Shown: piece after piece, positions 1 to 64,000 of the stretch | How the letters are laid out: each line of letters starts with the position of its first letter | Numbering within the stretch: the stretch's first letter is position 1 | Assembly: GCF_021869535.1 (NCBI RefSeq) | Contig: NW_026262690.1 | Coordinates: forward strand, 80,538,001 to 80,602,000 | Source: Mytilus californianus | Lineage: Eukaryota | Direction of reading: 5' to 3' | Length of the DNA: 64,000 nucleotides | Notes under the pieces: model-generated | What the model was told of the DNA's origin: nothing | Seen by the model: the letters and a program-made list of their open reading frames with translations, nothing else | Database searches by the model: none | Program-made: the position numbers and the translations under genes

Positions 1-927
1 TGAATGAAGTTTTACTTAATTAAACAAAAAATAAAATTCTTTGTTCTGTTTTCTTTCTTCAAACATGTTTGAAATGATGCATTTTGCACAGACACATATA
101 TTTTGTTGAATATAAGATAAGGAGATGTAGTATAACTGCCATTTAGACAACTATGAAACAGAGTCTAAAATGAAGTAGACTTAAGTACTTAATTATAGGT
201 CACCGACTGCCGTCAACAATAAGCATAAACCATACCATATAGTCAGTAATAAAAGGCCCCGACATGACAAAATGTGGAACAATTCAATCGGAAGAACCAA
301 CGGGATGATTTATGACAAAGCAAGGTATATCGCTTTGTATCTTTTAATTTTTTGTTATGTCGTTAGCTTGTTGTCTCATAGACACATACTCAACATCTCT
401 ATATTTTCATATGTCAATCAGACGCCGTGAACTGATGACCCCTTTGGCTTCTGTGTTGTAGCAATTAATGAATATACAGCTTAAGTCAGTGCTAGTGACA
501 TTACGGCGTGAGCTTAGGTTTAGTTCCTTTGATATTTTGATTTTGTCAAAGCTTTTTTTTTTTTTAAATTTCTGATTCATTTATATTTTTAAGTCATCAT
601 CCAAATGACACTGCATAGTTCTGACATTACAATCAAAAGTGACTTGTTGGTTGATGGGAGAACACACACACTGTATTCTAGATACCATATTAATTATTCT
701 GTCCTAGTTTTATTTAAAATTCGTCCAATGTTTTTAGAGGAGAAGGTATTTAGACAACGGACTACAATGAGGGTAATGGCAATAGCATGAACTCTTTACA
801 TTGATCAAATGTTCATGCATTATTGAGCTTTGTCAGCTTAAAAATTTCAAACATCAGCACCTTTTAAATATCAAACGTAAAATTCTACTAAATACGATGT
901 CATTAAAAAAGTCTGACCATTAGTTGT

Positions 928-1255
928 AAGAGAAAGGCAGAAGATACCAAATTAAGGTACATTCAAACTGATAAGTCGAAAAGAAACTGACAACGCCATG
1001 TCAAAAAACGATAACAACCAAAGAAAAACAGCTACAAACACGACATAAAAAACTAAACACTGAGCAACAGGAACGCACCCAAAACGGGGGTTGATCTCAG
1101 TTGATCCGGAAGGGAATGTAGATCCTGCCTTACATGTGGCACCTGATGTGTTGCTCATGTAAGTACACACACGGTAATAAGTCTATTTCAGTGATGTCAC
1201 ATACGTTGAAAAGAAGACGGGATTGTGATTGCGACAATTGGAAAACACTTTGAAT
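928..1255 (-). mobile_element. Non-autonomous repeat matching the 3' UTR of the Penelope-like RT family in this window
   Basis: Reverse complement resembles 40180-40447 and 59560-59845 (gtgccacatgt..ggatct..ccttcc..gagatcacccc..ggtatct..cctct), which follows RT remnants elsewhere. Confidence 0.6.
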
Positions 1256-1369
1256 TTTTTTGGTGAGAGGACATAAAACGTAGAGCGGAACGTGAATCTA
1301 AAGAAAAATGCTAGCATACCTGGGGTTAATTACATACAAAAGTAATTAATTACATTTCAATAACATTGA

Positions 1370-2339
1370 TTTTTGTCTCGCCTGTGACGAAAGTCGAAGA
1401 AATCGAGACATAGTGATTGCTTCTCCGGCGACGACGACGGCGTCAACAATTGGTAAGTTTTCTGCTTAAGTTAGTTTGATAGGAACTACTTGTGATAGAT
1501 CATTGATATTTAATATAAAGTTGCATTACTATCCGTACATATCAGTTTGACGACTATTTTGAGGCCTTGTCCCCTAGGTCATGGTTCAGCGACTTTGAAT
1601 TAATTAGCAATTTTCAATGTTAAGTTTTCTGCTTAAGTAAGTTTGATAGAAAATGCTTGTGATAGATCCTTGATAATTCGTATGAAGTCGAATACATATC
1701 AGTTTGATGACTACATTGATGTCTTCCCTCCTAGGACTTGGTCCAGTGACTTTGAAATAATTATCAATTTTCGATGTTAAGTTTTCTGCTAAAGTTAGAT
1801 TGATAGGATCTACTTTTGATAGATCAATGACATCCTGTATGAAGTAGCATTACTATCAGTTCATATTAGTTTGACGACTATTTGGAAGCCCTGCTCCCTA
1901 GGTTATGGTCCAGCCACTTTCAATTAATAAGCAATTTTTAATGTTAAGTTTTCTTCTTAAGTCAGTTTGATAAGAACTACTTGTGATAGATGAATGATAT
2001 TTTATGTAAAGTTGCATTACTATCAGTACATATCAGTTTGACAACTGTTTTGAGGCCCTACCCCTAGGACATGGTTTAGTGATTTTTAATCAATAAGGGA
2101 TTTTCAATGTAAAGTTTTCTGCTAAAATTAGATGGATAGATACTACTTACAATAGACAACGATATTTTCTATAAAGCTTCATTACTGTCTGTAAATCTCA
2201 GTTTGTCGACAATTTTCAGGCCCTGGCAACTAGATCATGGTCCAGCGACTTTGAATAATTAAGAAATGTTGCTGTCCATCAGATTGTCTTATTCTGAATT
2301 TTATGCGGACAGGTGAGACATATCTCTGTGTCAACAGTT
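1370..2339 (+). mobile_element. HINE-like (Helentron-associated) non-autonomous element with about 5 internal 158-167 bp tandem repeats
   Basis: 5' TTTTTGTCTCGCCTG and 3' CAGGTGAGACA subterminal inverted repeat; short GAC/GGC microsatellite near 1430; repeat units starting aagttttctgc near 1455, 1622, 1780, 1947, 2112. Confidence 0.75.
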
Positions 2340-3287
2340 AAATAAACTAATTACATTACAATTAAATTGTCAATATAATTAGTTATATTACAATTACGTT
2401 GTTAATGTAATCAATTACATTACAATTACATTGTCAATGTAATTAATTACATTTCAATTTCATTTGTGCTAAATACTTTATCATAAAAATATATGAACCA
2501 GCTAGTTTGAGTTTTTTTTTTTACATGCACTGTTTTGCATTGAAAATTTATGAAATTTTATATTTCATTTCAACATTTAATAAATAATAGAGATATGTTT
2601 CAAAGGCATTTGTAATTTGAGAGTGCCCAAACAAGATTGTGTTGTATTTCATGCCGTTCTTTAAATCTAGTGTGTTTTTCTTCTGCAATTAAATCAATTC
2701 CAATTCATGTTTTGGTTTTTGTTTTTATCTTACCTATGTTTTCTCTGAAAATCGTATGTTTTTTTCAAAATTTGAATAAAATAAGTATTTTACTTCGGTG
2801 GGATCTATTCAATAGGTTACCTTATTGGTAACATATTGCATACTAATTTAAGACACAGATGTAGTCCCTTAAAAGCTGATTTATAGAGAGTAACTCAAGT
2901 TATGCTTGTGGGTGTCCATTAGACGATTCGATTATCTTTTTCGTAAAATGTCCACTCCATATAAATTCTAGGAATTAGCTTTTTGAAAATATCCAATACT
3001 TAGTCACCATTTCCATAGACATTTTTTGATTTCGAACAGACGAAATAAGTGTTGAACAAAACACAACTCTTTTCCGAAATATACATACATGTAGTTATAT
3101 ACGCCATGCAAAACGATTCTTTGATATATATTGCTGTATCTTAAAATGTACTCGTATCCAACTGTTATTGTTTGAAGATAATATATTGATTGTATATATT
3201 TTTCATATTGTACTTATTATATAATTGCTGTCATCTTGAATTATTGTATATTGTTATTATTTGAAGAGGATTATGTTAAGTTGTTAT

Positions 3288-3670
3288 AAAAAATGAAAAC
3301 AACACGTTATAAATTGCATTTCTGGATTTACCTTCATCAGGAACGCTCAAAGCCGAATATTTGAAAGCCAATGATGTATAAGAACCGAAACAGTTGAAGA
3401 GCTATATGACCAAAAAGGACATACAAAAATGGCCAAATCTATCAAAGGTCAACTTGCCTTAGGGAGTTGAAACCTTAGTTTCTTTATGATTTCAATATTT
3501 ATAAACGGACAATTTTGGTAGGTTTCTTATAAATTATATAAGTACCGAAGTACTGACTACCGAGCTGATGATACCCTCAGGGACTGAAAGTCCAACAGGA
3601 GAGGTATCTTCCCAGTGCTGTTAAAAATGAAAACAACAGCTTATTAATTTCATGCGTCCGAAGCGCTTTT
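3288..3670 (-). mobile_element. Retrozyme-like monomer of about 334 bp with terminal direct repeats and a split hammerhead-like motif
   Basis: aaaaatgaaaacaac..ttat.aatt.cat at 3288-3319 and 3623-3653; minus strand reads GCGTTC CTGATGA AGGTAAATCC AGAAA at 3319-3346 and AAAAGCGCTTCGGACGC at 3654-3670. Confidence 0.55.
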
Positions 3671-3877
3671 CCATAACTGGTAGCCAATCCTATTATTTAT
3701 TTAGGCAATAAAACATGTTCAAATTAAACTAAAGGTTACCTAACAGTTTGCACCAATCAAAATGTATGTCACTATGTATATTCATTAATAAGTTTGCAAG
3801 GAACAACTATATATTGCCTTTGACATAAAATCAAAGGGACTGTTGTACTTCATAATTTTTCAAAAATGCAGTATGTC

Positions 3878-4645
3878 ATTTGCGCCACAGAGTTGTATTT
3901 CATTTGCGCCAAATATTAATACAAATTCGCAGGTACAATTATAAGATAAGCGTTTTAATATAAGTTGTACCCTGAATACGAGGCTCATAAACTGAATATG
4001 TAATCCCTCCTCATTGGGAAAGTAAGTGAGTGCATACTTATACAAAACTGAGAGTAACTTAATTAAAGGTAGGGAATTGTATACTAGTATTATTCACATG
4101 TTCGAGGTGACAAAATGGACATTCATTCGGAGGATGAGATACGACTGTAATTTTTAAGTCCTCACATTTAGGATATCTAGTGTATTGAAAAAAAGTATAG
4201 ATGTACTCCAACAAGTTGAAAAGCAAGAATCACAACAGATGTGGACAACAAAACCATTGATTGATACAGTCAACCACGGTTTAGACCAGCAAAAAGTACA
4301 ATCTCAGCGTTTAAAAAACCAATCAGTGGTTAATGTTTTCATTTTGGTTAATTGATGGATGTGAATTATAATGAATATTATTCGTTCTCACCCCATATGG
4401 AATTTACTGACCCCATATATTTCGTATTAGGTAACTAGCACAAGTGTAACGAATTTATCTTACGTACTTTCTTAACATATGGCATTTAGATAAGTAGCCT
4501 ATCAAAGTGATCAAGTCATACTACTTATTATTGGCGCAAATGAAATGTATTTTTTGTTTGAGTGCAAATGAAATATGGTTTGAGGCGCAAATGAAAGATT
4601 TTTTGGCGCAAATGAAATGTCAATTGGCGCAAAAACAAAGCACCG
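3878..4645. mobile_element. MITE/foldback-like element with inverted subterminal GCGCAAATGAAA repeats
   Basis: Two tcatttgcgcca copies at 3875-3912 and five (g)gcgcaaatgaaa-like copies at 4533-4635 in opposite orientation. Confidence 0.5.
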
Positions 4646-5145
4646 TACTTCATTAGTTAGCGAGGTGAAACGAAAGAATGTACACAGAGTCTATGATTAT
4701 AGTTTATGGAATAACACATTTAAAAATTCAATGTCAATAAATTGGTATTATTTTAATCTTTTGATTTCTTTCAAATGTGTAGAAATTAGTTAAGAAAAAT
4801 TCAAAAGTACACGTACCACGTACATACTATTTAGTTCTTTTAATCACATGAAATTTAAAATATGCACATTACATTAAATTATTTTCAAATTTGTAAATAA
4901 TTACATGTAGTTGTTTACAAATTTGGAAATTAAATTACATAAGGCCTGACTGCTTGCTTCTTTTCGTTCTTCATAAGAAGCTTCTGTATGAAGAGTGCTT
5001 CATTTGAATAAAGGAACAAGTCGGCAAGAAGATGAGTACAGTTGGTTTTCATGGAATGTTTGTTAAAAAAACACGTCCCCACACGTAAATCACATGTTGT
5101 CAATCAAGAAATCAAACATCTTGATAATGTCAGTTTCAGATAATT

Positions 5146-5635
5146 AACTGGATTTCCAAAGGAAAATATCGGTTATTATTTTGTTGATATACGGCGGGCG
5201 GGCAGTTTAATTGGCGGCTGCCAAACAGCGTCCGTGTAATAACTCGAAAACGATTTAACGAAATCTTTTCAAATTTAGATATTTTGTTTTCTGTGACTAA
5301 ATGAAGGTCGGGTTCTATATTCACGATTTTAGCTTTTATCGCTGTTGAGTTGTGGACCTTTAAGTAGCGAAAAGTGATACTTAGAGCGTTGTCAGTGTAA
5401 TAACTTGAAAACGCTTTAACGAAATCTTTTCAAATCTAGATATGTTGTTTCCTGTGGCTAAATGAAGGTCAAGTTCGATTTTCATGATTTTAACTTTTAT
5501 CGTTGTTGAGTTGTAGACCTTTAATTAGCGAAAAGTGATACTTAGATTGATTTTGGACTTTCCATTTCTGAACACTACAAAAATTATTTATTTATTTTAC
5601 TTAATCCTGTTTGGGAGTCCAGATTTGCAACTATA
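5146..5635 (+). mobile_element. HINE-like element with two tandem units of about 160 bp
   Basis: CTGGATTTCC at 5148 and GGGAGTCCAG at 5613 form an imperfect inverted repeat; cggcgggcgggc microsatellite; near-identical units 5231-5388 and 5391-5548. Confidence 0.65.
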
Positions 5636-5924
5636 ATTTTAATGCAGGAATCTTACAGCCTCTTGTTTGTGAATATAATAAGTCACTATATGGTCTTAAA
5701 AATTAACAAAACCCATTCCATATAGTAATCTTCGAAGGCCCCGACATGACCAAATATTAAACAATTCAAACGAGAAAACGATCAGAATGATTTATGTTTA
5801 ACAATAAACTTAAGACAAAACTTGCAGACTCAACCAAGGCAGCCAAACACAACCACTGAATTACAGGCGCCTTATTTGGGACATAAAGAGTTTAGCAGGG
5901 TTAAATGTGAATTTTTTACACATA

Positions 5925-6560
5925 TATATTTATGTACACGTATAAAAATTGCGTTTTTTTTTATCCAACGCAATCATAGGTTTGAACGTTGTTTTCAGTT
6001 TAGACTTGTTTATATTTTTTCGTTTGGGCTTGTATTATATTTACCTTCGGGTTTTAATGATCCGTTCATCCTATTTCGACTTTTCAAAATTAAAGAGTCT
6101 ATCCTCAATTGAGGTAAATTATATGGCCTTCCAAATACCGTTTCGATTCCTAACATCACTGAAGAGACATTAATTGTCGAAATCCGGATATGATGTACAC
6201 ATTTTTGCACCTCATGTTTGCGGTATACCATCTTTTCCGTAAGTTTATTGTTTTCTCTTTAGTATACTATTAAAAATAAAGATTCATTTTGTTACATCTA
6301 GTGATCCGTTTATTTTTGCAATCGCCATGGCAGTCAGCAGGGTTTAAGAACATCCGTTGTTCAAACTGTTAGTCAAATGCGTTTTGTTAAAATATACTTT
6401 TTCACTTTTTGGGTCTTTTGGAGAATGTTGTTTGTGCTGTATTTAGACCCCTCTACCAAGAAATTTGTTTTGCATGCACACGTATAAAAATTGCGGTTTT
6501 CATCCAACGCAATCATAGGTTTGAACGTTGTTTTCAATTTAGACTTCTTTGTATATATAT
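5925..6560 (+). mobile_element. Insertion of about 630 bp bounded by 70 bp direct repeats and containing a hammerhead ribozyme
   Basis: Direct repeats 5936-6007 and 6478-6546; segment absent from the paralogous block at 41690-41745; flanked by (TA)n. Confidence 0.6.
6153..6196 (+). ncRNA. Minimal type I hammerhead ribozyme, apparently intact
   Basis: Stem I ACATCA/TGATGT, core CTGAAGA, stem II GAC-ATTAATT-GTC, GAAA, palindromic stem III TCCGGA, cleavage triplet ATA. Confidence 0.75.
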
Positions 6561-8949
6561 ATACCTTTTTTATTTCACTAATTCAGATTAAAGTGGGCTT
6601 AAGTACTAAAAAAAAAACAAAAAAAAAAAAAAACTCCGACACATGTAAATGTATCTGTCACGCTGTCAATAACCTTGTACGGGGTTTTGTTATTCATATA
6701 TTCATATAAATGTTTTTGTCTTTTCGGATGTTTTGTTGTTTGATAGCCTCAATTTCATTTACAACTATTCAATACTCGCGTTGATTTGGAACTTGACATG
6801 TTGAATAAAATACTTCTTATTTGTTAAGACTGTATGTTGACCTCTAAATGTGGATTCACATATCTCCTTAAATTCGTAGATAGAAACTAGACTCCAAGGA
6901 GTCTGTATCCATTGCTTGTCATCTGTCCATAATATTGACTTATTTTCTGGTAACATGTTGAAAAGAGTAATAATTTGTAGCCATACATGCCTTTGAAAAT
7001 GCAGAATATCATCTTTGAAAACTTCATTCAAATAGTTGGTTTCTCATAACCAGCATAATCTACTTGTAAAAATTCAAAAAAAGATACCAGGCTTATAATT
7101 TGGTCCGCCAGACGCGCGTTTCGAGTAAAACCAGACCCATCGTTTGCGGTCGAATAAAGACGGTTAATCAGAAGCTGGGAGAAAATTAAACCAAAAAAAA
7201 AAATATTGAAAAATTGCCAGATCTAACAAATTAGTCCGTTTGAACATTTTGGACCATAGTTTGGAATTCCACGGATATGATGAAAATGGTTTAAAAAGGA
7301 ACTATGTGCCAGGTCATCCATGCTACTTAGTTTGCGACTTGATATAAATTAATCGAAAATCGTTTGTAGATGGTCTTTCAATCAAAATATTTTTAAAACA
7401 TCGAAACTTTTGGCCTTGTAGTTTTAGAGGATGTTATTAAAAATTGGCCAACATAATAAAAGATTGTGCCGGGCGGCTTTGTTTTTTATTTGATTTGAAC
7501 CATATGAAATCATTGATAGAAGACTTCCTATACTTCATTCAATCAAAGTTTTGTTAAAAACGTAAGATTTAAGATTTGTTTCAATAATATTTTCCTTTAA
7601 AATTGTTAAAATTACATATTAAACTTATTTAAGAGTAAGCTTATTAGAAATTGTACCAAAATACAAATTTCAACTAACAAAGGTTTCTATAAATGAGTTT
7701 ATATGAACAGGCCTGTATGAAATTGAAGAATCAAATTTGAATGCATTACAATTTCTCCTGATTTGATCAGAAACATTAATTAAAGGTCAAAGGAAAGAAT
7801 TCAAACACTGCAGTAAAGCCTATAACTACATGTAAATAAACACTTGAATTCATTGTGCATTGTGCAACAACTGACCCCATCCCTTAATCATGAAACTAAA
7901 AGTGTGTATACAAATTGTTTTAAATTATTTTCAAAATCAAATAAGACAGTAAGGGGTATTCCATAATCTCTATCTCCAGGACAATCGAGATTGAAACTTG
8001 AATTTTTGATATGTTTACATGATTACCGTTTTGAAGCTGCATTAAATATTTTGCCCTTCACATAGTAAAGCTCATCATGAAACAGTCATCCCTACAATTC
8101 CTTTAAAAAAGTTATCATTATGCAATATTTTAGTAAGGGGTATCTTTTCTGACTTTTTCTGGAATAATTATTTTCCTTTTATGGATGCATCTTGGTCAAA
8201 TCTAGCCATAGATATCATATATATTAATTGTTATCTCTTGAATGGGGACTTGAAAAATCTATTCATCAGCTTTTAAGCGTCTTCCATCTTGAGATGCTAG
8301 TAATTGCATTATATTTATCTGTTCCTCCCGTAGTAGTAAAATTTGTTAGCTAATTATTTTACTTTATTTTTCCTGAACTTTCCTTGTAATTTATTTCAAG
8401 TATGAGTGTGTGTGTGTACATTAATATATATCTTAGTTTGATTGTATGGACTTTTGTTGTATATACGAACAAAATAACTTGAAAATTCATTGAATATGTT
8501 CTACTTTTTAAATTTATGACGTCACTGGACTTTCACGTGCACTCAAAATGCTATCAGCGAATCGTTGGTTTACTGGAAAAGGGTGGTTGAAGGATATATC
8601 GGGAAATGACAAAGTTTAATGAAATAAAAACTCAAAATCAAAGATTTATTAAAGTTCTGTGGAATAAGATTGTAATACGGTACAATAAAATATATTTCTG
8701 TTCTTTTGACAGTTTTACGGCTACTTTTGTTTGCTGTGTACGAAGCATGCTTGATTGCGCATTGGTTTTCAGTTGTGAAACAAAGTTTCCGCAACGACAC
8801 TGCCTGGTTGCAATGAATCTTTGAATAAACCTCTCTGAATGTCTGTCTTGATATATACAAACTTGACGTTAAAAGTAACAACTGTTGTACTCCTAATAGA
8901 ATGTTATTTTTAAAGCTATACTATGGATTACTCTCCCGCGTTAATGGGA

Positions 8950-10255
8950 TAAACTAACATTCTCAGACTTTCAGCAGACAAAGCCTCAAACAATATTGTA
9001 TTCATTTGCAAAATTATTATTTAGAATGGCCCTCTAAAGAACTTGGCATTCACAGCAAAATCACGAATCACACATATACCCTACATTATTCACGAAAGAG
9101 TCGATTTTATAAAATCATTAATCAGTCCTTCTCTCCTTTAGAATTAACATAAAAAAGGACGAATCGATAAAAATCTCCCATCTTTACACTTGATACTTAA
9201 ACGTCAACATGGTCGTCAAAATGTTCGACTTAACATCTTTTTTAAAGTTCTGAACACCATACTTCTACAGTAAAAGAAATATTGTGATGAGTTATATTCA
9301 ACCAGCGGTGTCAATCAGATGTTGATTCTTAAAAAAATCACAATGTTTACAATTGTGCAGTCATATCAAAACCTTTGAGTTTTGTACACTTTATACTTCT
9401 ATTCCCCATGCAAGATTGAAAGATCGACTCATAAAAAAGAGTATGAAACAGAATTCATACAGAACCTTCTCAATTATATAAAGAAAAAGCATCTTGTTAA
9501 GTTCTTTAATTTCACTCTCAGATATATTGATGATTACTTGTCACTCGATTACCCACATTTAATGCGAACTTAAAGTTCAGGTGTCCTAGTAAACCCTTGT
9601 ATTAAGGATACTACCAAAAGTAGAAAATCTACTCCAGATCCTGATATTTTCCTTGATATTGACACAGATGGACGACTTCAAACTAGAATCTATGAAAAAC
9701 GTGATGATTTCAACTTTTTTATTGTCAACTTCCCATTTCTTAGCAGTAACATATCATCTGCTCCGTTGTATGACGTTAACATATCTCAGTTAATACGCTA
9801 CGCTCGTGCATGTTCACATAAAGCGGAATTGGTTAACAGGTGCGTGCTTCTTACACTAAAACTGCTCAAAAAGAGTTATGAGGAAGAACGACTAAAATCG
9901 GCACTACATTAGTTGTACGATCACCATCCCGAATTATTTGATAGATACGATGCGTCTGTGTCTCAACTCACTAACGACAACTTTTCGCGGTCTTATATAT
10001 TGAGAAACTAGCATAGTCGTCTATTCTGTAATTTTACCGTTTGTGTCTTATTCCCGATTGTGACATGTTGACTGAGTGGGTATTTGCATGCCGGATGATG
10101 CATGCATAACAGAAGATGCTTACCCTGTCGACGAACCCGGGCTCGCTTCTTTTGGAGTTCGTGCGATTATATCGGTTTTTGTGTGTTTCCTTGATTTGTC
10201 TCTTCTTGATCGATTTACGAGATTTGAACATCGGTTAAATACTGTCGCCTTAATT
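8950..10255 (+). mobile_element. Degraded Penelope-like retroelement RT with 3' UTR
   Basis: Translations ADKASNNIVFICK (about 8975), KNLPSL, FNFTLRYIDDYLSL (about 9510), RIYEKRDDFNFFIVNFPFLSSNI, SQLIRYARAC; stops and internal deletion. Confidence 0.8.
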
Positions 10256-10539
10256 TAGGTCTAAATTGTCGTTCAAACACGGATGATTTTTCCAAAATAA
10301 AAAGTGAAATATAAGTGTCTACTATATATATACCAATAGAGAATTTAAAAACCTTATCAGAAATAATTGTAGCCACTCAAAACTGGCACTTAAAAATCTA
10401 TATTCCCTCATATCTGAATCATGGCAAAATATCTGACAATGAAATGGGTCGGGTAGTCCCAGCATTGGTAATTTTAGGTGTAACAGTTATTTTCATAAAT
10501 CTGCACAAAGAAATAACCCTTATGGAAAGAAAATATATC

Positions 10540-10792
10540 AAACACTTACCTGAAATAAGCAAATTCGATTATCTCCCCTTTAACATGTAGGATCTAAATC
10601 ATTTACCTTTATATAAATCCTAAGGTATTATTCTATAGCTTTTCAATATGCGTCTAGTCGTTTAGGAAGAGTATTACTGACAAGACACATGAAAAGGCTG
10701 ACAAACAGACACACAGGCGGATAGATTGACGGACTGGCGAACAGAATAATTCAATAAACCCCCTTTGAAACTCTGTTTGCAGGGATATAATG
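10540..10792 (-). mobile_element. HINE-like 5' fragment
   Basis: Minus strand starts ttatatccctgcaaac..agggggtt followed by gtccgtc/ctgt microsatellite-like sequence. Confidence 0.4.
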
Positions 10793-11089
10793 AAAAATGT
10801 TTTATAAATGTATTGTTGAAGAGTTTCAGTTACAAATACTTCTGTGTATCTCCGTCAGAAATAGAAATAGGATACGACATAATAATAAAAAAAAATCCAG
10901 TCAAAAAAATTGTTGCCACTTGTTACGTCAGTAAAGATTTTCACATCATCTTAAATTACCAATACTGTTCTTTGAACATATATAAAACAAACTTCTGAAA
11001 GTTATGTACTATTTCTACATTATTCAGATAAGTATACATGTAAAATTTTACAGGCACAATATTATAAAAGTCGTTTCTTGTATCGAACA

Positions 11090-11439
11090 TTATCCTGATT
11101 CTAAAGAGGACAAATAATTTGCTAAACTCAGATTTTGTTCTTCTAATTCAACTATTCTTTTTCTCAGATATTTAATTTCGGCTTCAGTTCTCGTTCCATA
11201 CTCATGTATTTGACTTTGAAGTGTTTCTATTTCATCCTTTCTCTTTTCTTCCTTGTGCTGTTCTCTTTTTAAAGACCTGTTGTATTCATATAGCAGAAAT
11301 GATGCAGAGATTGCATAAGCTAATGTTTCTCCAAGTAATTTTGTACCTACGGCAAAGGCTTCATCTTCTGATAATGATTTTTCTCGTTCACCAACACCAA
11401 GTAATTTACTTTGTACTATGCAATCCATTGAATGATACC
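11090..11439 (-). CDS. OPA3: OPA3-like protein A, exon 2 of 2 (spliced product 159 aa)
   Basis: Acceptor ttttcAG at 11441-11440; A|GG completes Arg, then YHSMD..LSEDEAFAVGTKLLGETLAYAISASFLLYEYNRSLKREQHKEEKRK, matching the OPA3 core plus coiled-coil tail; stop at 11090. Confidence 0.9.
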
Positions 11440-13437
11440 CTGAAAAATACAATTAAAAATCTATCATAAAGATTTATCGGAATAAAGAGGTCATCATTTT
11501 AAAATTTAAAATTTCAAGGAGCTTATGTTGATTACCTAGTACATAATTGTCACTGATAATACTTAATGTGTCTGATATTATTTGTTATACATTTGCAATT
11601 ATATCAATTGCACAAATTTACTGTCAGTTCAATATCTAGAAACAGCTCCATCGTCATGATATAATGTATTATATTTCATTTGGTATATTTGAATTCGAAG
11701 ACCAAACTGAAGAAAATTGTCCCCTCGGTAATTGTGTTAAGAGAGACAGAGCTGAATTATGTTCCTCGTCCTAAAAAAACGTTTTCATCAGTTGTTTGCA
11801 ACCAGTAGAAAAAAACAGTTTTTAAGAATTTTAATGTCACTCATGCTTATTCCATTCCTTCACAATTAAGAAAAAGTATTTTGTTTTTTTTTTTTAATAT
11901 TTCTTAAAAATTCTTTGTTAATCAGATTATTCATAAAAATAATTTAAAAAAATGCAATCCTTCCTTTTCACAAATATGACACACATGTCACCAATAGGTC
12001 TAACAGGCTGGTTACTTAAGAATACCAAAAAAAAAAAAAAACTTTTATGGTACTGAACCTGAATTTGAATTTTGAGGCTAATAATAGTTATTATCAATTT
12101 GAACTTAATCCAAAAATTTATCAAAATTGAGATTTTCGAGATACAACAAACGTAAAGAGGCCAGAATTTTTTTTATTCTTTATAAAATACATAAACCTCA
12201 ATTTCTGGCAATTGATTCAATGTACATTTTAACCATCAATATAATATATATAAAACCTAAAACAAAAATTGAGGAACTGTATCTCCGAAGTAAATCAAGC
12301 CGAAGAAAACGAATGCTTTCAATAAATTTTTAGCAGTCACCATGAAAATACAAGATTGTATAACAAAGTCCGGGACATTCACATCATTGCAGAAGGGTAA
12401 GTCTAGTGTTAAAAAGGACATATTCAGACACAAAAATACCTAGACCATAGAAAAGGCCACGCACTAACAGTCTCAAAGATAGTTCAGATTAACCCTTTAC
12501 CGTTGAGCAAAATCTCTACATCATTTTCAAAATTTCAAGTGCAAATACCTAAAACCAAATGATGCTATATGCCCGTACATCCACCATTAACTAGAAATCG
12601 GCCATACATGACATTTTCTCATTAATTGTTCTTATGCAGAACACATTACATAAGGTTAGAATGGTGTGTTTTGAGGTGAACACAAACGGATAAACTTCCG
12701 AAAGTAAATAAATTTTTCCTGCTGAACTGTTGAAAAGATATTCTTTTTTGTTTCATATTAGCGCTAAATTGACTTAAAATCGGCCAACTGGAAATAATCA
12801 TGTGGAGCACGGGTAGATAAAGAAAGCTTGTTTTCTTAGAAAGTAGCTTACAATAATTTTCAAATGCAAATGATGCATGTTCAAATTTTTCACAATAACT
12901 CCAGCTGATGTAAAAACTGAATACTAAGTCGGCAAAATTTATGCTACTGTTTCTTTCTTTTCTAGTTTTTTTTATCAGTTTTAGCTTATTTTATATAGCT
13001 TTATGAAAGTCGGCCAAAATCGATCAGTAAACTGCAGTACACTACAGTAAGTCAAGAAGAGTAGCTTCACATTTTCTGACAATTAGTTAAGGAAAAAGAT
13101 TATAATTTGGCTATTTTTCCGCATAAATAATTAATAAAAAAAAATGTTGCACATAGATGTTGGGAATGTAACGATTTAAATGTGTAAAAATAAATTTTCC
13201 TTGGCCTATTTTATTGGAAAAACCCACACGACAAAGACATTTGTTTACAAACTATTCCATCTTCCCTTTTAATCGTTAAATAAAAGACTTCTATTTGTAA
13301 ATTCGATTCAAAGAAACGCAACTTTACACACACATATACAATTGTTTTCACTTTTTTGCTTAAATTTCATCTTTAACAGTCGTTGAGCAAAGTGAAAGTA
13401 GATGTTCTATTTCTGCACTCTGAAATTCATTTCTTAC

Positions 13438-13567
13438 TTTGAGCAACTGGCACAATAATTGAACGAAATGTTTGATTTCGTTTTGACAATACACTAAGTC
13501 TATGGACAATTGGTCGTGTAAACTGTCTGATTAGTAAAGTAACCAATTTTACGATTGGCAATACCAT
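13438..13567 (-). CDS. OPA3: OPA3-like protein A, exon 1 (130 nt; missed by the ORF track)
   Basis: MVLPIVKLVTLLIRQFTRPIVHRLSVLSKRNQTFRSIIVPVAQ then phase-1 GTAAGA donor at 13437; the AQ-x-YH phase-1 intron position matches what I recall for human OPA3. Confidence 0.9.
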
Positions 13568-13680
13568 ATTTTCGTCTGCATTGAGTTGGAACGGTGGTAT
13601 TTGATTTCCGGGAACTAGTTGTCGCGGTTTCCCAGACGCTTCACTTTTGCAATAAATAATTTTTGCTTTCTCTGGCGTAG
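13568..13680 (-). promoter_or_regulatory. Conserved 5' block of the OPA3-like genes
   Basis: TTGCAAAA..AAGCGT..AACCG(A/C)GA..AAATAC.ACCGTT.CA.CTCAATGCA shared with 17085-17194 (+), 53704-53765 (-) and 61575-61684 (+); TTCCGGGAA at 13606-13614. Confidence 0.6.
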
Positions 13681-14759
13681 GATTCTAACTCACTGCTCGA
13701 TGGTATGTTACAGAGATGTGGCCATGATCCGAGCTTACGTTTTCTCTCATTCGTAACTACTCGACCTTTTTCGGTATTCTGAAAAACTAACCTGGTATGA
13801 AAAACCGGCGATTGACCATCAAATCTCCGTTTCAAATATCTTGTCCTTTCAGACTATGATTGGCAATATTCCACTGAATATGACCATCTACTATACGATA
13901 GGGCGACTTAATTATGAAATTTCCTCATTGTAGACAATACATAGAGAAATATTAGGTAGGATCGTAGATACAGGAAAAATTATAAGGGTTGATGATGGCC
14001 ATCTGTGAGAATAAGTCAACTTGTGTTTAACTGTTTGTGTTGCACTGCCAAAGATACAAGTTAACACAGGAACCTCGATATTTTATTGTTAATATTAAAC
14101 TTTGAACAACATCAACGTATATTAGGTTTGAAACTCCCGTTTCAGGTTGTGAACAATCGCATCAATTACAGTAAACCTGTTTACAATGCAAAAGCAAAGT
14201 CTTTTAATTTGAATTTTAGCAAATATATTTGAAATAGTTTAGACCAAATGTACAGGTTGAAACTTGGTAAGGGGCTTATAAAAAATTGAAGAATATTCAA
14301 GATTAACCATTTACAAATCTCCAATTTTCTAATGAATAACACCAATGACTCCATTGGCATATGCATTATAGGCATAGCTATTACAGTTTATTCATAGAAT
14401 TGTGGACACAACATGTCAACCTGACTCCATTGGCATATGCAAACAGGCATAGATAGCAGCATTCTTTTTCTTATCATTTCTGTACTTCTTGCGTTTTAAT
14501 ATGATAACTTGCCTGGAAAAGTTAGATCTAGGTCCTTTTCCACATTTCAATACAAGTATAACCCTTTTTTAATCTTTTACTATGATATTGATATGATTAA
14601 ATTTTCTTTTGTCCATGTTAAACCGATACAAGAATCTTATCATTTGTATTTAAGGAAAAGTGCTAATTTGAAATAACGAAATACCCTAATTAACAGTTTG
14701 CCAGACAGACATAAATAACAGTTTACCAGACAGACATAAATTACGTATCTAAAATAAAT

Positions 14760-14882
14760 TTCCCGGGTGCGGGAATTTCTCGCTGCATTGAAGACCTGTT
14801 GGTGGCCTTCTGCTGTTGTCTCTTCTGTGGTCGGGTTGTTGTCTCTTTGACACATTCCCCATTTCCATTCTCAATTTTATTA
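14760..14882 (+). repeat. Short interspersed repeat; second copy at about 16095-16205
   Basis: gaagacc..tggtggccttc.gctgttgtc..ggtcggg..gttgtctctttgacacattccccatttccatt present twice. Confidence 0.7.
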
Positions 14883-15317
14883 AATTTTTATGATTTAAAA
14901 CATACATGTCTTACACTTTCCGTTGATAAATTTAAATTACCTTTATATTCAAATTTATTATATTTGAACTTTTCAAACGAAAATGGCAAATCAGTATAAA
15001 CAATGACCTTTTAAATGTTTGCAGTTCAATGAAGATTCTGAAGATAATATAAAAATAGGGAGATGTGGTACGATTGCCAATGAGACAACTATCCACCAAA
15101 GTTCAAATGAAGTGGATGTAAATATAAAATATATATAATTAAAATTTAAAGAAATAGAAAAAAATGTAATAATAAAAACTATTAGTAGACAGCTCTCTCA
15201 CAAGAAAAACACCCATAACTGTAAAATATAAGGGCATCGCTACAAGCAAGGGGACACATTCAATAGCATCAACTCAACACGAACAACAAACCCTGCAATC
15301 AATACAAAAATAGGGAA

Positions 15318-15554
15318 ATGTGATATGATTGCCAATGAGACAACTATCCACTAAAGTTCAAATTAAGTGGATGGGTAAGTTGACAGATATGATCGGAGAC
15401 CACTAAAACATGTATCCCATGAGTTGAGATAAGGACACCAAATCGTATTGGGGTTTTCTCATTGTTGAAGACCGTACGGTTGCCTATAATTGCTTTTATC
15501 CACTTTAATTGAACTTTGATGAATCGTTGTCTCATTGACAATTAAACCACATCT
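15318..15554. repeat. Inverted repeat of about 58 bp formed by two opposed copies of a short repeat
   Basis: atgtgatatgattgccaatgagacaactatccactaaagttcaaattaagtggat (15318-15373) vs its approximate reverse complement at 15497-15554; further copy at 15058-15120. Confidence 0.65.
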
Positions 15555-17194
15555 TGTTACTCGCGATATTTTCGCGAACTGCCCTTGAGAGCGAACTTTG
15601 TGACGATTTATTTTCGCGATTGTCGAACGTTGTTGATGTATTTGTTAAACAAGACATCGAATGCTGACATATTCTCAATGATCCATATTCGCGTGTCCTT
15701 TCGCTCTTGAAAATTTGCTTGTTTACAGTTTTGCTGACTTTCAATTTTAGATCAAATAATGATGATGCTAACTTAAAAAAACAAAACTAATACATGTGCT
15801 CCTAACAAAGAACTGAATACTGATTTTCTTAATTATGTTTTTAGATAATCCAGCCAGGTCATATCTTTTCTAAGCGACATTAAATATTTATCATAGATTA
15901 AATCTGTTATCAATCAACCTGCTTGACTTGCAAATAATCATACGAATAACAGTGGGGTGGGATGTACATTAATGGAATAGCAACTCAACGACATCTACAG
16001 GTCGAAATAAGGTCTTCGACTATACATAAGTGAATCAATACTATTATGTCAAGCCCTAAACAGCTGTTTTACCAAAGAATTAAATACAGAAATTTGCTAA
16101 GTTTGCATGCTTGAAGACCCATTGGTGGCCTTCGGCTGTTGTCTGCTCTATGGTCGGGTCGTTGTCTCTTTGACACATTCCCCATTTCCATTTTCAATTT
16201 TATTTAAAATTGTTGGAGGAGTTATTGACAATTGGGACCTTCCTTTATTGTAAATTGACCTGGTTTGACCATCTGGACATTAAGTCTTAGGTTACACAAA
16301 TTGCAGTGCTCATTTTCAATGTATATATATATACTAGAGAGAGATTTAAGAAGTCTTACTGCTGATCGTTGAAAACTGTAGGATAAGTTGTTTACCTCCA
16401 TAAAAACAGGAAATCTCTCGTTTCCCAAATGTAGGGACGTTTTGAACTGATATTTATCCATAATGTTATTAATTCTTTATTCTTGTTTTAATCATGCGGC
16501 TTTTTGTGTTGTTTGTCTTGCTTAATCTTTAGTTTTTTTATGTCGTGATTGTAAATTGTGGCTTTTCTTTTTTTGCCATGATTTTTCCGTCTATCTCCAG
16601 CCTTTGGTATCTGTCGCCACTCTTTTTCAATATAAGAACAGTATGGGACAGAGCTAGGAAAATTTTGAAAATTAAGACAATAGAACTCATCATTGCTATC
16701 TATAGTCACTTCTCTTTCATATCAACATTGTTTAAGATTTTCCGCTTATCTTGAAAAAAATTTCAATCAGCTTTACTAAGATATTTAGAAAAGTGACAAT
16801 CTGAGGAAAAGTTGTAATAAACGTCAACGTAGACAGATCTTTTACGGAATTTTCCAATTGTCAAAGCCATACTCCCGTCATCATTTTCTTGATATTTGAT
16901 ATAGTTACCTCATTAGACTTAACACCGAATATTTACTTACCATGAGAAACATGCTTTTTATGCATCATTTAAAATTTATGGTATACTTAAACGGATTTCC
17001 TACTTTTCCCCGGCAATACAAGTCATACAGATGGACTTCTTTTGTTCACCCAGTTGATAATAATAGAATCCCAGGCTAGAGAAAAACCTAGATGTTGTTT
17101 GCAAAAAGTAAAGCGTTAGGATAACCGAGACTTCATTAGATTCAGGGAAGTAAATACGACCGTTTCACCTCAATGCAGTCGAAGGTATTCAGTC

Positions 17195-17435
17195 ATGGTA
17201 TGGCCAATAGCAAAATTGATTCTTCAACGTGTTGCATTACTTGTCAAAGAATCTTCAAGAAGAATTAAAAAAAGAAGATCGTCAAACCCCAAAGAAGACG
17301 AAAATGTAAATTTGCCAATTTTTCATTTGGTCACTTTATTTATCAAAGAGAATATAAGACCAGTTGTAAATAGATTTAGTAAATCGATTAAGCAGAATCC
17401 TCAGTTTCGTGCAGTCATTGAAAGAGTTGCACAAA
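17195..17435 (+). CDS. OPA3: OPA3-like protein B, exon 1 (241 nt, duplicated N-terminus)
   Basis: MVWPIAKL..RRIKKRR..VNLPIFHLVTLFIKENIRPVVNRFSKSIKQNPQFRAVIERVAQ then phase-1 GTAAGA donor at 17436. Confidence 0.85.
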
Positions 17436-20074
17436 GTAAGAATTATAAAATTACCTTTTATTCATGCTACTAACATATATGTAACTTATTCAAGATTTCA
17501 GAAATAAAATGTCTACTTTCATTTCGCTCAGGGACAGTTAAGCATGAAATTTAAACAATGTGTATTTGTGTGTAAAAAGAATAAACAAAAATACCGAACT
17601 TCAAGGTTGATTAAAACAAAGGGGGAAGTCCATAAAATCTGACAAAATCAAACGTTAGACTATATCAACCAACGGTGTAGTAAAACAGTATTCACAAAAA
17701 TACCGAACTTCGAGGTACATTCAAAAAGGGAAAGTCCATAAAACCTGACAAAATCAAACATAAGACTATATCAACCAACGTTTTTTTTCTCTTTTTTTTC
17801 TTCAAATATTTGTTGCTTACAAATTACAGTTCATTATTTTACAATTAACAGGCGGAATTATAGTTGCTTACTTCCACTTAATTTTGTCTCTTGTAGATGG
17901 TTGTCTAGTTGGCAACCATACAGCATCTTATTTTCCTGTTGCTTGTCTTTTCGTTATTTTTTCTTCTTGCTCAAGGCGTTGTCTGGTGTTTTTTTTTACT
18001 TATAAATTTTTCAGCTTTTCAGGTGTAAGTTGGTTTGATTTATTAGGATATAGTCGTTTCTGTATATTTTAATGCCAACCCCAGATTGACCATCGAGTAC
18101 TAATCTTGAATGAAGTGAATATACAATTAGACTCTGGTACAAACTAGTATATGATTACGTAGTTTAGAGACGACTAATGTTGTCTTAAGAGTTTTTTCTC
18201 ACTTTGACAATGCAGTGATCCCTGATTGGAGCGTTTAATTTGTCTCCTGTTGATACATGTAAATCTAGTAAATGAAATAAACACTTTATAATTTCATTGC
18301 GTCCAAAGCGCTTTTCTTAATTTACCATCACCAGGAAAGCTCAAACACTAACATTTTAAAGCGAGAGATGTATTATAACTTATAAATGGTAGAAGCTACA
18401 TAGCAAAAAGGGACAGAAAACAAATAACTAAATTCACCTAAGATAAACTTTGCCTGTGGAAGTTTTTTGGATTTTTAGTTTAATTTCTACATTTATCAAA
18501 AGCCTAAAAGAAATCACTGCGTGTAACTTTTCTTTAACAGTACATTTGATATCCCCACCCCTGTTTCAATTTTTGATTTATAAAGAATTTGAAACCAAGA
18601 CTTTAATTATTGTTAGCTTACCCTATGTGCATGTTTTCTGAAATGAAATGTCTAGAACCTGTATGAAACTCCTCTGATAACAAATCGAAAGCATTTCAGA
18701 ATACTATAATTGCAAAGTTTAATAGTTCAGCATTCCAACATTCAAGATTATATAAAGTATCCAATTCTGCCTCTGTCTCCAGTCCACATCTTACTGTATG
18801 CCCATTTATCTATAAAAGTTCACACTTTCTGCCTCAAATGTTCAGTTTAGAAATCTTGCCACAATAGTATCATCTTTAAACAAAGCCATAATTGCAAAAG
18901 TTGTATGTATGAAGTTACCAGTTTGATATATAAATTGATTAAAAGTTTTATAGAACTGACTGCTAAAATCTAATTTTTGCATAACTTCAAAGCAAGTTTA
19001 TTGTTGTCTTTACAAAAGACCTTTATATTAATAAAATCATATCCTTTACAGGTTAAATCATCTGATGTATGATCCATATATATTTTTAGGATAGAACACA
19101 CTATTGTTAGTTTTATAGAGGTATTTTTGTATCTCTAGCTTGTACTTTGTTATGCCGCAGTCACAAAAAAGCACAGGCAGGTGTTGCGGCTTACTTATGG
19201 GTTTTCGACAGGACAAAAACACCCCAACAACAATGTTCATCAAGGATCTATAAGTTTCAATGACTGTGAAGAGTAAATATAAGAACTTCTTAACAATTTA
19301 AATTACATATATGCATATGTTATGAATTTACTTTGCATACAGGGCTTTATGTAAACTATGCATACTGTAAACTGTGAATTTATGCTGAGTTATCATATCT
19401 AAGGCACAGGATTTTCTCAATCTTCATGAAATATTTATTTATCTTTATATTTGAGTTAATTTCATTAAAATCTCTAAAAATAAACCAGATTTGGTGAAAT
19501 TCTTCTTGTATTCTTTTTTTCACACTCTATAAAAGTTGCACTTCTGTAAATATAGACAATGCAATTTCCCATAGAATCTCCTTTTACTACTAAAATTGTG
19601 CCACTTTTACAATGAAGTTTCGTAAAAAATTATATCCTATATGCTCTAATATTTTTACAAAGGGCAAACCATAGGGCTGTGCGGCATATTTTCAACATTC
19701 ATATACCCCGAACTTCTAAGAGTTTAAACTTATACTTAAATTCTGTACTACCCCTCCCTTCACTTTGGGTCTTCCTCAGAACTCAATTTGACGGCTATCC
19801 ATGGGTATTTATACTAGTAAAATTTCCAATTTGTGTCTCTATGAGATATAGAATAGAATCATATCTGGGAACCAGTAGGTAAACAAAACAAAATATATTT
19901 GAATATTATATATCTCCCCAAAAGAGGCATGGTTTGTGAAACAGCTGTATTAACAAAATGCAACCTTTATATTCGTCGCTATTAATAAATTATGATAAAT
20001 GATTCAAAAGTTCTAAAAACAATTTTTTTTACCAATTGTTGGATTAAAGTGCATGTTGACAATTATTTAGCTCA

Positions 20075-20395
20075 GAACAAGCTCAGTGGTCTCAGTGGTC
20101 TCAGTTTACGGCTGGCCCTTTGCGTGGGAGGTGTTTAATCCGATTCACAATAACATCAAACAAAAAACTTTTCATTTTGCAGTTGCTATTTCCCCGCCTT
20201 GCACACATCAGTATGGTGAATGAGTAAAGACTGGTAGGCTCGTAGAGAGGATAATGTGTCCTGCTAACCGTTACCTTATGGGCTTTCCCATTAATATTTG
20301 AATCATTGAGTCAGTCTAGCTAAACGCAGGGTATAAAACAACAATGCATGTAATAATCGCTGTTGGACGCTAAGCTTCATTAACCATCATCACCT
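20075..20395 (+). mobile_element. Degraded tRNA-derived SINE with a Meta/Deu-type central domain
   Basis: Head gctcagtggtc..gcgtgggagg; body aaagactggtaggctcg..aggataatgtgtcc resembles bivalve SINE core as recalled. Confidence 0.45.
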
Positions 20396-21939
20396 GCTTG
20401 TCCTAAAGTTGGTTTTCATGTTATATTCATTCTTTCTAGTTCAACTGTGTATTCCCGATTGACACATTTTGACTGAGTGATGATTCGCATGGCAGACGAT
20501 GCATGCATAGCAAAAGGAGTTGAAACATGGGTTCATGAATCTCCACTCACTGGCGACGTGTTTTAGCAGTGTTAGATATCTAGATACCAGAATAGTCGTC
20601 TAATCTGTAGATTTATTGGTTTTATTCCATTACCAATGGTGACATTTTGATCGAGTGTGTCGATTCGCATAACAAGTAATGCATGCTTAGTATGAGATGC
20701 CTACCCTGTTGGCGCATCCAGTCTTGGAGTTCATGCGATTGCCCTATTATGTTTGTTACCTTGATTTGTCTTTTTAATCGATTTAAGATTTGAACATCGG
20801 TAAACTACGGTTGTTTATATTTAAAAGAGCAGACTCTGTATTTATATTGCAAACCCTTTTCTAAGAATAGAATTTAGAATAAAATTTCTTTTTATTTATA
20901 TATAGGGCAAAACCAGAATACCCCTTAACAATATCATTGTTGGAAAGGTATGGGACTTTTTGAGTTATAGTCTTGTTATTCCCAGTTTAAAGGAATATTG
21001 AATAAAATTACTTGTTTCAGTTTTCTTCTGACTGTTATCCTTGTTTGCATCATCAATTTTAATTTCAAAATTATGCTTTCTGTAGTTAAAAATCAGGACC
21101 AAATATACAATTGTTTTTTTGAAAATTCATCTAGTGTGAGATGTCTATAAATTCTATAAATAGGTGCCTGTCTGTGATACTGTTGATATTAATTCTGGTT
21201 TTTTTTTGTCTAGCAAGTGATCCTGGATAGACATAAACTAATCTTCAAACAAATGTATCTGTAGTTTCTTTGTTTTTCTACAACAAATGTTCATAATGAA
21301 CTTTTTTGATACTAGATATAACATAAGTCTGACTTTTACTTCAACTATGTTTCTTTAATATAATGTGGAATGTGTCCAAAACGTTCATTTTTATTATTGT
21401 CCGCACTCATTAACAAATTAATAAATGATTTCTCATGATTTGTTCTAAATTTTAAGGCGATGTTTGGTACACGTCAAATAAACAGAAACCAAACTATACA
21501 AAAGAAGCCAGACGACATATATATTTCAACACAGTCTTCAACAATAGATAAGTAGTGTCTATGTAACATTTCCTACTTAAAATAGCCCTTGTACTTAGTT
21601 TATTTTTGTTTTCTTTCCGTCGTCTATAAAACACAACAATAACGCTCAGGTTACTACATTTACATTAAACAAAATAGATATAGACGCAAACAGAAAAAAA
21701 CATGGCAAAAAAAAAAAACCCCCATGATTTAATACCTTCATGGAAAGTAACGATCCTTGATAGAGGTATTCATGAAAAGAAACGCAAGCTTTGGAATATT
21801 GTATGAACTTGGACATATAAACTTTACAAAGATGCGATGCTCGAAGGTTGCTAGATAGAAATTGGGAAAATCATATTATCTCTTTTTTGTAAAATTGTTC
21901 AAATGAGCCTCCTTGACAGTTTCAGATGTAAGTCAAGAT

Positions 21940-23665
21940 ATAATTTACTTAATGTTTTTTCCGGTACAGGATCCTCACTGTAACTCTTCATCAGACTCAT
22001 ATATTGTGTTTTGATCTCTATTATTGCTGTTGCTACCTCCGGTTAGTTGAGTTCGATAATCAAAATAATAGATTTATTCGTTTTCCCAATGCTTATCCAG
22101 TCTATTATTTAAAGCGTTTATTGATAGGGTATAACTTAATATGGTAACTTGTTCCATATTTTGGCGATTCTTAATGCAAAACTATTCTTCCTCAAACTTG
22201 TTTTGATTCTTCGTTGAGTGATTTGATTACTTTTCACTCTTGTACTATTTCTATGTTCTGTATTTGCTATTAATTTGAGAAATGTACTGGTTTCTGGGTC
22301 GTATTTTCTTTTTAATATCTTTTCAATGTCTCTATCATATCCCCTCTGACTCTTTTATATGACAGTGTCGGTAGCCTAAGTTTCTTCAGTCTTTCTGTGT
22401 AACTTGAAATGTTGAAACCTGGTATCTGTCGTGTTGCTCTTTTTTGTACATTCTCAATTTTATCAATACACATTTTTTTTCTAAAATGTGCCCATACTGA
22501 ACTAGCATAGTCTAACTGTGTTCCTACTAATGGTTTGTATAGAGGAAAGACAATTTAAAAGATTTTCTTAGTGCAGCAAAAATTCGCTTTATTCACATTT
22601 TCGCAAATATGTTTGTCAAATGATAGATCTTCGTCTAAAACTACGCCTATATACTTCTCTTCTTTGTATCTACTAATATTTTGACCTAATAGATTGTATG
22701 ATATGCTTTCGTCTCTTGCAGTTCTACTTATATTAATCTGTTTGCATTTTTCAGGGTGGAATTTCAAAAGCCATGTATTTCTTCATTTTTCTAGCTGATT
22801 TAAATAATTTTGTAATATATCTTGGTAACTCTTATCTTCTATGATCCTGAAAATTTTAGTATCATCAGCGAATAAGTAGGCATCCGATTTAATGCAATCT
22901 GGTAAGTCATTTATGTAAAGAATAAATAACAGAGGGCCTAATTCTGTGCCTTGGGGTATTGCGATTGTAACCCCCTTCCAGTCTGATGTTTCACCATTCA
23001 CTGAAACTCTTTGTTTTTAATATGTTAGAAAATCTGTAATCAAGTCTAATATTGTGTTAATTATTCCATATTTTTCAATTTTCTTTATAAGTCTCCTACG
23101 AGGTACTTTGTCGAATGCTTTCATGAAGTCTGTATATATGCAGTCTACCTGATATTCATTTTCTAAGGCTTCTATCCATTTATTGATTACTACTATTAGT
23201 TGTAGAGCAGTTGATCTTTTCGAAATAAAGCCATACTGTTTGAGAATAATTTATTAAGTTTCATGTGACTAATTACATGCTCTCTTCTGATTTTCTCCAT
23301 AACATGCATAATTTTACAAACTACTGAAGTAAGACTTACAGGCCTGTAGTTTTTAGCTTGTGATGTATTTCCTTTTTAAAAATAGCATTCACTAGATCAT
23401 TTTTCCATTCTTTGGGGACTGCTTTATTGGTTAATTATTGGCTGAAAATTAAGTTTAAGGGTTCAGCTATACCTTCCTTTATCTAAACAATCTTGGATGT
23501 TAGTAAATTTTCGTAGATGTTTCAATACCCTTTCTTTGCTAATTTTAGCTCTTCCATTTCATTATGTATGAAGATTGGTTTAGGTTCAGGGATCCCTCTT
23601 TGCGGTTCATTTGTGAAGACAGTAGTAAAGTATTCTGGTAATACTTCTGCCTTTTGTTTATTACC
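21940..23665 (-). mobile_element. 5'-truncated CR1/L2-like LINE ORF2 (RT) remnant in intron 1 of gene B
   Basis: IPQGTELGPLLFILYINDLPD..YLFADDTKI, MKFHPEKCK, DFMKAFDKVP, YRPVSLTS, ending KIWNKLP..RLDKHW; stops and frameshifts. Confidence 0.85.
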
Positions 23666-24579
23666 GAGTCCAATCTGAGGCGCTCACTAAAACGCCCAAT
23701 CGGTAGTGATTTGAAGCAGCATTAACTGTAGTTAACGATATCTGATTTTTTTTAAAGTTAAATATGTAAGATGTCTTGACTAGAAGGATTTAGCCAGGAT
23801 TTCAACCAGTAGTGACTTTAAGGAAATTATTGAAATGACTCTTATTACTACAACTAAAAACAATTTATGTGCAAATCAAGGTTAAGGACATGCATAATCG
23901 TTTGTTAAAAGTTAAAATTGAAATTACAGTGGATGTATTGTAATTTCTGTCCAGCTGTATTATTTATAGGTTAACAAAAGACCCTATTTTGTTCAGATAT
24001 TGAATTGGGTCTCTTGAAATAGTTTTTCATAATTTATGGCGACAGAAGAAGTTTTAATTTCTTCATTCTTTTCTTATTATTAGAATTTCTAGGATTTTTT
24101 AAGAAACATTCTGAAATGCTATGTTAAGTAAAGTAAAAGAAACTCTATGAAGGTGTGGAATAAGCATAAAAATCTGTTTGACGTGACCTGAAAATTCTTT
24201 AAAAACTATGTCCATTTCGGTTGCATATACCAGAAGATTTTTTGGGGGAAATTATGGTTAAGAAACACAATTCAGTTATTTCCCTCTACACATTAAACAA
24301 GTAGAGACAATTTTCTTCAATGGAAATAAACCTAATATAGTATATACCATGATGTTGCTACTCTCGTAGAAACAATATAAAAAGTAAGTCTATGCGATTT
24401 GTATATCAAATGTATTTTAAATAATATCAGGTTCAATCAGCATTCTTGACAGATTCCAGTGACACTTATGTTCCAAGTAATCACCAAAGGCTCCTTGAAC
24501 TCTTCATGTTTAAATAGATGACTTCATAATTTAGGTTAAGATCTAGGATAGGTTTTTAATTGCATTTTAATTTTTTCAG

Positions 24580-25052
24580 GATATAATTTAATGATTTCAA
24601 GATCACAAAGTATATTACCAGTGAAACAATTATCAGACGAACAAGCGTACGATTTAGGAACCAAAATAGTTGGTGAAACATTAGTATATGCAATTTCTGC
24701 TGGACTTCTGTTAGCTGAATACAGGAGGTCTTCAAAAACTGATCAAATCAAGGAAGAAAAGAGAAATGTTGACATAGCAACACTTCAAAGAAAAACACAT
24801 GAACATGGAATGACTACAGAAGAACAAGACACTCAAATTAAAGAACTGAAGAGAAAAATAATTGATTTAGAGGAAAAATACAAGTTTAGCAGGCAGATTG
24901 TCTTCCTCTCTTTAATCAGTGTAATGTATAATGTAAGAAACTGCTTTTATACTAAACTAATTGTAAATGTCATTATTTTGTGCCTACAAAGTTTTCTTAT
25001 ATCAGTGTCTAAACAACATGGAATGAAATATCAATATCACATCACTAAATAG
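24580..25052 (+). CDS. OPA3: OPA3-like protein B, exon 2 (237 aa spliced if read to the stop at 25052; 3' end uncertain)
   Basis: Acceptor ttttttcAG at 24578-24579; A|GA completes Arg, then YNLMISRSQSILPVKQLSDEQAYDLGTKIVGETLVYAISAGLLLAEYRRS..KEEKR, coiled coil. Confidence 0.8.
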
Positions 25053-28000
25053 GTTATGGAATCGCTGCAGGCATTTTGTTATTTGAATACAACAGGCCTC
25101 CAAAATATGATTTGATCAAAGTAGTAGTGACACAAATTGTGAAATAGCACTGCTTCAAAGACAAAAACAAGAATATGTAATTATAACAGAACAACAAGAA
25201 ACAGAAATTAATGAATTGAGAATGAAAATGTTTTATTGAGATGAAAGAATTTTTTTACAAAGAAAAATGTTTTCATCTCTAAAATTAGAATATTGTGTGA
25301 TACAATATTACTCATTTATATTTTTTTGGGCCTGACTTAACCTTACACATATTACATGTACGAGTGTTAAGATGATATAGAATCAAATTATTAAATAACC
25401 TACCTTTCAAAATAGAATAAAAAAGATATATTATTGTGTAATCTATGACCAGAAGTGTGTTATTCAGATCATTTTAAATATGGGAATAAAGCAATGAAAT
25501 TTAAGCAAAATGTCCGCAATTTTGTGAGGATAAAGCATTTTGATATTGAGGTTCTATAAAGTAAATGTAATAGACATGAGAAACAAAGAAGTATTTTAAC
25601 TGAAGTTTACATCAATTAATTTTATAATATTTTTTAAAGATTTAAATCTAGAAATATTTATGTATGAAAATAATGCAAAACCAAAATAATTTATACAATT
25701 TCTTTATATATTACTAGTAGTCTCATGCTATAATGATTTTTCATCATTTTAGGTTGCAAATTTCTGCAAAAAATGTTTTTTTTTATATATAGCTATGAGC
25801 TTTACAAATGTATTTGAATGTTTTACTGCCATTTTTAATGGATGTTAGTGATGAAATCTGTCTGTATTTTCTGACAATTTTCTAGTCTTTCGACTTGTTG
25901 AAAGGGTATATTTGAACCACAATACTTTTGTTTGATCATAAGAAAATTTAAATCGTACATGTGTACGCAATGTGGAGTCTGAAATTATATTCTGGTGACT
26001 TCTTTTTTTGTTAACGAAGGAATATCCATGGGTTATCTCCTTGTATCTAGGATTGATAGGGAAGATAACTCTATTATTATTCTTACACAAATGTTCATAG
26101 ACATTCATTGATCATAAATCTTGATACATGTATGTTTTACACTTTTGTTTTGCCACCGTTATGAACTGAAATTTATTTGAAATTTTAACAACTACATATG
26201 AAAACTAATTATAATTCTTAATAAGCACCTTTTATCTGTAATATAAAATAATGTCTCCCATGAAAAAATGTTCGCGGACACTATTTCATCATGAAATACG
26301 GTAAAGGACAGTATTTCACTATAAAATAGTGTCCTTGTCCATGAAATTGTATCACCTCCTTCTTGACAATATTTCACTATAAAATTCTGTCCATGATAGT
26401 ATTTCACTGTGAAACACTGTCCTTGAAAAATATTTCTTAATCCAATTATGTCTTTCCTAACAGGAAATTGTGAGTGTTTTTAATATTTTATTTGAAAAGT
26501 ATGTGTGTATTCCATAATTATTTTATAAAATATTTATGCAAGGTTTGTTTGTTATTTTCAATCAAATAAAACACCTTAAGGTTCCACTAAAGTCAAAATA
26601 TAGGACACTTCATAAACATCGAAACTTTGCCTGTATTTTTCAACCTATAATGAGTAAAGTCCTAAACTATGAGAACATATGTTCATTTAAACATCCTTAA
26701 CATATACACACTGTGTAAATTGTAAATAAACTTGAAATTGTTATGTTGTAGCCAAACCGGTTCTTGGGGTGAACACTAAATTTTCCAAAAAATCTGGAGG
26801 CCTGCGAGACGACTTAATTTGCTTAAAATTGGTATGGACGAATACTGTTACATGTAATATCATTATCCAAAATAACAAATGTTTATATTCTCCTTTTCAT
26901 GAGACAAATTTCATGACAATCCATCTATGAAATATTGTCTTTATATATGTGACAGTAAATTTGTAAAATCAGGGATTATGCATAATCACTAAAATCATAA
27001 GTGGTTAAATATAATCCCTGAAAATGACCAGTGAATTTACATAATCACTGAAAATATCAAGAATTATTTTACAAATTCCCTGTAATATTTTCAGGGATTA
27101 TCAATAATACAAAGATTCTCTGTTTGGTACAAATAAATCATATGTATCACCTCTTTATTGTTTAAGTGGACAGTTCTCATTCCTTGTCCATTTATCAATC
27201 TTATTAAAATGAACATCTTTTCTGAGAATATTCTATTCAACTGTGTTAAACCACATTAACTCATAAACAAATAAGCTTTCTAAGTTGAAATTAATAACAC
27301 CAGCATAAATGCACAGATCATGTAACTTGCCGTACAACAAATGGATTGAGAGTTTGAGAACAAGGAATTCGAATTAAGCAAAGAAATGCATCTAAACGTC
27401 CAGACACACAAACAAAACACATGCTTGACAGATTGAAGACGATTGTGGAGGAGGCTGATATACCGATTCCGTATGTTGATCTTGAAAAGGGAGACCCAAA
27501 AAACATAATGGCCATCGTTCATAAAAGGGCTGAAAAGGATATTGCCTGACTACGAAACATGAAATTATGCTTAGATAATACACAAGGAATCAATTTGAGA
27601 TGTCTGATTGACCTTTTTAGCACCTTCAGATGTTTCTAATGAACCCTTTATTTTTCATCAAAGTGCAGTAAAATCAGATTCAATATGTGAAGGTTAAGGG
27701 TTTTTTTAGGGGGTGGGGGTTTGCCAAAAAAAAAGGATAAGCAGAGCAAATTTTCAATAGTAAAGAGTCGGGATGGGGTTTACCAAATAGAAAATAATAG
27801 GCAAACAATAGAATAAAGGGCTAAAAAATTAAGAATAGACAAAAATAGACCGAAAAAATAAGAATATAGAATAATAGTGTGCTAAAATATACATAATAGA
27901 GAATAATGAGCAAAATAAATATAGCTTAGAGAAAAAGAAAAAAATATCTAAACAATACAAGAATAAACAAATAAGAGATCCCCATCCAGACCCTCGTAGT

Positions 28001-29419
28001 AGATGTCATTTATATTTACAATGTAGTTAGTAAGAATAAATGATTTGTATTAGAATATTGTATAATGTGCTTAAGATTGTAATATTTATGTTTCTAAAGA
28101 TGTTTAGTTTAAATTTTATAGAATAAATTGTTTTACTTTTATTCATTTTGTCTTCATTCCAGTTATTATGTGCAATCCCTGACATTTTTTCTAGTGATTG
28201 TGCATAATTCCTGAAAATTTTAGTAATTATATATAAACACTGAAGTTACCAATGATTATACATTATGGACATAATTTATATGGAAAGTTGTCCTTCTTTG
28301 GACAGTATTTCATAGTTGAGAACAAGATTTCATGATGGAAAGTCATGAAATATTGTTTTGGGGGACAATGTTGCATAGGTCAATATTTTGCTTTACACAT
28401 CTACATCACTTTAGAGGATTGAGTTGAGTTGGTTTTAATTTTCAAATAAAAATGGGATTCAAAATAATCCAAAATTGTAATTTTCTATCATTTCTTTTAG
28501 GTATTTTCAAGCAATATATTGATGCAGGTTTTCATTTAATTTCCTGGATTCTTTTGACTGGTTTACTGTAGCTCTTACTGTTCTTGAGATAAAAGATGCT
28601 AAAAAGGTACACTATGAAATATTTTCAGTCTGTTTGTGTTACTTGCAGGGATATGAAAACAGGCAAGAGATAGCTATAGCGATCCTACATTCCTACATTG
28701 GCATTGTCAATATTAAAGTTCAGTCTGTCGTAAAAGTTATGCTCTTCAACTTTGTACTTGTGTTGGGCATTGAGTTATATTGATTGTAAAAAAATAAGTA
28801 TTAAGTAAAATAAAGAAAGGCGAATGTTAACGTAAATAAATGAAAAAATGCTTAGGATTGATGCCAACAAATACTGAATACTCAAACATTTACTTGCCAC
28901 TCCACTGGGTCCGTATACACTACATATTGCAATTTTACTTGCAAAACCAATGTTGTATACCTCCTTCAGTGTCGATGTGGCATGCAGTATGTTGGCAAGA
29001 CAGAACACCCATTCAACAAACGCATAAATGGTACACCTGCAAGCCCGACCTCCCCGTAAGTCGTCATTTGAGATCACCTGTGCAACCCCAAGCTGATCTC
29101 AAAAACCTTACCATCACTATCATAGACCACAACGAGGGTTGGTCAAGGACCGACAGACTTGCTCGGGAAAGTTTTTGGATAAGAAAGTTGAGGACAGTTT
29201 CCCCAGAGGGCAGTTATGGAAAACCATAAAATGAATCCCTACCATCATTTGTTTCCTGTAACTCAGGCTTCAGTAAAGGACTCACACAGTTTTAAGGAAT
29301 TTATTCCTCCTACCAAACATCAAATTTGAAAAAATTTACCAGCGTATTGATTCGTGATAATTTGTATGGTGTTCAAGATCATTATTTCAGTTCAACTACC
29401 ACATGTCAAATCATTTGAC

Positions 29420-29470
29420 ATCTTACTGATGAAGGATATTAGTTATCCGAAATATTAAATATTTGTTCAT
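29420..29470 (+). ncRNA. Candidate minimal hammerhead ribozyme in the Penelope-like 3' region
   Basis: CTGATGA-A-GGATA-TTAGT-TATCC-GAAA-TATTAAATAT; stem II clear, stem I weak. Confidence 0.45.
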
Positions 29471-29518
29471 GATTTTACTATTTTTTTGGTGATGTTGTAC
29501 CCTTTTAGACTTGCTTAT

Positions 29519-29551
<33 letters not shown>

Positions 29552-29560
29552 TTATATATA
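29519..29560. repeat. (TA)n microsatellite
   Basis: Directly visible. Confidence 0.9.
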
Positions 29561-29701
29561 TGCAAAGATTCTTCATCCTAAGCATTTTTTTCATTTATTT
29601 ACGTTAACATTCGCCTTTCTTTATTTTACTAAATACTTATTTTTTACAATCAATATAACTCTTTAACACTGACAGCACTAAGACGTCATTGCAGCACACC
29701 G

Positions 29702-29914
29702 TGTATTCCGATCTGAAATTTGCAGAGGGATTCGAATCCCGAGCAGCAATTAATGAAAAGTTTGTAACGGTGGGGAAGTAAATTCTGGATAAAATTCCCA
29801 CGGAGCCAAATTCCTCCATGGGAATCCGATCCAGGTTTTACCTTCCATTGCTACAGACTTTTCATTAATTGCTCCTTAGGATTCAGATCCTTCTGTGGTT
29901 TCGGATTCTAATAC
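29702..29914. repeat. Imperfect palindrome / long hairpin of about 210 nt
   Basis: Arms 29702-29805 and 29814-29914 are reverse-complementary around loop ccaaattc. Confidence 0.75.
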
Positions 29915-30414
29915 CCTGTGTGAAGGCAATACACAAGGTCTTCTGTGTAATCTCTTCTCGTTTATAGTTAAGTTACTTATGAAAATAACCTACTACTCTT
30001 ATTCTATAACATTTTACATAGATTTTTTTCCCATTTTCTGGTTGATAGGGACTTCATTTTATTTCATGTTACTGTGTCAAGTACAATAGTGTGTTCAAAC
30101 TCATATTTAATGTACACTTGTTAAGCTTTCCTATATAGATTTGCCAGCATTACATATAGTCATTTTTTTATTTCAGGGTAAACAAATAATTATTTCATAC
30201 CAAAAATTTTATTCAACCTAGATATGAGCTATTAGTTTTCACGTTTAAGTTCAAAGGGTCTGAAATTAAACTTAGTTTAATTTTAACAAAAATTGAATTC
30301 AAGGGGTTCTTTGATATGCTGAATCTAAACATGTAATTAGATTATTTATTTTGGCCCAGTTTTTAAGTTGGTCGAAATCGGTGTCCAAATTAAAGTTTTT
30401 GTTTGATTTTAAAA

Positions 30415-31135
30415 AACAGGAGTGCACACACTGAAATATCTCGCCTGCTTTACTGACCAATGATTTTATGTTAAAGTTTTACTACGAGTTTCACATAAAC
30501 TTAACATGATCCAAGGAAATGAGATCAAGGTCAGATAAACCAAGCCAGAAATACATATACACCTTACAATCATTCCATACACCGAATATAGTTGACTAAT
30601 TGCTCATAGTATACAAGAAACAGACCAAACCATGAAAACTTCATATTGAACAAATTACCATGAAAGTGAGGCCAAGGTCAGATGAACCATGCCAGACAGA
30701 CATGTACATCCCTTCAATAATTCTATGCATCAAATAAAGTTGACCTATTGTATATAGTATCTAAGAAACAAATTTAATCAGGAAAACTTAACATTGACCA
30801 ACGAACCATGAAAATGAGGTCAAGGGTCAATCATACCTGCCAGACAGACATATACACCTTACAATCATTTCATATACCAAAGATAGTAGACCTATGGCTT
30901 AAAGTATCTGAGATATGGACCTGACCACGAAAACTTAAACCTGTTCACGGATCTATGAAATGAGGTCGAGTTCATAAGAAAACTGTCTGACAGACTTGAG
31001 GACCTTGCAAGGTACGCACATACCTATTAAAGTTATCATATTACTCATAATAAGAGAGAAATTAACATTACAAAAAATCTTTATTTTTTTTTTCAAGTAG
31101 TCACTAAACCATGAAAATGAGGTCAAGGACAATGT
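30415..31135 (-). mobile_element. Truncated HINE-like element with about 5 tandem units of 143-150 bp
   Basis: aacaggagtgcacacactgaaatatctcgcctg terminus; units containing (c)atgaaa.tgagg.caagg near 30525, 30668, 30817, 30962, 31119. Confidence 0.65.
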
Positions 31136-32577
31136 ATTTCCATTTATAATGAAATTGGATACACTGTACCAAGGTAAATAATTGCCCAATTTGGTCAGAT
31201 TGTTTTAATCATATGCATTTGCTTTGCAAATGAATGTTTTTCATTGGATACTTTATACAGTTTTTCATAGTTATTATATTCTATGATAAATTGGAGTTCA
31301 AACTTATGTATCGTTACTTTTGTTAACTAGTATATATTAAGTGAGTTTATATACATAATATTTATGTTATATGAATTTAAGGCGCAATTACTATTAAGCC
31401 GCCTACCAAAACCAATAACAACAACAACAACAAAAATATATAAAATATATATGTTATATGTGAAGATGCTTTGGATTTGAAGCTTTTGAAGCTTTCCAAT
31501 AATGCACAATTTGTTTGTACCAGTTGTGTTTTGTTATTAGAACCTTCTGAAGGCTTTAGTGGGCTTTTGTAAACTAGTACATTAGTCAATAAGAACCTTC
31601 TGAAAGCAAAAGATAGGTGGGATCAATTGTTTTACATTTCTTAGATTGGTGCATTTTATGAGTTTGACTGCCCCTCTGGTATCTTTCGTCCCTCTTTTAC
31701 TGACACATCTATAACATTTTAAACTAAAAATAAGGATATTTTTTTCTATTTGAAAGCTGAAATACAAACTTGATCACATTTTCAACATACAGCTGGAAGA
31801 TTTAAAATATTTTATTAGATTATAGGAGGTAAAATTACAATATTTGGCATGTAGAATTTTTTGACAAGGAATTCATTTTTTCCCTGGTTTCAAACTCCCA
31901 AGAGGGTATAAAAAAATTATAAACAAAAATACCGAACTCTAATGTAAATTTAAAAAAAAAACGGGGAAGTCCATCAACCCTGAGAAGATAAAACGCTCGA
32001 CTATATGGTTTTATAGCTAGCTTAACCTTTTTTTCAATTAAGAACTTTAAAAACAAATATGATGGGAAAATATGATGGGAAAATGAAGTGAATGATTTAT
32101 ATTGCATACGATTTATAATATTTACAGTTGTGGGTGTCAACCATACCAGAGACATATATATACATATGTATATATGTCTATGACTATACCCACTTATGCA
32201 TGGAAACGGTCAAGGTAAGAGTCAAATGATGAAGAGCTGTTCAATATATTGAGTTTTGTCCCTTTGAATTTAAAATAAATCACTCTTGCTTGCATCCTTT
32301 ATGACTACCATTTATAGAAAGGAGTAGATACGGTTATGTCATGGTGTTGTCAGTTTGTCTTCAACATAGGAGTTTGACTGTCCCTTTGCTACATGTATCT
32401 TCTGCCTGAAAATTAGATGTTACAAAATTTTGGAAATTATCTTAGTTAAAGAATATATCTCCCTCATGTAATGCTCCTATTCCTTGTCCAGCTTCGGCTA
32501 TACTTTTTGTGCATTTTGGTTTTGCCAGGTCTTTAATTTTTTTATAAATTTTGAATTTTCAAATATTTTGTCCTCGA

Positions 32578-32621
32578 GCATCACCGAAGAGACTGTGACT
32601 GTCGAAATGTGTATCTGATGC
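32578..32621 (+). ncRNA. Hammerhead ribozyme variant with a core substitution, same family as 6153
   Basis: GCATCA-CCGAAGA-GAC-TGTGACT-GTC-GAAA-TGTGTA-TC-TGATGC; U4 replaced by C. Confidence 0.55.
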
Positions 32622-33020
32622 AGTAGAACTGGTACCTTTATTGTCATTAATACCACTGGGTCGATTCCCCAGTCTAATAGCCAGTACTTTGGTACGAGCG
32701 TGACCTTACGGATGTTGTATTATTGAAATTGATCTGGTGCAGTAATATTGGTACCATTAATGTTATGACATTGTAGAAGATACATTGTATTGAAATATAC
32801 TTTTGAATAGAAACAGTTTTGTAGCCTAGTTGAGGTTGTTAAAAATCTGTTTCAAAAGCATCACGATAAAAAGTAATTAACCCTATTGAATTACAAATGA
32901 AGTGTTGTCATGCAATATAAATGAAAATTAGTTAGTGTCAGCATTTCCATTAGTTCAATCATTAAAGGAGTTGTGTGTTTCCATGTATGAACAGTGTTAC
33001 TCACCCTGAAAAGAAAGAAA

Positions 33021-33093
33021 ATGATGTTTACTTTTGGACTTGCTTTCTTTCAACTGATGATTATGGCTACAGCCGACTGCAGTCCAAAACTTG
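33021..33093 (+). CDS. C1q-domain-containing gene, exon 1 (signal peptide)
   Basis: MMFTFGLAFFQLMIMATADCSPKL, hydrophobic leader ending A-T-A; phase-1 GTAGGT donor at 33094. Confidence 0.7.
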
Positions 33094-33660
33094 GTAGGTT
33101 TAAAAGGCTATGTTTCACCTGATACCATGATCTCTATGCGCTATGGGACCATGCAACTTCTTTTTGAGTGGTCGTTGATTCCTTAATGACTTGTTTAAAA
33201 AGAAAATTTCTGTCCCTTTTTTTAACTCATTTAGAAGCTTTGGGTCCTGAATGCTCTTCAACTTTGTTCTTTGTTAATGAGAGCGCCACTGTTGAGTCTT
33301 TTGTAGACGATACGCGCGTCTGACGTACAAAATTTCAATATATGATGAGTTTATATACCAGTTGCAGTCCAAATTTTCTACCCTTCATTGTGGTAAACCA
33401 TACCACAATGAAGGGCTATTGTTGATGTGTTCTATTTCTAAACCATGCATGACATATTTGCCACTGGACCTGAACAACATCCAATCAGTTTATCAATGTA
33501 ATTGGGTGTTTTATATAGAAAGCACATCATAATGATTATAATAGCACTACTTCTAAGAAGTTGTATTGATAAAATGAAATTTGCTTTATGAAAGAATTCA
33601 CCTTTTCAATTCATGATTGTCAATGAATAGTATTTATTTATTGTAAACTTTTTTATGCAG

Positions 33661-33714
33661 ATAATGCAGTAATTGAAGACCTTTTGACGATGCTTGTAAA
33701 ATATAAAAGATCTG
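33661..33714 (+). CDS. C1q-domain-containing gene, exon 2 (short helical segment)
   Basis: tttttatgcAG acceptor at 33660; (D)NAVIEDLLTMLVKYKRS; phase-1 GTAAGT donor at 33715. Confidence 0.7.
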
Positions 33715-34931
33715 GTAAGTTACTTAAACGATTAATTTACATGAGCTGGCCTTAAGTAAAGAAAAGGATGCAGATTTTTAAAATTTTACGGAATTTGAAA
33801 ACAAGCAGTACTTGCTTTTGTGTTATTTCACTTTCATTCATACCCTGTAATACTCAAAGTAAATTTAAAGTAAGTTTACTCTTTATATATGAATATTGTA
33901 CAGGCATGATTTTAATGATGAATTTTGTCTGAATATGATTAGGTTTGGAATAAGATGTACTGGTGGGGTCTTTTTGTTGTTGGTTCTTTTAAAACATTTT
34001 ATATTATCAGTTTGGTAGATTTTTAGGGACTTTTCGGAGTTGATGCTTTTGAGCATTTTTTATCAACAGTCTGGTAGGTTTATTGTTCAGCCTTATTAAT
34101 TCATAACAAATTATCATAACTTACTTATTACTAGAAAATATCCCAATTTAGACTGATGCTAAATTCAGAGGAATAAATACAGTCAAATTAGAAAATTCAA
34201 TCAATTACTACAATGGAAGAAATTATTAAATTTTCATCAAGTTGGAAATAAGAAATTTACAACATGTGAAATTATTGATTTTCATGGTACTTGCTGTATT
34301 TAATTATTTGTAATATTTTTTTAAGAAGAAAAAAAGGCGTTACTTGTTTTGGTTACAGTTAGAAACAGTATATGTGTTAATCAACATATGTGAATAAGTC
34401 ATTACAGCTAACAGGAAAAATAAATATGCTAGAACAAGACTTTTGGATATGAAACTGTCATTAGCAGCGTCTATTTTGTTTTAAGAATGATCAGCACAAT
34501 TTTACAAAAGCAATGTATGCAAATGACCTGAAATGATCATACTAACCGTCATCCGTAGCATTATAATCTAACAGCCCATAGAGTTCATTCTGTGTAATTT
34601 ATAATTTTATATTAACAAAAGTTGATAGCACATGTTAGTGATATGTTTTGTTGAGTAAAAGGTTCCTTTAAAAAATCTACAGGATTAATGACACTTTTCA
34701 TGCTGTCAATAGGGTTAATTGAAGAGTAATGAAAAGGATATTCCCCATTACCCCTCCTGGAAAAATCTCTCGCAACTCTTCTTAATCGATTTATGAGATT
34801 TGAACATCGTAAAACTACTGTCACCTTAATGCGCACTCATGAATTATGGTCTTTTAAGACATGTGAAATGTAATTTTCACAAAAGTAGTGTATAAAAACT
34901 TTGGTGTTAAATCTTGATTTCTATATTCCAG

Positions 34932-35342
34932 TAGATTTAAGAAACACCAGAAATTGGAGAGATCTTCCTGCCTTTACTGCATCCTTATCATATACCAAGA
35001 ATATTAATGCCAAAGAAACTGTGAAGTTCGATAAAGTTTGGACAAACAATGGAAATCACTATGATCCTAACACGGGAATTTTCATAGCTCCAAGGGAAGG
35101 ACTGTATCATGTTTCTACTACAGTCATGTCAGTAGAAGGAAAAACGGTTTGCAGGCATTTGGCTGAATGAGACTAGGACAGTTGGTCTGTTTCCTGGTAC
35201 CGGCTATAGTGAAGCTACTGCTAACATTGTGTTACATCTAAGAAAAGGAGACAAAGTTACAGTGAGAGGTAGTGGTAATCATCCTTATCTTTACAGCAGT
35301 ACTAGCCACTACAGTATATTCTCTGCCTATCTTATAGCATAA
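34932..35342 (+). pseudogene. C1q-domain-containing gene, exon 3 (globular C1q) with one frameshift near 35140-35162
   Basis: PAFTASL..ETVKFDKVWTNNGNHYDPNTGIFIAPREGLYHVSTTVMS, then in another frame GIWLNETRTVG..YSEATANIVLHLRKGDKVTVR..YSIFSAYLIA*; AATAAA at 35341. Confidence 0.85.
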
Positions 35343-35444
35343 TAAAAACACACGAAATTAATCAAGTTTTACTTTCATAAAAAAAAAATAGAATTCTTTC
35401 TTTTGGTTTTATTTCTACAAAAATGTTCGAAATGGTGCATTTTT

Positions 35445-35900
35445 TTACCTGAGAGGTATCATCAGCTCAGTAGTCAGTACTTCGGTACTGTCATGACTTA
35501 TTGCAAACCTTTCTTTAATTGCCCGTTTTTAAATTTTTGAATTATTATGAAAATAAGTTTCAACTCCCTCAGGCAAAGTTGACTTTAGATGGATTTAGAT
35601 ATTACTTTACGTCCTTTTTGGTCATATAGCTCTTCACCTGTTTCGCTTCTTGTACATCCTTGGCTTTCAAAATACTCGGCTTTTCAGCGTTCCTGATGAA
35701 GGTAAATGTAGAAAAGTGCTACTGGCGTATCACATTTATAAGTGTTGTTTTCATTTTTTACAGTACAGGGTCGATACTGCTGCTGGTGGACTATCAATCC
35801 CCGGAGTTATCATCAACTCAGCAGTCAGTACTTCGGTAGTGACATGATTTATAGTAAACCTTTCTTAAATTGTGACATTTATAAAGTGCTGTTTTCATTT
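35445..35900 (+). mobile_element. Retrozyme-like repeat of the same family as 3288-3670 in opposite orientation, with degenerate hammerhead
   Basis: ggtatcatcagctcagtagtcagtacttcggtac..aaggtgtttcaactccc..gcgttcctgatgaaggtaaatgtagaaaagtgc; absent from copy 1 at position 85. Confidence 0.55.
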
Positions 35901-36600
35901 TTTGCACAGAGACATGCATATTGTTGAATATAAAAAAGGAGATGTAGTCTGATTGCCAATAAGACAACTATTAAACAGAGTGCAAATGAAGCACTTATAG
36001 GTAACCATACGGTCTTCAACATTGAGAATTAACAATACCGTATAGTGAGCTATGAAACTCTCCGTCATTACAAAATGTGAAACAATTCAATGGGAAGAAC
36101 CAGTGGCATGATCTATGACAAAAAAAATGTTTGTTATACCAAAAGACAAACAGCTACAAAAAAAAAACATAGAAAACAAAACACTGAGCAACAAGAACCT
36201 CTGGTGTACTATCAGTCCCCGGAGTTATCATCAGCTCAGCAGTCAGTACTTCGGTAGTGACATGATTTATAGTAAACCTTTCTTAAATTGTGACATTTAT
36301 AAAATGCTGCTTTCATTTTTTGCACAGAGACATGCATATTGTTGAAAATAAAAAAAAAGAGATGTAGTCTGATTGCCAATAAGACAACTATGAAACAGAG
36401 TGCAAAGGAAGCACTTATAGGTCACTGTACGGTCTTCAGCATTGAGAATTAATAATACCGTATAGTCAGCTATTAAAAAATGTGAAACAATTCAATCGGT
36501 TGAACCAACGACATGATCTATGACAAAACAATGTTTGTTATACCAAAATACAAACAGCTACAAAACACAACATAGAAAACAAAAGACTGAGCAACAACAA
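35781..36600. repeat. Local tandem duplication, 2 x about 420 bp
   Basis: Units begin ctggtg(g/t)actatca.tccccggagttatc at about 35782 and 36201 and stay near-identical. Confidence 0.85.
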
Positions 36601-36614
36601 CTTCACAAAAATCA

Positions 36615-37205
36615 GAGGGTGATATATCTCAGATGCTTAGGGAGGGTAAGCTGATCTAGCGCAACATGTGTCCTTGTCGTATTGCTAATACAAGTACAAT
36701 TCGGTGATTTCCTATTCGAGGAAAAGAGGACTGGATTGCGTTTACTACAATTGGATCATATCCGTCGTCATTTGTGAAACAGATATACCATAACGGTCAA
36801 CCAACACCTAATGGAGTCCGTTAAAAGGGATGACTTCAACATCACCACATAAAACCTTTTATTGTAATACCTTTATAGTAAGCAATAACCCTCTATCTAG
36901 GCAATAATGATAGGAAATGTAAGCTCTGGAATATCGTATTAATTGAGAGATATATACTCCAAATGCAGACGCTGCTGGAATATTTATACATAATAATGGA
37001 AAGTTCACAATTAGGGTGCTGAAATAATATCTTATGTCGTAAAGTGATGTTCTCTGCAGTCCCTCATTGTCAATATCTAGGTGTAAGTCAATATATTAGA
37101 CAGATTTAAGTGTATCTGTTGTATCCTTTATTTCAAGTTCGATGAGATAGATACGTTCAACGTAGTCATCAAACTTTGATTTATTGAGAGGACATCATCT
37201 ATTTA
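36615..37205 (-). mobile_element. Penelope-like RT 3' remnant
   Basis: Minus strand with frameshifts: IDDVL..KFDDYVERIYLIELEIKDTTDT..DLHLDIDNEG..IVNFP..NIPAASAFGVYISQLIRYSRA. Confidence 0.75.
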
Positions 37206-39099
37206 GTGGAACATAAAGTTCAATGATAATGCTAGCTTCTTTTCTTTTTTCCTGAGAAGCTCCTGTATGAAGTCTGCCTCGTATGATTAAGTCGACATGA
37301 AGAGGCGCACAGTTGGTTCTATGAAAATATTAATGATTTTTAGAAAAACACGTCCTCCAAATGAAACAAATATTTTGTCACGCAAGAAATCAAACATCTT
37401 GATTAGGTCCGTTTTAGAGAATTTTTTGTGTGAATTAGCGTGGTTTGCTCTACAAAGTATGATTTATCATTCCCTAAAACAAAATATTTGTTCCTACACT
37501 CGCCATTCTTTTTCGTGAAACAAAGTACCGTAGGACCAATTCTTATAAATTAATCTTTACTTTTTGAATAGGGAATACTTGTGTTAAGGGTAGAACAGTC
37601 AAATATTTTTATACTATTGCAATAGGAAAGAGACATAAATTGTATATAGTCTAAGAGATATTTGAAAAGTTTTAGTATCCACATTTGATTCTCACCGCCC
37701 TGGAGTAGGTTGTTTCACAATTACTCTGAATCCCGGCTATAATTGCTGATAAAATTGATGTTAATAGTTTAGAACGAAGTTTCGTGGAAAACTTGGCTCC
37801 AAGATTCTTGCTTAGAAGACTCAGCAATATAACGTTGTTTGAAGAGACACTTCTTATTTGTGAAAGAAAGTATAAAAGGCCACCTTTTGACCCTTTGAAT
37901 TTCGAAAATAAAAAGAATGGTACATATTTACCAAATAGCATTTTTCAAATGTTCACCAGAATTTAGTCGATCAGATTTCAGTATTTGAATTCTAGTATTT
38001 TTTCTTCATTATTAGTGTGAGGTCTCCAAATTTCCTGCATTTAAGAAATCACTGAAAAGAAGAAAATCTATCAATTATATTAAGAATTGAGCAACAGCTT
38101 TATCCAAAAAAGATAATTCGTCACCAGACGTCTTATACTAAAATGTTGTTGTTAGTAAAATGTAATTTTTCTGGGAAGGCTGTTGCACAAATCTAGTTTT
38201 ACGAAAAGTATGTATAAAGTGGCCATTTAAGGGCAGATATGCTTTTAATCATAAATGAAAAATCTACGATTAAATGGCAAGATTATATCCAATTCACTTA
38301 TCTTTAACGTTAATACAATTGGGAAAGGATTGCAGTATTTAAGTATATTTGTACTTTCATTCTTATCATACCACCATTTCTACGAATTTCAATGATAAAC
38401 CTATATCCACATCCAACTTAGATATAGAAAATTACCATGTATCTTTGAAATGGCAAAACCAACAGGAATCCATAAATATATTACATAAAGGTCGTTTTTA
38501 AATTGAGTAAGATATGGTCGAGGGATCATAATTAGTCTACAGACCAATGTCCTCCGCATCAATAGAAGTGACACAATTAAGACTCTTGTTTTATTTTTGA
38601 TTACGTTGCATTTCTCAATAACAATACCACTTTTCCGCTACTGGCTGAATAACAAGCGCACAATTACATATACAGCGATAAAAACTAATATGTTTTGTGT
38701 AAAGTATAAAGTAAAAATATATAAAGTTCATAAAATTCAATGAAAAGGTTGTCTTTTTATTGCTGTTAGTTATTTGGTTTTTTTTTATGTACTGATGTTG
38801 AAACAACTATGCAACTAGAGAATTATGATTCCTAGCGTAGATAATTAACAGTGTCTGTACACATCACAAATCATCTTTTTTATTTACCTATACTTGCATC
38901 AATTATATTCCCTTTAAAATCAAGATTTATATAACTTTCGGAACAAGTGCATGTGTATTTCTATATTCTGATATTTTGCAACTGAAAATAAAAAAATAGT
39001 CATCTATCATTTTGAACTTGAAACCTACTGTGTTCCTTGTCCCACAGTCTTGTCCCTTTATATATGTGAGGCATACTTCATACATAAGCCTCTTAGGGA

Positions 39100-41460
39100 G
39101 AATAAAAAGAAGCTTGCATTATACTTCATGTTCCGCTATATAGATGATGTCCTTTCACTAGATATTCCAAACGTTATTGACTATTTTGAATGCATCTATG
39201 CCATCGAACTTGACATAAAGGATACAACAGATAGAGAAAAGTCTGCCTCAGATATTGACTTACATTTACAAATTGGCAATGAGGGTCGGTTGAGAACAAA
39301 AGAGTTGATTTCAGGTTCCAAATTGTGAACTTCCATTTATATATAGCAAAACAACTCATCAAAGATATCAGGCTTATCATTTTTTTTACGCTAGACGCGC
39401 AACTTCGTCTACAAACGACTCATCAGTGACGCCCGAATCAAAACAGTTGAAAGCTTAAGGCCAGATCAAATATTAAATATAGGAGATTTAAAATTCTAAA
39501 ATTTCAAAAAACGCCGTGCCAAATCAAGCAAAGAAAATATTTACTTGGGGATAGAAAAAACTTCCGTGTTTCGAATAATTCAACATTGTATAAGCAGTAA
39601 ACGTACCAGCAGGTCCTGCGTTTGAAAATCCCATTGGTATCTACTGCCTATCTTTTATGTACCTGAAACAGTGACAGGACATTCTAAAGGTAAAAGTGTC
39701 ACTTTTTTAAATGCGCTTTTGAAGAATAAAGACCGTAAAACTAATTGCTGGTTAAACTCATATCTGTTTGTCGTCCACTTTGACGGAAAGGAGTGCTATT
39801 GCTTTAGCCAAGCAAAACAGTTTTTTAGATTCGAAAGAATGAAACGAAGCTAAGCTATCATTATCTTTTATCTTCACGTTTCGCTACATAGATGATGTCC
39901 TTTCTCTAAAAATTTCAAACTTTGGTGACCATGTTGAATGCATCTATCATATCGAACTTGAAATAAAGTATACAACCGATACAATAAAGTCTGCCTCAGG
40001 TTTTGACTAACAGCGATTAATCCAAGAGTTCCAAATGGTGAAGTTGAAATCATCCCTTCGTAAATTTTACGGACGCCATCACGAGTTGGTTGACCGTTAT
40101 GGAATAACCGTTTCTCAGATGATATCGGATATGTTCCTTATGTCGTAACTACAATACCCTTCCCTTTTCACGAATGTGACCCACCGAATTAGACTATTTA
40201 CCGAATTTGCAATAACAAAGGCAACACGACGGGTGCCACATGTGGAGCAGGATCTGCTTACCCTTCCAGAGCACCTGAGATCACCCCCAGTTTTTGGTGG
40301 GGTTCGTGTTGCTTAGTCTTTAGTTTTCTATGTTGTGTCATCTGTACTATTATTTGTCTGTTTGCCTTTTTATTTTTGGCCATGGGGTTGTCAGTTTGTT
40401 TTCGATCTATGAGTTTGACTGTCCCTCTGGTATCTTTTGTCCCTCTTCTACAAATTTGCAATGAGGGTTGGTTGGGAACAAAAGAGATGATTTCAGCTTC
40501 CCAATTGTGAACTTTCCATTTCTATGTCGCCAAAACTAATCAAAGATAACAGGCTTATCATTTTGTACGCTAGACACGCATTTTTGTCTACAAACGACTC
40601 ATCAGTGACGCCCGAATCAAAACAGTTAGAAGGCTAGATCTAATATCAAATTGAAGAGATTTAAAATTCCAAAATTCCAAAAAAATATGCTGAGCCAAAT
40701 CAGTCTAAGACTATCTTTACTTGTGGATAGAAAAACTTAATTGTTTCGAATAATTCAACATTTTATAAGCAGTAAACATTCCAGCAGCTCCTGCGTTTGA
40801 AAATCCCATTGGTATCTTCTGCCTATATTTTATGTACCTGAAACAGTAATCAATAATTCTAAAGGTAAAAGTGTCACTTTTTTAAATGCGCTTTTGATGA
40901 ATAAAGACCGTAAACCTTATTGCTGGTTATACTCATAACTGTTGGTGGTCCATTTTGACGGGAAGGAGTGTTGTTGCTTTAGGCAGGCATAACAGTGTTT
41001 TACATTCGGAAGAATGAAACGAAGCTAAGCTAGCCGTATCAATTAATTTCACGTGCCGCTTTATAGATGATATCCACTCACTAAATAGTTCAAAGTTAAG
41101 TGATTATGTTGAACGCATTTATCCCATCAAATTTGATATAAAGGATACAACCGGTACAGTAAAATTTGCCTCATATCTTGAATTACATCTAGAAATTTAC
41201 ATCGAGGGTCGATTGAGAACAAAACTTTACGATGAATGGGATGATTTTAGCTTCCCAATTGTGAACTGTCCACTTTTTGTTGTACATTTTCAGCAGAACC
41301 TGCATATGGAATATATATCTCCCAGTTGATACGACATTCCAGAGTTTGAATTTTCTATCATGATTGCCTTGATAGAGGATTTCTGCTCACTAGAAAGAGT
41401 TTTAAATGGTGAAGTTGAAATTATTACGAGTTGGTTGACCGCTATTGAATATTTTTTTCA
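39100..41460 (+). mobile_element. Tandem array of Penelope-like RT fragments alternating with hammerhead-family repeats
   Basis: FRYIDDVLS-type motif at about 39130, 39885 and 41055; 39275-40010 duplicated at 40452-41190; 3' UTR copy at 40010-40447. Confidence 0.75.
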
Positions 41461-42237
41461 CGGACGACTACGGGTATGTTCCAATTGTCGTAACCATAAT
41501 CCCTTCCTCTTTCCCTCGAATTTGACCAAGATCTGCTTACAGTTTCGAAACACCTGGGATCACCCCGGAATTCAAACGAGAAATCCAACAACCTGATGTA
41601 TACCAAAACAATTATCTTAAGACAAATATGACAGACAGCAACCAACGCAGACTTCTGACTTGGGATCGGCACATTCAGTATATAGCGGAGTTAAACATAT
41701 TTTTTTCTAATGCCTTTTTGGTATTTCACTAACTCAGATTAAAGGGAGATGATTGAGTACTTGAAACACGTTTAACTCCGTCACATGTACATGTAACTGC
41801 ACGTGAATAACCTTTTACGGGTTTTTATATATTTTTTATATAATTTTGTTCTTTCAGAAATGTTGGTGTTGATTGCAGAATTAAGAGCCTCGACAAAATT
41901 CATTCACAACTTTTCAAGATTTGAAGCGATTTGGAGTTTGAAATATTGAATACCTGTTTATTGTTAAGACTGTATATTGACCTCTAAATGTTCATTGACT
42001 TTTGCAGTCTCATGGACGCATACCCATGTTTTCTTGTATTTATGAATTCAAGCTAGAGACTCCGAAGGAAGAATATGTATCTTTCACCTTGTGCCTTACA
42101 AATTCCAAAACCCACCTTTGAAAATTCATACAAAAAATGGGTATTTGGTACGAAATTTGCGTGTTAAATACATCAAGTAGAAATAAGAAGATGTGGTATG
42201 AGTGCTAATGAGACAACTCTCCATCCAAGTCACAATT

Positions 42238-42402
42238 GACGGTGAAATTCGGAGATAACCACCGACCTTCAGAAGAAAAACTCGCCTAGTCAATTAAGAT
42301 TGGAGTTGAACGCACGTGCGTGGTGTGAACTTAAAATCTCAATGTTGAAAGGCGAGTGTGAAGTAGACGAACTACTCAGACCACTCAACCACCGAGGCTC
42401 CT
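42238..42402 (-). mobile_element. tRNA-derived SINE fragment, V-domain type
   Basis: Minus strand ggagcctcggtggttgagtggtct..agttc..actccaatcttaattgactagg..gaaggtcggtggtt.tctcc. Confidence 0.5.
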
Positions 42403-42891
42403 AAGAGCATTAAACCACAATTCCAACAAAATTTGTGCCAAAACTGTTAAGGCCCAAATTGAAACAAAAATTGAATCGCTAGGAGATGATGCAAATGTCA
42501 TTTTCAAATGGTAAGAAAAACATGTGCCATACTGCATACGAATGCGACCCGATTTTAATTTACCGAAGATTGTTTTAAGAGAGTGATCTTATCAATTCTT
42601 TTTGTAAAGCAAAACTTTTGACCTTGTAGTTTCAAAGATTGTCCCTGGCGGCTATGTTTTTCATTTGATCCGAAACATATGAAATCATGTAAAGAAGACT
42701 TCCGTGGCGTTGTCAGTTTGTTTTCGACTGGTGAGTTTGAATGTCCCTTTGTTTGTTTTCGCCTCTCTTTTCCCGTATATCATTAGTACAATATTTTGTT
42801 AGAATTTGACAGAAAGATAAACATGTGAATTTAAATAGGGCTTCGGTCAATGGAAAATACGAACACCGATGTTGTCATTTTGACATCAACA

Positions 42892-43140
42892 TTTGAGCTG
42901 CGTCGGATAGAAATCGACCTTACGCAAGTGTACGTATACATGTACATGTATAAGACTTTGATTGATTTGAACATTAAAATACGAAATAAAAGACGAATTT
43001 TGGTCGGTTTTGTAGGGTTCTTATAACAACTCAATTTTCAAACAGTTACAAACCTTCCGCAGAGATTTTTCAACGTTAAATATGTTAACAGATGTAATGA
43101 TATTCATTTGCATAATGTCGATTTCTATTCGACGACGCTC
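42892..43140. mobile_element. Small MITE-like element with terminal inverted repeats of 30-40 bp
   Basis: gcgtcggatagaaatcgaccttacgcaagtg (42900-42930) vs catttgcataatgtcgatttctattcgacg (43105-43134). Confidence 0.55.
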
Positions 43141-44344
43141 ATTGAATGATGAGGGCAGTTTGTAGATAAGATTTTGAATAATAAGCCAATCGAAATCAGG
43201 CTTTTCGTGTAGGCCATGCTTTTTTGTCCAGTTGTTTATATAGTAACGAAGGGAAAAATTGTATAAAGGACTTTACGTGTTTTATTTCATCAAATTTCAG
43301 TCCAAAATAACACAGTGCCTTAAAAGAGGATGATGACAACTAAAATTTTCTATTTTACAACAGCAAAAGTAGTGACCAAATGGGCCACATGAGCTACAAT
43401 GTATGACATTTAGGGTTCGTGGTCGATGCAAAAATTATTACAACAACGTAAAAAAAAAACACACATGAACCCTTACAAACTACCTTTCTGTCTGTCTGTA
43501 AAATAATAAGTATGTAGGAATAATAGAGCTATAGTGCAATTGTTTTCACACTATGTTTATTTTTTCCTTGAAATTCAAATTTCATCCAATTACATAAAGA
43601 TGAATTTTGATGAGATGAAATCTGGCAAGTGGGACACAGTTATCGTCCTTTGATTTTCGTTGTTTACAAATAGAGTCCCTACACCTTCCAAATTTATTTC
43701 TTTATATTTTATGCATAAAATAGAAAGTAAGGAGATGAAATAACATGAAAAAAATATTTCGTGCATGAATATTTAGGTAGAGTAGTGATTTGGTCCAGTT
43801 TGAAAAGGTCAAAAATTAGTATGTCTGAAGCTGTCAAACTGAATTATGGACCCCTTCGCACAAAATTGTCCATATTTTGAGTTAGAGCCGATAGACTTTT
43901 CTATAATTTTGATATAATTTGTCCCAAAAGTAGAACACTACACTGTAAAAATCTTTTTTGGTGGAGCAGGTGCGATTTTTTTAATTTGCGTTTTTTGTCT
44001 AATAGAAATGCACTACGAAATAACTGTGTTCTCGGGCCTAATGGGAGGTAACTACCTGTAATTTGTATGTTAGCAAAAAGTAATGCACACATCATCCGCC
44101 ATGTCATTCATAATCATAATGTGACATAATCATAAAAATTATCCAGTAAAACAAAGTTGTTGACTACCTGTTACTTCATTAAAAGTTTTATCCCTACATT
44201 CTCACAACATCATCTAAAAAATGTGATTTTTGAATATGTGTAAAAATAAAACTTTTCATATACAATGTACATTATTTCTTACAATTTTGTGGTATTAATG
44301 TTTGATTTCATATTATTCAGACATTCATACATGTAAACTTTTAC

Positions 44345-45010
44345 AGACACAAAAAATTTAAAAGTAGTTTTTTGGATCTAAATAAAGGCAACAGTAGTGT
44401 ACCGCTATTCGAAATTCATAAATCGATTGAGAAAAAAACAAATCATGGTTACAAACTAAAACTGAGGGAAAGACATAAAATATAAGAGGAGAACTACGAC
44501 ACAACAGAAACACAACATTAAAATGTACACACAGAAACGAACTATAATATAACAATGGCCATTTTCCTGACTTGGTACAGGACATTTTAAGAAAAAAATG
44601 GTGGGTTGGACCTGGTTTTGTGGCTAGCCAAACCTCTCGCTTTTATGGCAATGTTAAATATAACATTAAAATGACAACATTACATGACAGGACTACAATA
44701 CAAATAAATGGGAGAACATATAGGACAGAGAAACATACGAATAATAGCTAACAAAAGGTACCAGGTTCAAAATTTAATACGCAAAACGCGCGTTTCGTCC
44801 ACACAAGACTAACCAGTGACGCTCAGATCAAAAAAGTTCGCAAGCCAAAACAAGTACAAAGTAGAAGAGCATTGAGGACCAAAAGTTCCAAAAAGTTGTG
44901 CCAAATACGGCTAAGGTTTTCTGTCTGGGATAAGAACATCCTTAGTATTTAGAATAATTCATACTTTTGCAAACAGTAAATCTATAAAAATGACTATATA
45001 ATAGATATAC
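44345..45010 (-). mobile_element. Composite of common short repeats including a degenerate hammerhead-family copy, just downstream of gene A'
   Basis: aaataaaggcaacagtagt..tcgaa.ttcataaatcgatt tail; minus-strand ctggttagtcttgtgtggacgaaacgcgcg at about 44785-44820. Confidence 0.5.
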
Positions 45011-45131
45011 ATGATAACACCGAAGTGTTGACTAACTACAGAATAAAAACGGATACATAAAACAACATAAACCAGCACATAAAAATTCACAGCCGAGTTA
45101 GCCAAAGAGATCAACGCACAAAGCGCTAGCA

Positions 45132-45475
45132 TTATCTTGATTTAAGAGAGGACAGCGAGTTTTCTAAAATCCAATTTTTGACCTGTAATTTAAACATTTG
45201 TCCTTTTAGGTCTTCTGTTATCAATCCATGTTCATGTAATTCTTTTTGAAGTTTTTCTATTTCACACTTTCTCTTTTCTGCCTTGATCCTTTCATTTTTT
45301 AAAGACCTGTTGTATTCATAAAGCAGAAATGATGCAGAGACTCCGTAAACTAATGCTTCTCCAAGCAATTTTGTTCCTAAATTCATAGCTTCATCTGTTG
45401 ATAATGGTTCTACTGGTGTTGGTTTACCAAAACCAAGTAATTTTCTTTGTGATGTAAAATCCATTGAATGATACT
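45132..45475 (-). CDS. OPA3: OPA3-like protein A', exon 2 of 2 (spliced product 157 aa)
   Basis: Acceptor ttttttAG at 45477-45476; A|AG completes Lys, then YHSMDFTSQRKLLGFGKPTPVEPLSTDEAMNLGTKLLGEALVYGVSASFLLYEYNRS. Confidence 0.9.
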
Positions 45476-45734
45476 CTAAAAAAATCCAATAAAATTATGT
45501 TAAAAACTTTCATAGAAATTTACCAGTTTCAAATGCAAAATTTCAAGGGTCCTATGTTGATTACTTGGCACATGATTTCCAGTGATATCTATCAAAAATA
45601 CTGATAAAGGCTATTATTATTTTTCATATATTTTACATATCAATTGAATAAATTTATTTTTCATACAATTTCTGGAAACAACAGCCACTTTATGGGATAG
45701 CTATGGTATATTTGCATTCTTATGCAAAACTTAT

Positions 45735-46418
45735 AGAGGCATTAGCTACGAGATATGAAAAAAATATTAACTTATTTTTGTTTGCTCAATCATTAATGAA
45801 AGTGAAATAGTGAAATAATAATTCGCTTTTAGCAGCCAATTTGGTTCAATTTTGTCAAAATAAGGTAAGAAACATCGCTTATAAATTATTCACTTGAATT
45901 TGATAATTTGACCTTATTGCTTCCGTATTCATTTAACCTTCAATTTAACCACTTAGCTGGACATAGGTTACACATGCATTCAGCTATTAAAAGGAAAAGA
46001 ATGTCAACATTAAAAGTGAAACAAGGTTGAACCATTTGGTTGACTGATTCGATTCACAAAAAAATCATTCTTAAACAGGTAACAACGATGATAGACATAC
46101 TTTAAAACCTACAATATGAAATCAAACAGACCTAGAAAAATCTAATTCCACGTGGTCACTATCTGTTTAAATTCATATTTATGTTTATATCGGGTTATAT
46201 GACCGTCGGCAGTCTTCGGAGGTCATCTCGATGGTAAATTGGATGACGTCTAGACAAAAAATACACACGAAATGTTAATACATATTATCAAGTCAAAGCA
46301 TTGTTATTTTTTTTATCTTAGACTTTTTGTAATTTGGATATACGTGTTAGTATGTTCTAAATCAAATATGAGAATTTGAGTCAAATCGGTGAACATGAAT
46401 TTGACAGCCAATGCTCCT
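45735..46418. mobile_element. Kolobok-type non-autonomous DNA transposon in the A' intron
   Basis: TIR AGAGGCATTAGCT vs AGCCAATGCTCCT; flanks TTAT (45731-45734) and TTAA (46419-46422); purine-starting TIR with TTAA target. Confidence 0.55.
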
Positions 46419-46927
46419 TTAAAAAATATGTTTAGAGAGATATTTGAATTATGTTCCTCATTTAGAAAAAAGAATTTCAACAGTTGATTGGATCCAATAG
46501 TTAAAAGGAAGTTTTGAGAACTTTATGTTCACATAATTTTGTTATGCTTATTCCACTTTTTGATTATTCCAGTAAAGAAAATTTAAAATTTTAATCATAA
46601 TTTTTAAGAAGTGAGAATAAAAATTGTTCTTTCTCGACATATCTTTGTGGGAAAAGGATAATATTTAAATATTCATTTAAAGAGATATAATTCTATGACT
46701 ATTTCTTATTTTAAGAAATGTGGTATTTTTGTGTTTGTCTAAATAAGTATAATACAACTGCTTAATTATAACAATACAATATTTGACACTCTAAAATTTT
46801 TGAAATAATTTGAAACTAAATAATGTATATCCCTCATTCACATCTTGTTTGAGTTAGGTTATACTTTCATGCGTTTGGTTTTATCGGCTTTTCAACGTTT
46901 GTATTATGTTTGTGTCTTGGCATCGAT

Positions 46928-46970
46928 AATCACTGAAGAGACATTAATTGTCGAAATTCGTTTTTGGTGC
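46928..46970 (+). ncRNA. Damaged hammerhead ribozyme copy, 6153 family
   Basis: CTGAAGA-GAC-ATTAATT-GTC-GAAA intact but stem III (TTCGTT) unpaired. Confidence 0.45.
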
Positions 46971-48458
46971 AGACAAATTTGCAAAATAATATTTTTGCAT
47001 CATTTTTCAATATAATTATTGGTTGCGAATGATTGTATGTACCATAATCTTAATTAAAAAGTAAAATATAAAAAATACCGAACTCCAAGGAAAATTCAAA
47101 AGGAAAAGTCACTTACCAAATGGCAAAATCGAAAGCTCAAACACATCAAACGAATGGAAAACAATTGTCATATTCCTGACTTTGTACAGGCATTTACTTA
47201 TGTAGAAAATGGTGGATTACACCTGGTTTTATAGCTAGCTTAACCTATCACTTGTATGACAGTTGCGTAAAATTACATTATATTGACAACAATGTGTGAG
47301 CAAAACAAACAGACATAACAGGACAAAATGTCAAAAATTGGAGTACAGTAGTCAGCAACTGTTACTTTTCGTTTCAGTTTTTCCAATTATTTCCCAAATG
47401 TTTGGATGCACCCAGTTGATATCAATTTTTCTAAAAAAAGATCTTATATCTTACAATCAGTCATACCATCTCGGTTTTTTCGTGGTAGAATGCTAGTAGT
47501 ATACATCTACCCACTAGTACACCAATTTTGATCTTAAACCATTATCTGACCAGCTCTGAAAAGACTGAAAAATAAATTAGTAAGCCATTTCCAGTCTTTC
47601 GGTCAATTTCCAAAAAAAATCAGTACTGTTCAGACAATTTTCTTGCAGTCATTTAAGATCTGTTCAGTCTATGTTTAGTAATTGTTATTAGCCCTTAAAC
47701 GTCGACATAATACTCAATTGTCTGAAAAGCTTCTGAACAGTACTGAATTGACCACAAGCGAATTGTCTGAAGAGTACTAAATTTTCCGCGATAGAAAAGT
47801 CCGAAAAATTGACTGAATTACTGAATATGACTGAATAATTTATTGTTCAGAATTTTTAGGTGATTTTAAGATCGAAATGACCGTTTAAGACTTAAATTCA
47901 TTTACTTCACCTGCATATTGGATATACATTTCCCAATTCATTCGGTATTCAAAAACTTGCAGCTGCTGCTCAGACTTTATAAAACGTCACCAGTGTCTGA
48001 GCAGAAAGTTGATAAACCAGGGTTATGTCAAAGATCGTCTCGTAGTTTTTTTTAAATTCCATCAATAGATACCAAGACCTTGTTGATAAATATTCCGTAT
48101 CAAATTCACAAATAATACCTGATGGTTTTGAAGTATAGATTCTAGGTACTGAAGTAGTTTATTATCTTAATTACGTTTTATAGTGTTTTTTTATTGGTCT
48201 TTTTTTATATTTTTAACCTTTACTGTTTAGTCCATTTTGGTAATATTCTTTTTGCGTGGCTTGGTATTTATACGTCTTCTCTATACCTTATGTTCTTAAC
48301 ATAGCACCACTTCTACCAATAGACAACTAAAACACAAACGTATGTTTGTCGACTAGCTTGCTGCTTGTGTATTTTCTGAGCTAGCGATTTTATTCAATAA
48401 ATATGTACAAACATGTCACATCAATACACATTAAAAATTGTGGCAATCATAATGACTT

Positions 48459-49383
48459 CTAATATCTACCATGGCGCTTCCAGCACCTTTCGTTAACGTC
48501 AGAATTAGCCGCCGCAGTGGCACCACCAGACATCAAAGAGTGCAAACCAAGATTTAACTCTGGAGCAACTAATTTCAAACGCTTCAGTATGCATTCTCTA
48601 GCTGTGCTATAGCTGATCGGTTCATTAACCTGAATTAAACCAGACTTTTTCTTAGATTTGTACAATGGACGAAACAAATACTTGTCCGAACAAATATCTA
48701 AATGCGCCATTCCAATATACTTAATAACATGTCAAATGGACAAGCCATTGTTCGACCTTTAGAAACTAAAATTCATCTCCGGCTCTATATTGGTCAGTTT
48801 TGCTCTTTTTAATCTTTACAATTAAATAGTTATCTTTAAGAATAATGTTGTTACGCTTCAGATTACTCAACTCACTAAATTTAAGAAAAGCGCTATAACT
48901 CAGTAAAATCATAGCCAGATCCTATTGTTAAATCATTTGACCCTTGAAACATAGAACATAAACTTATCAAATTATCATTGAAGACAGGATATTTCTTTAC
49001 AACTGGAGCTTTAGAAGTACGTTTAGCCGACTCAACTATATTTTTTACAAAAGCATTCTCTGTAGGATCTAACTGACCTGACATGTAATGAGCCCATTTT
49101 ATAGAATAAAATCACTATTGATTGTACTGTATGTAGCACCTGAATCAAGCATGCACTAAATATAAAGAAACATGAATAGGCGATGTTGGCAAATAAATCA
49201 AATTATGTTCATGCGAAAATGTGTTCCATTTTTTAAAAGCATAGTTATATTTTCTAACAGTACTGTCACTTCTGGCATCAAGCAGTCTCGTCGAAAAACT
49301 ACCCACCAAATCATGTAAAGGATGATCCTCTCCGATACCACTATCCTCCACGGCTTCTGTTACAAACCGTCCCAGCTTTAACC
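48459..49383 (-). pseudogene. DIRS tyrosine recombinase, frameshifted and 3'-truncated
   Basis: DSTVRKYNYAFKKW..HVSLYL, KWAH..DPTENAFVKNIVESAKR, KKSKTDQYRAG, LFRPL, GLHSLMSGGAT (HxxR Arg replaced by Met), KRHGR then stop; catalytic Tyr region not seen. Confidence 0.85.
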
Positions 49384-49406
49384 CTGTACAAAAATACAAA
49401 ATAAAA

Positions 49407-50011
49407 TCAATCAAATCTGATCTTAAATGCAATCAAGGAAAATTTCATATGTTTCCCAAATACACCATTATTTCCCCTTCCGGGAACGACAGGACTAATG
49501 TTCATTATATGGTGTTTGTCTGTTATGAAATGTTTCAAATTTCCAAAAATATCATGTAACATCAACCAATAAGGTGAAGAATACCACAATGGAACTACCA
49601 GTGTACAATTTGCCTCATCACTTCACAGTTTTCTTATAACCTTACAAACAACATTCGGTGGTGGTACTAACCAATTGTTTTCACTAAACCAGTTTTGTGA
49701 GAACGCATCTATTGCTTCTGTGTTCTTACACCAGCACTTAGAATTAAATCTCGAACATTTAGCGTTGTAATCTGTAGCAAATCTTTCTATTTTATGCCTA
49801 CCCCATAACTTATCTGACATTTGAAATACAGATTCTTCAATACCCCAGTCGTCGCAATCTGAATATCTACTCAGACCATCAGCAATTTTATTTTGTTCTC
49901 TTGGAATCCAATGTGGTTTAATTTTTATATTGCTCTCTGAACATGAATAATATAGCTCACAAGCAATATTTTGAAGTTCCGATTTTTTGCTACCAATTTT
50001 AACTATACCAG
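49407..50011 (-). pseudogene. DIRS RNase H C-terminus and Dam-methyltransferase-like domain, broken
   Basis: HWIPREQNKIADGLSR..DCDDWGI..WGRHKIERFATDYNAKCSRFNS..AIDAFSQNW..NNWLVPPP..CTLVVPLWYSSPYW. Confidence 0.75.
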
Positions 50012-52246
50012 TTAATTCTTATTATCTGTATTCAATTTTAAACAATGGTTTTCTAAACATCTTAACGAACTTTTATCTGTTCTGCTAACTGCTTCAAGCT
50101 CACGCCACGTTGAACTTTTACCACTTTCCAATATTGTCCAACTACCTACTACATTATTCAAACTGTTACCTGGTAATTCTAGACCACAGTCAGTCAGAAT
50201 TTCTAACGATTCACAGACCGACTCAGCACATATGCTATCAACTACAGGCACAATATAGCCCCCAAAACCTACTTCTGAGGCATCAGTGAACGCCACTAAA
50301 TCACATACATCTGACTCATGCAGATCATTACCTTTCTCATTTAACTGCGTTACTGAATTTAACCAGTATCTGAGCTCCTCAACAGCTGGAGCTGTCAGAG
50401 CAACAAGTGACTTCCAACTTTCCCTTAACAGTATACAGTTATACAATTCTCTAGTTCTAAGCCTAACCAAATTACCTAAAACAGCTTGCATTGATATAAT
50501 CTGGCAAACAATTCCGGCAACAAACTTTGCACTGTGCAAAATTTTACCTTTTCCGACACCGAAAAGTATTTTACTGATAACATCAACTAATCTTTCTATA
50601 CGTTCACTGGAAACTCTAAGTTTCCCGAACTCCATATCCCAAACTAAACCTATCCAGGTCATATTTTGCTGTGGATACCAAAGACATTTTTCTTCAGCTA
50701 TTAAAAAACCAAATTCAGACAAACTAGATCTTATATACGAGCTAGTTCTTTCAGCTGATTGAAAATCATTTGCACCTCCAAGCCCATCATCAAGATACAT
50801 TATTATCTTCAAACCCTGATTTCTCCAGTATTTTATCACTTCCTTAAGAACTTTGGTAAAAATATGACCTGCACTGGCCAGACCAAAAGGAAAAACATTA
50901 AATACAAAGTACTTTGTTATACCATTGAAATCCCAACTGAAACCTAAATAAGTTTTATGTTCCTCTAATATTTCCAGATGGTGATATGCACTCTTAAGGT
51001 AATATCTAAACAAAAAATTTCCCTTTTCAAACAATTCTCTTGCAACTGCACCGTCTTCAAATTTAAACCTAAACTGGTGTATACATTCGTTGATATGCAT
51101 ACAATCCAAAACTAAACGGGGCTTCTTTGATCTACTAAAAGCTACCGTTAAAGGATTAACCACAAAAGGTATATCGTTAACTTCTGAAATGCAACCTTTT
51201 TCTGTCAATTTTAAAATCTTGCCAATAACGAATTCCCCGTTATCCCTAGCGGATTTATTATTTCTCAAAATAACATTATCTGGTAGTACTTTAAATGGAA
51301 TACCGTAACCCTTTTCTATAACTCTTAAAATATACGTGCTTGTGTCTATGTCTCTCCATTTGTGTATTGATTTTTTCAATTTACCTACAGGTGTGATTAA
51401 ACTTGAAGTTACCGTTACCTGGCTAGACACCTGTTCGATACATTCATGCTCGAGTAAACAAATACTATCATCATTCATGACATCTTTTAAAGACTTATCA
51501 GTTAGGTGATTCGTATTCACCTGAAAACTATTATCATGCAGTAAATCTGAACAAATGCTACTTAATTTATTAACATTGAATAAATTAGTACTTAACTTTC
51601 GTTTTTTCTCTGGACATTCAAATTTCCAGTGACCAGGCTTGTAGCAAACTCCGGGCCTCCCACTTGCTTTTCCATTTGTGTCGTTATCACTAGAAGTTGC
51701 TGTTGAAGTTGGCCTGCTATACGGCGTTGGTCTTTTCTTCTTAGCTTTCTCTGCTTTTGTTTTTCTCTCCGCTCGTGTCTGAACTCTCAGAATTTTTCGA
51801 TCGTCCTCGGAATCATCTGCGAGGGGATTCGCTGTATATTCCTGTACCACTTTCCATCCCATCTCGGACGAATCGGCCATTTTAACCAACTTCTGTCTGT
51901 AGCGTATAAGTTGTATACCTTCTGCTATTTTCTGCTTGGCTAAACCAGCACTTGGGTCCCTGGACTCCAGACTAGCATCGGCTTCCTTCAAAGTTACGCT
52001 AAGCTTGCGGTTGAATTCGAATTGGTCTTCACAAGACTTTCTTTGAAACTTGTAGTCATCATTCACCGAAAGTTCATTTTGTAATCTATTCATTTGTAGC
52101 TCTGATCTCTCCTTCTGTTGATGATCGAATTCCTGTAGTTTTATTGAAAACATCCCTTCCATTTGTGACAATAAATCGTTCTGTGATTTTCAAATTTCTT
52201 CCCCGACAATCCGCTTAACACTATTCTCGATGTCCGGATCCATCAT
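50012..52246 (-). pseudogene. DIRS gag plus RT/RNase H (719 aa open stretch; upstream ATG at about 52246 followed by an in-frame TGA)
   Basis: gag KLVKMADSSEMGWKVVQEYTANPLADDSEDDRKI; partial zinc knuckle CYKPGHWKFEC; RT KKPRLVLD, YYLKSAYHH (motif A Asp replaced by Tyr), YLDDG; RNase H FTDAS, SSTWRELEAV. Confidence 0.85.
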
Positions 52247-53573
52247 GGCACTCAGAAAAATTTGATGTTCACTCAAGTAAGGCAGGGCTAGAAATGACCA
52301 TATATACACCTATCATTTAACACAATAATTTTTCCCGCCCAAAAAATTCATACGCCTTCGAACTACTACGTGAGAAGACAATTAATTCCCTTTACACTAC
52401 GTGCCACGGAAATTAGGAAATCCCGCCATTGTGTTATTGTGCTATGCTTATTTTTTGTATTCTTGTCTTTCATTTTTGCTTATGTACTTTGTCTGTAGAG
52501 TGTTTATATGCCATTTTGATTTTCTTTGTTATAAGTTTAACACAATGTTGCCTGTGTACCCCAATTTTTGACAATTTTACTTATTATGTCATTTTGTTTT
52601 ACTCACACATTTGTTGTCATTATAATGGAATTCTATGCGTCTGTCATACAAGTGAGAGGTTTATTTAGCTATAAAACCAGGTTCAATCCACCATTTTGAA
52701 ATGCCTGTTCCAAGTCAGGAATATGACAGTTGTTTACCATTCGTTTCATGTGTTTGAGCTTTTGATTTTGCCATTTGATAAAGGACTTTCCATTTTGAAT
52801 TTTCCTTTGAGTTCGGTATTTTTACTATTTTACCTTTTACTAGTGATTTTCTTATATTGACTCGTCAGATCGACACAAAGCACTAAACTATAAAATAAAA
52901 ACTAACAAAAAGTCATTAAGTACAGATCTAGGACTCACATTTACTGAAAGTTAATTGAAACTAATTATTAGTCACGCTTCCCAGACTCAAATACTTATCC
53001 AACACATCCAATTGATTAAATGTAAAGACCCTCATATTACCAGTTTGATAAAGATATGACCCTGTGCTATACCACAATATAAGTATCGACATAATGTAGT
53101 CATAAGTGTTCAAAGCTATATAAGAATACATATCTTGTTATGTTTAATAAATCAATAACCAAATTAATGTAAGTATCGATAAAACAATATGCAAAGAACT
53201 TTTCCCCTATTACTGATTTAAAAAAAATGCACATTAATGTAAGAAATGTATCGCTTAAATAGTTGAAAAATACATATTCCATGGCCTATTTACTGGAAAA
53301 AACCACATCTATGACGTATATAGACATGTTTACAAACGTACTGTGAAAAGCTTTTCCATCATCTCTTTTATCGTGAAAATTGGAGTTTTATTTGTTAATT
53401 GGAATAGTTTTAACTAACAACAACGACATTTTACACACAGATGTACAACTACTTACACTTTTTTTATTGAAATCTTACTCTTTACTGTTGTTGAGTAAAG
53501 TGAAAGTAGACGTTCTATTTGTGCACTTTAAAATTACTAAAGCATAAATAAATGGCTATTATATAATTCTTAC

Positions 53574-53703
53574 TTTGAGCAATCAAAACAATAACTGAAC
53601 GAAATTTTGGATGACGCGTTGCTGATACAGTAAGTCTATGTACAACTGGTCGTGAAGACTGTCTGATTAGTAAAGTAACCAGTTTTACTATTGGTAATAC
53701 CAT
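53574..53703 (-). CDS. OPA3: OPA3-like protein A', exon 1 (130 nt)
   Basis: MVLPIVKLVTLLIRQSSRPVVHRLTVSATRHPKFRSVIVLIAQ; phase-1 GTAAGA donor at 53573; intron 8098 bp. Confidence 0.9.
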
Positions 53704-54210
53704 ATTTTCGTCTGCATTGACATGGAACGGAAGTATTTAATCTCCGGGAACTAGTTATCTCGGTATTTCCGAAAAAGTATGTTTCCGTGATAATTAACAT
53801 TGTAATGTCATTTACTGTGGGATGGATGAATCAAAAATAATATGTAAGTCAAATGGATACAAGAAGGGGTTTCGGTCAAAAGCTGTTACATCGAGTGCAG
53901 TCAGATTGGTACCGCTAATGTTATTACTGACACGTGTTGAATATTTTTGTAACTAAAAAGGCTTAACTCATAAGTCTGAACTACTAGTACCACATCATTT
54001 GACTCTTTATCTATTTTCTCTATCTTTTTCACCATAGTCGTCAATTACCAGGATATTACACCCCCCGAAATCGTATTAAATACAAAACACAACTACTTAC
54101 TGAGATGTCATTAAAAACTTGACAACCGAATGATATCAGTTCAATGCAATGAATCCTTTACAGTTTACAAAACACAACATAGAAAACCAAAGACTGAGCA
54201 ACAACACATA

Positions 54211-54248
<38 letters not shown>
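54211..54248. repeat. (TG)5(TA)14 microsatellite
   Basis: Directly visible. Confidence 0.9.
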
Positions 54249-56061
54249 AGTCTTGTTATATCGTATTTTTTTCATTTTTATCATGGTGAATTAAGATTTT
54301 ATTTTACCTTCCAGCACAATAAGTAACAGCTCAAGAAGATCATATAATAGTAAGTATAAAACGTTTATAAAGTAGGGATGTATTTTTTTATTAAAACAGA
54401 TTGATCATGAAGGATATTGCGCCAGGTGATGGCATTGACACCTTTGTTGGCAAATGAAAATTTTAGAAAAGATTGTTTTATAGTAAAATATTTCCCAATA
54501 CCAGCTGGTTTGTAAAGTATCTGTTAATATCCAACATGATAGCTATATGTTTTTTTGTATTGGTTTTAATGTGGATTTATAACAGTAGCTTCCAAACATA
54601 AGATGTACATAGAATGAAGTTTCGAAAGGGGTAACGAATATAGCTTCTTGCGGATGTGATGAATACCCAAGGACTTATGTATAAATGGGAGAAGGTCATC
54701 TATGCAGGCGGATACTTAGTTGGAATTATACAAAACAAATGGAACTCTTTGTAAGAGAAGGTAAAAAGGCCAAAGTGGTATATTTGAATTGTTTACATCT
54801 GTTTGAATTGGCTTCAGAAGTTTAATAAAGGTGCATAATTTAGGATTTTATGCATTTTATATACGAGTTTTGACTTAAATTATTGTATGGAGCTTCGAGA
54901 TATTTGAAAATCTCAGATTATAGACAAATATTCATAAAACAGTCGATTGTGGAAGGTGCAAATACAAGTGGATCTTTTTTGTGCATAAGCATAAATTCGG
55001 CCGAAAAAATACACAGAAAGATAATAGATTGATCTTTTTAAAGCATGAATTTGCATCTCTGCCCCCGGCGACAGTTTTTTTGGGAAAAAAATCCTAAAAA
55101 TAGGCAATAATTTCATCGAAAAGAGAAAGTCGTATGCACCTTTTTATGTTAGGGAGTGTTTGAGTTGACTATTCTTTCTTGAAAACGTATAAAGCAAAAA
55201 TATTTGATACATCATCTCGCTTCAGATTCTATTCTTTTGATATATTTAGGCTACATGTTGATTTAATGACATTAAGAATTGACAGTACTAAAAATGAAAT
55301 ATATGGGTCAAGTGAAATAACTTTCTAATGAGTCATAACAACAGAGTAAGTGTGATAGAATAATACTCTTTTACTAAAAGTTCTTGACAGACTTGGGTCA
55401 TAACTTCATAACTTCAAAAAGAAAATCATGTTTTGTGTGTGCTATCTAGGGTTATTAGTCTTCAACCTCTGAACATTTTTAGTCTGCCCTAACACGAAAT
55501 ATTTAATTAGAATTTTTTCATATGTTTTTGAACTTTCGAAAATTCCAGCTGACAACCGATAAGACAATAGTTTGAAGTTGACTAAATGCAAAAAAGTACA
55601 TCAAATGATGCTCAATAGCTAGTAGATACAATTGTCTTTTAAAATACAACTGGCATACAGGGATCGTAATGGTGCTATGTGTATACATTTATCGGTTTTG
55701 AAGAGCTACATTGGCTGCGCGTCATCCCTACAATGGCTTCCAATTTTTTATTGCAAAAAATAGCTGGCGTAATGGGAAGATAATTTTGATGAAGTAGAAT
55801 CTTGACTGTATGGAAACGCCATGAAGAGATGGTCTAGGCTGAGGTGCAAGATTGAAACTATTCATCACATTCACTTAGCTACAAAAAAGAAATAGCAAAG
55901 TTATTCTTACTGAAAGTATGGTTGATTTGAAGGATATCCATGGTGCAAGGAAATTCAGAATAACTACATCAACAACATCTATTAAAATTCTTTACATTTA
56001 ATAGACATATTGAATATTGTTTACCTGAACATGTCTTACATATGGTAGTAATTCGTCTTAA

Positions 56062-56822
56062 GGATGTATTCTTCTGATGTTTCAGTCTCGTTGAAATCTC
56101 GTTTTGGAATTATTTCCAAAAGATGAGATACAAGTGGAAAATATCAATGAACTTAAAAAATATAATCAAATTAATATGAACAAATTGTGTACTTACAATA
56201 AGTAGTTTTGAGTAATAAAATTTTCAAATTCTATACCCAATCCAGTCAGTGTCATCAGCCAAAATGTTGAGAAAATGGGTGCGTGGTACAAAAAAAAATA
56301 TTTTACCTAAAATATGTACATCCGATATCATTTTTTCTTTTCAAAATTCTTAGATATGTATTTTTCCAATCATTTATAACAAAAAAGTTGAAATAATATG
56401 CTTTTTGTTCTAAAAAAAGAGTAAAAACCCTAATTTACCAAATTGACAGCATGGTCAATTTGACACAAAAAAGCAACAACATTTTATAAAACTTTCAAAT
56501 ATTAACACCAACCTATAGTTTTTTTAAGTTAAATTTATTCAGATTGATCCACTTCATCTTTAGTGAAAGTATGAAAAAAAGTTTAGTTGTGAAACTGTGA
56601 TTTTTTTCATGAAAATAGCCCAACAATGGGTATAAATTGATGAAAAATAGAAAAATCATTAAAAAAGGGTACTTTCAAATGGCCGTAGCAAAAAAAAAGA
56701 AGTGCACTACCATATGATTTTTTCTTCATCAATTACTTTCTTACAGTCATATAAACCAAAAAATCAGGTTTAAGAAAAAAGTTTAATTTTCGAAATGTTT
56801 GGCTCCTCAGAAGTGTACATCC
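56062..56822. mobile_element. Kolobok-type MITE, 761 bp
   Basis: TTAA at 56058-56061 and 56823-56826; TIR GGATGTATTCTTCTGA vs TCAGAAGTGTACATCC (14 of 16 match). Confidence 0.75.
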
Positions 56823-59559
56823 TTAAGTGTTATTTAATGTTTATTGAATTTGACTGAGGGAGTTGAAACTTCAATTACTTTATCATTTCTTAATTTTCCT
56901 ATGAGGATTTTTTTAAAAGCATATAAAGACCGAAGCACTGACTACTGAGCTGGTGATTCACTCGGGGAGAACAGCCCATCAGCGCATGTGTATTGACCAA
57001 GTGCTAGTAAATGAAAATAACACTTTATGGATTTATTTCGTCCAGAATCCTTTTCTGAAATAGCTATCATCAGGAACGTTCAAACCTAAATATTTGAAAG
57101 CTGGAATCCTGTTCTAATCTCTTTCTCGTTATTTCTGTCGAGCATTCAGAGATTACTTTGATACTTTAAATTCAAATCATGAAATGAGTGAAATGTGTCA
57201 GCGATCACGTGCACAACGGTTTGAATTAGTATTTTGAAGTATACTCTTGAGTTAAAATCAAAATTATTTTCAACTTATTTTATATAATATGTTAATGCCT
57301 AATGTTGTGTTTACAATTTCTTCTCGTTTTGATTTAATATTTTGTTGAATTTTAGTTTTGTATACTGTTGGGTTTTTTTTTTGGCGTTTGTCTTCTTTTG
57401 TTTTGCCATGGCGTTGTCAGTTTGTTATCGACTTTATGAGTTTGAACATTGCTTCGGTATTTTCGCCTCTCTTTTAAAATCAATTTTTTTGATTATGATT
57501 TGTATGTAGTACTGTTTAGGTGGGATAATAAAATGTTTGCCGAGCGTTTTCTCTCGATGAACAGATTCGTCAAAGAACCACCAACTGTTACTTTTCTGTT
57601 TTCAAAGATGGAATGATCGAGACGACTTTGGTGGGGCAGAAATTGTTTAAAAAGTTTATGAAGCTCAAAAAAGTATGGGTTCATTTTTCGAAATTTGTGA
57701 AACAGATGATTCCAAATAAAAGGGAGTAGTTCGAACTACTTAAATGTATTTTCTAGAATTACAGTTGATACTTTGAAATTGACTTTGGAAATTGTGTTTT
57801 AAGATATTTCTTTGTTAGTTCAGGCTATATAGTATTAACTTGTTCGACTTGATAGAATATTTTTAAGTCGTTTGATAAACTAGCTTGGTAACACATTCCC
57901 TCCAAGTGTCGTAAATATTGGACACGATATATTTAGAAGATACTATAAATGTTTAGGAATTGATGTAGTGACAAGGTTCCTACTTTGTTTAAAGGCATTT
58001 TCATCGGATGTGTTGAGTGTCGGTTTTATCCAGATTAGATATTTTCAAGTGCTGCTTTTGTGGGGACTACTTATAAAAATATCAAACTTAGTTAGAATCG
58101 TATTTCATGTTCAGTATATATTTTGAATTCCACCCTTTTCTTACTACAGTCGTCTAGATTTTGACCGTATATGTAAAGTTTCTTAGCAAAAGCTTTAAAT
58201 CTGTTGATTCTGTCAAGGATGAAAAAAAATTCTTAATCGTTTAATTATGGATTATATATCTTTTGCATTTACTATTAGATTTAGAACATCCACAATTGGA
58301 AGCTTTACTTTGAGATAAGTTTTAGGAGGGTTCAGTTGAATTGTGATACATTGATTGACAAGACATGCTGTACTTATGACTAACATATTTTGTTTTATAT
58401 TTCCAATTTGTTGATATATGAATAGTTTACATTATGCTGATGTAATGTGATTTTTATTCTAATGTTCAGAAAAATCTTATCTGGTTCCAGATTATGTTGC
58501 TATTTTTTGTTATCATACTAAGCGACTTTGCAGAACTTTTTTTTATCGGTAATGAACGGAAACTGTAATTGTTCAAAATTAAGTGGTGAAATCAATTCAA
58601 ATTGGCGAGAGATAAGTAGAGATACTATTGGTACACTTTTTTTTTGTTTCTTTATTGAATTCTTGATTGGGTTCCGTTTAAGTATTCTCGAATCTGCAGT
58701 ATTTAGTTAATATTTCTGTCAAGTTATGAGGGGTGAAAAAAAATGTGTTCCCTGTAACTGATATATAGTTAAATTTGTTTTCAAACTGTAAATTACCGCG
58801 ATACAAGTATTGTACACCTAGTTAAAGAACAAGTAAAGGGGCTTGATTAGGCTTTACATCTGAAGAGCATACGGAATTAATTCAAGAGATACCAGTTTAT
58901 CATTAGAATTGCGTTACAAAACTTAATTAAAAGAAGTCTGAAGCAATACAATGTGTACAAAATGACTTCTTTTTATTTCACCCAGCTGCTTATTGGATTA
59001 ATCTAATAAATTTGATTATTTGATTATCAAAATAGTTAGATATATGTTATTTACATCTCACTGAGTACTTTGAACCAGCATGTAGCTGTATACTCTAGAG
59101 TTGAGGTTTATGTTCTCCTGTGTTTTTTTTAAGTTATGGTGTATTAAATTTGAGATAACATCTCTTATATGTTCCATCAGTCTCTCAATTTTAGGCCAGT
59201 TTGTGTACCAAATCTTTAATATGACACACAACACCTATTCTTGGCACCCATTCCTTTCCACGTTATATTTTTCACTTTCAAACATGTATGGGGGTGGGAT
59301 CAATAAACCCTTATTTACACATCAGATTGTACTTGTTACCGGAACTTTGGATGCACCAAACTAGGTACTTCATATCTGAGAAACAGACAAAATATGCCCT
59401 CAATTTTAGGATTCATTCATATATTTTTGTATTATTCAAAATTATCAGTTAAAATGTGTTCTACAAGGATCACCAGTCCTTCAATTTTCATTGGATACAT
59501 AAATTACCAAAATAGAGTCTACATAGATTGATATTTACACCTATGCTTAGGAACTATTT

Positions 59560-59845
59560 TGTTTTAGATATTTACTGCTCACCGAATAATACTTATTACC
59601 GGGTTTGTACTAACAGGAGCAACACGACGGGTGTCACATTTCGTGTAGGGTCTGCTTACCCTTTCGGCGCACCTGAGGTCACCCCAGATTTTGGAGAGGT
59701 TCGTGTTGCCTAGTCTTTAATTTTCTATGTTGTATTTTGTGTTCTATTGTTTGTCTGTTTGTCTTTTTCTTTTTTAGCCATGGCGTTGTCAGTTTATTTT
59801 CGACTTATGAGTTTGAATGTCCCTCTGGTATCTTTCGTCTCTCTT
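59560..59845 (+). mobile_element. Penelope-like family 3' UTR copy
   Basis: caccgaat..ttaccgg..gcaacacgacgggtg.cac..tctgcttaccctt..gcacctgag.tcacccc..gagtttga.tgtccctctggtatctttcgtc, as at 40180-40447. Confidence 0.65.
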
Positions 59846-61684
59846 TTTTCAGTATGTTCTTTTTGACCGGGCCCGATTTGGTGGTGTTGCGTCTACAAAG
59901 TGTATCCGAATTATTTTGCAAAGAATTATTATTAAACCTGTGCTAGGGACCGTCATAAACTTGCAGTGAGGGGAGATGTGTTAAAGGCATCATTGTGACT
60001 TTGAGATGAAGAACACCAACAAAGTGCTGTTCCTTTGCTTTTTGTGATTTTTACTGTGCATGTTCTGATTTTGTGTCATTGATGGTAACCCCATATCATT
60101 TGGTTTTTTTTTATCACTTATTAAAAAAACTGACCAAAAATACTTTATTATTTTTCACTCATTTTATCAAACTTGATTTCTTTTTGCCATTATGATTTAA
60201 ATTGTATTTCTATATCATGTGAAAATGAGGTTAAATTACTTTGAGTAACAACTAATTTTAGAAACTTCAATTTCAAATATTTTTTAAAAGGATGCAAGGC
60301 AATTAAATGAAAAGAATTGGAAAAACATAAACAGTCTGAGAAAACTTACAACTGTTTATTAATTTATGTCTAACTTCAGTTATTATCCTATGACTTGGCA
60401 TTTCTGAGCGAAACAAAAAACAAGACAAATAGATTTTTTTACAAGAACGTACGCTTCGCTTTACTCATGATAACTATCAGAATTCTTATGAAAAACTTCT
60501 GCAGATTTCAAACCTACTTTCACTAAAAACTTGAAGAATGCACACACAATTGCCTTTGAGAACTTAAAAATAAATAATAAAATACGTCAAATATGCTGCT
60601 TGCTATATAAAAAAAAAAACCAATTCATATAATGTCAGATATGTGAACACTGCTGAGGTACCTAGACCAAGAACCTCAAGTTATGGTGAAAGATCTTTTA
60701 GATTTTAATCAGCACAAATATGGAATTTCCATCCCAATGTGGCAAGAACTATGACTTCTTTTGATTTAATTAGGAATTATATAAATTCTTAGTATGGGAG
60801 AATAATGTAATTGCAGTTCAAGCTGTTTTTATCAAGTGCTGCCTCAAAGCTGAAATTTCCTCCTTTTTTCTGGCCTTTTGCTCTGCTTTTTTTTTTGCAT
60901 TAAAATATATAGCTGCTTTTAAATGCCAGTGCTTTCTTAATTATTTTTTTATTTTTTTTTTTTTTTTTGGTTTTTATTACATTTTTTAAATTTTGATATT
61001 TCAGTGATTGCTGGTTCTCCCATTAAATGTACATAGAGGTGTTTACCGCATGGGCATGACCCTGGAGGTTCAGAAATCAAGAATACTGTGCTTTCATTTT
61101 ATTTGCATGCCTTTTTATTTATTTGCATTTATATGAAGCTCCATGATTAGAGTTCTTCAGAGCTCATGTTTCATTTGTTATAGTGTACATATTAGCCGAC
61201 TTTGAATAAAGTTTATTACTAACTTATGATTTTATAGTAATTGGTTAATCCTCACCCCATTCTGTGCTCTAACCATGTATGGTTATTTGGATCATGCGCT
61301 TTTCCTTGCTGTTCGATTTTGTTCGCATGTCTCTTTTTAATGAGTCTCTTTTTGGTGCTTGATGTCATCCGTTGTACTTTTCAGTAGTTTTGGTATTACT
61401 CATTTATTCAGTATCTATTAAGTGTTACGGTTATACTTTTTTTCGTGTTCTTTAAGACAGCTACTTATACGGACTCCGTACTTTTATACAGGTAACATCT
61501 GCTCCATGTCAATGTGATAATAATAATGAATACTTTTTATTTCACCCAGTTGCATTAAAATTTCAGGCTAAAAAAAAACACAGAAGTTTGTTTGCAAAAT
61601 TCAAGCGTTTGTGTAACCGAGATTACCTTGATCACAAAAGTAAATACTACCGTTCCACCTCAATGCATCAATGCAGATATAGTC

Positions 61685-61925
61685 ATGGTATTACCAATAG
61701 CAAAATTTTTTCGACAACAAGCTAAATTACTTATCCAGGCGTCTTCAAATAGAATTAGAAAAAGAAGACAGCTCCAACTGAATGCAGACAATTATAAGGA
61801 ATCATCAATTGTAAAATTGATCAATTTACTAATCGAACAGTTTAAAAGACCAGTTGCAAATAGTGTTAGTGAATCGGCAAAGCAAAATCCAAAACTTCGT
61901 TCAGTTTTCGTAGGAATTGCTCAAA
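61685..61925 (+). CDS. OPA3: OPA3-like protein B', exon 1 (241 nt); exon 2 not found in the window
   Basis: MVLPIAKFFRQQAKLLIQASSNRIRKRR..SSIVKLINLLIEQFKRPVANSVSESAKQNPKLRSVFVGIAQ; phase-1 GTAAGA donor at 61926; same length as exon 1 of B. Confidence 0.8.
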
Positions 61926-63269
61926 GTAAGAACTGTTAAATAATCATATATTTAGGATATTAACAATTCTATATCTCATTTAAGAATGCTTAAATAAAAA
62001 AAAAGTCTACTTTCATTTTGGTCAGGGACAATTTAGGATTCGATTTTAGTATATAGTGTAAATGCTGGTATATTTGTGTAAAATGTTTTTTTTTTTTTTC
62101 ATTTTCCTTCCTTTTTTAAAATGTTTTACTACATAATGACAGTTTATTATTTCATGATTAAAAGGCAGTAGATGGAATAGATTTCCATAGTACGATTGTT
62201 TACACTTTTTTGTACGTCATCGTTGGGATTTCCCCCAAGGTAAATATATAGTTTACACTTAAGGACGTTACGTTCTCTACTGAAATACTCTACACGAAAT
62301 AAATAATAACGGCCTGATCAATGTACAAAAGAATGAACGAAAAAAAAAATGATATACAGCAACAAACGACAATTACTGAATTGCAGGCTTACAGATATGA
62401 GAGTATTCGCAGTTACTGACTGCTATTTCAAAGCCAATAACAATTTAATAAGAAAACAAAATCTAGGACTAAAATAGCAGTTCACATCCAACATCCAATG
62501 GATTTAGTGTAAAGACGTCATTAACAGTGTAATGTGCAATGCCAAGATACAGGTATCGAACTTGTCTTATTTGGATATCAAAATTGTCCACGATTTCTAA
62601 TTTTGTATTATCTACCTTGTTTTAAAAGGGTGAGTAAAAAAATATGGGTTTTTTTCTAACACGCCAGTGCATCACATGATGAGGAGTAAAGCTATTAGCC
62701 TCCATAAACAGCCCTGTAAAGATGTATTTTTTAAAATTCAATTGTTTGGTTAAATCTTGTGTATGTATTGCTAAATGTAAAATCTTTGAAAACATAATAA
62801 GAACAGTTGTTGATCTGCTTAGTATTCATAATCGGTGTTAAAAAAACAGCTTTTAAGGGCCAAAATTATATGTTATTGAACAATCTCCTTTTAACCGATT
62901 TTAAATTACGTCCGTTGCAATTGAAAAACAGTTATATGTACAAAAAATGTAATGGCAATATTTAGGTTATCGAGGAAAATTATTTTAATTTTAGTATTAA
63001 TTCTTCTATGGTATCTTCAAAAAATACTCTGCTCATCTTATGATATATATTCATTAACAGTTCATGTCCAATGTGACCGAATTAGTATTATTGATGGATA
63101 CCCAGGCAAATTGCATCGTGTCATTAAAGGTATTTGTACTTAAATTTCAAGACAATAGGTAGTGATTTTACTCATATTTAAGATCTTAATGTTGACGACT
63201 TCAAGTTAATTTTTTTTAAATACACCTATGCCTGCTCCCAAATTGAATAAAATTCGACTGGCCATGTAA

Positions 63270-63850
63270 AAACTGTCGACCTTTACATCTTTCTTATCTC
63301 TACCGGATACCCAAATTACATTATTTTCATAACAAGCATAGTTATATTGCTGCGTTTGCAAAATGCTCCACGAAACCTTTATCTAAACCATTTAAATCAA
63401 TTTTATCAGCAATCAAAACTGGGCTTAATAGTTACTGTCAACCTACCTATATATGGGAGGTATAAACCATATGTGCATACTAAAAAAATCTTAGATCTGT
63501 AAAAGTATTTACATGTCATCGACTTATGAGTTTGAATATCCTTTTGGTATTTTCCTACTAATTACATTTGTGTCATAACAAGCAACGTTATGCTGTTAAG
63601 TCTGCCTATTAATCCACCAAACCTTTATTTTAATTATTTACATCGATTTTATCAGCAATCAAAACCAGGCTTAAGATTTTCTGTCAACCTACCTATATAT
63701 GGGCGATGCAAATCATAATTATGTGGATAAAAAAATCTGTTTAAATACTTACATGAGTTTTGCGATCTAAACCCCTTTCCGATGCAATAATATAAAACAT
63801 TTGATTTCTTCACCTGTGCATTAATATTCCTCATAATCTGTTCAATAACT
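63270..63850 (+). mobile_element. Penelope-like RT N-terminal remnant with an internal duplication of about 55 bp
   Basis: RIPKLH..SYIAAFAKCSTKPLSK..ILSAIKTGL; later ILSAIK..CNNIK; duplicate at about 63400-63460 and 63645-63705. Confidence 0.7.
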
Positions 63851-64000
63851 TTGCACGTTCGATAGGACATAGTCACCAAGCGTTGCCTTATTCAATTAGA
63901 GGACATCGTCTTAAAGGCAGGACATAATGTTAAGGTACAGTACTAGCGGCTTTTCATTCTTCCTGAGATATTTTTGTCTACCTCATATGAATAAATTATT

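Follow-up and report, generated by a model that had tools for sequence, protein, structure and literature searches.

OPA3 normally occurs as one or two gene copies and is tied to mitochondrial shape, human optic atrophy and Costeff syndrome. A 64,000-nucleotide stretch of the Mytilus californianus genome (JAKFGE010000004.1, ~80.538-80.602 Mb; hereafter the window) contains four OPA3-like genes together with a C1q gene, raising the questions of how such a cluster arose, whether its copies are maintained and whether the two gene types are functionally linked. The array of fast-evolving OPA3 copies and C1q genes in the California mussel is a real, partly expressed and unusual expansion, whose structure, history and constraint are described below.

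The four two-exon OPA3-like genes (PF07047) in the window, A(-), B(+), A'(-) and B'(+), form two head-to-head pairs, as put forward in the original prediction. Their exon coordinates were read off the sequence and then solved against database proteins, and the predicted CDSs are identical to RefSeq proteins (A: P0001; A': P0004; B: P0014; B': P0013). All four introns are phase-1 GT..AG introns and exon 1 always ends in CAA A|GTAAGA, which bears out the predicted open exons, intact splice sites and common intron phase. The exon 2 translations of A, B and A' match the Pfam OPA3 model (58.9, 50.1 and 55.9 bits, respectively; cut-off: 25.7 bits), while the exon 1 translations match model positions 1-39, with exon 1 of B' scoring 27.6 bits and that of B, taken by itself, lying just below the cut-off at 24.4 bits. 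The full array proteins furthermore carry PF07047 in the database. Self-BLAST comparison revealed 68-72% nucleotide identity, restricted to approximately 500 bp around each exon. A Pfam search of five further window ORFs, which resemble transposon fragments, yielded no match.

Gene A (LOC127738649, P0001, 159 aa) comprises, on the minus strand, exon 1 at positions 13438..13567 (43 codons and one nucleotide, followed by the phase-1 donor GTAAGA; sequence, CDS solution and RNA) and exon 2, including the stop codon, at 11090..11439 (Pfam, acceptor read, CDS solved against P0001 and RNA joint). The 5' UTR and start region (13568..13665, minus strand) were identified from RNA contigs, which extend to 13649 and 13665, and from an alignment of upstream regions, in which a block including a CCGGAA core is common to all paralogs and orthologs. 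This conserved upstream motif is found at the four OPA3-like genes only, with zero chance matches expected. The splice joint 11438|13437 is observed in four RNA runs (raw reads and three contig runs), and three studies show expression of gene A with the predicted splicing.

The second minus-strand gene, A' (P0004, 157 aa), consists of exon 1 at 53574..53703 (sequence and CDS solution) and exon 2, including the stop codon, at 45132..45475 (Pfam, sequence and CDS solution); a 719-aa reverse-transcriptase ORF lies inside its intron. On the plus strand, exon 1 of gene B' (LOC127738644, P0013, 200 aa; sequence and CDS solution), which encodes a doubled N-terminus, is located at 61685..61925 and exon 2 beyond the window at +66593-66954 (flanking DNA and CDS solution). 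An alternative first exon of B' with a hydrophobic N-terminus is found at 62952..63131 on the same strand (annotated isoform X2, P0018; annotation and flanking DNA).

Gene B (LOC127738643, P0014, 237 aa; plus strand) also encodes a doubled N-terminus in exon 1 (17195..17435; sequence and CDS solution), while its C-terminus, encoded by exon 2 (24580..25052; sequence, CDS solution and alignment), is replaced. In the assembly, a 2-nt deletion after 24873 shifts the reading frame away from the ancestral stop (24922-24924), resulting in a new tail of approximately 50 aa, and the linker is shortened by a 7-aa deletion. Gene B represents the longest branch in the OPA3 tree and its RNA consists of a single contig (17180-17299, run X3 only). 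Gene B looks partly degraded. Directly adjoining it is a decayed partial OPA3 exon 2 copy with five in-frame stops (25055..25227, plus strand; tblastn and translation).

Membership of the OPA3 family is further reflected in a phmmer search with gene A, which gave 592 matches, including the named OPA3 proteins of Trichuris, Strigamia, Ptychodera and Tegillarca (E: 1e-19 to 1e-22), and the array proteins share 30-37% identity with hemichordate, nematode, centipede and ark clam (Tegillarca) OPA3. Like human OPA3 and Drosophila CG13603 and CG43998, they contain the Pfam domain, are approximately 150-200 aa in length and are built from helices, one at the N-terminus, a hydrophobic one in the center and a long one at the C-terminus. 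An AlphaFold2 model (pLDDT: 90.3) is all-helical, with helices at residues 3-30, 32-57 and 68-158, and the residues P4, K7, L8, L11, P19, L66, A71, G75, E81 and E95 are nearly invariant across 45 sequences. Unlike OPA3 elsewhere, however, where one or two copies occur, Mytilus has at least six clustered copies, those of the B type have a doubled N-terminus, and a long stem branch sets the Mytilus clade apart. In the phylogeny all Mytilus copies form this one long-branched clade (100/100) outside the other OPA3 proteins, which fits co-orthology with the single animal OPA3 gene. Within the clade the orthogroups A, A', B, B' and C can be distinguished; the plus class has a support of 87/89, and the AU test does not reject a clade of the minus-strand genes (p-AU: 0.40), which the tree itself does not resolve. 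A separate canonical Mytilus OPA3 was not found within the reach of the searches: a word-indexed search with the family alignment matched Mytilus array members only, a word-limited search with Tegillarca OPA3 matched itself only, and the names of 20 representative HMMER matches gave no further mollusc.

The cluster extends beyond the window in the order C2 gene, C, C1q-1, A, B, C1q-2, A', B', C1q-3 and P0005, and includes at least six OPA3-like genes and three C1q genes. The P0005 gene model spans 133 kb. Across the window and its flanks, the motif (+OPA3, +C1q, -OPA3) occurs three times in the same order and orientation. The original prediction of a duplicated unit of an OPA3 pair and a C1q gene is thus correct as to the repeat, but the motif is present three times in a larger cluster, and of the C1q genes assigned to each unit, one is located in the window and is frameshifted.

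This gene, C1q-2 (33021..35342, plus strand), was delimited by Pfam matches on both of its pieces and by alignment with C1q-1, C1q-3 and the M. edulis C1q. It holds the sole C1q domain in the window (34889-35339; PF00386), which is split across two reading frames (model 1-65: 51.9 bits; model 84-127: 23.7 bits). The signal-peptide exon is found at 33021-33093 and the C1q-domain exon at approximately 34931 to 35342, both on the plus strand. By reference to C1q-1, C1q-3 and the M. edulis gene, the frame is interrupted in the assembly by a 2-nt deletion near 35149/35150, leading to a premature stop at 35168-35170, and C1q-2 as such looks partly degraded, whereas the reading frames of C1q-1 and C1q-3 are intact. 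The C1q-1 stop lies 16 nt upstream of window position 1, and its 3' flank (1..85, plus strand) is 83% identical to that of C1q-2 (35360-35443), while C1q-3 comes after B'. Exon solving for C1q-1 gave no two-exon solution and 11 equally valid three-exon solutions, and the C1q exons reported are limited to the signal-peptide and C1q-domain exons. In bivalves, C1q genes are known to have multiplied across the genome by tandem duplication (PMC6835236); like these expansions, the Mytilus genes are short and of the secreted type (~180 aa), have nearby paralogs and combine a signal-peptide exon with a single C1q-domain exon. In contrast to them, the Mytilus copies alternate with OPA3-like pairs at a spacing of approximately 35 kb, have been homogenised in comparison with the genes on either side and include the frameshifted copy in the window.

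Divergence is unequal across the repeated unit. The C1q copies are 85-89% identical in exons, with alignable introns (78-85% identity in introns and upstream DNA), while the OPA3 copies are approximately 70% identical, and near exons only; furthermore, C1q-2 resembles its paralogs C1q-1 and C1q-3 more closely than it does the positional ortholog in M. edulis. The gene order agrees with the tandem duplication of the whole unit that had been predicted, but as the C1q copies are far more alike than the OPA3 copies, a single en-bloc duplication requires later gene conversion, and the pattern implies that gene conversion probably took place among the C1q copies. Synteny is retained in other species, with the A-B pair found in M. 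coruscus, A'-C1q and A'-B' in M. edulis, and C2-C-C1q together with the pair 161/197, separated by 23 kb, in M. trossulus, so that both the head-to-head pairs and the C1q linkage recur. Between positional orthologs, identity amounts to only 57% for A/Mtro_161 and 43% for B/Mtro_197 (dS: 0.5-0.6), and the history is therefore not one of clean one-to-one descent. An old inverted duplication would have given rise to a minus class (A, A' and P0005) and a plus class (C, B and B'), after which segmental duplication would have repeated (+OPA3, +C1q, -OPA3) three times before the split of M. californianus from the M. edulis complex, and later gene conversion would have made the C1q copies, as well as at least one OPA3 tract, more uniform. 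The notion that the two units reflect an uncollapsed haplotype or mis-join in the assembly can be discounted almost entirely: the copies are only ~70% identical, and this near exons only, every copy has its own ortholog in the assemblies of other species, and RNA contigs match gene A specifically. On the grounds of divergence and synteny an assembly artefact was dismissed, as the original prediction had anticipated.

The orthologous comparisons, from which the P0005 CDS was excluded, gave dN/dS values of 0.26 for C, 0.34 for B' and 0.46 for A', with bootstrap upper bounds below 1, indicating that purifying selection acts on these three genes. In a neutral simulation the chance of ORF survival was approximately 1% per gene at d=0.15, while all six OPA3-like ORFs are open despite dS values of 0.3-0.5; the ORFs thus stay open far more than neutrality predicts. 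The claim that the copies are maintained is upheld by these results, but only in part, since dN/dS is 0.91 for A against its M. coruscus ortholog (six synonymous and 19 non-synonymous differences) and ~0.78 for paralog pairs, and B is altered. Constraint on the array is weak and uneven, again unlike that on other OPA3 proteins: the core regions show omega values of 0.2-0.6, with the N-terminal helix and central hydrophobic core conserved, while there is hardly any restraint on the evolution of the coiled-coil tail. In this tail, omega reaches 2.7 for A against M. coruscus, but the value derives from only one synonymous and 11 non-synonymous changes, and positive selection is not claimed.

Weak constraint also bears on the proposal that only one copy, with C as the likeliest candidate, functions as OPA3, while the remaining copies are redundant and on the way to becoming pseudogenes. 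C adjoins the C2-domain gene, is named an OPA3 homolog and has the lowest dN/dS, and the ratios for A and the paralog pairs, the frameshifted C-terminus, shortened linker and scant RNA of B, the decayed fragment beside it and a stop within the first N-terminal repeat of the M. edulis B' ortholog all point in the same direction. This proposal is nevertheless doubtful, given the survival of all six frames, the significant constraint on A' and B', the orthogroups kept in M. edulis, M. trossulus and M. coruscus, and the splicing and expression of A. That the OPA3-like and C1q genes constitute a co-regulated module, for example of secreted pattern recognition and mitochondrial responses, and were duplicated jointly because the pair is under selection, is highly improbable. 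The threefold motif and the OPA3-C1q adjacency conserved in M. edulis and M. trossulus would agree with such a module, but C1q-2 is frameshifted between intact OPA3 genes, each C1q gene and its minus-strand OPA3 neighbor are convergent, ~10 kb apart and share no promoter, their divergence histories differ, and C1q genes are known to spread in tandem across bivalve genomes (PMC6835236). A functional OPA3-C1q link finds no support in this analysis; the link looks passive, and the C1q genes were most probably carried along as passengers when the segment was duplicated and do not act as functional partners.

Taken together, we consider a duplication history that left partly constrained, putatively mitochondrial OPA3 paralogs with passenger C1q genes to be the best description of the locus, with a probability of about 70%. 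Mammalian OPA3 is located in a mitochondrial membrane, and its overexpression fragments mitochondria while its knock-down elongates them (PMC3643898); by homology the array proteins may insert into a mitochondrial membrane and modulate fission and morphology. The paralogs would then differ mainly in expression and in the exposed, fast-evolving C-terminal coiled coil. Mussels have unusual mitochondrial inheritance. It is conceivable, if very unlikely, that paralogs combining a conserved anchor with a diversifying exposed coiled coil were retained for a lineage-specific mitochondrial process, a reading drawn from fast evolution, copy number and lineage only. Candidates include the sex-specific handling of paternal and maternal mitochondria (doubly uniparental inheritance) or sperm mitochondrial morphogenesis, and a mitochondria-based immune response.

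For several Mytilus species, RefSeq and UniProt already contain the array genes through automatic annotation, which lowers the novelty assumed in the original prediction, while the literature searched does not mention the array. For now, the finding amounts to the description of an expanded gene family. A conserved, fast-evolving six-copy OPA3 array is nonetheless unusual, and in mussels it represents a set of natural variants that share the predicted membrane-anchoring parts but differ in the exposed tail.

The exon 2 translation of A is a 100% match to a 159 amino acid RefSeq protein of Mytilus californianus (P0001; LOC127738649), and the contig encoding it (JAKFGE010000004.1 of GCA_021869535.1) has the same orientation as the window, which spans positions ~80,538,001-80,602,000. 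Against the Pfam OPA3 model (PF07047; cut-off: 25.7 bits), translated exon 2 reaches 58.9 bits for A, 50.1 for B and 55.9 for A', and the exon 1 translations of B and B' match positions 1-39 of this model. A script enumerating two-exon solutions that give the exact database protein returned a single GT..AG, phase-1 solution per gene, namely for A (-; exon 1: 13567-13438; exon 2: 11439-11090; 159 amino acids), A' (-; 53703-53574 and 45475-45132; P0004, 157 amino acids), B (+; 17195-17435 and 24580-25052; P0014, 237 amino acids) and B' (+; 61685-61925, with exon 2 at +66593-66954, beyond the window; P0013, 200 amino acids). By sequence reading, each exon 1 ends in CAA A/GTAAGA and each exon 2 is preceded by a pyrimidine-rich tract and AG. 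The original prediction of seven open OPA3-like exons with intact splice sites and a phase-1 intron is thus borne out at the level of predicted splicing. Likewise, self-BLAST similarity among the OPA3 copies (68-72%) is restricted to ~500 bp around each exon and a 719 amino acid reverse-transcriptase ORF lies inside the 8-kb intron of A', in agreement with the proposed diverged, transposon-riddled flanks. This ORF (50012-52171, -) has a weak zinc knuckle as well as an RVT_1 domain (E 4e-12), and together with an adjoining 95 amino acid ORF (49145-49432, -), on the same strand as A' and in the same intron 1, looks like a fairly intact retroelement. An alternative first exon of B' (62952-63131, +) is annotated as predicted isoform X2 (P0018), in which a hydrophobic, signal peptide-like start replaces the OPA3 N-terminus.

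The four-gene cluster initially described, with its head-to-head pairs, is present, but forms part of a larger one. The order in M. californianus is a C2-domain gene (-), C (+; P0012, 164 amino acids), C1q-1 (+), A (-), B (+), C1q-2 (+), A' (-), B' (+), C1q-3 (+) and the OPA3-like gene encoding P0005 (-; 150 amino acids), such that a (+OPA3, +C1q, -OPA3) motif occurs three times and at least six OPA3-like genes are found across the window and neighboring loci. The arrangement is old, recurring in three further species. A is head-to-head with a 91% identical B exon 1 in M. coruscus, while in M. edulis A' is convergent with a C1q gene and head-to-head with B'. In M. trossulus, C2-C-C1q genes are followed after 23 kb by a head-to-head pair encoding 161 and 197 amino acid proteins at the A/B positions. 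These positional orthologs share only 57% (A/Mtro_161) and 43% (B/Mtro_197) identity at a dS of 0.5-0.6, against 0.2-0.33 for the remaining ortholog pairs, so the history of the first unit is more complicated.

A phmmer search with A yielded 592 matches among 1.8 billion representatives, with at most 37% identity outside Mytilus; named matches include OPA3 of Trichuris, Strigamia, Ptychodera, the ark clam Tegillarca and a green alga. Positions conserved in 45 OPA3 sequences are kept here. All Mytilus sequences form a single clade (100/100) on a long stem, within which orthogroups A (M. californianus and M. coruscus), A' and B' (both M. californianus and M. edulis) and C (M. californianus, M. 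trossulus, M. edulis and M. galloprovincialis) are well supported, and B of M. californianus groups more loosely with Medu_200/Mtro_197. The plus-strand genes group with 87/89 support, and monophyly of the minus-strand genes is not rejected (p-AU 0.40). The tree is therefore compatible with the proposed inverted duplication followed by tandem duplication, but does not prove it. No canonical Mytilus OPA3 outside the array turned up in database protein searches, which could miss one.

Nei-Gojobori dN/dS estimates (95% bootstrap ranges in brackets) are 0.26 (0.14-0.50) for C of M. californianus and M. trossulus, and 0.34 (0.19-0.67) and 0.46 (0.26-0.83) for B' and A' of M. californianus and M. 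edulis, respectively; these three genes are clearly under constraint. For A and B, constraint is uncertain, with M. californianus-M. coruscus ratios of 0.91 for A (0.37-3.5; 6 synonymous and 19 nonsynonymous changes) and 0.63 for B exon 1. Between paralogs, the ratio is 0.40 for C-B' and 0.78 for both A-A' and B-B'. Omega is mostly 0.2-0.6 in the N-terminal helix and central hydrophobic segment, and ~0.7 or higher in the linker and C-terminal coiled coil. At the base composition of the window, ~1% of ORFs would survive neutrally at 0.15 substitutions per site, and a decayed partial copy of OPA3 exon 2 directly after the B stop codon (25055-25227, +), with five in-frame stops, serves as a real neutral control. 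Taken together, the OPA3-like genes are kept, but under weak and uneven constraint: the proposed maintenance of the copies holds for their open frames, with clear constraint on C, B' and A' and uncertain constraint on A and B.

B constitutes the longest branch of the tree. Its linker has a 7 amino acid deletion, and a 2-nt deletion after 24873 takes the last ~14 ancestral codons out of frame, together with the original stop (24922-24924), adding a hydrophobic tail translated from what was 3' UTR. Between C and B', dS falls from 0.64 in the N-terminal part to 0.03 over the last 62 codons, and C (P0012; L005, a neighboring locus, 15294-15661) and B' exon 2, ~73 kb apart, appear to share a gene-conversion tract. 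In the B-type genes, the extra N-terminal segment appears to derive from tandem duplication of the 5' UTR end and first ~26 codons. Within B' exon 1 (61769-61787), the conserved 5' UTR motif (CCGTTCCA.CTCAATGCAG) recurs in degenerate form and is translated as linker, and the old start region of B (17270-17320) reads GACGAAAATGTAAATTTGCCAAT, suggesting that the former 5' UTR has been exonised. In the M. edulis B' ortholog (L008, a related locus, ~9950-10060, this assembly), a stop and frame change occur within the first N-terminal repeat and the annotated protein (P0015) has a different start, so that the doubled N-terminus is apparently not uniformly kept. A ~90-nt block directly 5' of the ATG (13576-13640, 17120-17190, 53712-53780 and 61600-61680) is kept in all paralogs and in the M. 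coruscus, M. edulis and M. trossulus orthologs. Its core, CCGGAA or TTCCCGGAA, is similar to an ETS/GABP or GAS site at the consensus level only, and its 19-nt core motif has five matches in the window against zero expected.

A is spliced as predicted in four RNA runs: its joint (11438/13437) occurs in raw RNA-seq reads of run X9 and, from two other studies, in the contigs of three runs, skips 1998 nt and ends in CT..AC, or GT..AG on the minus strand. Contigs extend to 13649-13665, giving a 5' UTR of ~80-100 nt, and X9 reads over the A exons all have the first mate on the plus strand, which fits a minus-strand transcript in a standard stranded library. Expression of B exon 1 is represented by one contig from one run. 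Between A and B, repeats at 14700-15500 and 16100-16300 (89% identity between 14788-14889 and 16111-16214) are covered thousands of times in every RNA-type run, on both strands and with many loose ends, and probably represent abundant transcripts of a transposon-derived sequence present at many genomic sites.

The single C1q domain in the window, C1q-2 (34889-35339), is spread over two reading frames. When the three copies are aligned with the M. edulis gene, C1q-2 shows a 2-nt deletion near 35149/35150, which may be an allele or an error and leads to a stop at 35168; the signal-peptide exon (33021-33093) and acceptor site appear intact. C1q-1 and C1q-3, in the neighboring loci, are intact 180 amino acid genes; the latter follows B', and the former ends 16 nt upstream of window position 1, where an unseen C1q gene had been predicted. 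A ~418-nt duplication (89% identity) lies just 3' of C1q-2 (35783-36604), and 1451-2270 holds tandem repeats of ~165 nt (75-80% identity among copies). Identity among the C1q copies is 85-89% for the domain exon and 78-85% for introns and upstream DNA, whereas the OPA3 copies retain no similarity farther than ~300 nt from their exons. The pair-plus-C1q motif is repeated, as proposed, but this discrepancy does not fit a simple one-off duplication of the unit with subsequent divergence. C1q-2 is nearer to its paralogs than to the same-position M. edulis gene, and since the C1q positions are common to M. californianus, M. edulis and M. trossulus, homogenisation of the copies must postdate their duplication, pointing to gene conversion. 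The OPA3-like and C1q genes are conserved neighbors, but their convergent orientation, ~10 kb distance and lack of a common promoter argue against a functional link, as do their unlike divergence histories and the frameshifted C1q-2 beside intact neighbors. Passive linkage via segmental duplication is the simplest reading.

Mammalian OPA3 has been reported as a mitochondrial outer-membrane protein, overexpression of which fragments mitochondria and knock-down of which elongates them (PMC3643898, citing Ryu et al. 2010). A confident AlphaFold2 model of A (pLDDT 90.3) consists of helices 3-30, 32-57 and 68-158. By homology, the most likely role of the mussel proteins would be to anchor in a mitochondrial membrane and to influence its fission or morphology, with paralog differences most likely concentrated in the exposed coiled coil. 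The array genes are already predicted in RefSeq/UniProt for M. californianus, M. coruscus, M. edulis, M. trossulus and M. galloprovincialis, under names from "OPA3" to "uncharacterized protein", and a literature search returned no paper in which OPA3 is treated together with Mytilus, mussels, oysters or molluscs, or with doubly uniparental inheritance. The array is a real lineage-specific expansion of a known family, of interest mainly as a lead for mussel mitochondrial biology.

What the first reader, a model, noticed from the sequence alone, without database searches (positions are those of the whole stretch)
17195..17435. B-type OPA3 has a doubled N-terminus with a conserved basic cluster
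Exon 1 of B and B' is 241 nt versus 130 nt in A types. It has a first OPA3-like start (MVWPIAKL / MVLPIAKF), then SSRRIKKRR / SSNRIRKRR, a short polar-acidic linker, and a second OPA3-like start lacking Met (VNLPIFHLVTLFIKE / SSIVKLINLLIEQ versus MVLPIVKLVTLLIRQ in A). The 37 aa extension has identical length in both copies despite many substitutions. The N-terminus carries the mitochondrial targeting information in OPA3; the added segment could be a cleavable presequence, an NLS-like signal or a topology switch. I know of no described OPA3 with this architecture, but could not search.
Basis: partly seen in the sequence, partly recalled or inferred. Interest (0 to 1): 0.72.

Follow-up and report, generated by a model that had tools for sequence, protein, structure and literature searches.

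The report
OPA3 paralogs with duplicated N-terminal module

Summary
The window is Mytilus californianus. It holds four two-exon OPA3 genes in two head-to-head pairs. Exon 1 is 130 nt in A and A', and 241 nt in B (17195-17435) and B' (61685-61925).

I could also establish the origin. The extra 111 nt come from an in-frame tandem duplication of about 24-27 nt of 5'UTR plus the first 25-29 codons. That stretch is essentially the OPA3(1-30) mitochondrial targeting and anchor module. The second ATG was later lost, so codon 1 is the only in-frame start of exon 1.

Both proteins are already predicted in RefSeq (XP_052105926.1, XP_052105927.1). Orthologs with the same 37-codon extension exist in M. 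galloprovincialis and M. edulis type genomes. A full HMMER scan of 1.84 billion representatives found the architecture nowhere outside Mytilus, and no paper holds both OPA3 and Mytilus.

Spliced RNA contigs include the extension. The first helix (codons 1-21) is about as conserved as the core. In B, the basic cluster and linker vary freely but keep the frame, and the cluster is degenerate in the B ortholog. B itself evolves fast and has a frameshifted C-terminal tail.

The presequence, NLS and topology-switch ideas remain untested. The scan had already noted the gene cluster on this window (s1-287926).

The parts
17155..17194 (+). B proximal 5' region, homologous to the A-type 5'UTR (element accgtt.cac.ctcaatgcag); holds an out-of-frame upstream ATG at -22
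   Evidence: Sequence comparison of upstream regions; upstream ATG positions; X1 RNA contig starts at 17157
17195..17257 (+). B codons 1-21: first copy of the OPA3 N-terminal amphipathic helix, with a 4-codon insertion relative to A types; holds the only in-frame ATG of exon 1
   Evidence: BLASTP E = 6e-6 against the A N-terminus; DNA z = 6-13; 4/63 nt differences from the ortholog; ATG scan
17258..17278 (+). B codons 22-28: basic cluster RRIKKRR, aligned with the ancestral RP(I/V)VHRL stretch of the first copy
   Evidence: reads RRIAKKG in the B ortholog
17279..17305 (+). B codons 29-37: polar-acidic linker SSNPKEDEN derived from the duplicated 5'UTR (A types read ..ADEN in frame just before their Met)
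   Evidence: tblastn alignments reach into the A and A' 5'UTR; DNA alignment
17306..17435 (+). B codons 38-80 plus 1 nt: ancestral 130-nt exon-1 coding part, start codon lost (GTA); beginning of the Pfam OPA3 domain
   Evidence: Pfam PF07047 on residues 43-155 of P0001, 75.4 bits; omega 0.30 between orthologs; spliced RNA contigs 17280-17436
24580..25052 (+). B exon 2; the C-terminal end is frameshifted relative to A, A' and B', so it reads about 47 extra residues from what is 3'UTR in B'
61685..61925 (+). B' exon 1 with the same 37-codon extension (basic cluster 61748-61768, linker 61769-61795); exon 2 lies beyond the window
   Evidence: P0007 = XP_052105927.1; RNA-run word shares up to 0.75
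13438..13567 (-). A exon 1 (130 nt), the unduplicated comparator
   Evidence: spliced RNA contig 13437-13578
53574..53703 (-). A' exon 1 (130 nt), the unduplicated comparator
11090..11439 (-). A exon 2
45132..45475 (-). A' exon 2
62952..63131 (+). Alternative first exon of the B' RefSeq isoform X2 (P0008); it bypasses exon 1 and so removes both N-terminal copies
   Evidence: tblastn 100% over 60 aa; Pfam matches only profile positions 38-119

Best explanation
B and B' are Mytilus-specific OPA3 paralogs. In their common ancestor, a short tandem duplication in exon 1 copied about 24-27 nt of 5'UTR plus the first 25-29 codons. With a 12-nt insertion in the first copy, the added length is now exactly 111 nt, which is in frame. 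The upstream ATG sits in a strong context (G at -3 and +4) and became the start. The second ATG then mutated away (GTA in B, AAG in B'). The extension therefore has to be translated for the conserved OPA3 domain to be made at all. The protein starts with a fresh copy of the OPA3 N-terminal amphipathic helix, which in human OPA3 is the residue 1-30 mitochondrial targeting and outer-membrane anchor module. A basic junction and an ex-5'UTR polar linker follow, and then the old N-terminus as an internal helix. I infer that the new N-terminal copy has taken over mitochondrial targeting and anchoring. It has net charge +6 to +8 with 0-1 acidic residues, whereas the internal copy has gained acidic residues. 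The junction is constrained mainly to keep the frame and stay basic or polar. Shown here: the duplication, its age (before the B/B' split and before the M. californianus / M. galloprovincialis split), transcription and splicing, and frame conservation. Inferred: translation, and the division of labour between the two copies.
For: Origin: the sequence upstream of the first ATG of B and B' matches the A and A' 5'UTR, and the B' linker (ctccaactgaatgcagac) matches the same element again. Both units score far above shuffles against the A-type 5'UTR plus start: unit 1 z = 6-13 for most pairs (minimum 3.6), unit 2 z = 15-39. At protein level E = 6e-6 and 3e-4.

Translation: codon 1 is the only in-frame ATG of exon 1 in all four intact B-type sequences. 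The core has omega about 0.3, and the pooled count of 21 nonsynonymous to 15 synonymous changes departs from the neutral expectation with p = 0.005. The 37-codon frame is open and indel-free in four sequences, with P about 0.025 under neutral substitution alone. In B orthologs the junction looks like compensating +2/-2 and +1/-1 indels that restore the frame.

Constraint: pN for codons 1-21 is 0.06-0.08, against 0.075-0.13 for the core. The B' extension is 91% identical between species, against 69-81% with indels in its flanks.

RNA: spliced contigs in three runs cover 17280-17436 and continue into exon 2. Collinear contigs cover 17157-17306 (X1) and 17178-17306 (X4) at equal or higher depth. 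For B' exon 1, run X3 holds 0.75 of the sampled words.

Databases: RefSeq models contain the extension.

Function of the duplicated module: OPA3(1-30) restores mitochondrial targeting of a PINK1 fragment, and its authors use it as an outer-membrane anchor (PMC2811155). The 30 N-terminal residues are necessary for targeting (PMC3678461).
Against: Pooled dN/dS for the extension does not differ from neutrality (20 nonsynonymous to 6 synonymous, p = 0.48). In B orthologs omega is 1.2, and extension identity (85.6%) equals that of the nearby non-coding flanks (84-88%).

B has the longest branch in the family tree (0.62). It has a frameshifted C-terminal tail and no reads in the sampled 6% of the raw RNA run X21, so it may be decaying.

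The M. edulis assembly has a 1-nt shorter A-run that breaks the frame between codon 21 and the basic cluster.

RefSeq isoform X2 of B' skips exon 1 altogether.

Contigs cannot show transcript starts, and the contig graph breaks at 17277 in all three runs. I read this as a polymorphism bubble, but an internal start is not excluded.

The AlphaFold model is of low confidence (pLDDT 41-51 over the extension). There is no localisation or protein-level evidence.
Confidence: 0.6

Rival explanations
1. The extension converts OPA3 into a protein with a bipartite or cleavable matrix-type presequence. The strongly basic amphipathic first copy engages TOM/TIM23. The hydrophobic second copy then acts as a stop-transfer or hairpin segment. 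The paralog would be re-routed to the inner membrane, or its topology flipped, possibly with cleavage after the basic cluster.
For: The first 28 residues have net charge +6 to +8, 0-1 acidic residues and a hydrophobic moment of 0.5-0.68, followed by a hydrophobic 13-mer (Kyte-Doolittle 1.95 in B). The Arg-Arg followed by Ser-Ser in B resembles an R-2 processing motif (from my own knowledge of such motifs, not tested). OPA3's N-terminal segment is the targeting determinant.
Against: No predictor or experiment was available. The second helix of B' is only weakly hydrophobic (1.28) and carries acidic residues. The putative cleavage context is not conserved between B, B' and the B ortholog. The junction evolves about neutrally in B.
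Confidence: 0.15
2. The basic cluster is a nuclear localisation signal that gives B-type OPA3 a nuclear or dual localisation.
For: KKRR in B fits the loose K-K/R-X-K/R pattern, and RKRR in B' fits it only loosely because it starts with R (sequence; the pattern is from my own knowledge). The cluster is conserved in B' from three species and in M. californianus B.
Against: The B ortholog reads RRIAKKG, which has no such motif. The cluster lies directly behind an N-terminal amphipathic targeting helix, and it aligns with the ancestral RP(I/V)VHRL stretch of the duplicated copy. The underlying DNA is a purine-rich, indel-prone A-run.
Confidence: 0.05
3. The extension has no function of its own. 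B, and perhaps B', is a decaying or weakly constrained duplicate. The upstream ORF persists by chance, or productive transcripts avoid it through an internal start or an alternative first exon.
For: Extension omega is 1.2 in B orthologs and about 1 for B against B'. B has a frameshifted tail and a long branch. There is a frameshift in the M. edulis assembly. B' isoform X2 uses the exon at 62952-63131. Six differences in 150 nt between the RNA contig and the reference lie over the 5' part, against 1 in 157 over the core.
Against: No other in-frame ATG can serve the conserved core. The core is under purifying selection (p = 0.005). Codons 1-21 are conserved at or above the level of the core. The frame is kept in four sequences, P about 0.025, and five further samples carry an intact B' exon 1. 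RNA contigs cover the extension.
Confidence: 0.15

Closest known systems
Canonical OPA3 (Pfam PF07047; human OPA3, Mytilus 163-164 aa proteins P0005, P0004, P0002)
   Same: Two-exon gene with the phase-1 junction at the same place. A full OPA3 domain is present (75-100 bits). The N-terminal amphipathic helix is followed by an RP-V-N/H-R type motif. The N-terminal 30 residues are the targeting and anchor module in human OPA3.
   Different: B types carry that N-terminal module twice in tandem. A basic junction and a linker recruited from 5'UTR separate the copies, and the second copy lacks a start codon. The Pfam domain starts at residue 43 instead of residue 5.
Human OPA3A/OPA3B (alternative exons 2 and 3, exon 3 found only in mammals)
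   Same: Diversification of OPA3 products by intragenic duplication (PMC3987911, PMC3678461).
   Different: There a whole 3' exon is used alternatively. Here part of exon 1 is duplicated in tandem and both copies are read in one protein.
Engineered tandem mitochondrial targeting sequences (2x or 4x COX8 leaders in reporter proteins)
   Same: Repetition of an N-terminal targeting module.
   Different: Those are artificial, identical, cleavable matrix presequences. Here the repeat is natural, the copies have diverged, and the module is described as an outer-membrane anchor.
Bipartite presequences (cytochrome b2/c1, PINK1, OPA1/Mgm1 type)
   Same: A positively charged amphipathic N-terminus followed by a hydrophobic segment.
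   Different: No evidence of processing or inner-membrane sorting. The resemblance is compositional only.

Membership tests
OPA3 family (Pfam PF07047) | Match to the OPA3 profile above the gathering score (25.7 bits) over most of the model | tested here: met
   P0001 (B) scores 75.4 bits over residues 43-155, profile positions 1-120 of 121. P0007 (B') scores 99.6 bits over residues 43-159.
OPA3 family (Pfam PF07047) | Domain begins within a few residues of the N-terminus (residue 5-6 in canonical and A-type proteins) | tested here: not met
   The domain starts at residue 43 in B and B', at residue 5 in P0005, and at residue 6 in A and A' exon 1. This is the variant feature, not a reason to exclude family membership.
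OPA3 family (Pfam PF07047) | Conserved two-exon structure with a phase-1 intron after ..AQ | tested here: met
   CAAA|gtaaga donors in all four copies and ag| acceptors before (R/K)Y(H/N).M. Spliced RNA contigs support the junction.
OPA3 family (Pfam PF07047) | Mitochondrial membrane localisation directed by the N-terminal ~30 residues | not testable with these tools
   Known for human OPA3 only. No localisation data exist for the mussel proteins.
Classical monopartite NLS | K-K/R-X-K/R core conserved among orthologs | tested here: not met
   KKRR in M. californianus B; RKRR in B', which is borderline because it starts with R; RRIAKKG in the B ortholog P0015.
Cleavable matrix-targeting presequence | Net positive amphipathic N-terminal helix lacking acidic residues | tested here: met
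   The first 28 residues have net charge +6 to +8, 0-1 acidic residues and a hydrophobic moment of 0.51-0.68. This is a compositional test only.
Cleavable matrix-targeting presequence | Processing by the mitochondrial processing peptidase at a conserved site | not testable with these tools
   No cleavage predictor or proteomic data were available, and the candidate context is not conserved.

The most novel reading that the evidence does not exclude
A natural tandem duplication of a signal-anchor and targeting helix has created a new bipartite import signal. It would send a paralog of an outer-membrane protein to a different mitochondrial sub-compartment or invert its topology. That would be an evolutionary route for re-targeting membrane proteins that also turns 5'UTR into coding linker.
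Probability: 0.12. Interest if true: 0.6.

Novelty: new variant of a known kind. Interest (0 to 1): 0.35.

Why it matters
The case shows how a protein N-terminus can be rebuilt. A roughly 100-nt tandem duplication spans the start codon, recruits 5'UTR as a coding linker, and is then locked in by loss of the old ATG. The duplicated piece coincides with the OPA3(1-30) module used experimentally as a mitochondrial outer-membrane anchor. These mussel paralogs are therefore a natural experiment on what happens when such a module is doubled. If localisation or topology differs between A-type and B-type proteins, it would inform how signal-anchor and presequence pathways are told apart. If not, it is a tidy example of near-neutral N-terminal extension in an expanding gene family.

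Tried and rejected
- Pfam on residues 1-37 alone gave no hit even at E <= 10. The profile starts after the MVLPI motif, so likeness had to be shown by BLASTP and DNA alignment.
- An ungapped DNA comparison of unit 1 with unit 2 at offset 111 stood out only weakly. Offset 111 ranked first for B' (49% identity) but not for B or the M. galloprovincialis copy. Comparison with A types was decisive instead.
- Raw RNA reads of run X21 gave zero depth on B exon 1 in the 6% of the run sampled. This says nothing about transcript start or strand.
- The AlphaFold2 model of B from an 8-sequence alignment had mean pLDDT 55.7 and 41-51 over the extension. It is too weak to support a helical hairpin, so no fold search was run.
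- Rfam and tRNA scans of 12300-18200 found nothing.
- The word-index protein search with B' residues 1-80 found only the B' cluster. The full HMMER scan was needed to find the B ortholog.
- A paper search for OPA3 plus Mytilus returned no papers.
- A search for a citable source on tandem targeting sequences gave nothing useful, so that point is marked as my own knowledge.
- I considered reading the contig start at 17277-17280 in three runs as a splice acceptor or internal start. I rate it less likely because collinear contigs cross it up to 17306 and overlap by exactly 30 nt (k-1), as expected at a polymorphism bubble.
- TargetP, MitoFates and cNLS predictors are not available here.

Full report
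**What is there**

The window is AT-rich (32% GC) and contains no N runs. It comes from Mytilus californianus. The spliced product of 17195-17435 plus 24580-25052 is 100% identical to RefSeq XP_052105926.1 (P0001, 237 aa, 'uncharacterized protein LOC127738643').

tblastn with the exon-1 peptide finds four OPA3-like first exons:
- B: 17195-17435 (+)
- B': 61685-61925 (+)
- A: 13438-13567 (-)
- A': 53574-53703 (-)

They form two head-to-head pairs, as the scan's cluster note s1-287926 also says. All four exons end in CAAA|gtaaga. Their second exons begin after ag| with a split Arg or Lys codon. Exon 1 is 130 nt in A and A' and 241 nt in B and B'.

**Where the extra 111 nt came from**

Three pieces of sequence share one element:
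- the 20-30 nt just upstream of the first ATG of B and B' (..accgttccacctcaatgcag..);
- the 5'UTR of A and A' (..accgttccaactcaatgcagacgaaaatATG);
- the 'linker' inside B' (ctccaactgaatgcagacaattat, codons 30-37).

In B the linker ends in gacgaaaat, exactly the last nine 5'UTR bases of A. This is why tblastn alignments of B to A run into A's 5'UTR ('DEN' before the Met).

Local DNA alignment against shuffled controls gives z = 6-13 for most pairs for unit 1 (upstream region plus first 29 codons). The minimum is 3.6-3.8, for M. galloprovincialis B' against its own A' type. Unit 2 against the A-type 5'UTR plus start gives z = 15-39. At protein level, residues 1-37 match the A and A' N-termini with E = 6e-6 and 3e-4, given a 4-residue insertion.

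The extension is therefore an in-frame tandem duplication of about 24-27 nt of 5'UTR plus the first 25-29 codons. A 12-nt insertion in the first copy brings the total to 111 nt. The basic cluster aligns with the ancestral RP(I/V)VHRL stretch of the first copy. The second start codon has been replaced (GTA in B, AAG in B').

**How old and how widespread**

- B' has orthologs with the same 80-codon exon 1 in M. galloprovincialis (P0011, VDH93159.1, 200 aa; locus L002). There it again sits head-to-head with an A-type gene and is followed by a C1q gene.
- Five Logan assemblies of one study also carry it.
- M. edulis has it too (P0009, locus L001). In that assembly an A-run is one base shorter, which breaks the frame after codon 21 and makes the annotators start at another ATG. 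I cannot tell whether this is an assembly error or a real lesion.
- A B ortholog (P0015, locus L003) is present in the same sample as an M. galloprovincialis-type B'. The B/B' split therefore predates these species.
- An exhaustive HMMER scan of 1.84 billion cluster representatives with B' residues 1-80 returned only three proteins at E <= 1e-3. They are the B' cluster, the B ortholog, and a canonical M. edulis OPA3 aligned only over residues 42-80.
- The word-index search found nothing more, and no paper holds both 'OPA3' and 'Mytilus'.

The architecture is thus Mytilus-restricted as far as these libraries show. It is present in databases as unnamed predictions and is not described in the papers searched.

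**Is it expressed and translated?**

Runs X1, X2 and X4 behave as RNA. They hold spliced contigs and have zero depth over unique intergenic sequence.

For A, a 719-nt contig covers 13437-13578 and continues into exon 2. For B:
- contigs cover 17280-17436 and continue (a 1253-nt contig in X2);
- collinear contigs cover 17157-17306 (X1) and 17178-17268 plus 17239-17306 (X4), at equal or higher depth.

The upstream and downstream contigs overlap by exactly 30 nt (k-1). The 5' contig differs from the reference at 6 of 150 positions. I therefore read the break at 17277 as a polymorphism bubble, not as a splice site or start. Contigs cannot prove this.

Raw RNA reads (X21, 6% sampled) gave about 0.9x depth on A exon 1 and none on B. 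B' exon 1 words are held by many RNA-type runs, up to a share of 0.75.

Four arguments support translation:
- Codon 1 is the only in-frame ATG of exon 1 in all four intact B-type sequences. The upstream ATG of the conserved caATGca element is out of frame and in a weak context, whereas codon 1 has G at -3 and +4.
- The core (codons 38-80) is under purifying selection. Omega is 0.30-0.35, and the pooled 21 nonsynonymous to 15 synonymous changes give p = 0.005 against the neutral expectation. The core can only be reached from codon 1.
- The 37 codons are open and of identical length in four sequences, with P about 0.025 under neutral substitution alone. Flanking non-coding alignments are full of indels.
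- Between B orthologs the junction looks like paired +2/-2 and +1/-1 indels that restore the frame. This alignment is suggestive, not certain.

**Constraint on the extension itself**

| Comparison | Segment | Result |
|---|---|---|
| Two ortholog pairs pooled | extension | 20 nonsynonymous : 6 synonymous, the neutral ratio (p = 0.48) |
| B orthologs | extension | omega 1.2 |
| B' orthologs | extension | omega 0.4-0.6 |
| B orthologs | codons 1-21 (duplicated helix) | 4/63 nt differ, pN 0.06 |
| B' orthologs | codons 1-21 | 6/63 nt differ, pN 0.08 |
| Both | core | pN 0.075-0.13 |
| B orthologs | codons 22-37 (basic cluster plus linker) | 12/48 nt differ |

By segment, the helix is at or below the core in pN and below the flank divergence. 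The junction in B diverges freely, and the cluster degenerates to RRIAKKG in the ortholog. The B' extension is 91% identical between species, against 69-81% for its flanks. The data are few. The fair reading is a constrained first helix, an obligatory reading frame, and a loosely constrained basic or polar junction.

**State of gene B**

B has by far the longest branch in the family tree (0.62). Its last exon is frameshifted near the end. It therefore reads about 47 extra residues from sequence that is 3'UTR in B'. B is spliced and its core is constrained, but it may be drifting. B' looks healthier, with 99.6 bits to Pfam OPA3 and a normal C-terminus. However, RefSeq also predicts a B' isoform from an alternative first exon at 62952-63131 that lacks both N-terminal copies.

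**Likely mechanism**

In human OPA3, residues 1-30 restore mitochondrial targeting of a PINK1 fragment, and its authors use them as an outer-membrane anchor (PMC2811155). The 30 N-terminal residues are necessary for targeting, with the N-terminus in the intermembrane space and the C-terminus in the cytosol (PMC3678461 citing Ryu et al. 2010). The duplicated unit is essentially this module.

In B types the new N-terminal copy has net charge +6 to +8 with 0-1 acidic residues and remains amphipathic. The now-internal copy has gained acidic residues, with net charge 0 to +3 against +4 in A types. My best inference is that the first copy is the working targeting and anchor signal and the second has become an internal helix. 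The junction would be mostly a by-product that stays basic.

Less likely readings are a bipartite or cleavable presequence that changes sub-mitochondrial destination or topology, an NLS, or a functionless extension on decaying genes. The AlphaFold model (helix 2-30, break 31-40, helix 41-67) is too uncertain to weigh.

**Verdict**

This is a real, well-defined structural variant of a known family. Its origin is now explained, and it is already in sequence databases but not in the papers searched. Functional novelty is unproven. Novelty class: new variant of a known kind. Interest: modest.

Operator notes: read laying was given 5,901 letters. The window has no N stretches.

Noticed in passing
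window 25055-25284 (+): A degenerate partial copy of an OPA3 exon 2 (..YGIAAGILLFEYNRPPK.., ..LQRQKQEY.ITEQQETEINELR..), with a stop and frame breaks, lies directly after B's exon 2. It probably falls inside B's 3'UTR. No counterpart was seen after B' exon 2 in the M. galloprovincialis locus L002.
   Followed up: partly
window 24875-25052 (+): B's C-terminus is frameshifted relative to A, A' and B'. The other frame still reads NTSLAGRLSSSL*, like the family's normal end. The used frame runs about 47 residues into 3'UTR-homologous sequence with hydrophobic stretches.
   Followed up: partly
window 62952-63131 (+): Alternative first exon of RefSeq isoform X2 of B' (P0008), inside intron 1. It encodes a signal-peptide-like hydrophobic N-terminus and bypasses the whole OPA3 N-terminal region.
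   Followed up: partly
L001 about 10070-10080 (M. edulis GCA_905397895.1): An A-run one base shorter in B' exon 1 shifts the frame between codon 21 and the basic cluster. The annotated protein P0009 therefore starts at a different ATG (MQHSHGVY..). Assembly error or real lesion is undecided.
   Followed up: partly
window 14664-15648 and 16043-16239: Interspersed repeats between A and B have summed k-mer depths of thousands in the RNA contig sets and many chimeric joints. 14788-14889 and 16111-16214 are 89% identical direct repeats. No Rfam family or tRNA matched.
   Followed up: partly
window 13578-13600, 17160-17180, 53715-53735, 61655-61680, 61775-61790: A conserved element (ccgttcca.ctcaATGcaga) lies 12-25 nt upstream of the start of all four genes and is repeated in the B' linker. 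It contains an out-of-frame upstream ATG. In B' it is locally duplicated (tcaatgca twice). It may be a core-promoter or 5'UTR control element that was duplicated together with the start.
   Followed up: no
window 16940-17030: A 329-nt contig of run X2 matches here over only 91 nt (4 differences) and continues into unrelated sequence. It could be a repeat or an upstream non-coding exon of B.
   Followed up: no
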